DNA from: an uncultured bacterium
GTDB taxonomy: Bacteria; Margulisbacteria; WOR-1; CAVSGV01
DNA length: 32,000 bases
Assembly: GCA_963699255.1 (NCBI GenBank)
Contig: OY969425.1
Location: 1 to 32,000, forward strand
Direction: 5' to 3'
In this document: positions 1 to 32,000 of the stretch, piece by piece
Layout of the letters: the number at the start of each line of letters is the position of its first letter
Numbering within the stretch: the first letter of the stretch is position 1
Notes under the pieces: generated by a model
Told to the model about the DNA's origin: nothing
Seen by the model: the letters and a program-made list of their open reading frames with translations, nothing else
Databases searched by the model: none
Program-made: the position numbers and the translations under genes

Positions 1-43
1 CACGATCGCAGACGCAAGTATTCAATTAGAGTTATGGATAAAC

Positions 44-1563
<1,520 letters not shown>

Positions 1564-1733
1564 AAGGAGTCTAAATTTTTTAGTATTCCTAGGTCGTCGC
1601 CGATTTTATTATCGGCGCAAACGATGTCCACGTCTGAACCTGTTTAGTTTTGAAAGCGTAACCTTAAAATGCAAAGGCGATTGAGGGCATTTCCTGCCTG
1701 CCGGCAGGCAGGGAGGGCGATAGAAGGCATAGT

Positions 1734-1770
1734 AAAAGCCAATTGATCTAATGACCAATTGGCTTTTTTT
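1734..1770 (+). terminator. Intrinsic terminator downstream of rrs
   Basis: AAAA, then stem GCCAATTG (1738-1745), a 10-nt loop, CAATTGGC (1756-1763), then T7 (1764-1770). Confidence 0.7.
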
Positions 1771-1780
1771 GCCGCAAATG

Positions 1781-1811
1781 AAAAGCCTGGTAAAAATTAC
1801 CAGGCTTTTTT
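1781..1811. terminator. Bidirectional intrinsic terminator (rrs side and the 1833-2276 gene side)
   Basis: A4, then stem AGCCTGGTA (1784-1792), loop AAAAT, TACCAGGCT (1798-1806), then a T run to 1811. The A-tract/T-tract symmetry allows termination from either strand. It lies 22 nt beyond the stop of the minus-strand gene. Confidence 0.65.
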
Positions 1812-1832
1812 AAATGATATTAGTTATGTGCT

Positions 1833-2276
1833 TTAAATCTTTCCGGGCAACTGACCGTACCAGTTCTGCTGATCGTCCCGCGAAACAGTCGCCGTAAATT
1901 CAAGCGGCTCACGCTTAACTGCCTTCTTAACGGCATCAGTATAAAGAGAGCCCCAAATTCCTCCTTTAAACCACCTAATGTATTGATTAGTAAGGAAGTG
2001 GCTAAAGAGACTCTTCACATTTCCATACCATACCTTCTGATCGAGTTGCGGAACTTTTGCAGTAAGATCAACAATGCCGCAATTAAACATGTTGAGTACT
2101 CCAGTAAACCACCTATTGTGTTGCAGATATAGACCCTTCTTAATGGATACTCCATACCAAGCTTGCTGATCTCTTATGCTTTGTCGAGCTCCCGCTTTAA
2201 AATTCCCCTTAAATCCACCGCGGGACCAGCGCCTATGTTGATTGCCTAACGAATTAATTCCTTCTGATCCTTCCAT
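1833..2276 (-). CDS. Hypothetical 147-aa Trp-rich repeat protein: three QxxRW...WYG units, the last homologous to cytosolic segments of the GT2-like protein at 24371-25840
   Basis: The track ORF 1833-2342 opens at a TTG inside the promoter motif. The ATG at 2276 has the SD GGGGGTG 6 nt upstream, in the same GTGAATAAAATGG context as the neighbouring gene. Repeats: QHRRWSRGG..DQQAWYG, QHNRWFTG..DQKVWYG, QYIRWFKGG..DAVKKAVKREPLEFTAT..DQQNWYG. No signal peptide or TM segment. Confidence 0.7.
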   Translation of the reverse strand: MEGSEGINSLGNQHRRWSRGGFKGNFKAGARQSIRDQQAWYGVSIKKGLYLQHNRWFTGVLNMFNCGIVDLTAKVPQLDQKVWYGNVKSLFSHFLTNQYIRWFKGGIWGSLYTDAVKKAVKREPLEFTATVSRDDQQNWYGQLPGKI

Positions 2277-2318
2277 TTTATTCACCCCCTTGAAGAGGTC
2301 CACAGAAACAACTCTTAT

Positions 2319-2361
2319 CTCCCCTCTGTATATATATCGCAAAAATCGGCTTTATATTTCA
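2319..2361 (-). promoter_or_regulatory. Promoter-like motif copy (TGAAAT-N17-GATATA + TATACAGAGGGGAG)
   Basis: On the minus strand: TGAAAT (2361-2356), exactly 17 nt, GATATA (2338-2333), then the conserved ATATACAGAGGGGAG. There are 56 nt from GATATA to the ATG at 2276. Confidence 0.6.
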
Positions 2362-2403
2362 ATCGATGTGGTTTAGCTTGATCGGCCTTTTTTGTTGAAA
2401 ATG

Positions 2404-2432
2404 AAAAGCCCCTGTGAAAAACAGGGGCTTTT
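2404..2432 (-). terminator. Intrinsic terminator of the 2461-3321 gene
   Basis: Stem GCCCCTGT (2408-2415), loop GAAAA, ACAGGGGC (2421-2428), flanked by A4/T4. It lies 29 nt beyond the stop codon on the minus strand. Confidence 0.6.
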
Positions 2433-2460
2433 AAAACCATTAAAATCAAATACCGGTTCT

Positions 2461-3321
2461 TTAGTACTTCACCGTAACCTCAAGGTTTATCGGCGCGAGC
2501 CTTTTGAGGCCGACATAATACGGATTCGTATTTGGATCGTAAGGCTTGGTCGGATCATAAGGGTCGACTAATACCCTGTTGAGATCGTCTGCATGATACC
2601 CTGTCCATCTGACGCGATTATTGTATACCGTCACTATCCCTTCGTCAGGATCGAAGAGCAGTTTTTGAGCGCTTCCGACGCTATATCGTTTCATAGCGTT
2701 CAGGTCAACTATTGTCGAAGTATCGATCCCGTATTCGACCACCGCGCACACTTCCATGTTCCCGTTGCCTGTTTCGCTGTTCAGCAGCGCCTCGGGCAAA
2801 GTAAATTCCCGCTGTCCGCCGGCGAGATCAAAAATTCCCGCCGACAGCTCCGGCGCCGTAACGGGGTGGTCGCCTTTAAGCTCTACCCACCGTCCGCTTG
2901 TATCAAGGCCGTAGATCTTGCCATGGGACTTGTCAATAAGCTTGACGCTTTTTATATAAAGCTTTACCGGAGCCTGCCCGCCGTCCTTCCACGGGGTCAG
3001 GGCGGCATCGCCGGTCGCGCCGTTTATAAGGCTTCTTACCTGATAATCGACTTTATTGGCCTTTATGATGATCTTCGGCCTATAGCTGGGATCAGTATTG
3101 GGTGAGACCTTGTCAGACACGTCGATCTTCACTATTTTTGAAGTTCGGAACGTGCTGCCGTCATCTCTCACCAAAGGCCCTTCCCACTGGACATTCGTGG
3201 TATATTGCGGCCCTGAGACAGGCTTGGACGAACCTTTTTCACCCTTTTTGCCCTTAAAAAGGATCGAATCGATCAATGAGACCACAGGATTCTTGACAGC
3301 CGTTGTATCTGTTCCGCCCAT
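2461..3321 (-). CDS. Hypothetical protein (286 aa), no recognisable domain
   Basis: Long ORF. The track start at 3330 is GTG, but the ATG at 3321 has AAGGAG 8 nt upstream. It has its own promoter-motif copy and terminator. No signal peptide seen. Pro/Asp/Tyr-rich C-terminus (DPYDPTKPYDPNTNPYY) ending in VKY. Confidence 0.75.
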   Translation of the reverse strand: MGGTDTTAVKNPVVSLIDSILFKGKKGEKGSSKPVSGPQYTTNVQWEGPLVRDDGSTFRTSKIVKIDVSDKVSPNTDPSYRPKIIIKANKVDYQVRSLINGATGDAALTPWKDGGQAPVKLYIKSVKLIDKSHGKIYGLDTSGRWVELKGDHPVTAPELSAGIFDLAGGQREFTLPEALLNSETGNGNMEVCAVVEYGIDTSTIVDLNAMKRYSVGSAQKLLFDPDEGIVTVYNNRVRWTGYHADDLNRVLVDPYDPTKPYDPNTNPYYVGLKRLAPINLEVTVKY

Positions 3322-3363
3322 TTTATTCACTCCTTGGAAGGGTATTGAAATTAATGTCCCTTA

Positions 3364-3406
3364 CTCCCCTCTGTATATATATCGTCAGAAACCGCTTAAA
3401 ATTTCA
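3364..3406 (-). promoter_or_regulatory. Promoter-like motif copy (TGAAAT-N17-GATATA + TATACAGAGGGGAG)
   Basis: On the minus strand: TGAAAT (3406-3401), 17 nt, GATATA (3383-3378), then ATATACAGAGGGGAG. There are 56 nt to the ATG at 3321. The palindromic TATATATA could also serve the divergent + strand gene (TTAATG-N17-TATATA). Confidence 0.6.
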
Positions 3407-3437
3407 ATTATGGAAGAAGGAAGGAAATCCTGATAAA

Positions 3438-4313
3438 ATGTTACAAATGGCTAAACGATCGATACTCTTGCTGCTGCTCTCCGGTATTTTTTTATGTTCA
3501 CACGCATATTCATTCCCGGCGTTAAAACTGACGTCTGGAGGCGGGATCTTCGCCCAGGGGAAGACAGCGTACCTTTATTTCACCTCGAACGAGCCGAGCG
3601 TGGAGATAACCGGCGATTTCCAGGGAAAAGAATTCCGCGCTTATCCTTACCGCGGAAAATACCGCGCGGTGATCGGGTTCAGCATAGACGATCCCGGCAA
3701 CAAGAGCTATTACATGAAGGTGAAGGTGAGGGACGGCGCAGGGGAGACGGGCAATTATCATTATAAGGTATATGTCAGAAGAACAAAGTTCGGCAGGCTT
3801 AATTTTATCCTCAGGCCGAAAAAAGTCGAGATGCTCATGCCGGATACGATAAGGGCTGACTGGAAGAAGATAGAAGATGAGGTCATCAAGGAAAATCCGG
3901 AAAAATACTACCGGGGACGTTTTGTAAAGCCTATATACGGAAGAGTGTCGATGATCTTCGGGATCAATGAATTCATCAACGGAGAAGAATCGGGCAAGCA
4001 CAGGGGATTGGATTTCGCGGCTGTTGCTGGGACGCCTATCATGGCCTCAAATTCCGGCATCGTCAGGCTGGCCGAGCGCCTTCCCGCGCACGGCAATGCG
4101 GTGGTCATAGATCACGGGCAGGGGATATTCACTTATTACGCCCACATGAGCAAGATCCTCGCGACGGTGGGGGAAAAGGTAAAAAAGGGCCAGGTCATCG
4201 GCCTGGTCGGCATGACAGGCGTGGCGACGGGCCCGCATCTTCATTTTTCCATGAGCCTGCATAACCTGCGCGTCGACCCGATGCAGTGGTTAAAGGGAGT
4301 TATAGTAGATTAG
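3438..4313 (+). CDS. Secreted M23 (LytM-type) metallopeptidase
   Basis: C-terminal M23 signature HRGLDFAA..GTPIMASNSGIV..GNAVVIDHGQGIFTYYAHM..GQVIGLVGMTGVATGPHLHF (HxxxD and HxH zinc ligands). The N-terminus MLQMAKRSILLLLLSGIFLCSHAYS looks like a Sec signal. AGGAAGGAA lies upstream of the ATG at 3438; the track start at 3303 would read through the promoter region. Confidence 0.9.
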   Translation: MLQMAKRSILLLLLSGIFLCSHAYSFPALKLTSGGGIFAQGKTAYLYFTSNEPSVEITGDFQGKEFRAYPYRGKYRAVIGFSIDDPGNKSYYMKVKVRDGAGETGNYHYKVYVRRTKFGRLNFILRPKKVEMLMPDTIRADWKKIEDEVIKENPEKYYRGRFVKPIYGRVSMIFGINEFINGEESGKHRGLDFAAVAGTPIMASNSGIVRLAERLPAHGNAVVIDHGQGIFTYYAHMSKILATVGEKVKKGQVIGLVGMTGVATGPHLHFSMSLHNLRVDPMQWLKGVIVD

Positions 4314-4364
4314 AGGAGCTAGAAGAGCTAGGTGTTTAGAGGTTAAGAGGGCAAGAGGAGAAGG

Positions 4365-5453
4365 ATGAAAAACAAGATATTGAGAATGATCGACGCGAAC
4401 TTGAACCGAGCGACCGAGGGCTTGAGGGTCGCCGAGGATATTGTCCGCTTCGTGCTTGATGATGAAAAGCTGACCTCAAGATTGAAGCATATAAGGCATC
4501 AGTTATCGTCAAGCGTCAGGCGGATGGCGGGAGCGTCGGGCGAATCGTTGGGCGTCAGGGACGTCAGGCGTGATGTGGGATCAAAGAGGACAACAAGATC
4601 AGAAGCGGCAAGATCGAACATCCTTGATGTTTTTATGGCGAATATAAAGAGAGCCCAGGAATCAGTCCGGGTATTCGAGGAGACCTCAAAGCTTTTCGAC
4701 CCCAAGCTCAGCCCGAAGTTCAAGAAGCTAAGGTTCGAGCTTTACGAAATAGAGCAGCAAGCCGCGATCAAGTTAAAAAAAAAGATAAAACTGGATAGTC
4801 CGATATATATCATTACAGATAACTCGTTCGGCCACTCGCATCTTGAGATCATAAGGGAAGCCGCCAAAGCAGGAGCGACGATATTTCAATACAGGGATAA
4901 GTCAGAAGTAAGAAGTAAGAAGTTTGAAGTTGCTAGACAATTATCAAAATATGCCAAAGCTCATGGATTGACCTTTATAGTGAACGATGACATTGATATC
5001 GCGAAGAAAGTAAATGCGGATGGGGTGCATTTGGGGTATAGAGATGCGAGACGCGAGATGCGAAGTGCGAGGAAAAGGCTTGGTGTGGATAAGTTGATAG
5101 GCGTTTCCGCCTCAAATCTCAAGGAAGCTGTTAATGCTGAGGCCGTGGGAGCCGATTATATAGGGTTCGGACCGGTTTTTAAGACGCCTATAAAGCCTAA
5201 CGCCAAACCCACGGGTGTAAAGGAACTTAAGAAGGTGACGAAGCGGGTGATGATTCCTGTTGTGGCTATCGGGGGCGTTTGCGCCCGGACAATAGGTCAC
5301 GTTATGGCTTCGGGAGCCGCTTCAGGGGCTGTTATCAGGTATGTGAGCGGGGCAAAAGATATCAGGAAAGCGGTAAGGAATTTGTTCTTGGCTGGCTCGG
5401 AACCTGAGAATGAAATTCTCGGTTCCTCGCAAAGAAGGAACCGCGACTTTTAG
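4365..5453 (+). CDS. thiE: Thiamine-phosphate synthase with a ~155-aa N-terminal helical extension
   Basis: ThiE/TenI core from about aa 156: IYIITD..IFQYRDK..TFIVNDDIDIA..ADGVHLG..IGVSASN..GADYIGFGPVFKTPIKP..IPVVAIGGV. The N-terminal MIDANLNRATEGLRVAEDIVRF block is the kind of extra domain seen fused to some ThiE proteins. GGAGAAGG SD before the ATG. Confidence 0.88.
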   Translation: MKNKILRMIDANLNRATEGLRVAEDIVRFVLDDEKLTSRLKHIRHQLSSSVRRMAGASGESLGVRDVRRDVGSKRTTRSEAARSNILDVFMANIKRAQESVRVFEETSKLFDPKLSPKFKKLRFELYEIEQQAAIKLKKKIKLDSPIYIITDNSFGHSHLEIIREAAKAGATIFQYRDKSEVRSKKFEVARQLSKYAKAHGLTFIVNDDIDIAKKVNADGVHLGYRDARREMRSARKRLGVDKLIGVSASNLKEAVNAEAVGADYIGFGPVFKTPIKPNAKPTGVKELKKVTKRVMIPVVAIGGVCARTIGHVMASGAASGAVIRYVSGAKDIRKAVRNLFLAGSEPENEILGSSQRRNRDF

Positions 5454-5464
5454 TCGCAGGGTCC

Positions 5465-6523
5465 TTAAATGATGCCTTTTGCCACCAGGTCTCCGACCTC
5501 AGTAGTAGTAAATCCCATCTGTCCGGCAAGCTGGCTTTTCATCTTCGGGGTGGTTTTCGCTATTGAAGCTTCAATGGCGTTGGCGGCCTTCACTTCTCCA
5601 AGCGTTTCAAGCATCATCGCGCCCGCTCCGATGCACGCTATCGGATTGATCGCGTTCTTTCCGGTCCACATCGGCGCGCTGCCGCCTATGGGCTCGAACA
5701 TCGATACGCCTTTCGGATTGATATTACCACCCGCCGCTACCCCGAGCCCGCCCTGCGTGACGGCGGCGAGGTCGGTTATTATGTCCCCGAACATGTTCTC
5801 TGTCACTATCACGTCGAATATTTCCGGGCTGGCTATCATGTAAAGGCATGTGGCGTCCACGTGGTAGTATTCGCGCTTAACATCGGGATAATCGGACCCG
5901 ACCTCATCAAAGACCCTGTTCCAGAGGTCATACATGTACGTGAGGACGTTCGATTTGCCGACCATCGCCAGCTTTTTCTTTTTGCCGTGCTTTTGTGTGA
6001 AGTCGAACGCGTACCGCATCAATCTTTCCACCTGCGCGTAGGTGTAAATCATCCTCTGCTCGGCGATCTCATTTTTGGTGCCTTTATTTGTCTGTCCGCC
6101 CTGTCCGGAATACATGCCTCCGGTGTTCTCGCGGATGACGGTATAATCGATCTCTTTAGGCCCCTTTCCTTTTATGGGGCACTCGACGCCCGGATAAAGC
6201 TTTACCGGCCTCAGGTTGATGTATTGATCAAGGTCAAAACGGATCTTGAGTAGAAGCCCTTTTTCAAGAATCCCCGGCTTTACTTTCGGGTCCCCGACGG
6301 CCGAAAGATATATGGCGTCGCTTTTTTTGAAATCGGCCATGACCTGGTCCGGAAGAACTTCGCCGGTCCTTAAATATCTCGCGGCTCCGATGTCATGATA
6401 TGTCAGATTCAACTTAAAGCCGAACTTATCCGCCGCCGCCATGATGACCTTGATCCCTTCGGCCATCACTTCCGGGCCGGTCCCGTCGCCTTTTATGACC
6501 GCGATGTTATATGTTTTTGCCAT
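5465..6523 (-). CDS. leuB: 3-isopropylmalate dehydrogenase (isocitrate/isopropylmalate DH family, tartrate-DH-like subgroup)
   Basis: Family motifs are present: [65 protein letters not shown]. The start overlaps the leuD 3' end by 17 nt, with AAGGA as SD. Substrate assignment rests on the leuCD context. Confidence 0.8.
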
Positions 6524-7007
6524 GTATCTTTGTCCTTACATACTCTATGAGCCCGCCCGCCTTTATTATCTGCTGCATGAAAGGCGGGAACGAGGTCGCT
6601 TTATAATTCTTTTTTGTCGTGACGTTCCTTATCTCGCCGATGGTCAGCTCTATCTCGATCTCGTCGCCATCTGTGATGCCGTCCACAGCTTCTTTTGATT
6701 CAAGTATCGGCAATCCTATATTGATGGCATTGCGATAGAAGATCCTCGCGAAAGATTTGGCGATGACCGCCGATATCCCCGCCGCCTTTATCGCAATAGG
6801 CGCGTGCTCGCGTGAAGATCCGCAGCCGAAGTTCTCTCCGCCTACTATGATGTCGTTCACCTTCATCCTGTTAACGAAGCGCGGATCAGCGTCTTCCATC
6901 ACGTGTTTCGCGAGTTCCGCCGGGTCGTGAGTGTTCAGGTACCTCGCGGGGATTATCGCGTCGGTGTCAATATTGTCTCCGAATTTATGCGCTTTCCCTA
7001 ATAACAT
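6507..7007 (-). CDS. leuD: 3-isopropylmalate dehydratase small subunit (short, 166-aa type)
   Basis: [31 protein letters not shown] and [11 protein letters not shown] motifs of aconitase-family swivel subunits. Sits between leuC and leuB. Confidence 0.88.
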
Positions 7008-7020
7008 GGTAACCTTTCTT

Positions 7021-7081
7021 TGTCATCCTGAATTTATTTCAGGATCTCAAATGCGGATTCCGAAACAAGTTCGGAATGACA
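7021..7081. repeat. Nested inverted repeats in the leuC-leuD spacer
   Basis: Hairpin ATCCTGAA (7025-7032) / TTCAGGAT (7038-7045) and hairpin ATTCCGAA (7057-7064) / TTCGGAAT (7070-7077), enclosed by TGTC (7021-7024) / GACA (7078-7081). The two stems are near-copies of each other. Confidence 0.5.
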
Positions 7082-8362
7082 TTATAACTCTTCCGGGCTT
7101 CCGATGCGCCCCAGCACCGCCGATGCCGCCGCGACCGCCACATTTGAGAGATATACTTCCGATTTAGGATGCCCCATGCGGCCCACAAAATTCCTGTTGG
7201 TGGTGGATAACGCTTTCTCGCCTTCCGCGAGGACTCCCATATGCCCGCCAAGGCACGGCCCGCAGGTCGGCGTTGAGACCGCGCATTGCGCGTCTATAAA
7301 GATGTCCATAAGGCCTTCTTTCACCATCTGTTTCACGATCATCTGGGTGGCGGGAAGTATTATCACTCTCAGGTCCTTATGTTTTTTCCTGCCTTTAAGT
7401 ATCTTTGCCGCGATCCTCATGTCCTCGATCCTTCCGTTGGTGCAGGAGCCGATCACCACCTGGTCAAGCTTCACGTTCAGCCTGGATGCCTCGGATATCG
7501 GCTTGGCATTCGACGGCAGGCTGGGGAAAGCGACCTGAGGCTCGATCTCGGCGCAGTTATACTCGATCACCCTGGCGTATGCCGCATCCGGATCGCTCTT
7601 ATATAGTGTATAGCTTCTTTTAATGTTGTTCCTTTTAATGACATCTTTGACATATTTGACGGTAATGTCATCCGGCTCTATTATCCCGTTCTTCCCGCCG
7701 GCTTCAATGGCCATGTTCGCCATGGTGAACCTCTGATCCATCGATAGGGCCTTTATCGCGTCGCCGGTGAACTCCATGGACATGTATCTGGCACCGTCAA
7801 CCCCGATATTGCCGATCGTATAAAGTATCAGGTCTTTTCCCTCGACCCATTTGTTCATCTTGCCTTTGTACACGAACTTAATGGTTTCCGGCACCTTGAG
7901 CCAGACCTCGCCTGTTGCCATGGCCGCGGCCATGTCAGTGGAGCCGACGCCCGTGGAGAACGCGCCAAGCGCTCCGTACGTACAGGTATGGGAATCCGCG
8001 CCTATTACAAGGTCGCCGGGAAGGACAAGCCCGAGTTCAGGGAGCAGCGCGTGTTCTATCCCGACGCATCCGATCTCAAAGAAATTCGTGATATTGAATT
8101 TTCGGGCGAATTCCCTGAGCATCTTTACCTGCTGAGCTGACTTTATGTCCTTGTTCGGCGTGAAGTGGTCGGGGACCAGCGCTATCCGGTCTTTGTCGAA
8201 TACCTTATCCACCCCGATCCTCTCGAATTCCTTTATGGCTGTGGGCGCGGTGATGTCGTTGCCCAGGACAAGGTCTGTCCTGGCATTGATCAGCTCTCCC
8301 GCGGAGACTTTTGATCTGCCGCAGTGGGCCGCAAGTATCTTTTCGGTTATCGTCATTGCCAT
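7082..8362 (-). CDS. leuC: 3-isopropylmalate dehydratase large subunit (short, 426-aa type)
   Basis: Aconitase-family large subunit: [33 protein letters not shown], and the Fe-S Cys motifs GSCTNGR and CGPCLG. No SD before the ATG at 8362, so the mRNA may be short-leadered. Confidence 0.9.
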
Positions 8363-8400
8363 GATGGTTAGATTTTAGCAGAAAATATTTTAAATTAAAC

Positions 8401-8429
8401 TGAAATTTTCCCATGAATATTACGATAAT
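8401..8429 (+). promoter_or_regulatory. Promoter-like motif copy (TGAAAT-N17-GATAAT), upstream member of a tandem pair
   Basis: TGAAAT 8401-8406, 17 nt, GATAAT 8424-8429. It lacks the downstream ACAGAGGGAG extension and lies 74 nt upstream of the next copy. Confidence 0.4.
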
Positions 8430-8474
8430 AACGCGGAGGAAAAAGCGGCCTACGAAAGCAAATACCTTAATGAT

Positions 8475-8515
8475 TGAAATTTTCGCGTGAAACTGACGAT
8501 ATATAAAGAGGGAAG
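8475..8515 (+). promoter_or_regulatory. Promoter-like motif copy preceding the tandem 900-aa genes
   Basis: TGAAAT 8475-8480, 17 nt, GATATA 8498-8503, then TAAAGAGGGAAG. There are 63 nt to the ATG at 8567, with a small hairpin GACGTT/AACGTC (8538-8553) just before the SD AGGAAGGA. Confidence 0.55.
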
Positions 8516-8566
8516 AAGCACAAATGTTTTGAGTCACGACGTTCGGCAACGTCACAGGAAGGATAC

Positions 8567-11269
8567 ATGATGATGAATGTTTCAAAAATGACTTTAGGGA
8601 CAAGACAACCGGGTTTGAACCATCCTGTCAGTTATCGGGGGAGGATCCTTTCGCTAATTTCTCCTGAATATGCAATTCACCCGGATTCAGAAAAAATTGG
8701 AAAGATCATACATAATATAGCCCTCTGGCACGCAAGTATCGGAATAAGGACAAATGTTATAATCCCGTATTCCAGTAAACTTGATAACATTAATTGGGAC
8801 CAGATCACATATAACCATCCGCATAATTTCTGCTATAAGGAATATGAGGGCATTCCTGTTTTCGCGATCGGGAAAGACAAGCCTTTTTCTAATGTAATTC
8901 CGCCTAAAGAAACCGGGTATGCCGATCTGATCCATTTTGGGGACGCATTATTATATTTTATGAATCTGAACGACTACAGCAATCATCCAACGGCCTTATT
9001 GCATTTCTTTGATTATCCCATGGGGATCGCCATGGACTACATCAGCAAACAACTTAAAGGGAACCCAATTGCGAGTAATATGATCTTTTCACCAATGGAT
9101 CCGCAAAGAAACTTTCATAAATACAACATGGGAGGAATGGGAGTCGGCATGGAAAAAGTGGATGGGCTCGAAATGGGCGCTAATGTTGCGCATAGCGTCA
9201 TGTTCTGGTCGGATAAGTTTTACAAGGAGCTTCAAGGTAGTCATATGTTCTACGAATTCCTTAGGGTAACTGGCGACAAAGCGGTTAAGTTGCCCGGTAG
9301 CTGGCAGCCTAATGTATTGGATAATATCTCGGAAAAAACATTAAGAGAGATGCAGGAAGTATATATGGGCACGTTATATAAAAAAGGGATAGATAGGTCA
9401 ATACATTTTATGACTGAACCGGACACGAAAATGTTCATGGACAAGGTTTACTACTTCATTCCCGAACCCTCAGACATAGCGAAACCTTCCAGAAAAATAG
9501 TGCTCAAAGATGCTTTAAGGCATGTCGCAAGTGACCTGGACAATATAATTGTCGGTGGACTCAGAGGAGTGAAGATACTTGGCGGAGGAAGGGACAAGGA
9601 TGTGTTCTACGATTACTGGGAGAATCTGGGAGGTTTAACCGCTCTTCTGGAACAGGTCATAGTGGATAACCGGGGGAGAGCGGACGTTGATGTAAAGGGA
9701 GCAAGATACCTTCTTTTGGCAGATGCGGGAGATTTTAAAAGAGGCGGGGTAATGGCCCAGGCGCTAGGAATTGAAGCTCTAAAAAGTTTGACGCCGGAAG
9801 GGGAGAACACACTTGGCATTAATTGTATCAAACAGGCTCCGATCTTTTTCCGTCAGCTGCCTGATCACGGGAAGGGGTGGATAGTTTTTTCCGCTTCGGA
9901 CAATAAATGGCTGCCGGATGGTTCGCCAAAAACGGGGAAAAAATATTTATGGGAGTCAAAGTCCAAGATAATCCTTACCGGGAAGCCGGCCGCCAATGTG
10001 GAGGCTGTAAAAGGCCTGGGTTGTTGGGTCGCTGATGAAGCCGGAAAGATCCAATTGTTCGCGGAGAAAGCTTCGCCGGATGTGGTTAAAAACGCCTTGG
10101 ATAACCTGGGATTGGCAGAGGAAGATATAAACTTGAACCCTTTCGTTTTCGCGATCAAATACGATATTGCTGAAAAAATAGTGAACTTATACAAGGATAC
10201 GCCATGCAAGAAGGACGGAAAAGCTTTTGTGACCACGTATCCCCTGGATATTTCGAGCCATTTTATTTTCCCGACAACGCTTAAAAAGGGGGAATGGCAA
10301 AGGATATACGAGATATTACAGCAGGTCAGAAAAGGCAAGGTGGCTGATGAGGTTTATGATGAAGCTACCGAGAACGGGTTAAATCTGGTCGCGATAGCGA
10401 AAGGGATGAAAAAGTTTGAAAAAGAGAGGATAGGGCAGGTATTTGATAATCTGGAGGATTGGATGATGATATATGAGATGGCGCAGAAAATAAAACTTGA
10501 TGCAAATGATATCGCGGGAGCAAGCATCGGGCCGAATTGCCAGTGGAATGATTACGGGACCCTTGAAGAAATGATCGAAAAGATGTGGATGGCGGCTTTT
10601 GATAACAAGGAGCAGGTCAGATCTGTCGCAAGAAGAAGAACAGGGTTTCCTGAGGACAACAACGATATGAGCGTTGATATGGAACAAATCAAAACGTATG
10701 TAACATTCATTGATCCAGTAACCAATGATGTCATGGATCTCGAGGACGGGGAAATTCCGGAAAAGGTGATAATACAAGATGTTAATTTTGATCATCCGGT
10801 CCAGATCGTTGCCGATAGAGTGATATTGCATGATGTTGTACTGGGAGAGGGAGTGAAAAGGATACCGGCGAATACCATCATTTCCAGAGGGGAAATAGAT
10901 GAGCTGGAAGAAGCTCCCGACCAACCCAAAAGAATATCGCATCAGCCGGCGCTAATATTCAATTGTCATAAAAAGGGCAAGGTCATTGTTTACAGAGGCA
11001 TGGCACACGCATCCCTTAGTCTTGCGTATGTTGATAATGCGGATCTTATCGCACAGGGTTTACATGCATCAGAAACGCCGCTGGCGTTAAGCCCCATATA
11101 TTTCGATCTTAAGGAGGAAATCTTGAAACAGAACAATTATCAACTGTATCCCGGCATTAATCTGCTTGAACCGGGACTGAACATGCTGGATCAGTCGTTC
11201 ATCATAGAAGATGAAAATGGCAAGCCGAAGCTTTTGGGCCTGAACTTTTTCCAGGTCAAGAGCGATTGA
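8567..11269 (+). CDS. Large hypothetical protein, paralog 1 (900 aa): degenerate GT5 glycogen/starch-synthase-like N-domain + unknown middle + hexapeptide-like C-terminal region
   Basis: N-terminal blocks align with GlgA motifs. ILSLISPEYAIHPDSEKIGKIIHNIA..NVIIPYS matches xxxVSSExxPxxKTGGLxDVxxxL..V..P.Y. LLHFFDYPMG matches H.HDW. GANVAHSVMFWSDKFYKEL matches the AD.V.TVS.tYa.E block. The KxGGL loop is replaced by KIGK. Later Gly-rich motifs are ILGGGRD and LLLADAGDFKRGG. About aa 730-775 has 6-residue periodicity (VIIQDV NFDHPV QIVADR VILHDV VLGEGV). Three consecutive ATGs (8567/8570/8573) leave the exact start ambiguous. Confidence 0.8.
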   Translation: MMMNVSKMTLGTRQPGLNHPVSYRGRILSLISPEYAIHPDSEKIGKIIHNIALWHASIGIRTNVIIPYSSKLDNINWDQITYNHPHNFCYKEYEGIPVFAIGKDKPFSNVIPPKETGYADLIHFGDALLYFMNLNDYSNHPTALLHFFDYPMGIAMDYISKQLKGNPIASNMIFSPMDPQRNFHKYNMGGMGVGMEKVDGLEMGANVAHSVMFWSDKFYKELQGSHMFYEFLRVTGDKAVKLPGSWQPNVLDNISEKTLREMQEVYMGTLYKKGIDRSIHFMTEPDTKMFMDKVYYFIPEPSDIAKPSRKIVLKDALRHVASDLDNIIVGGLRGVKILGGGRDKDVFYDYWENLGGLTALLEQVIVDNRGRADVDVKGARYLLLADAGDFKRGGVMAQALGIEALKSLTPEGENTLGINCIKQAPIFFRQLPDHGKGWIVFSASDNKWLPDGSPKTGKKYLWESKSKIILTGKPAANVEAVKGLGCWVADEAGKIQLFAEKASPDVVKNALDNLGLAEEDINLNPFVFAIKYDIAEKIVNLYKDTPCKKDGKAFVTTYPLDISSHFIFPTTLKKGEWQRIYEILQQVRKGKVADEVYDEATENGLNLVAIAKGMKKFEKERIGQVFDNLEDWMMIYEMAQKIKLDANDIAGASIGPNCQWNDYGTLEEMIEKMWMAAFDNKEQVRSVARRRTGFPEDNNDMSVDMEQIKTYVTFIDPVTNDVMDLEDGEIPEKVIIQDVNFDHPVQIVADRVILHDVVLGEGVKRIPANTIISRGEIDELEEAPDQPKRISHQPALIFNCHKKGKVIVYRGMAHASLSLAYVDNADLIAQGLHASETPLALSPIYFDLKEEILKQNNYQLYPGINLLEPGLNMLDQSFIIEDENGKPKLLGLNFFQVKSD

Positions 11270-11334
11270 TGCTGTTTAAAGGAAATGCGGAATTTTAAGA
11301 TCCGGAGTTTGTCAAGTTTTTAGGAGGACTTATC

Positions 11335-14031
11335 ATGGACAGGCTAACAAGGACATCAGGAACAATGAGCCATCCTATCAGTTATCAGGGAAGGACCGTC
11401 TGGCTCGTTTCTCCCGAGCACATTATCCATCCGGGATGCGGGAAAATGGGGAAGATCGTACATGAGATAGCTCTGTCGAACACAAAAGCCGGAACAAATA
11501 CCAATATAATAATTCCATATTCGGAGAAACTGGCTGATGTTAAATGGGACGTAAGTACGCGTAATTATACTCATAATTTTTGCTTTAGGAAGGTTGATAA
11601 TATTAGCATTTTCGCGGTCGGACGCGACCAGCCCTGGTCCGAGGTGGTGCCGGCTCAAGATAAATACTACGAGTATGTACAATTTGCGGACGCGCTGAAT
11701 TATTTTATTCATCTGCACGCTTTTACGCAAGATCCCGCCGCGATCATGCATTTCTTTGATTATCCCATGGGTTTTGCTATGAGCAATCTTAAGAGCACTC
11801 TAAGATATAATGCGAACAATTCTGATCTGATGAACAATATAATATTTTCGCCAATGGATCCGCTTAATTTTAACAAACGATATAATACAGGCGACCTTTA
11901 TAACATAGACGGACTTGAATCGGGCGCTAACGCGGCGCATAAAGTGATGTTCTGGTCAGAGAAATTCTACGATGATATCAAACGAAGCAATAGGTTCCCG
12001 GAGTTTTTAAGCGCGGCCAGCGGCAAAGAGGATATTATGCCCGGCGGCTGGCAGCCCAGAATGACGGAAACGATCCCTCAGGTAACGATACGGGGGATGC
12101 GGGCGGGGTACATGGACACATTGTATAAAAGCGGGCTTGATCGCTCGTTCCATTTTATGGCAAGACCAGGCGTAAAAATGGACAAAGTTTTCTATTTCAT
12201 TCCTGAACCATCCGATACAGGGAAACCTTCCAGGAAATCTGTGATCAGAAAGTCGTTAAGACGCGTCGAGAATGAAATGGATAGTATAGTAAAAAATGGC
12301 ATAGACGGAATTAAGATGCTTGGCGGAGGAAGGGACAATGTGTTCTACGATTACTGGGGGAACCTGGGGGGATTGGTCGCTTTTCTTGAGCAAATGATGA
12401 TTGAGAACACGACCAAAACGGAAGATGAAATAAAAAATGCCAGATATCTTTTCATGGCTGATGCCGGGGATTTTAAGAGGGGCGGCGGAATTGCCCAGGC
12501 AAAAGGAGTGGAAGCTCTAAAAAGCATGACGCCGGAAGGGGATCGCACGCTCGGAATTAACTGCATTTTGCAGGCCCCCGTCTTTTTCCGGCAGCTGCCG
12601 GATGACGGAAAAGGATGGATAGTATACACGGCTTCGGACAATAAATGGATCCCCGACGGCACGCCAAGAACGGGCAATAATTATTTGTGGGAATCAAACG
12701 CTAAAATTATCATCAGCGGGCGGCCGGCCGCAAATGTGGAAGCGGTAAGAGGACTGGGTTGTTGGATCACCGATAAATTCGGCCAGGTCATATTTTTTGC
12801 CGAGAAAGCATCGCCGGAGGTGATCAGACACACCTTAAATAAGTTAGGCCTGAAGGAAGAAGATCTGTGCCTGAACACGTTCGTGTGGGCCATGAAATAC
12901 GATCTTGCCAAAAAGATAGTGGATCTATATAAGAATAAAAAATGCAAGAAGATCATGAAGGGCAAACAAGAAGCAAAATGTTTTGTGACCACGTATCCTA
13001 TGGACATTTCAACTCATTTTATCTTCCCGACAACTCTCACCCGGGCAGAATGGGAAAAAACATACGAAATATTGCAGTATGTTAGAGCGAAAAAGGATAC
13101 CTCCAAATTCAGCAATGAATTTACCGGACGCGGGCTAAGCCTGGTTGAGGTGGCGAAACAAATGAAAGGATTTGAAAAAGAGGGGCCGGGCACTGATCAG
13201 GTCTTTAATGATCTGGATGATTGGATGACCATATATGATATGGCGAGCATTATTAACGAGGATGCAAACGGCATAGATGGAGCGAATATCGGGAAGAATT
13301 GCCTGTGGAACGATTTCGGAGACCTTAAGAGTATGGTTAATGAAATGTATTTTGAAAATTTTTCAGACAATGAATGGGCCAGAAAAGCCGAAAGAACGAG
13401 ATCGGGATACCCTCTGGATAAGAACACTCAGAATGTTGACATGAATGAGATCAGGGACTATGTGAAATTCATAGACCCGGAATCCGGCAAGCCTATGCAG
13501 CTTGCCGAGGGGGAGATACCTGAAAAGGTGATATTAAATAATGTGAGCTTTGATCATCCTGTTGAAATTGTCGCTGACAGGGTAATATTGGATGATGTAA
13601 AGCTTGGGAAAGGGGTCACAAAAATACCGGCAAATACTATCATTGCCAAAGGAGAAATAGAGGATCTGGAAGAAGCTCCAGATCAGTCCGAAACACTTTC
13701 GAAGATGCCGGCATTGATATTCAATTGCCATAAAAAAGGCAAAGTACTTGTTTATAGGGGCATGGCACATGCGTCTCTTAGCCTTGAATATGTCGACCAA
13801 AAAGATCTCAACGAGCAGGGTTTATCACCCTCTGACACGCCACTGACATTAACTCCCATCCTTTTCAATTTAAAAGCACCCATTAATGAGCAAGACGACT
13901 ATATACTGTACCCGGGAATTAATCTGCTTGAACCAGAATTTAGCATGTTAGAGCAGTCGTTCATCATAGAAGATGAAAATGGCAAGCCGAAGCTATTGGG
14001 CCTGACCTTTTTCCAGGTTAAGGGCGACTGA
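11335..14031 (+). CDS. Large hypothetical protein, paralog 2 (898 aa), same architecture as 8567-11269
   Basis: Collinear with paralog 1 over its full length, roughly 55-65% aa identity by eye. Shared motifs include VSPEHIIHPGCGKMGKIVHEIA, HFFDYPMG, MLGGGRD, ADAGDFKRGG and the C-terminus SFIIEDENGKPKLLGL. Strong SD AGGAGG 7 nt before the ATG. No promoter motif in the 65-nt spacer, so it is probably co-transcribed. Confidence 0.85.
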   Translation: MDRLTRTSGTMSHPISYQGRTVWLVSPEHIIHPGCGKMGKIVHEIALSNTKAGTNTNIIIPYSEKLADVKWDVSTRNYTHNFCFRKVDNISIFAVGRDQPWSEVVPAQDKYYEYVQFADALNYFIHLHAFTQDPAAIMHFFDYPMGFAMSNLKSTLRYNANNSDLMNNIIFSPMDPLNFNKRYNTGDLYNIDGLESGANAAHKVMFWSEKFYDDIKRSNRFPEFLSAASGKEDIMPGGWQPRMTETIPQVTIRGMRAGYMDTLYKSGLDRSFHFMARPGVKMDKVFYFIPEPSDTGKPSRKSVIRKSLRRVENEMDSIVKNGIDGIKMLGGGRDNVFYDYWGNLGGLVAFLEQMMIENTTKTEDEIKNARYLFMADAGDFKRGGGIAQAKGVEALKSMTPEGDRTLGINCILQAPVFFRQLPDDGKGWIVYTASDNKWIPDGTPRTGNNYLWESNAKIIISGRPAANVEAVRGLGCWITDKFGQVIFFAEKASPEVIRHTLNKLGLKEEDLCLNTFVWAMKYDLAKKIVDLYKNKKCKKIMKGKQEAKCFVTTYPMDISTHFIFPTTLTRAEWEKTYEILQYVRAKKDTSKFSNEFTGRGLSLVEVAKQMKGFEKEGPGTDQVFNDLDDWMTIYDMASIINEDANGIDGANIGKNCLWNDFGDLKSMVNEMYFENFSDNEWARKAERTRSGYPLDKNTQNVDMNEIRDYVKFIDPESGKPMQLAEGEIPEKVILNNVSFDHPVEIVADRVILDDVKLGKGVTKIPANTIIAKGEIEDLEEAPDQSETLSKMPALIFNCHKKGKVLVYRGMAHASLSLEYVDQKDLNEQGLSPSDTPLTLTPILFNLKAPINEQDDYILYPGINLLEPEFSMLEQSFIIEDENGKPKLLGLTFFQVKGD

Positions 14032-14106
14032 TGTTTTATATTCAATGTTTTCAAAGCCAAGAGAATAGTTTTACGGGTATTTTGAATATTAACGAGATAA
14101 CAAGTT

Positions 14107-17100
14107 ATGGTAGAACGCACTAGGGACATAAGCCATCTGCCTGTAGCGCGGTTCAATTCGCGTTCATGCGGGATCACGTCAAAAATACCCTCAATTAAAG
14201 CCGGCCGTGATGTCGTATCGTCGACTAAAAGAATATTGATCATGTTCAAGCCGGATTGTCTGGCGTACGGAATGGTCCCGGAGACGCTCCAGCTTTTAAA
14301 GAAAGGGCTTGACCGCGAAAAGATAGATGCCCGTTTTGCAGGTCTGGTCCTCCTTAATTTAACGCCTCAGCTGACGGACAGGATATATGCGGAACATGTT
14401 GGAAAGGATTGGTACGAAGGACTATTCAAACCATTCATGACCGCAAAGCACCCGAACGAAAAAGCTGTTCGTGCCCCGATCATCGCGGCAATGCTGGAAG
14501 TAAGAAATGACGCCAGCCGGGATGTTGTCAGCGTGATAAGGAAGAACGTCATCGGCCCCACCGATGTAGAAGAGTACGAAAATAAAGATGAAATAAAGGA
14601 CACATTAAGATACAAACTGATACTGGAAAAAGGATTGTTAACATGGCCGTTCCCGGAGGATCCCAAAGGCCCGAATTACAACAGGATACATTGTTCTGCA
14701 AATGAAAAAATCGCGGGAGATGAACTTTACCCGGTTTTTGGCATAAAAGGCATTTTGTCCAAACTTTATGAACCGTCCGCGGTAAAGGATGTTCTGTCAG
14801 GCTGGAGCCAGCAGGGTTATGCCGATGTCCCCGGCGTGATCAGGATACCGATTCATGAGTATCTTGGGGCTGATCCGGTGATCTTTTCCAGAAAGATCAT
14901 CAGGGCCTTCAGTGACAATGGATGCGTATATAAGGACTTTGATGAGATCAAGGCTGAACAATTGATAAGGTCATTGAATGACATGCGGGAGATGATCCAG
15001 GGCCAGGAGTTTTTTTTTAACAAGGTAACCTCTTCGATCGACCCCACAGATCCCATAAATCCTTTAAAACCAAGAGTTGTAGCAATATTTGGCGCCCCCG
15101 GAAGCGGAAAAACCACCATTTCAGACATATTAAAGAATAAAGGCGTCGTTTCCATTCTGCCTTTGACCGTGAATGAAGAAAGAGAAAAAAGCGGAGCGAC
15201 GGAATATGAGCTCAGATCAAAGACCGAAATATTGCGGATGATCCGGGAGAATGAATTCGTCGGATGGGAAATCCTTGCCGGCAATTATTATGGAATATCA
15301 AAACGGACCGCGGAAATGATCCTGAGATCTTCCGGCAAAACTTTCGCTCTGCTGGCCGGGCCAACAATTGTTTATCCATTAAGGGAAGCGCTCAAGGGGA
15401 AAGCGGACTTTTATCAGGTGATGTTCAAAGTGCCCCCGAATGACCTTGCTTCAAGGATCACAAAACGCGCGACCGTCCGGGACAGGGAAAGGGGCATCGC
15501 TTTATCCCTTGAGACTCAAAAATGGATGGAGGAAAGTTTCGGGAATTTCGACCTCATAACGGAAAACCCGAACAGCGAAAGTGAAACGGCGGCGGCTCAA
15601 AAGCTGATCGATTTTCTGGCCAAGCCCCAAAACGTAGAATTCGACCGCAAAAAAGAAGCTTCAACTCTGGCGGCTACTTATCCATATAATGCCGTGGAAA
15701 TGTTCAAGGACCAGAGACAGAGTTTCAGTAATAAGGATATTGTAACCCTTGAAAAACAAGTCATGTCCCTTGTGGGGACTACAATTGAAGCTATGTACCG
15801 CGCGGTCAGGAGCTCGCTTCCCGCGGAGACGGACCTGGGAGTCGAATTCAATGAATTTTTGTCCGGCTTGATATTGCATACCGCAAAAGTACTGGTCGCC
15901 GGTATTCAGCTTAGATCGTTCCAATATGAAGATATTACCGCGAGCCCGATCAAGTTCGGCAGGATAGGACTGTGCAGCTCAAAAGAAAGGGCGGATAAAC
16001 TTTATAAAAAGCTCAAGGATATCCAGAACAGGATGCCTCTTGAAGAAGAAATGCTTTTTGATCTTGTTCATGATATCGGGAAAATGGAGAACATCATACA
16101 ACATCCCGAAAAAGGTTATGAAATAGCGAAAAGGCTGAAAATGTTCGAAGGGTGGGGGGTTGAAGGGATAGACACCGATGTCGATCTTATTGCCATAAAA
16201 TGCTCGCATCTTATCGGCTCGTATATGTTGCCGGATAATTCGCTTATTGCCGTGGCAGATGAACTTTCCCATAAGGATGTGAAGAGCGTTCTTGCCAGGA
16301 AGGACGGGAGCGTGGACATGGAACGCATGAAAAACTTCCTGGAAAAGATATGTTTTTTCCCGTCCAAGGACGCATCCGGATACAAGGATGGATGGTTGTT
16401 AGTTCTGTTCTCTGAAGGGTATTTTGCCTTTGGAGAATGGCTTTATTCCGTATTCAGCAGGAATTCGGATAATTACGATAACGCGATAGCTGAAATTAAA
16501 AAGAGCAGCGCCGGGTCTAATATGGACAGGATAGCAAAGTGCGTTGCCATGGAGGATGCGGATGCCGATGTCAACGGGCGAACATTCGAATATTACAGGG
16601 ACAATATCGTAATGCCGAACGTCCGGGCCTGCGTTGATGAATGGGTATTCACGCAAAAAGACTGGGATCTGGTCGTGGGGAACCTCCATCATATAAGTAA
16701 ACTCCGTTATTCAACGAACCTGATATGCGATTCCCTGCAGTGGATAGGGGCAAAAGGCGAAAAGATCGAGGACCTCAATAATTACAGGAATATGTTCAAG
16801 CTTTTCGTGATCATGGCTAAATCGCTCATCGCATTCTCAAAGGATCCATCGCGGCCCGGCGATTTTGAGTTCAGGTTCACATATGACGACGGCAAAGAGA
16901 TAATGGGCCCGAAGAATTGGGGGCCGGCAATGGACTTTTGTAATGACCAGCTGGATATTTCAACCGGCGATATTGAAAAAGTCGGCAACAGCATATCAAT
17001 CGTTCCCAAAGAAAAAAGCAAGCTGCCGAACGTGGAAATTACCGAAGAAATCGTGGATGGATGCAGGTTGATCTCCTTCAAGCTTAAAGGTTATTCAGGG

Positions 17101-17121
17101 CAAAATCCCGCTTCAAAATAG
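14107..17121 (+). CDS. Three-domain nucleotide-metabolism fusion (1004 aa): NDK-like + guanylate-kinase-like + HD phosphohydrolase domain + unknown C-terminal third
   Basis: NDK-like region, aa ~41-212: ILIMFKPD, IYAEHVGKDWYEGLFKPFMT, IGPTD, TLRYK, and NRIHCSANEKIAGDEL (compare N.IHGSDSvEsA.rEI; the phospho-His is retained). GMK-like region, aa ~322-505: FGAPGSGKTT P-loop, AGNYYGI (compare GNYYGT), VPPNDLASRITKR, DLITEN; but the SxTTRxxR GMP-binding segment reads PLTVNEER. HD region, aa ~585-715: LHTAKV ... LVHDIGK ... HPEKG. Weak SD, so the start is uncertain. Probably co-transcribed with the paralogs. Confidence 0.8.
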   Translation: MVERTRDISHLPVARFNSRSCGITSKIPSIKAGRDVVSSTKRILIMFKPDCLAYGMVPETLQLLKKGLDREKIDARFAGLVLLNLTPQLTDRIYAEHVGKDWYEGLFKPFMTAKHPNEKAVRAPIIAAMLEVRNDASRDVVSVIRKNVIGPTDVEEYENKDEIKDTLRYKLILEKGLLTWPFPEDPKGPNYNRIHCSANEKIAGDELYPVFGIKGILSKLYEPSAVKDVLSGWSQQGYADVPGVIRIPIHEYLGADPVIFSRKIIRAFSDNGCVYKDFDEIKAEQLIRSLNDMREMIQGQEFFFNKVTSSIDPTDPINPLKPRVVAIFGAPGSGKTTISDILKNKGVVSILPLTVNEEREKSGATEYELRSKTEILRMIRENEFVGWEILAGNYYGISKRTAEMILRSSGKTFALLAGPTIVYPLREALKGKADFYQVMFKVPPNDLASRITKRATVRDRERGIALSLETQKWMEESFGNFDLITENPNSESETAAAQKLIDFLAKPQNVEFDRKKEASTLAATYPYNAVEMFKDQRQSFSNKDIVTLEKQVMSLVGTTIEAMYRAVRSSLPAETDLGVEFNEFLSGLILHTAKVLVAGIQLRSFQYEDITASPIKFGRIGLCSSKERADKLYKKLKDIQNRMPLEEEMLFDLVHDIGKMENIIQHPEKGYEIAKRLKMFEGWGVEGIDTDVDLIAIKCSHLIGSYMLPDNSLIAVADELSHKDVKSVLARKDGSVDMERMKNFLEKICFFPSKDASGYKDGWLLVLFSEGYFAFGEWLYSVFSRNSDNYDNAIAEIKKSSAGSNMDRIAKCVAMEDADADVNGRTFEYYRDNIVMPNVRACVDEWVFTQKDWDLVVGNLHHISKLRYSTNLICDSLQWIGAKGEKIEDLNNYRNMFKLFVIMAKSLIAFSKDPSRPGDFEFRFTYDDGKEIMGPKNWGPAMDFCNDQLDISTGDIEKVGNSISIVPKEKSKLPNVEITEEIVDGCRLISFKLKGYSGQNPASK

Positions 17122-17130
17122 TCCTCAAAT

Positions 17131-17165
17131 TGAAATTTCCAGGAGTTTCATACGATAAATAAAGG
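17131..17165 (+). promoter_or_regulatory. Promoter-like motif copy (TGAAAT-N17-GATAAA)
   Basis: TGAAAT 17131-17136, 17 nt, GATAAA 17154-17159. Only 12 nt separate the -10-like box from the ATG at 17172, which implies a near-leaderless transcript. The motif fills the 50-nt gap after the previous stop. Confidence 0.5.
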
Positions 17166-17171
17166 AAGATT

Positions 17172-24383: not shown

Positions 24384-25840
24384 AAAAAATCGAGAATAAA
24401 TCGGTCAGGCTCGACTGCCGCAGGGTGGAGCTGGACTATTCGCGCCGTAAGCAGTCCGGAAAAATAATAAAGGATTATAACCCATCGAGCAGCAATTATT
24501 ATGAATTGAAGCTGGGACCGGGAAGGGTGTTCACCGAAAGATTCAGATGTAAAGAGGATAATATTTCCACGATAATAGCGAACCTGAAACTCCAGAGGGA
24601 AATGGTGGGTGTTCCTGATATCGGCGACGGCAGGGGAGGAACGAAGATCATTTCGGTTAAGACTCGCATTGCCGAAATGGTCGCCCAGTACCATTCATTT
24701 AAAGATGACAAGGAATACGTTGAAACTGTATTGACCGCCCCTATCTTTCAGCCGCCAAGCTGGATCACAGAGGACATGATGACCACATATTTCCATTACC
24801 TTACCGGCTGGGACACGGAGATCAATCCTGAGGGCGTTGGGTTTGCGGTCGGGCCTTCGGATTTTGTTGATCTGGCCAAGCAGCATCACAGATGGTTCAA
24901 GGGCGGGCCGGAATGTTATCTGGACATGAAAAAATACCTTGACGCGTACCCGGCGTTGAAACATTCAATGCAGGGGTATTCCATGCAACAGGCGTTCTTA
25001 TGGCCGCTACATACCTTAACCGATGAGCTTCTGTATTATGTGCCGGCCGTTTATTGGGCCGGCCAGATACTCAAGATCGGCGGAAAGATCCTGAAGAAGG
25101 GGATAATCCCGTTTTCAACCAACTGGATCTTTATTCCCGTGTTCGGGTGGTATTTCTACTATACCCTTAAGAACTATATAAGGCCGATGGCTTTAATGGG
25201 GGTCAGTTTCCCCGAATTATGGAGAAAAGAAGCGATGCTTTCCATACAGGGACCTGTTTATGAGGACGCCGTTAAAAAGGCGGTCCTGCGAGAGCCGCTT
25301 GAATTCGCGGCGACGGCGGCCGGAGACAGGAAAATGCTCTCGTATGAATTCCTTAAAGGGATAAAATGGAAAAGGAACCTGAGCAAGGTCACAACGCTTG
25401 TCGGAACAGGTATTTCCGCGGGGCTTGTATATCTGAAAGGCGGCGATCTTGAGTGGCAGACTTATGCCGGCTTAGGGTTCAATGTCCTGTTCCCGCTTTT
25501 AAGATGGGGATTGCTCAGCAGCGGGATAAAAGACCAGTATTCTTACCCCACAAGTTATGACACATACCTGAAGGAAAACCTGGAGCTCGAGGGCGCCGGA
25601 TACATAAAAGTATCCGAACATACCCCCGATACAAGGCTTGTAACCTTTAAGGTGAACAGCAAGCAGGACGCGGAAAGGGCGATAAACAGATTATCGGGTA
25701 ATCTGGGAGCGTTCACCCAGGTGAAGAATTATCTTGCGGGCATTCCGGGCACAGCGGGATTTGCCGAAATAGCAAGCCAGATACTGGCGCCTGATAACGC
25801 GGCCGAACCGAACGGACCCAGACCGTGTACCTGGCGGTGA
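24371..25840 (+). CDS. Membrane GT2-family processive-synthase-like protein (489 aa; TED and QxxRW motifs, 4 predicted TM helices)
   Basis: SWITEDMMTTYFHYLTGWDTEINPEGVGFAVGPSDFVDLAKQHHRWFKGG matches the cellulose-synthase-type block (vTED..t.l.l...Gw...y......g.aP.....l.Qr.RWa.G). It is preceded by LKLGPGRVFTERF (compare G.n.vfRR). After QxxRW come two hydrophobic helices, a cytosolic LREPLEFAATAAG segment at the position of the FxVTxK gating loop, two more helices and a ~100-aa soluble tail. GTG start at 24371 with AGGTGATC (24361-24368), perfectly complementary to the 16S 3' end GATCACCT. Confidence 0.7.
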   Translation: MVSVKKIENKSVRLDCRRVELDYSRRKQSGKIIKDYNPSSSNYYELKLGPGRVFTERFRCKEDNISTIIANLKLQREMVGVPDIGDGRGGTKIISVKTRIAEMVAQYHSFKDDKEYVETVLTAPIFQPPSWITEDMMTTYFHYLTGWDTEINPEGVGFAVGPSDFVDLAKQHHRWFKGGPECYLDMKKYLDAYPALKHSMQGYSMQQAFLWPLHTLTDELLYYVPAVYWAGQILKIGGKILKKGIIPFSTNWIFIPVFGWYFYYTLKNYIRPMALMGVSFPELWRKEAMLSIQGPVYEDAVKKAVLREPLEFAATAAGDRKMLSYEFLKGIKWKRNLSKVTTLVGTGISAGLVYLKGGDLEWQTYAGLGFNVLFPLLRWGLLSSGIKDQYSYPTSYDTYLKENLELEGAGYIKVSEHTPDTRLVTFKVNSKQDAERAINRLSGNLGAFTQVKNYLAGIPGTAGFAEIASQILAPDNAAEPNGPRPCTWR

Positions 25841-26775
25841 AGGTAAAAGAAGGCGGAATATACGAGAGCTTCTCAAGGCATTCAAGGATCGACGGTGATT
25901 TCTATTTCAAGCATGACTATAAGATCCAAAAAAATTACCATGACATGGATAAAGACCTTAAGACCGCCGTATCAAAGGGACGACTGGAAGAGGCATTGGA
26001 TAATTACGACAGGATAGTTAAGGAGAAAAGAAGGAACAGCGCTGAGATCCTGGATGATAAAAAATCATATAAAGCAAAGGTGACCGGCGAGGAAACAGGC
26101 CTGCTTAAATCGGCCATCAGCAAGCTTACTGATAATATTAAAAACGAGAACGACCCGGAAAAGACATATGAGGATATCATGCTTCTTTCCAGGGCTTTTG
26201 TAACGACCGGGCGATACGCTGATTCGGCGGCGCTGCTCCTGAAACTGCTTTCCAAGGGGAATAGCACCATCCCGGTAAAAGGGTTTAAGGATAACGAGCT
26301 TGATGCCGCAACAGGCAAAGCAGCTGACGCGGTGAAAGACAGGAGCGAGATAATAAAAAAGATCCGACAGGCTATATTGCGCGATCCGGCTTCCATGAAC
26401 AAGATCGTGCTGTCAATGAAAACGGATGAGATAAAGGAGATATTCGGTTCGACAGGCGCTGTTTTCAACGGGGTAAGCGCTGAAGATATTTCTGATGTAA
26501 CATCAAATATGACCCTGGAACAGGAAGGCGTATTCATGCAGAGCCTGGTCAATGCGGGATGCGGGGAATTAAAGGACGCATTGATCATAGAGTTCTATGG
26601 AGTGAGCGGAAAGTCCTATGATGAACTTATCGCGTTAACAAAGGAGTTTACGAAGAACGAGCGGGCTATAAGGGACATACTGGACAGAGAAGCGAAAAAG
26701 AAAACGGAAAATATAATGATCAGGATAATCGGTCCTGATATCGCGAAACTATTGCTGACAGGGGGCAAGAAATAA
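25825..26775 (+). CDS. Hypothetical helical protein (up to 316 aa)
   Basis: The ORF overlaps the upstream stop and abuts the next ATG (stop 26773-26775, ATG 26776), which suggests operon coupling. Candidate starts are GTG 25825, GTG 25837 (a GTGA overlap with the upstream stop) or ATG 25945. None has a clear SD. Confidence 0.55.
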   Translation: MYLAVKVKEGGIYESFSRHSRIDGDFYFKHDYKIQKNYHDMDKDLKTAVSKGRLEEALDNYDRIVKEKRRNSAEILDDKKSYKAKVTGEETGLLKSAISKLTDNIKNENDPEKTYEDIMLLSRAFVTTGRYADSAALLLKLLSKGNSTIPVKGFKDNELDAATGKAADAVKDRSEIIKKIRQAILRDPASMNKIVLSMKTDEIKEIFGSTGAVFNGVSAEDISDVTSNMTLEQEGVFMQSLVNAGCGELKDALIIEFYGVSGKSYDELIALTKEFTKNERAIRDILDREAKKKTENIMIRIIGPDIAKLLLTGGKK

Positions 26776-29700
26776 ATGAGCGACCCACTTAATAAAATAT
26801 CCGGTTCCGGCAGCACGAACAATATCAAAAAAGACGTAAAGCCGGAAAATAAAAAGAAAAAGGATGAAAACATGGATGTTTCTGTAACGTTCATCCCATA
26901 CGGGCCGGATTACGCGGAAGTGGCGGATTGCGCGTTCGTGTTCAATCCAGCGCAGTATATGGCGCAGCATCAGATAACCGGGAAAACCAACAAAACGGAT
27001 GTGTCAGAGGAATCCAGGCTTTTTGTGGCAAATTTCTTCAAGAGCGGCAAGGAAAGCGTGGATAACGCGAACTTAGAATCCAAAACTAATTTTGTTGCTC
27101 CGATCGTTAGCCCCGAACCGTTCATAAGACCGTTCATAAACTCGGCGGTCCCGGATAAAACGTACGTGTACAACGCGGCGCTGGACGCGGTGCAACGCGA
27201 GGAACAAGAACAGTTCGGTAGCTTCAATGCGAAGGTAAAGCCGGTGGAAGGCAAATGCTTACTTGGAGCTTGGTTCGGAGTTTCCCCGGATGAAAATAAT
27301 TCAAAATCTATTTTCGCTGTCCCTACTGTTGTCAGGAGCGTTACTTTTGACCATTCAGACCTGGAAGCCCTAAAAAAGGAAAATCTGGCCAATCTGAAGA
27401 CCATGCTGGAGAAAAAAGGGTATACAGGCAAAACGGCCCTAAAGCCTGAAAAAATAGATTTTATCAAGGCGCAATTGACGCCATATATCTCTTTGGACCT
27501 GGATTCCGCGAAAGATATAACCGCAGATATCCCGATCGAGATGAAGACCGTAAACAAGAAAATATCGACCATGGAAGATTACAGGAAGAAAAGGGATGAT
27601 TTTGCCGCCCTGACCGGCAAGGCCCCGAAAATAGAAATGATGTTCGAAGTGTGGAGCGATACCTGGACATACAATCCATTCCCGGCGGCTTTTTGCACGG
27701 AAGTTGACCAGCATGGTCATATCCCGATGGTGACATGGGGACCTTCGGGGCTGCCGTTCAACCCGACGGATGACAAAAGCACTTACCTGGATGAATTCAA
27801 CAAGCAGCTCGCGAATAAGCACGGCGAAATTTATGAATACGCGAAAAATTGGGCCGAGGAGGCAAAGGAATACGGGAAGCCGTTCTTGCTGAGGCCGTTC
27901 CATGAAATGAACCTGCAGGACAACTGCGAATGGACGGCGTGGATGAACGGAGGAGAAAAAGGAATAGCTAAATTCAAGAAAGCATGGCAAAACCTGTATA
28001 CATTATTCAAGGAAGTGGGGGCGGACAACGCCACATTCGTCTGGTGCCCGAATACCAGGGGATATCCGCTAGAAGATTGGAACAGTAAAGCGCGGGATTA
28101 CTTCCCCGGCGCCGAATATGTGGATTGGCTGGGCGTTGACGGATATCTGAAGTCCGAGATCAAGACAGGAAGCGAATTTCCGAGATTCGCCACGGTTTTT
28201 GGGGCCACGATCGGGAAATCGACCGTTCCAAAAAGCAGGATTGTCGGTATTTTTGGAGCGAAAGATATGTCCTGGCGCCAGTATTTCGTCGATCCGGACG
28301 ATAAGGACATTCTTTTTAAGCCTGATATTGAAAATGAATTAAGAAAACAGGCGAATCCCGGCAAGGACACAAAAGCGGACCCGGTTAAAGCAGAAAGGTC
28401 ACGCAAGCTGCTTAAAATTTATGATGAGATCCCCGAGTTGAGCTTATTGTCCAAACAATACCATAAGCCTTTGATGATATGTGAAACATCTTCAAGGCCG
28501 GACCTGTACAAGGCCGAATATTTCACGCAATTATTTGGCGCTGCGAAAGCATACGACCTGAGCGCGGTGGTCCTGTTCAACCAGAACAAATTAGGGATGG
28601 GCGGAAGCGCAGAGGATGACTGGCTTATTGACGCGCCGATCAAGGGCGAAAAGGAAGAGCTTAGTGCCGAGGCGCAAATACAGCTTGATCAGGCAGCGCG
28701 CGAATCCAAAGAGGCGTGGCAATATGTATTCGATCATCTTAAGGATATGGGTTTACCCGAGCCCACAAAGGTTTTAGTTGCCCCGGAAAGGAATCCGGTG
28801 CTTGAAACATTCAGGAATATCGGGAATGACGGTTCCCTGCTGTTCGACCCAAAGGGAATATCGGTCAATAAAATAGGAGTGAACAACGAAACGCCGCAGG
28901 ATATCAAGATGCCGGAGCGGGAAAAAGATCTGAACATAAAAATAAGAAAGCGCAACACCGAGCTGAAAATTTATCCGCAGGACATTGATATAAGGATGAA
29001 GGTGGGGGAGTATCAGGAAGAACTTTCCGGCTACCAGTACCTTAAAGTAATAAATGAAAAAATCGATCCTAAGGAGGTCCTGAAAAAGATAGGCGAACAG
29101 CATCAGCTGGCCATAAATGAACTTAAAAAAGTGCCCGGATCGGACCGCAATTACCTGAAAGCGCGCGCTGCAATGAAAGAAATCTACGCCTCATGGGATT
29201 CTGACGATAAAGACCTGAAAAAGTACTACAGGGATCAAGCGAAAAAGATATCCCTGGAAATAATAGCATTGACGAAAGACGAAAAATACATCAAGCCTTT
29301 TAGCAATAAAACGGCGCTCAAATTCTTTGACCCCGGGTATACAGAAAGGGAGCTGCTCGGGATGAGGGCTTCCGCTCATGTGACGATAGCGGACATTTAC
29401 GCGGAATGGTCCGAAAAGGAAAATGCGAAAAAAGAATATACAGAAGCTTTGAAGATCCTGAAAAACGAAGAATTCCAGAGAAGCGCGTATAAAGACAAGC
29501 TGGCGAATTCAAGCGCGGAATACCGGCAGGAAAAACATTATCCGGACGCTGGCAGGGACTTTTTGGAGGCGTGCGTTTATCCGGTGAACTGGCTTACCAG
29601 GGATAAGGACAAGGACCTGAAGACAAGCATCGCGATCGGCATGGCGAAAGTGAAGACCCTTGATACTAAAGACACAAAAACCTTTGATGAAGGCATTGAA

Positions 29701-29961
29701 GAGCTGAATAATATCGCTTACAAAACTTTCGGCGTAAGCCCAAGGCTTGTATTAAAGGCAAAAGTCGAGCTCGCGTACGCGCTAGCCAACTACGCGTTAA
29801 TAGCGAAGAAAGTGAAAGACAAGGATCCGGCACTTTACAACAGTTATATGGCCAAGGCAATGCAGTCGTTCGTTATCGCAAGGGGACTCTTTGCCACGGA
29901 ATACGCCTACAAGGCCGGCAAACTGATAGATGACCTCACGGCGACCCTGATCAAACAATAA
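26776..29961 (+). CDS. GH26-like glycoside hydrolase with unknown N-terminal region and helical-repeat (TPR-like) C-terminal region (1061 aa)
   Basis: aa ~290-625 follow the family-26 pattern: HIPMVTWGP, KPFLLRPFHEMN..W..W (acid/base Glu in HEMN, aa 377), KFKKAWQNLYTLF, ADNATFVWCPN, YFPGAEYVDWLGVDGY, KPLMICETSS (nucleophile Glu, aa 570), AVVLFNQ. The Lys-rich N-terminus MSDPLNKISGSGSTNNIKKDVKPENKKKKD has no signal peptide. aa ~780-1061 are helix-rich with TPR-like heptads. Confidence 0.75.
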   Translation: MSDPLNKISGSGSTNNIKKDVKPENKKKKDENMDVSVTFIPYGPDYAEVADCAFVFNPAQYMAQHQITGKTNKTDVSEESRLFVANFFKSGKESVDNANLESKTNFVAPIVSPEPFIRPFINSAVPDKTYVYNAALDAVQREEQEQFGSFNAKVKPVEGKCLLGAWFGVSPDENNSKSIFAVPTVVRSVTFDHSDLEALKKENLANLKTMLEKKGYTGKTALKPEKIDFIKAQLTPYISLDLDSAKDITADIPIEMKTVNKKISTMEDYRKKRDDFAALTGKAPKIEMMFEVWSDTWTYNPFPAAFCTEVDQHGHIPMVTWGPSGLPFNPTDDKSTYLDEFNKQLANKHGEIYEYAKNWAEEAKEYGKPFLLRPFHEMNLQDNCEWTAWMNGGEKGIAKFKKAWQNLYTLFKEVGADNATFVWCPNTRGYPLEDWNSKARDYFPGAEYVDWLGVDGYLKSEIKTGSEFPRFATVFGATIGKSTVPKSRIVGIFGAKDMSWRQYFVDPDDKDILFKPDIENELRKQANPGKDTKADPVKAERSRKLLKIYDEIPELSLLSKQYHKPLMICETSSRPDLYKAEYFTQLFGAAKAYDLSAVVLFNQNKLGMGGSAEDDWLIDAPIKGEKEELSAEAQIQLDQAARESKEAWQYVFDHLKDMGLPEPTKVLVAPERNPVLETFRNIGNDGSLLFDPKGISVNKIGVNNETPQDIKMPEREKDLNIKIRKRNTELKIYPQDIDIRMKVGEYQEELSGYQYLKVINEKIDPKEVLKKIGEQHQLAINELKKVPGSDRNYLKARAAMKEIYASWDSDDKDLKKYYRDQAKKISLEIIALTKDEKYIKPFSNKTALKFFDPGYTERELLGMRASAHVTIADIYAEWSEKENAKKEYTEALKILKNEEFQRSAYKDKLANSSAEYRQEKHYPDAGRDFLEACVYPVNWLTRDKDKDLKTSIAIGMAKVKTLDTKDTKTFDEGIEELNNIAYKTFGVSPRLVLKAKVELAYALANYALIAKKVKDKDPALYNSYMAKAMQSFVIARGLFATEYAYKAGKLIDDLTATLIKQ

Positions 29962-30012
29962 CAGGTCTTCTCCCGAAGGGCAAAGACCGCGCAAAAATAT
30001 TTTAAAAACCAG

Positions 30013-30045
30013 TGAAATTTACGACGAAACCTGCCGATATATATA
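30013..30045 (+). promoter_or_regulatory. Promoter-like motif copy (TGAAAT-N17-GATATA)
   Basis: TGAAAT 30013-30018, 17 nt, GATATA 30036-30041, within the near-palindrome CCGATATATATATGTCGG. There are 65 nt to the ATG at 30107. Confidence 0.5.
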
Positions 30046-30106
30046 TGTCGGAAATAAGGCCGAAAATCGACTTAACGCGGCCAAAATATATTAGGGGGAA
30101 ATACAA

Positions 30107-32000
30107 ATGGGTGAGCAAGTAAGACTGGGAACGACCACGGATTATTATAGTCCGCAGCCGATAGATGTAGGGCACGATAAAGTAACCGGAGAAGAAATAT
30201 ACAGGCAGAGAACTTACGCGAAATGCAGCGTGGGCAAACAGAGCAACCTGACATTGGATGCCGCGCTTGATGAGGTTGAATCAGAGAAGATAGATTATCT
30301 GAATAAAAAACAGCCGTCACAGGCCTTTGGATGCATGATCCAGGCAGCCGGACTTTACGGGAACAGGGACGACATTGGCGACCGGAAAAAAGCATATTTA
30401 TTGCTCCGCAAAATAATAGTCCTGGCAAGCAAAGATACGATAGAAAGAACGAAAAAGACCATTGCCTATGGCGTGCCGGGCGGAGAAATAACAACCGCTG
30501 AATTTGCAACATTTGACCCTAAGTTTTTGAAAGATCCCCAGGTGCAGGAAGCCCAGGCGAAGATCGCTATAGCTGATCTGGTCCTGAAGCAGCTGAACGA
30601 CAATGAGGTCCCGGATGTTAAGGTTGTAGACCCAAAGATCACAGACGCGACAGCCTACGCGATAAGCTGCTGCCAGTCCGCGAGAACCGCCCTTAACGCG
30701 TTTAAATACAAAGACGATTTCAATATAAGCAAGAGCTACATACTAGAGGCAAAATTGATGGCTTTGAGTAAAGCATCGGATGACGATGTCCGCGCGAAAC
30801 TTAAGTCAGCGCACATCGATTGGAACGCGATCAAAGACCGCGTTTCGGATGATCCGAATGTCAAAGATGAAAGCCTGAGGCCGGCCGGGATGAGCAAGGA
30901 TGACTACATTGAAGAGATCAGGAAAGGCACCGTATACATCAATGCGTGGGCGATGGTTGAAGACGCGCATCTTACCGACCAGAAGGTGAACGTCAGCACG
31001 GAGGACATATCCGCGAAGATAGGTTTATGCAGTGATGCTCATGTAATGCTTTCCGGCAAGGACACGGACAACGGCATAGACAAGGCAAAGGATTATATTA
31101 ACCACGACGCGTTTTTAACAGAGGCGAACCTTACCGCGAAACTTGCCCGCCTTAACATTAATGATCCGGACAAATATAGGGGCGGCTTGAATGACGCAAG
31201 GGCCCTGTATAAAGAAATATCGGAGAAAACCGCGTTCAGTGATATAAAAGCTATCGCGATCGCAGCAAAAATATCCATCGATATGGAGCTTGGCGAATTC
31301 ACATGGGATGACGCGAAAAGTGCTTTAGAGGCTTATTTTGATCCAACAACCAGCACATTTCCCCTTAAATCCCCATTCGCTGAAAATTCATTCACATACC
31401 TGTCCATGGAGCTCCTGGAGGCCCAGCTGAGGAATACAACGCAAAGGAAGAAAGTGTGGGTCCCCGGCTGCGGCGATTGCACATATAAAACGAAGACCGA
31501 AGTTGCTGATTATACCCTCGCGGGGATAAGGACGGACAACGTGAAAAAGGCCATTAAAGCCAGATCAGTTAAGGCGGTCAGGGATCCGGAGGCGCTGAAC
31601 GACCTTAATATCAGGGCAAGTCTTGAACACGCCAGATCAACAGCTTTGGAAGGCATAGCGCTAAGGGACGATATCGCCAAAAGGGCGAAATTCAATGACG
31701 ACGCCATAAAAGAGCTTACGGATATCCTGGGCCCCACCGGCCTTAATGAAACCACGGACAATATATTGAACAATCTCGGCGGCAAGAGAAAAATGGAAAG
31801 CTCCTTCTATGTGACGCTGTGGGGGGAATGGGCGAATTACCTGGAGCAGATAGCGTGGCTGGACAGCAAGGATAAGCCGGGAGACATGAACATATTTAAA
31901 GCCGCCAATGACAAATACGATGAAACAATAAAGCTCTGCGGTTATTCAAAGGCCACATATGACAAAGGGGTAGCGGGGCAGGAAAGCGCCAGGAAGCAAA
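30107..32000 (+). CDS. Large hypothetical helical-repeat protein, 3'-truncated by the window edge (>631 aa)
   Basis: This ORF is not in the track because it has no stop in the window. I translated frame 2 from the ATG at 30107 (SD GGGGGA 7 nt upstream, in-frame TAG at 30092) to position 32000 and found no stop. Begins MGEQVRLGTTTDYYSPQPIDVGHDK. Ala/Lys/Asp-rich helical content; no domain recognised. Confidence 0.7.
   Translation, partial: MGEQVRLGTTTDYYSPQPIDVGHDKVTGEEIYRQRTYAKCSVGKQSNLTLDAALDEVESEKIDYLNKKQPSQAFGCMIQAAGLYGNRDDIGDRKKAYLLLRKIIVLASKDTIERTKKTIAYGVPGGEITTAEFATFDPKFLKDPQVQEAQAKIAIADLVLKQLNDNEVPDVKVVDPKITDATAYAISCCQSARTALNAFKYKDDFNISKSYILEAKLMALSKASDDDVRAKLKSAHIDWNAIKDRVSDDPNVKDESLRPAGMSKDDYIEEIRKGTVYINAWAMVEDAHLTDQKVNVSTEDISAKIGLCSDAHVMLSGKDTDNGIDKAKDYINHDAFLTEANLTAKLARLNINDPDKYRGGLNDARALYKEISEKTAFSDIKAIAIAAKISIDMELGEFTWDDAKSALEAYFDPTTSTFPLKSPFAENSFTYLSMELLEAQLRNTTQRKKVWVPGCGDCTYKTKTEVADYTLAGIRTDNVKKAIKARSVKAVRDPEALNDLNIRASLEHARSTALEGIALRDDIAKRAKFNDDAIKELTDILGPTGLNETTDNILNNLGGKRKMESSFYVTLWGEWANYLEQIAWLDSKDKPGDMNIFKAANDKYDETIKLCGYSKATYDKGVAGQESARKQ

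Follow-up and report, generated by a model that had tools for sequence, protein, structure and literature searches.

A putative non-catalytic mini-protein of synthase descent encoded beside the 16S rRNA gene of an uncultured Margulisbacterium

Processive GT2 synthases, which make polymers such as cellulose, chitin, hyaluronan and PNAG, are controlled by c-di-GMP domains, by phosphorylation and by small membrane partners. Small accessories including BcsR, BcsF, PgaD and IcaD tune the activity or the assembly of synthase-dependent exopolysaccharide systems. To our knowledge, no GT2 synthase is regulated by a soluble paralogous fragment that bears the enzyme's own ligand-contacting motifs. These motifs have been described for BcsA and CesA, where QxxRW supplies a Trp that stacks against the acceptor sugar and an Arg that binds the diphosphate; the gating loop FxVTxK covers the nucleotide, its Phe contacts the QxxRW Arg (Phe503-Arg382), and its Lys is essential in BcsA (PMC9934533). 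The first two sugars are held by Phe301, Tyr302 and Asn298 of an N-x-x-F-Y loop, and Trp383 is also on the first sugars (PMC6821405). Both papers cite structures of BcsA from R. sphaeroides. A second point of comparison is provided by the microProteins of plants and animals, such as miP1a/b and LITTLE ZIPPER, which compete for the contacts of their parent proteins (PMC4807768, PMC7534434, PMC9638782).

The gene studied here lies in a window of 32,000 nucleotides (the whole stretch of DNA that was analysed) and encodes a protein of 147 aa, hereafter the mini-protein. It is like the microProteins in being smaller than 20 kDa, in its apparent derivation from a larger multi-domain protein, in being without catalytic parts and in being separately encoded, and the post-translational modulation of its parent proposed below would extend the likeness. 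However, the known microProteins are eukaryotic and carry a folded protein-protein interaction domain, whereas the mini-protein is bacterial and has a tandem array of three copies of short motifs from the active site and the lid. With the BcsA segment that runs from interface helix 2 (IF2) through TM5/6 and interface helix 3 (IF3) to the gating loop, it shares QxxRW, an aromatic x-Y-G loop and an FxVTxK-like loop that follows an amphipathic helix; unlike that segment, it comes without a GT-A domain, DxD, TED or channel helices, its motifs are triplicated, and the Lys of FxVTxK is absent from its unit 3 as well as from its parent. Like BcsR, BcsF, PgaD and IcaD, it may be a small protein that accompanies a processive GT2 synthase and tunes it. 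Those accessories do not descend from the synthase, most of them are membrane peptides, and their genes lie within the operon, whereas the mini-protein is soluble by prediction, appears to be a paralogous fragment of the synthase and is encoded 20 kb away. The features of the locus and of the putative synthase cluster are collected in Table 1.

Table 1. Coordinates in the window of the mini-protein gene, its units and signals, and the pieces and promoters of the putative parent enzyme
Feature	Position	Strand	Remarks
Hairpin terminator of the mini-protein gene, followed by a U-rich tail	1781-1809	-	13 bp, -17.7 kcal/mol, z -6.1
Mini-protein gene (P0001)	1833-2276	-	147 aa + stop; ATG at 2276
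Unit 3	1854-1985	-	aa 98-141: QYIRWFKGG, IF3/gating-loop-like block, DQQNWYG
Gating-loop-like block of the mini-protein	1878-1958	-	aa 107-133; homologous to P0002 292-318
Unit 2	2022-2123	-	aa 52-85: QHNRW ... (LTAK) ... DQKVWYG; degenerate in P0005
Unit 1	2151-2240	-	aa 13-42: QHRRW ... DQQAWYG
5' leader of the mini-protein gene	2277-2326	-	possible GAGGGG/CCCTTC stem; RBS GGGGGTG
Sigma-28-like promoter of the mini-protein gene	2334-2360	-	[TG]AAA-N17-CGATAT; also kept upstream of P0005 in L008/L013
Sigma-28-like motifs of synthase cluster units	8402, 8476, 17132, 18609, 19395, 21301, 30014	+	
Sigma-28-like promoter of P0003	21301-21327	+	
P0003, first enzyme piece	21333-24383	+	1016 aa; KAG, DKD, IQHPQ, DQQAWYG (23703-23723), FFSCG
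P0002, second enzyme piece, GT2-like	24371-25840	+	ITED (aa 133), QHHRWFKGG (24881-24907), hairpin, gating-loop-like block (25244-25360)
Third enzyme piece	25825-26775	+	316 aa; fused to the P0002 homolog in P0008 (56% identity, E 6e-113)

The mini-protein gene sits beside the 16S rRNA gene (44-1561), where the original prediction had put it. A sigma-28-like promoter, a 5' leader with an RBS and a hairpin terminator belong to it, and a second terminator upstream, which ends the preceding gene, leaves it with terminators on both sides. Among the six frames, that of the gene has the best codon score, yet this score falls in the low tail for real genes (4th percentile). A TTG-started reading of 169 aa is unlikely, as its start falls upstream of the -10 box of the promoter. 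The public record of this gene (P0004, 85 aa; window 1836-2090, minus strand) begins at Met63 and omits the conserved first unit and a half; conservation of the first 62 residues of the mini-protein in the homolog P0005, described below, shows this call to be too short. The product has a pI of 10.0 and contains 4.8% Trp (0.94% in the long ORFs of the genome), 14% aromatic residues and 12% Gly, and its helical moments are high around QxxRW. It has no hydrophobic or transmembrane segment (KD19 maximum 1.05; 1.51 in P0005) and no predicted signal peptide. A Pfam search with it returned no family at E <= 1, no nucleic-acid-binding family and no CBM profile, and the family profiles did not recognise a GT-A catalytic domain in it; a motif check found neither DxD nor TED in P0001 and P0005. 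From these features and from the comparison with P0005 below, the ORF proves to be a real monocistronic gene under selection, with a small, basic, Trp-rich and predicted cytoplasmic product. Without DxD, TED, a GT-A core or transmembrane segments, this product cannot be an enzyme.

The original prediction described the protein as three QxxRW...DQxxWYG units, with repeat significance as its test, and this description was borne out. Pairwise alignments of the units score 47-61, against 19-22 +/- 4 in 1000 shuffles (z 7.1-8.9), and none of the shuffles reaches the observed score. By summed score, the top two non-self matches of the mini-protein in its genome are P0003 (four segments, 89 bits) and P0002 (three segments, 84 bits), while all other ORFs, among the 6237 of at least 80 aa, stay at or below 27 bits. 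A six-frame translation of the 1.77-Mb genome contains the heptapeptide DQxxWYG at just four places, three of them in the mini-protein ORF and one in P0003, the large protein in which the module had been predicted; Q..RW..G is found five times in ORFs of at least 80 aa (three in the mini-protein, one in P0002 and one elsewhere). Unit 3 is identical to P0002 at 22 of 39 positions (pairwise E 2e-9; E 1e-5 against all 6237 ORFs), with RWFKGG unchanged and DAVKKAV.REPLEF.AT matching at 15 of 17 positions. These matches are specific rather than of low complexity, and they support the proposal that the protein was built from the QxxRW, gating-loop-like and DQQxWYG segments of a synthase. A chance or compositional resemblance could be suspected from the shortness of every motif and from the extra blocks KAG and FNCG, neither of which is individually significant, but it is already refuted by the repeat z of 7-9, the genome-wide E of the main block, the uniqueness of the heptapeptide in 1.77 Mb and an hhalign E of 3.7e-10 (see below).

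At the DNA level, the mini-protein gene and P0002 have the 14-mer GAGCCGCTTGAATT in common, as had been noticed before. Their best local match comprises 51 of 66 nt (1888-1953, minus strand, against 25249-25314, plus strand; score 36 against 12.3 +/- 1.4 in codon shuffles); the identity over 1895-1945, originally put at about 85%, was measured at 39/51 (76%). In the main block, identical codons are used at 10 of the 22 identical residues, with 8.1 expected from codon usage (P 0.26), and the DQQAWYG of unit 1, which equals P0003 791-797 at 7/7 residues, agrees with it in 2/7 codons. These counts rule out recent gene conversion or copying between the mini-protein gene and P0002 or P0003. Since the synonymous sites are saturated, the motifs are maintained at the protein level, and the DNA similarity follows the conservation of amino acids. 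Antisense regulation is ruled out as well, the similar strands being both sense strands.

P0003, P0002 and the ORF behind them are pieces of one split protein. In P0010 (1502 aa, contig L012), the counterparts of P0003 and P0002 form a single chain in which all motifs are present. Only three metagenomic relatives were found for the enzyme family; it is absent from the 145 phylum genomes searched, and a pattern scan of 185,579 species genomes for P0002 returned none. Its motifs run in the order KAG, DKD, IQHPQ, DQQAWYG, FxCG, TED, (Q/M)HxRW and PLEFAAT, and E. coli BcsA (b3533) has the same order of eight (KAG, DCD, QTP, FYG, FFCG, TED, QRIRW and FNVTAK); E. coli BcsA, P0002 and P0010 agree in a spacing of 38 from TED to QxxRW. 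PF13632 scores 12.7-13.4 bits against the parent enzyme, with a cut-off of 27 (best member E 0.006). The collinear order of the eight motifs, together with these sub-threshold Pfam matches, suggests that the parent is a BcsA-like synthase. The hhalign comparisons of A3 (the P0002 family) and A4 against E. coli BcsA were not significant, searches of the PDB by sequence and by profile, with P0002, P0003 and A3 as queries, returned no relevant match, and the AlphaFold2 model of P0002 from a three-sequence alignment has a pLDDT of 44, too low for use. In the place of the gating loop the family reads F-A-A-T-A-A-G-D-R-K or P-W-D-A-T-D, with no Lys at the K position of FxVTxK. Support for the original equation with the QxxRW and FxVTxK of BcsA comes from the collinear motif order and the sub-threshold Pfam matches; the parent lacks the essential Lys.

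Several further observations concern the enzyme family. P0009 and P0010 (contigs L010 and L012) have Met in place of the Q of QxxRW (MHRRW), and their gating-loop-like motif is PLPWDAT or PFQWDAT. The putative transmembrane segments of P0002 are weakly hydrophobic, with KD19 maxima of 0.92-1.26 (0.9-1.1 in the hairpin); the best value in P0009 is 1.73, and the range in E. coli BcsA is 1.9-2.9. It is possible that the enzyme does not form a membrane channel of the classical kind. P0003 754-799 resembles P0002 171-179 joined to 309-321, in that QYQKHFKKEGP...YLEPVANSSGSD is similar to QHHRWFKGGPE...PLEFAATAAGD, and SDQQAWYG to SMQQAFLWP; this likeness hints at an internal repeat in the parent enzyme.

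The relationship of the mini-protein to this enzyme extends over nearly its whole length. In hhalign, the mini-protein family (A1) matches the P0002 family over 140 columns with E 3.7e-10 and a probability of 96.7%, aa 3-143 being placed on P0002 161-328; the match to the P0003 family (E 4.6e-4) places aa 96-143 on P0003 754-799. By motif position, P0002 161-328 would correspond to interface helix 2 of BcsA (with QxxRW), the helical hairpin, interface helix 3 and the gating loop. The mini-protein begins at the conserved GPSDF block of the enzyme, which P0005 separates from the Q of QxxRW by the same 10 residues, and ends shortly past the gating-loop-like block. Between these anchors, P0002 has a helical hairpin of 112 residues (180-291), the mini-protein 86 residues with two extra QxxRW...DQxxWYG units, and P0005 a stretch of 60 residues in which unit 2 is degenerate and a hydrophobic remnant survives. 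Of the seven blocks best conserved in the enzyme family, the mini-protein retains three or four, and among the conserved 9-mers it keeps those ranked second (RWFKGG), third (GPSDF), sixth (the gating block) and seventh (SDQQAWYG); the TED and GIGPGRG blocks are not retained. Its EPLEF..S..DQQ.WYG resembles the EPLEPVA..S.SDQQ.WYG of the P0003 family at 12/19 positions, a likeness for which either recombination at the shared PLE or convergence may account. A strictly collinear KAG-WYG-FxCG-QxxRW-gating loop skeleton was considered and dropped, with KAG and FNCG at about 20-23 bits and E > 0.01; the FNCG of the mini-protein aligns equally well to a loop in the hairpin of P0002.

Descent of the mini-protein from the cluster's own cellulose-synthase-like enzyme is well supported by these comparisons, and the simplest history would be a partial duplicate of an enzyme segment, the middle of which was remodelled by internal duplication. 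The collinearity of the whole protein with P0002 161-328 points to a copied IF2-hairpin-IF3-lid segment in which the middle was turned into extra units, and not to three pieces pasted together. The same homology may alternatively be viewed as a unit 3 in which QxxRW was joined to the gating block by deletion of the hairpin, which is how the original prediction had it. From that account the three units, the blocks and the close match of unit 3 to P0002 are retained, whereas the collinearity is a property of the whole protein and not just of unit 3, and the hairpin, said to be a TM hairpin of about 120 aa, is slightly shorter and weakly hydrophobic.

The mini-protein family consists of two members, P0001 and P0005. 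P0005, a metagenomic protein of 124 aa, is the sole homolog among 1.84 billion representative proteins (E 8e-10) and the one find of the metagenome search that had been suggested; it is encoded on contigs of 1.7-1.9 kb, one from a metagenome scan (L008) and one from an exact look-up (L013). No further relatives were found in 145 other genomes of the phylum or in viral contigs, a pattern scan for the mini-protein in 185,579 species genomes returned none, and the weak matches in the 60 nearest relatives, such as L003, are attributable to chance. The two proteins are 38% identical and align from their first residues to the C-terminus, P0001 having three copies of QxxRW and P0005 two, and the invariant columns cluster in the QxxRW, WYG, FNCG and PLEF.AT blocks. 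For the 108 aligned codons, dN is 0.39 and dS 1.21, a ratio of 0.32. In the promoter, leader and RBS, the two organisms agree at about 85% of positions. No synteny was found between the two loci, the neighbourhoods of which differ; upstream of the P0005 gene (L013 193-831) is a gene for a 212-aa lipoprotein-like repeat protein, unrelated to the neighbour gene in the window.

These data bear on whether the mini-protein gene is a functionless relic, that is, a decaying partial duplicate of the synthase gene that is open by chance. The ORF is intact and aligns at full length across two lineages at saturated dS and a dN/dS of 0.32, its conserved residues are concentrated in motifs that are kept despite synonymous turnover, and it has a dedicated promoter, leader, RBS and terminator as conserved expression signals, all of which speaks against a relic even though the family is tiny, the codon score is low, no fold is predicted and the public gene caller retained just 85 aa. 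The dN/dS ratio and the conserved expression signals exclude a decaying fragment as the main reading, and we consider a relic very unlikely; the decay against which the original prediction had cautioned was not seen.

Sigma-28 (FliA/SigD) class-3 promoters have the form TAAA-N15-GCCGATAA. The motif ahead of the mini-protein gene and the cluster genes has the same geometry and the -10 core CGATA[TA]; unlike the class-3 promoters, it would drive non-flagellar, lineage-specific genes here. The pattern [TG]AAA-N17-CGATA[TA] is found at 136 places in the genome, compared with 8-24 in shuffles, and heads about 100 genes. Ten sites are in the window, where they head the mini-protein gene, its neighbour at 2464-3321, a 900-aa gene (two sites), a 477-aa gene, a methyltransferase gene, a PurA-like gene, P0003 and the last gene. 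Two occur in L012, at 4354 and 11380, and one of these heads the single-chain enzyme gene. Because this promoter type is used about 100 times, co-regulation and joint expression of the mini-protein gene and the enzyme are plausible but not specific to the pathway, being part of a putative large regulon. The mini-protein gene and the neighbouring 286-aa gene are the only ones in the genome with a cassette of about 85 nt (2273-2360 and 3318-3405, both minus strand) that combines the sigma-28-like promoter with the GAGGGG...CCCTTC leader, the RBS and GTGAATAAAATGG; this cassette is also kept before P0005 in L008/L013. The neighbour (2464-3321, minus strand) encodes a beta-rich protein of 286 aa without a Pfam family, and has a 50%-identical paralog about 37 kb off (genome 39747-40504, plus strand).

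As to its role, the mini-protein would offer, by motif position, three copies of two aromatic platforms and one lid, with zero catalytic acids. In light of the roles of these motifs in BcsA, we infer that it copies the ligand-contacting lid three times over and is catalytically dead. We propose that it acts on the enzyme's own pathway as a non-catalytic modulator, the two being made together from the same sigma-28-like promoter type. It might dock on the split enzyme and replace the native lid or lie beside it, in a competition like that of the microProteins, or it might hold the polymer end or the nucleotide-sugar. For a synthase-derived non-catalytic modulator of this kind, be it a microProtein-like decoy or a binder of the polymer end or nucleotide-sugar, we regard the case as evenly balanced. 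A more detailed version is possible though doubtful: as a free threefold mimic of the acceptor and nucleotide lid, the mini-protein would bind the polymer end or the cluster's unusual nucleotide-sugar, or plug the half active site of the split enzyme, and thereby start, cap or throttle polymerisation. AlphaFold2 gave no fold for the mini-protein (two-sequence alignment, pLDDT 36), so its motifs may be displayed differently from those of the enzyme. Once removed from a GT-A fold, short motifs do not necessarily bind the same ligands, and glycan binding by the mini-protein is a guess from its aromatic motifs.

The division of the enzyme into pieces raises another option, that the mini-protein is a positive structural subunit, a fourth piece that contributes an extra interface helix and lid for assembly or activity. 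The enzyme is encoded in three ORFs here and is fused elsewhere, the mini-protein gene has the same promoter type, and the source segment lies between the catalytic and the channel parts; yet P0002 retains its own QxxRW and gating-loop-like block, which leaves nothing missing for the mini-protein to supply, the single-chain P0010 also has all motifs, and the mini-protein gene stands 20 kb off as its own unit, in a neighbourhood that differs in the other lineage. We judge a subunit role unlikely.

A function unrelated to the synthase would be that of a basic, aromatic-rich binder of membrane surfaces or nucleic acids, in which the motifs survive as amphipathic helices. That no nucleic-acid-binding family was matched argues against it, as does the nature of the residues kept in both lineages, which are the ligand-contacting ones (Q, R and W of QxxRW; W-Y-G; PLEF.AT), and the identity of DQQAWYG to that of the enzyme despite different codons. 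On the other side are the pI of 10, the aromatic and Gly content, the high helical moments around QxxRW and the position next to the 16S rRNA gene, and the exact expression cassette is common to the unrelated neighbour gene and not to the enzyme genes. We hold such a role to be improbable.

Should the mini-protein not act on the enzyme, its substrate or its product, its gene would still illustrate cleanly how a gene can arise from an internal segment of an enzyme and be kept under selection. If the non-catalytic modulator proposed here does bind one of these, regulation of the microProtein type would exist in bacteria, in the form of an 'active-site microProtein', and the protein would represent a minimal peptide scaffold for acceptor-site motifs. 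It would then also provide a handle on the extremely rare and opaque split synthase system of Margulisbacteria.

Follow-up and report, generated by a model that had tools for sequence, protein, structure and literature searches.

A short two-part motif, TGAAAT-N17-GATAWW, recurs upstream of genes in a 32,000-nt stretch of DNA (contig OY969425.1, positions 1 to 32,000; hereafter the window) from an uncultured member of the Margulisbacteria, a lineage that is a sister group of the Cyanobacteria. Is it the ordinary promoter of this organism, a copied cassette, or the signal of a dedicated sigma factor?

Nine sites in the window

A first-pass annotation of the sequence listed nine copies. The window contains exactly nine matches, and all of the coordinates and strands listed there are correct (Table 1). 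Dinucleotide-preserving shuffles give a chance expectation of 0.05 matches in the window, with a maximum of 1; the earlier estimate was 0.02. Using our gene calls, every copy lies between genes and points the same way as the gene that follows. Two caveats concern the ORFs: if the longest-ORF starts were taken (2342 and 3303), these genes would run into sites 2333 and 3378, and site 21300 is overlapped by a small ORF that we regard as spurious. None of the copies is directed at leu, thiE or M23. The three short intergenic spacers, described as 46-50 nt, measure 50, 47 and 46 nt (17122-17171, 18606-18652 and 19397-19442), and the TGA stop codon of the upstream gene at 19394-19396 also provides the first three bases of TGAAAT.

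Table 1. Predicted class A promoters and the 16S rRNA gene in the window. All nine promoter sites are exact matches, scored in bits with the PWM; distances run from the end of GATAWW to the start codon; L101 is a related metagenome contig.
Feature	Position	Strand	Score (bits)	Distance to start (nt)	Predicted +1	Gene or unit behind the site	Counterpart in L101
16S rRNA gene	44..1561	+	1537 (Rfam SSU match)				
Class A promoter (predicted)	2333..2361	-	26.9	30 (to ATG)	2326 (G), by sigma-28 geometry	Orphan gene 1833-2303 (-)	
Class A promoter (predicted)	3378..3406	-	38.2	57	3371 (G)	Orphan gene 2461-3321 (-)	
Distal of tandem class A pair (predicted)	8401..8429	+	35.3				1724
Proximal of tandem class A pair (predicted)	8475..8503	+	36.9	64 (to ATG at 8567)	8510 (G)	Unit 8567-17121 behind the tandem pair: two ~900-aa paralogs and an NDK/guanylate-kinase-like protein	1815
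Class A promoter (predicted)	17131..17159	+	35.6		17166 (leader ~6 nt)	477-aa orphan gene 17172-18605; site occupies the 50-nt spacer	7672
Class A promoter (predicted)	18608..18636	+	36.0			Methyltransferase-like gene 18653-19396; site in the 47-nt spacer	9163
Class A promoter (predicted)	19394..19422	+	38.2			Divergent PurA-like gene, split: 19443-19652 and 19657-21231; site in the 46-nt spacer	9949
Class A promoter (predicted)	21300..21328	+	30.3			Unit 21357-29961: 1008-aa, 489-aa and 316-aa proteins and a GH26-containing protein	None
Class A promoter (predicted)	30013..30041	+	32.2	66 (to ATG)		1459-aa gene starting at 30107, running beyond the window	20641

A genome-wide class of predicted promoters

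The motif is by far the strongest dyad across all upstream regions of the genome. Its fixed spacing, reported as invariant in the window, is real, because a spacer of 17 nt gives 63 exact matches genome-wide compared with 2-6 for each of the other spacers from 12 to 22 nt. With a threshold of 14 bits an iterated PWM finds 111 sites and the control gives 4; with 20 bits the figures are 102 and 1. Few scores fall in between, and we place the number of sites in the 1.77-Mb genome at ~105-111. About 95 of the 111 are intergenic and co-oriented with a gene, at a median of 49 nt from the start codon, and the genome sites have an excess of G at the position predicted as +1. The first-pass annotation saw the motif as wiring the island and two distant genes. 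The signal is indeed present there, but it is not island-specific and belongs to a genome-wide class. A genome-wide pattern search finds it in ~11% of upstream regions, not in front of most genes. The sites form a second, discrete class of predicted promoters (class A), separate from the sigma-70 class.

Resemblance to sigma-28 promoters

Judged from the sequence, the motif is most probably (we estimate about 0.8) a promoter recognised by an alternative sigma factor belonging to the sigma-28 (FliA) family. TGAAAT(TT) would serve as the -35 element and CGATAWA as the -10 element, with a transcription start predicted at a purine ~7 nt past GATAWW, and we infer that RNA polymerase initiates at these sites. 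In addition to the starts listed in Table 1, this predicts starts near 18643, 19429, 21335 and 30048 in the window. The earlier proposal of a dedicated signal with its own sigma factor is supported; its two fall-back readings, a housekeeping consensus and a copied cassette, are not.

The sigma-28 consensus is TAAA-N15-GCCGATAA, and the motif, written as GAAA-N17-CGATAA, has an equal geometry: the AAA of the -35 element and CGATA are the same number of bases apart in both, and the CGATA(A/T) core is identical. When TGAAAT alone is held constant, two hexamers and no others are enriched 16 nt downstream: CGATAA (34) and CGATAT (32). In the -10 element C is present in 97% of sites and G, A, T and A are invariant, these last four being fixed by the search pattern. 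Sigma-28 reads C-13, G-12 and A-11 with Y76, R80 and D87 (PMC12784957), and the equivalents of these three residues are kept in both FliA-like sigma factors encoded in the genome (of 245 and 193 aa). As in sigma-28 promoters, A-11 is the flipped-out base and position -7 is not conserved; as in sigma-28 systems, the genes of the candidate cognate sigmas lie beside flagellar ones.

The AAA core of the -35 element is kept, 17 nt before C-13 as in the sigma-28 TAAA, but its first base is an invariant G, not T (tGAAAtt compared with cTAAAg). The extended -10 GC of sigma-28 is absent from the motif (-15 is G in 49% and -14 is A in 45% of sites), and R97, the residue that reads this GC, corresponds to a Tyr in the 245-aa sigma; the 193-aa sigma is missing the region in which it lies. 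Also unlike the sigma-28 case, there are ~100 units in 1.77 Mb, non-flagellar as far as sampled, and the genome has two FliA-like sigmas, one of these candidates without region 3, together with two promoter classes that have one common -10 element.

Separation from sigma-70 promoters

The 16S rRNA gene provides an internal control: it has a canonical sigma-70 promoter and not the motif. This promoter (TTGACA-N18-TATAAT, 12/12 matches, genome positions 1770680-1770709, behind a terminator) lies just before the record start and reaches the rRNA gene only if the record is circular, as we have assumed. Several tRNAs have sigma-70 matches of 10-11/12 at the right distance, separate from the motif. 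Sigma-70-like matches of at least 10/12 occur in 164 of 704 regions without the motif and in 7 of 86 regions with it (Fisher p = 8e-4).

This shortage of sigma-70-like hexamers in motif regions also bears on the possibility that the motif is the site of an activator or repressor beside an ordinary sigma-70 promoter and not itself a promoter, an alternative that we consider distinctly improbable. Two boxes at a constant distance might be bound by a dimer, but the halves lack symmetry, the motif is always directed at the gene from 13-250 nt ahead of the start codon, and the three 46-50 nt spacers leave no room for a second promoter. In addition, the second box has the sequence of the sigma-28 -10 core, and purines are over-represented where transcription is predicted to start.

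That the motif is simply the general housekeeping (sigma-A) consensus, which the first-pass annotation had kept in reserve, is very improbable. The 17-nt spacing and the A/T-rich second box do resemble sigma-70 promoters, a copy of the motif stands directly upstream of rpoD, and the gene of an RRM RNA-binding protein also has one. Against this, the rRNA and tRNA promoters are canonical, regions with the motif are poor in sigma-70-like matches, the PWM scores are bimodal and not graded, and none of 40 sampled genes behind the motif is a core housekeeping gene. The motif is also limited to ~11% of upstream regions.

Conservation in relatives

All 65 genomes of the same class contain the motif, with 7-183 copies in each (controls 0-3), and class A, as predicted from these matches, is kept across the whole Margulisbacteria class. 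Footprinting was performed on metagenome contig L101, identified through its PurA-like protein, as two window genes have no orthologs in 64 class genomes. This contig carries the same island next to leuCD and keeps six of the nine window sites at orthologous spacers. Between the window and L101 these six are identical at 36 of 36 positions in the -35 box and 40 of 42 in the -10 box, compared with 61% in the spacer and ~50% in the flanks.

The distribution across genomes weighs heavily against a reading in which an ECF (group 4) sigma recognises the motif, as sigma-W does in Bacillus. The sigma-W consensus is TGAAAC-N16-CGTA: the -35 box of the motif equals it at five of six bases and the spacing is the same, but the -10 element is CGA, not CGT. 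Two ECF sigmas are encoded in the genome. For one, no ortholog turned up in any of the 64 class genomes. For the other, close orthologs are limited to two of its family's five genomes, and a threshold of E <= 1e-15 leaves 21 of the 65 genomes, some of them 99-100% complete, with no match. The motif is present in all 65 and stands upstream of neither ECF gene. Both were excluded as readers on account of this patchy distribution, and we give the ECF reading hardly any weight. The 193-aa FliA-like sigma does resemble ECF factors in its two-domain build (sigma2 and sigma4) and in having the motif ahead of its own operon, but, unlike the true ECF sigmas of this genome, it is conserved, and its best scores are with FliA/WhiG models and with structures of FliA, not with ECF families.

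A duplicated promoter cassette or mobile element that spread within the island is highly unlikely, since sites occur across the whole chromosome, their positions are conserved in a relative with ~50% identical flanks, and only the two boxes are common to the copies, the central spacers being 39% identical on average. Sites 2333 and 3378 also have leader sequence in common, but the proteins behind them are unrelated, and a common origin of these two leftmost genes was rejected. Five copies had been described as extending into a longer tail; CGATATATATAC..AG.GGGAG is good at four of them (2333, 3378, 18608 and 19394) and loose at 8475, so that four to five sites have this longer tail in common.

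Candidate sigma factors

A check of the sigma repertoire, which the first-pass annotation had suggested, identifies two FliA-like sigmas in addition to the two ECF sigmas. The 245-aa protein is encoded inside a flagellar basal-body operon (flgA-flgH-flgI-...-fliE-fliF). It scores 135 bits on TIGR02479, below the cut-off of 189.6, and its best PDB matches are WhiG and FliA. The 193-aa protein, without region 3, is encoded just after flhA, and the motif heads its own sub-operon; genes for a 126-aa and a 74-aa protein stand before that of the sigma. Among the 26 relatives in which the upstream sequence is long enough, 16 have the motif ahead of this sub-operon. Of the 65 class genomes, 64 encode the 193-aa sigma and 58 the 245-aa FliA.

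We infer that the reader of the motif is one of these two, giving the 193-aa sigma an even chance and the 245-aa FliA somewhat less than that; participation of both, or another factor, has a small share. Residue comparison does not separate the two proteins, both of which keep the -10 readers and have an Arg at the Q228 position. An alignment of homologs from lineages rich and poor in the motif across the phylum (20 per sigma) shows no correspondence between the recognition helices and how abundant the motif is. If the 193-aa sigma is the reader, the motif ahead of its sub-operon would imply positive autoregulation, and the 245-aa FliA would then read a sister promoter class, GCAAGT-N16-CGATA (class B).

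Two genomes appeared to be natural losses and were rejected as such. Genome G142 (95% complete, 103 motif copies) seems to have lost the 245-aa FliA, FliF and FlgI, but this is an assembly gap because the contig ends 600 nt after the gene flanking the cluster and FlhA is kept. Similarly, the absence of the 193-aa sigma from G033 (94% complete) is an assembly gap because the contig stops where the gene is expected, 437 nt after flhA. Family f39 has no gene similar to the 245-aa FliA and also no AARTTT-N14-CGATAW class; it is uninformative on the reader because sigma and promoter class are both absent.

Predicted regulon content

Class B heads both flagellar clusters, with one predicted promoter at genome position 81870. 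No flagellar gene was found among 40 sampled first genes behind class A sites or among the window genes, and the sampled class A genes do not fit the classical FliA role (late flagellar and chemotaxis genes). Class A would instead switch on lineage-specific, fast-evolving genes. Non-flagellar sigma-28 regulons are known: the late genes of Chlamydia and the attack-phase FliA regulon of Bdellovibrio. As there, a FliA-type sigma would control a developmental or lifestyle set beyond flagella, but the set here is far larger per genome size and consists mostly of proteins of no known family.

A more elaborate scheme, which we put forward tentatively and consider unlikely as it stands, is a two-tier FliA cascade tied to a flagellar-type export apparatus with no recognisable flagellin (the flagellin N-terminal domain PF00669 was not found in the genome). 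Class B promoters would build the apparatus in the first tier; in the second, the region-3-less FliA paralog encoded after flhA would turn on ~100 class A units as a regulon of secretion-coupled cargo or effectors. These units would encode orphan proteins, proteins with eukaryote-like repeats (Ank, LRR, TPR, HEAT) and surface proteins, and recently acquired or newly born genes, such as those of the window island, could join the regulon just by gaining a promoter.

Returning to the sigma-28-family promoter itself, the motif would provide a simple sequence rule that tags about one-tenth of the transcription units in an uncultivated, phylum-level lineage. Nearly all class A units encode proteins of unknown function, so that co-regulated orphan sets could be predicted from sequence. 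No paper on this motif class was found in the literature searched. With its two related promoter classes and two related sigmas, this FliA-type system, apparently grown far beyond flagella, should be a tractable case for the divergence of sigma specificity and regulons.

The accessory island

The accessory island of the window would be cut into six class A transcription units. A search of ten island proteins against PADLOC gave no defence family, with a single weak match to DolB. Neither the gene at 2461-3321, which has one paralog in the extended island, nor the 477-aa orphan gene at 17172-18605 has an ortholog among 64 class genomes. The micro-ORF at 19443-19652, the first part of the split PurA-like gene, corresponds to the N-terminus of a 608-aa relative. 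The density of class A sites in the window is ~4.5-fold above that of the genome itself (nine found compared with 2.0 expected; Poisson 2e-4).

A discrete, genome-wide promoter class

The genome is a single contig of 1,770,855 bases (47.5% G+C), the window being its first 32 kb. A first-pass annotation had counted nine copies of TGAAAT-N17-GATAWW (class A) in the window, and a pattern search returns exactly these nine, with the same coordinates and strands (0.05 in shuffled sequence). The 17-nt spacing that it had described as fixed is found genome-wide, with 63 exact matches at spacer 17 against 2 to 6 at each other spacer from 12 to 22, so it is not an artefact of the search pattern. Three spacers of 46-50 nt, a TGA stop codon that doubles as the first motif bases at site 19394, and the absence of any copy facing the leu, thiE and M23 genes were also correctly described; a proposed extension of the motif into a longer tail is a good fit at four sites and a loose one at a fifth.

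A weight matrix seeded with the 63 exact sites and iterated over the genome converges on 111 sites of at least 14 bits (4 in a reversed-genome control). There are 102 of at least 20 bits (control 1) and few with intermediate scores. By our own crude annotation of 1,606 genes, about 95 of the 111 sites fall between genes and point towards the following one, at a median of 49 nt ahead of the start codon. Further features of the logo are A-richness upstream, T from -30 to -28 and an enrichment of G 7 nt after GATAWW. GAAAT-16-CGATA far outranks all else in an unbiased 5-mer/gap/5-mer dyad count of upstream regions. Two further dyads are enriched, GAGAT-16-GAGAT (17 regions) and the palindromic GAACC-16-GGTTC / GGAAC-17-GGTTC (about 15 regions).

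From the density of sites in the genome itself, 2.0 would be predicted in the window, compared with the nine present (Poisson 2e-4). Within this genome-wide class the island (the accessory gene cluster of the window) is therefore a place where short units cluster, and the signal does not belong to it specifically.

To sample the downstream genes, 40 that come first after a class A site were drawn at random from the genome beyond the window. No Pfam family was matched by 24 of these. The other 16 comprise eight repeat proteins (TPR, LRR, ankyrin, HEAT), an SLH surface protein, an amylase, a subtilase, a GH8 enzyme, a methyltransferase, an RRM protein and two domains of unknown function. None of the 40 is a flagellar or core housekeeping gene. 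A class A copy also lies directly upstream of rpoD.

Separation from sigma-70 promoters

The possibility that the motif is simply the housekeeping consensus, raised as a fall-back in the first-pass annotation, proved to be wrong. Behind an intrinsic terminator at the contig end is a 12/12 TTGACA-N18-TATAAT promoter, which lies just upstream of the 16S rRNA gene opening the window if the record is assumed to be circular. The nearby motif copy serves a small RRM-protein gene and is located before this terminator. Canonical sigma-70 matches of 10-11 out of 12 stand at the right distance from several tRNA genes, none of which has a class A copy. Over 790 upstream regions, matches of at least 10/12 occur in 164 of the 704 without the motif and in 7 of the 86 with it (Fisher p = 8e-4; shuffled control, 32/790). 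Since canonical promoters are found at the 16S and tRNA genes and are depleted in motif regions, the organism has an ordinary sigma-70 class together with a second, largely exclusive promoter class. The 16S rRNA gene itself stands alone: it is followed by a protein gene on the other strand, with no 23S gene after it.

A sigma-28-like promoter class and its sister class

Sigma-28 promoters (TAAA-N15-GCCGATAA) have the same geometry as GAAA-N17-CGATAA here. The Pseudomonas sigma-28 open complex has G-15 C C G A T A A-8 as its -10 element: A-11 is flipped out onto Y76, G-12 and C-13 are read by R80 and D87, the GC at -15/-14 is read by R97, position -7 is neither conserved nor flipped, and the upstream end of the -35 element is read by Q228 and S224 (PMC12784957). 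In this numbering the class A boxes are T-35 G A A A T T T-28 and C-13 G A T A W W-7, and unlike sigma-28 promoters class A has no conserved GC at -15/-14. Class A is a genuine class of promoters and a variant of the sigma-28 kind, with transcription starts and activity that we infer. The dedicated signal favoured at first pass is the right reading, and the other fall-back, a duplicated promoter cassette, is judged wrong. Unusually for the sigma-28 kind, the regulon is very large and, in the genes sampled, non-flagellar, and the class is paired with a sister. The motif was not reported in the literature searched.

This sister, class B, shares its geometry and -10 element with class A and has a second -35 hexamer, GCAAGT (11 copies anchored on N16-CGATAW, compared with 0.25 at control spacings). 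The looser GCAAG-N17-CGATA gives 19 sites, about 16 of them intergenic and co-oriented, and the fuller consensus is cATGCAAGTTTT-N12-C(A/C)CGATA. None of the 15 class B sites listed in the table lies inside the window. Class B heads both flagellar clusters of the genome, whose first genes are FliK-like; one cluster contains a 245-aa FliA-like sigma and the second probably runs down to flhA. It also precedes several orphan genes and the gene for a 2,620-aa protein. In at least six genomes from two families a class B site again lies about 6.5 kb ahead of the gene for the 245-aa sigma. Minor -35 variants occur in the class A register, of which TGCAAT looks intermediate between the two classes.

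Coordinates of features in the genome (G000), the window and related sequences
Feature	Sequence	Position	Remark
16S rRNA gene	window	44-1561	opens the window
12/12 sigma-70 promoter	G000	1770680-1770709	contig end
Class A copy	G000	1770123	RRM-protein gene
286-aa orphan gene	window	2461-3321	behind site 3378
Paralog of 286-aa orphan	G000	39923-40504	extended island
69-aa micro-ORF	window	19443-19652	first part of PurA-like gene
Rest of PurA-like gene	window	19657-21231	frame change near 19650
Recurring island	L101/L102 (related metagenome contigs)	window 7082-32000	beside leuC, leuD in one related uncultivated organism
193-aa sigma locus	G000	265706-266888	two preceding small genes, 126 and 74 aa, no known family
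Sigma-54 gene	G000	975980-977347	class B site 380 nt upstream
Sigma-54 neighbourhood	G000	975479-977347	divergent class A-like site beside gene; class A site at 3' end
Class B sites	G000	81870, 169995, 172253, 181772, 185769, 252819, 276060, 368533, 852968, 894887, 975574, 1028443, 1228890, 1337786, 1464923
-35 variants TGCAAT/TGCGAT	G000	188862, 207976, 346438, 352264, 1471880, 1473592, 1701859	7 sites, class A register
-35 variant TGGGAT	G000	70876, 227038, 237713, 238651, 975479, 1242782	7 sites, class A register; six listed
Contig ends near 193-aa sigma gene or flagellar cluster	G033, G090, G095, G104, G118, G120, G124, G133, G135, G142		relatives' genomes

Conservation of the promoters and of the island

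Both promoter classes are present in all 65 genomes of the taxonomic class: TGAAAT-N16-CGATAW with 7-183 copies in each (reversed control, 0-3) and class B with 2-22 (controls, 0-2). In the rest of the phylum TGAAAT-N16-CGATAW is patchy. Conservation does not extend to the genes of the window: 64 class genomes yielded no ortholog of the 477-aa and 286-aa proteins, and the whole island is absent from 64 species genomes of the class. Among 5.8 billion proteins, the divergent PurA-like protein has one close relative (58% identity), whose metagenome contigs carry the same island adjoining leuC and leuD, including the 900-aa, guanylate-kinase-like, 471-aa, methyltransferase, PurA-like, giant and GH26 proteins, and more.

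Six of the nine window sites have class A sites at the orthologous spacers of these contigs. Identity is 36/36 in the -35 box, 40/42 in the -10 box, 61% in the spacer and about 50% in the flanks, the box values being partly by construction as the relative's sites were located with the matrix; what is independent is the occurrence of matches in the same spacers.

The 69-aa micro-ORF encodes the N-terminal end of the PurA-like protein, being 54% identical to residues 1-56 of the 608-aa relative; the gene is split by a frame change, which reflects either genuine disruption or a fault in the assembly. A paralog of the 286-aa orphan, 52% identical, lies within the extended island, so that some gene families are common to the island and the 'distant' genes.

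Candidate sigma factors

The sigma factors of the genome are RpoD, sigma-54, two ECF sigmas and two FliA-like sigmas. Both ECF sigmas are sparsely distributed and are therefore excluded as readers of class A: one is unique to this genome among the class genomes; for the second, close orthologs occur in only two of the five genomes of its family, and 21 of the 65 class genomes have no match at E <= 1e-15.

Regions 2, 3 and 4 are all present in the 245-aa FliA-like sigma, which is encoded within a flagellar operon (flgA, flgH, flgI, a 95-aa gene, the sigma, a 98-aa gene, flgC, fliE, fliF) and has orthologs in 58 of the 65 class genomes. The 193-aa sigma has regions 2 and 4 only, matches FliA/WhiG models and FliA structures best, and has orthologs in 64 of 65 (57-93% identity); its named homologs are from Margulisiibacteriota, Saganbacteria and candidate division WOR-1, which independently settles the lineage. 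It is encoded just after flhA, behind two small genes whose products may be anti-sigma partners. Linkage to flhA is kept even in a different class of the phylum. Y76, R80 and D87 are retained in both sigmas and Q228 is replaced by Arg in both; the R97 position is Tyr in the 245-aa protein and the region is absent altogether from the 193-aa protein.

A class A site stands between flhA and the first small gene, and one precedes this sub-operon in 16 of the 26 relatives with enough upstream sequence; for the 245-aa sigma, the site at the head of the operon is class B. In the simplest circuit each sigma would reinforce its own operon: the 245-aa FliA would run flagellar class B, and class A would be run by the 193-aa paralog, which read-through from flhA would supply at first. 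The reverse wiring, a mutual loop, is nearly as likely. We put the odds on the 193-aa against the 245-aa sigma as the class A reader at roughly 50 to 40. Across the phylum the recognition helices of the two families do not track motif abundance. A search for genomes with a single sigma failed because the missing gene falls at a contig end every time.

Many assemblies have contigs that break off no more than a few hundred bases from the 193-aa sigma gene or the flagellar cluster, and something there seems to be hard to assemble. In some other lineages of the phylum there is a third type of FliA, whose recognition helix is the canonical one (SESR-SQIH; L127 in genome G068 and L143 in G053), distinct from both types in this genome.

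Follow-up and report, generated by a model that had tools for sequence, protein, structure and literature searches.

The tandem genes A and B of an uncultivated Margulisbacterium lie in a window of 32,000 nt, which is the whole stretch of DNA that was analysed. In the reading that we favour, with modest confidence, they encode a hetero-oligomeric NDP-sugar (probably GDP-hexose) pyrophosphorylase carrying a non-catalytic GT5-derived domain. We infer the enzymatic activity, the GTP/hexose specificity, the formation of a heteromer and the role of the GT5 half. Each of the domains is already known; as far as the literature search shows, the combination of a GT5 half without the donor half and an FKP-like pyrophosphorylase is new, no description of it having been found.

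Both genes have good Shine-Dalgarno sequences and identical architecture (Table 1). In BLASTP, the two proteins shared 518/902 identities (57%, E = 0) and were collinear from residue 12 to the C-terminus, in agreement with the full-length collinearity described in the first-pass annotation. No TM-like segment was found in A, and A and B are regarded as soluble proteins. The motif upstream of A belongs to the pattern GAAA-N14-16-G[AC]CGATA, which occurred five times in the window compared to 0.2 expected; further copies at 19395 and 30014 precede later gene blocks. This motif is likely the start of the transcription unit, and no terminator-like site was found in the A-B gap.

Table 1. Positions of the A/B gene pair, its domains and motifs, and flanking features in the window
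Feature	Position (nt)	Strand	Basis or remark
Promoter-like motif GAAATTT-N12-GACGATA	8476..8501	+	~65 nt upstream of gene A
Gene A	8567..11269	+	Intact ORF, 900 aa: GT5-N-like domain, nucleotidyltransferase, LbH, C-terminal domain
A residues 20-250, degenerate GT5 glycogen/starch-synthase N-terminal Rossmann domain	8624..9316	+	Profile search and hhalign
A residues 293-715, FKP/AGPase-type sugar-1-phosphate nucleotidyltransferase domain	9443..10711	+	Foldseek of the 250-900 model
AGDFKR, A 387-392	9725-9742		
K406	9782-9784		
D445-N446	9899-9904		
E500-K501	10064-10069		
Helical insert of ~75 residues (561-648) inside the A nucleotidyltransferase domain			Family-specific
WNDYGT, A 660-665	10544-10561		
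A residues 716-820, left-handed beta-helix (hexapeptide)	10712..11026	+	Model strands 734-817; Pfam LbH matches in relatives
A residues 821-900, small C-terminal domain	11027..11266	+	70% A-B identity, clade-specific
Gene B	11335..14031	+	Intact ORF, 898 aa, paralog of A, identical architecture
Conserved partner, NDK-like + guanylate-kinase-like + HD fusion, 1004 aa	14107..17121	+	Pfam and NCBIfam matches

Nucleotidyltransferase, beta-helix and C-terminal parts

Nothing significant was obtained when A was searched directly against PDB, Pfam and NCBIfam, and neither PF07959 nor PF00483 matched A or B (Pfam, E <= 1). The structural model of residues 250-900 (pLDDT 89.9) was compared by Foldseek. 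Its best matches were the FKP GDP-fucose pyrophosphorylase structures 9iit/9iis (E 3e-11 and 8e-11, ~600-630 columns), followed by ADP-glucose pyrophosphorylases (~1e-9 to 3e-9, ~570 columns including the beta-helix); the match probability was 1.00, with modest TM-scores of 0.39-0.45 (0.24-0.45 when the full-length model of A is included). The 600-aa remainder, at first called unknown, was thus assigned as an FKP/AGPase-type nucleotidyltransferase, to which a left-handed beta-helix and then a small C-terminal domain are attached. Of the two readings initially offered for it, the NDP-sugar pyrophosphorylase stood and the GT-B C-domain remnant did not, as no GT-B appeared among the Foldseek top 50. 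In the latter reading, LGGGRD (A 338-343) and ADAGDFKRGG (A 385-394) would have represented LLGxGD and SRFEPCGL within residues 250-380. It was rejected because the hhalign alignment ends at the N-domain and pyrophosphorylases are the only matches of the 250-900 model; as to residues 293-380, they suit the N-terminal, base-binding portion of an FKP-type domain. The hexapeptide-like periodicity reported at first pass corresponds to a beta-rich region (~716-820), and the Pfam models LbH_EIF2B (in five relatives) and Hexapep_GlmU match the region aligned to it. The C-terminal domain (821-900) matched no known family.

Sequence profiles reached the family only faintly. PF07959 matched 9/18 relatives weakly, below the gathering score of 34 in all of them (best 26.9 bits). 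RmlA profile matches were weak (E 0.18, not significant), yet they fell exactly on the GGxGxR..K and WxDxGT motifs, which lends support to the motif register. When the family was aligned by hhalign to one of the genome's ordinary NT-LbH enzymes, only the WxDxGT motif was recovered, at 2.5% probability.

The FKP catalytic residues G75/G76, R79/R80, K89, D136, Q186-K187 and H272 (PMC11982464) were used for mapping the active site. The spacing of the catalytic-type positions of A matches that of these residues (PMC11982464), the correspondence resting on motif and spacing. Both proteins have a loop with two basic residues (R79-R80 in FKP, K391-R392 in A), and the spacing of the Lys, Asp and (Q/E)K positions agrees. 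As for the signature loop, it reads AGDFKR in the A/B clade, compared with GGDGER in distant members, and is neither GGxGxR nor GGxSRR in the A/B clade. In the 18-sequence alignment, 14 of the 15 invariant columns fell outside the GT5 half. G388, R392, K406, D445, N446 and D662 were invariant in 15/15 members, while E500 and K501 were kept in 14/15, including both copies in six of the seven pairs. B keeps all nucleotidyltransferase catalytic positions, the sole change being T665 to D. Since invariant catalytic-type residues in both copies, across members that are only ~22% identical, are the pattern of active enzymes, the nucleotidyltransferase half is apparently intact and is predicted to be an active pyrophosphorylase.

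The likeness to FKP thus consists of a nucleotidyltransferase followed by a beta-helix. Compared with FKP, A and B show ~10% sequence identity and lack the GHMP kinase domain; their helical insert bears the invariant residues W577, D631 and W632, the second metal or phosphate position is occupied by Asp instead of His, and a GT5-derived domain stands in front. GlgC and plant AGPase, the latter enzyme type being functionally linked to the GT5 glycogen synthase, share the NT + LbH fold with A and B (E about 3e-9), whereas A and B have no detectable PF00483 sequence similarity and are about twice as large. No conserved counterpart of FKP Asp31 turned up, and the A/B sequences by themselves do not reveal base or sugar specificity.

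Neighbouring genes and the retained pair

Clues to the substrates came from the adjoining genes. A giant gene for a P-loop kinase, with or without NDK and HD parts, adjoins family members in 11 loci, and a guanylate-kinase-like/HD giant is adjacent in every locus with enough flank, which points to a guanine nucleotide. PfkB kinases are adjacent in three loci and GH26 lies in or near two. One relative joins PGM/PMM domains I-III in a single polypeptide to the family C-terminal part, from the helical insert through to the LbH; the match to the NT core is only marginal. A sugar-phosphate substrate is suggested by the PGM/PMM fusion, the PfkB neighbours and GH26. The same genome also holds a canonical GlgA and ordinary NTP-transferases, separate from A and B, which argues that A and B are not the housekeeping pathway.

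Among the other neighbours are an adenylosuccinate-synthetase-like (PurA-like) protein and methyltransferases, one of them of the cap-guanine-N2 type; one relative also has a SLOG protein there. Such neighbours would be as compatible with nucleotide modification as with a simple GTP supply. A and B could accordingly be imagined to place a nucleotidyl group on, or take it from, a phospho-substrate other than a sugar, within a modified guanine nucleotide or nucleoside pathway in which the kinase/HD giant, the methyltransferases and the PurA-like protein would also act. The deepest conserved pairing, that of a nucleotidyltransferase-like protein with a P-loop kinase/HD protein, is consistent with this as well. 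However, the fold is that of a sugar-1-phosphate nucleotidyltransferase, and so are the motifs, among them WxDxGT and the sugar-phosphate lysine of (E/Q)K; the PGM/PMM, PfkB and GH26 associations all indicate sugars. We consider this explanation unlikely.

The "island" in which the first-pass annotation had placed the pair was not borne out. The GC of the A/B pair (44.1%; genome 47.5%) is at the 12th percentile of 5-kb windows, and the cluster is also found beside leuC/leuD/leuB in related metagenomic genomes. Horizontal acquisition was rejected on account of this non-outlier GC and of the occupation of the leuC-adjacent position in divergent relatives. An anti-phage defence system was also rejected, as A and B had no PADLOC match and the neighbour gave only a weak P-loop match.

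In a set of 1.84 billion representative proteins, the family accounts for ~20 clusters; its named members are Margulisiibacteriota. Neither the family nor its domain combination is covered by a Pfam or NCBIfam model of its own. The homologs are annotated as "hypothetical protein" rather than as a known family, and no Pfam or NCBIfam model matched A or B even at E = 1. A survey of paired occurrence, which had been proposed at the outset, found pairs at seven loci, and five separately coalescing pair clades were seen in the tree. The A and B lineages are both kept in a second genome, B being the faster-evolving copy (branch lengths 0.35-0.43 vs 0.14-0.15 for A). A and B resemble each other most over the NT core, the LbH and the C-terminal domain, with 69-71% identity. 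Of the 49 fixed differences between A and B, 24 are in the GT5 half, corresponding to 10.4 per 100 residues vs 0-7 elsewhere. The recurrent pairs, the retention of both lineages, the conservation of the NT core, LbH and C-terminal domain, and the concentration of divergence in the GT5 half argue indirectly for a heteromer. Recent gene conversion at the 3' ends was rejected: the identical-codon fraction at conserved residues was 0.4-0.7 throughout, and no near-identical tract appeared in the sliding windows computed, which span all but roughly the last 13 codons of A and B. In contig L039, copy A looked naturally split into 269 + 635 aa; the break proved to be artefactual, caused by a stretch of N in the scaffold.

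A precedent for paralogs kept as a pair, as A and B are, is plant AGPase, whose heterotetramer combines a small and a large subunit that are paralogous to each other. GMPPA/GMPPB and eIF2B gamma/epsilon, paralogous NT + LbH pairs with regulatory members, also work as heteromers; they are of the same two-domain fold class as A and B, a likeness seen at the level of fold class. Such pairs with non-catalytic members are well known, and A and B might likewise only bind a nucleotide or nucleotide-sugar, their role being to regulate or scaffold the neighbouring enzymes in the manner of GMPPA or eIF2B gamma/epsilon. In line with this, the signature loop is altered in the A/B clade, LbH_EIF2B is the LbH model matched by the five relatives, and FKP has a third, possibly allosteric GTP/GDP site (PMC11982464). 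Nevertheless, the strict invariance of the catalytic-type residues in both copies of such divergent members, and the loss of EK in only one copy of one locus (P0019), make a purely regulatory pair quite unlikely. Since both A and B retain the catalytic residues, differing in this from the GMPPA/GMPPB and eIF2B pairs, a catalytic/regulatory split is not evident for them; only the 820-aa copy in L019, in which EK is replaced by VR, hints at one.

The GT5-derived N-terminal half

The GT5 half is a true homolog of the GT5 N-domain. The family profile matched solved PDB glycogen synthases with E 3e-16, the matches being confined to their N-domains, and hhalign to the canonical GlgA of the same genome gave 96.6% probability (E 5.7e-10, residues 27-254 vs 2-268). 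PF08323 was above the gathering score in 8/18 family members, A and B themselves not being among them. The early observation that the first ~250 aa track this domain was therefore confirmed. Similarity to the GT-B fold was present in the structures too, the full-length A model matching glycogen synthase, FKP and AGPase in Foldseek.

The replacement of KxGGL by K(I/M)GK and of HxHDW by HFFDYP, both pointed out at first pass, held when the positions were placed on GlgA by hhalign. K43-I44-G45-K46 of A (K-M-G-K in B) aligns with the GT5 KTGGL, the position reading EKIGK in A (nt 8693-8704) and GKMGK in B, and KTGGL is absent from every family member. The HxHDW position corresponds to H146-F-F-D-Y-P in A (HFFDY, nt 9002-9016). 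Within the family's GT5 half, conservation is limited to structural residues and to H146 and D149, the latter two being retained in 13-14 of the 15 members. The equivalent of His161 of E. coli GS varies (F/L/H/W/I). A GT-B C-terminal domain with the catalytic Glu and the Arg/Lys pair was not found, hhalign stopping at GlgA 268 and the Foldseek top 50 for the 250-900 model being free of GT-B. Thus, A and B share with the GT5 synthases (GlgA; PDB 2qzs, 3fro, 6gne; PF08323) a homologous N-terminal Rossmann domain, but they have neither KTGGL nor a detected Glycos_transf_1 C-domain, and a different enzyme follows. Since KTGGL is lost and no GT-B C-half was detected, the GT5 half is most likely not a glycosyltransferase; rather, it may be a glycan-, partner- or regulator-binding domain. 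The term "inactivated", initially applied to the whole, accordingly suits the GT5 half and fails for the pyrophosphorylase half, in which every catalytic position is kept.

The GT5 half might still take part in glycosyl transfer if the nucleotidyltransferase domain or a partner replaced the GT-B donor half and the NDP-sugar were passed directly to a held glycan acceptor. Split GT-B enzymes are known, as in Alg13/Alg14. The full-length AF2 model of A is compact (pLDDT 87.7, pTM 0.85), H146 and D149 are retained, and ~416 columns of the model could be aligned by Foldseek to the whole glycogen synthase. That alignment, however, had an rmsd of ~22 A, and there is thus no rigid two-domain match; the absence of KTGGL in every member and the variable His161 equivalent also argue against such transfer. 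Furthermore, no trans-encoded GT-B C-half of the Alg13/Alg14 kind was present in the cluster by Pfam, the 477-aa neighbour carrying an ELGAGHG motif and resembling a SAM methyltransferase. We therefore regard this possibility as distinctly improbable.

Proposed function and significance

In the pyrophosphorylase reading that we prefer, the first module (~20-250), derived from a GT5 glycogen synthase (its N-terminal Rossmann half), would serve for binding a glycan, a partner or a regulator, and the second module (~293-820) would form an NDP-sugar from NTP and a sugar-1-phosphate. The product would most likely be a GDP-hexose, made with GTP from the adjacent NDK/guanylate-kinase protein and passed on to downstream polymer-making and GH26 genes. 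A and B would probably form a hetero-oligomer, joined through the beta-helix and the C-terminal part, which are conserved, and within it the two GT5-derived domains may be specialised differently. A tandem pair kept again and again suggests a two-subunit enzyme feeding a sugar-polymer pathway. A bolder version, which we hold to be highly improbable, would have the pyrophosphorylase domain replace the GT-B donor half; a single heteromeric machine would then both activate the sugar and carry out its transfer (or priming), tied to its own GTP-regenerating kinase/HD partner and defining an undescribed polysaccharide or glyco-nucleotide pathway of Margulisiibacteriota.

The family is among the rarest to be found, and A and B stand at the head of a gene cluster that is conserved yet unexplained, in an uncultivated phylum that is sister to the cyanobacteria. 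The repeated retention of tandem copies provides a natural case of a homomer becoming a heteromer. Should the enzyme activity be confirmed, it would reveal which sugar is activated and so provide a first clue to what the whole cluster makes.

The paralogous gene pair and its relatives

The tandem paralogs of the first-pass annotation proved to be a real pair, in which copies A and B are separated by 65 nt and are collinear from end to end (57% identical, 75% similar). They lie in a genome assembled as a single contig of 1.77 Mb, the first 32 kb of which form the window, and neither contains a hydrophobic stretch of the membrane-span type. The fraction of identical codons at conserved residues was flat along the genes (0.4-0.7), which argues against recent gene conversion as the source of the similarity and for old divergence under constraint. 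Since a promoter-like motif precedes copy A and no terminator-like site was found between A and B, the two copies and the next genes probably form one transcription unit. The strict motif GAAA-N14-16-G[AC]CGATA occurred five times in the window, where 0.2 occurrences would be expected. Three copies stand in front of gene blocks of the cluster, those at 19395 and 30014 preceding the later blocks. No 23S rRNA gene was found within the window.

Positions of the gene pair, its neighbours and selected genes of related loci
Feature	Position	Strand	Remark
16S rRNA gene	44-1561		Complete, bacterial; very start of contig (Rfam RF00177, 1537 bits)
Motif copy	3380-3405	-
Motif copy	6750-6775	+
Promoter-like motif GAAATTT-N-GACGATA	8476-8501	+	Strict pattern match
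Copy A	8567-11269	+	ORF, 900 aa, strong ribosome-binding site
Copy B	11335-14031	+	ORF, 898 aa, strong ribosome-binding site
NDK-like/guanylate-kinase-like/HD fusion			Gene after the pair
477-aa protein	17172-18605		After the pair; methyltransferase-type ELGAGHG motif
Methyltransf_15 protein			After the pair
Adenylosuccinate-synthetase homolog			After the pair
Three proteins without matches			After the pair
1061-aa protein containing GH26			After the pair
Motif copy	19395-19420	+
Motif copy	30014-30039	+
2042-aa protein, locus L038 (G133:C7)	7783-13908	-	PGM/PMM domains I-III at 885-1340
618-aa NTP_transferase protein, locus L031 (G034:C1:222000-241900)	6375-8231		Precedes the pair
1168-aa PfkB kinase + ARMT1-type phosphatase fusion, L031	13632-17138		After the pair
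SLOG cluster-4 (LOG-like) protein, locus L032 (G021:C100)	13844-15217	-	Directly upstream of the pair
P0019, locus L019	12148-14610		820 aa
Canonical glgA and the 832-aa ORF before it, window's own genome (L025/L021)	G000:C1:142719-146640		glgA: 481 aa, KTGGL intact

The proposed survey of homologs for paired occurrence was carried out on gene neighbourhoods, and tandem or near-tandem pairs were found at seven loci: the window, L039 (an A-ortholog and an 893-aa second copy), L014 (904 and 898 aa), the relative genome G034 (874 and 875 aa), L041 (871 and 864 aa), the genome G021 (940 and 1075 aa), and L019 (903 and 820 aa, with a methyltransferase gene in between). In the public scaffold of L039, a run of N at about 1730-1760 makes copy A look like overlapping genes of 269 and 635 aa, so that the 635-aa database entry P0003 is a truncated gene call. 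The close relative L001 has a single copy for certain, and one copy each was seen on the short contigs L015, L016, and L020.

In the maximum-likelihood tree, the L014, G034, L041, and G021 pairs each formed a monophyletic group (bootstrap 100%, SH-aLRT 99-100%). Copy A grouped with the first copy of L039 (100/100), and copy B with the second (only 79/66). The window and L039 pairs stem from one duplication. Overall, the pairs either arose by five or more independent tandem duplications or go back to an ancestral pair whose copies were homogenised again and again, and two copies are favoured under either history. In the window's clade, the evolutionary rate of B is about 2.5 times that of A. 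A and B are most alike in the nucleotidyltransferase core, beta-helix, and C-terminal domain (69-71% identity). The GT5 quarter is the least alike (47%) and also holds 24 of the 49 fixed differences between A- and B-orthologs (10.4 per 100 residues versus 0-7 elsewhere, with only two orthologs per side). Such a pattern would be expected of a homomer that turned into a heteromer, its copies joined by a conserved beta-helix and specialised in their N-terminal domains.

The family is small. No Pfam or NCBIfam model matched copy A or B even at E = 1, and a phmmer search against all PDB sequences retrieved nothing. A search of 5.8 billion clustered proteins retrieved just four sequences, A and B included. 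When 1.84 billion representative proteins were scanned exhaustively with HMMER, 20 clusters emerged, of which 16 reached E <= 1e-10; their lengths were mostly 800-900 residues. The source records label the members 'hypothetical protein [Candidatus Margulisbacteria bacterium]'. The family is outside current Pfam family boundaries. The full architecture was present in 4 of the 146 genomes of the phylum: the window's own, G034 (the MAG 'Candidatus Margulisiibacteriota bacterium Prado142', of the same class), G021, and G027, which is fragmented. Almost all remaining matches in these genomes were ordinary GlgA of about 480 aa, and five genomes had the nucleotidyltransferase core (in G133 only the C-terminal part) in proteins of 1212-2042 aa without the GT5 quarter.

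A GT5-derived N-terminal quarter and a nucleotidyltransferase

The first ~250 aa had been described as tracking the GT5 N-domain with KxGGL changed to K(I/M)GK and HxHDW to HFFDYP, and each part of this description held. An 18-member family profile matched solved glycogen/starch synthases (E. coli 2qzs/3d1j, Arabidopsis SS4 6gne, and Agrobacterium 1rzu) with E down to 3e-16, always in their N-terminal domain only, and PF08323 (starch synthase catalytic domain) scored above its curated cut-off in 8 of the 18 members (up to 94 bits). With hhalign, family residues 27-254 aligned to residues 2-268 of the genome's own canonical GlgA (481 aa, perfect KTGGL) at 96.6% probability and E 5.7e-10, and nothing aligned beyond GlgA residue 268. 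In this alignment, KTGGL faced EKIGK in A and GKMGK in B, and H-x-(H/N)-D-W faced HFFDY. The KTGGL position was conserved nowhere across the family, the equivalent of E. coli His161 was F, L, H, W, or I, and the conserved positions were mostly Gly, Pro, and aromatic residues, together with H146 and D149. The N-terminal quarter is therefore a true GT5 N-domain, but one from which the donor-phosphate loop has been lost. The family is not a member of GT5, because two defining features were tested and found absent.

The remainder had been read either as a GT-B remnant or as a pyrophosphorylase. The full-length AlphaFold model (pLDDT 87.7, pTM 0.85) matched glycogen synthases, FKP over its GDP-fucose pyrophosphorylase part (9iis; 591 columns, E 1e-9), and AGPases. 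To decide between the two readings, residues 250-900 were modelled alone from an alignment of 15 homologous fragments (pLDDT 89.9, pTM 0.88). The best matches were FKP (9iit, E 3e-11; 9iis, E 8e-11; TM 0.39-0.45), followed by dozens of bacterial and plant AGPases, and no GT-B protein was among the first 50. PF07959 (fucose pyrophosphorylase) matched 9 of the 18 relatives, all below the gathering score (best 26.9 bits versus 34), LbH_EIF2B and Hexapep_GlmU matched the beta-helix region of relatives, and weak, non-significant matches of the fragment profile to RmlA fell exactly on its GGxGxR..K loop and WxDxGT motif. Taken together, these signals predict a sugar-1-phosphate nucleotidyltransferase at ~293-715 and, where hexapeptide-like periodicity had been noticed, a left-handed beta-helix at ~716-820; residues 821-900 form a small clade-specific C-terminal domain. 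Residues 293-380 (beta-alpha-beta-alpha, including LGGGRD) are best read from the model as the base-binding N-terminal part of an FKP-type domain, and their reading as a GT-B remnant was discarded.

In the crystal structure of FKP, G75/G76, S78, and R79/R80 form the phosphate loop, K89 and H272 are further named residues, D136 is the first Mg2+ ligand, and Q186-K187 handle the sugar-phosphate and nucleophilic attack (PMC11982464). The same order and spacing were found here in A387-G388-D-F-K391-R392, K406, D445(-N446), E500-K501, and W660-x-D662-x-G664, a putative correspondence based on motifs and spacing. G388, R392, K406, D445, N446, W660, D662, and G664 were invariant in all 15 full-length members, which share only ~22-27% identity with copy A, and E500-K501 was kept in 14. 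Copies A and B keep all of these residues, B differing only in Asp for T665. The alignment of 18 sequences had 15 invariant columns, and 14 of them lay outside the GT5 quarter. The family-specific helical insert at 561-648 (~75 residues; W577, D631, and W632 invariant) may shape the substrate pocket. The conservation pattern is the one to be expected of an active enzyme. By fold and catalytic motifs, A and B are nucleotidyltransferases, and the term 'inactivated' fits the GT5 half, which lost KTGGL, but not the remainder, which keeps the catalytic positions.

P0019, the 820-aa protein of L019, is the only copy anywhere without the EK motif (EK to VR, N524 to G) and sits on a very long branch; it is a candidate for a regulatory subunit in that lineage.

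Gene neighbourhood and proposed function

The cluster adjoins leuC-leuD-leuB in the window, L001/L003, L019, and L041, where the family proteins are only ~20-55% identical, and the pair does not stand out from the genome in GC content. The locus, which the first-pass annotation had called an island, is thus an old resident rather than a recent arrival. No defence-system model matched the pair.

A giant P-loop kinase (with matches to guanylate kinase, AAA_18, or AAA_33, and with or without NDK and HD) adjoins a family member in 11 loci (window, L001, L014, L019, L040, G034, G021, G009, G015, G013, and G018). Three loci have adjoining PfkB sugar kinases, in one case fused to an ARMT1-type phosphatase, and two have an ordinary NTP-transferase. 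A PurA homolog recurs as well, and one adjoins the distant member P0011, which has a GH26 gene upstream. The 477-aa neighbour had no Pfam match and was 51% identical to its counterpart in L001/L002; its ELGAGHG motif is typical of SAM-dependent methyltransferases. In G133, the 2042-aa protein with phosphohexomutase domains carries the family's C-terminal part at 1671-1957 (the match runs from the helical insert to the beta-helix, and the core matches only marginally), and a 2592-aa ORF comes next. In G034, a shorter 399-aa stretch (L005) of the 618-aa protein weakly hinted at a beta-helix and a receiver-like C-terminus, and a 709-aa guanylate-kinase-like gene lies after the pair on the opposite strand. 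Immediately upstream of the canonical glgA is an 832-aa ORF with an NTP_transferase N-terminus, whose C-terminal part looked phosphohexomutase-like by eye only; if that reading is correct, the ORF would encode a fusion enzyme supplying the ordinary glycogen pathway.

A hexose-phosphate substrate is suggested by the mutase fused to the family domain, the adjacent sugar kinases, and the GH26 hydrolase of the cluster, and the use of GTP by the similarity to FKP and by the guanylate-kinase/NDK partner; on these circumstantial pointers, a GDP-hexose product is proposed. The PurA-like protein, methyltransferases, and SLOG protein among the neighbours leave room for a nucleotide-tailoring pathway. 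We lean slightly towards a hetero-oligomeric NDP-sugar pyrophosphorylase, in which A and B would assemble through the beta-helix interface, the nucleotidyltransferase domains would make an NDP-sugar (GDP-hexose being the candidate), the GT5-derived domains would serve binding or regulation, and the activated sugar would be supplied to the conserved downstream cluster. The pair is a new architecture and a new family built from known kinds of domain, and its interest rests on its rarity, its repeated pairing, and its leading position in an unexplained gene cluster.
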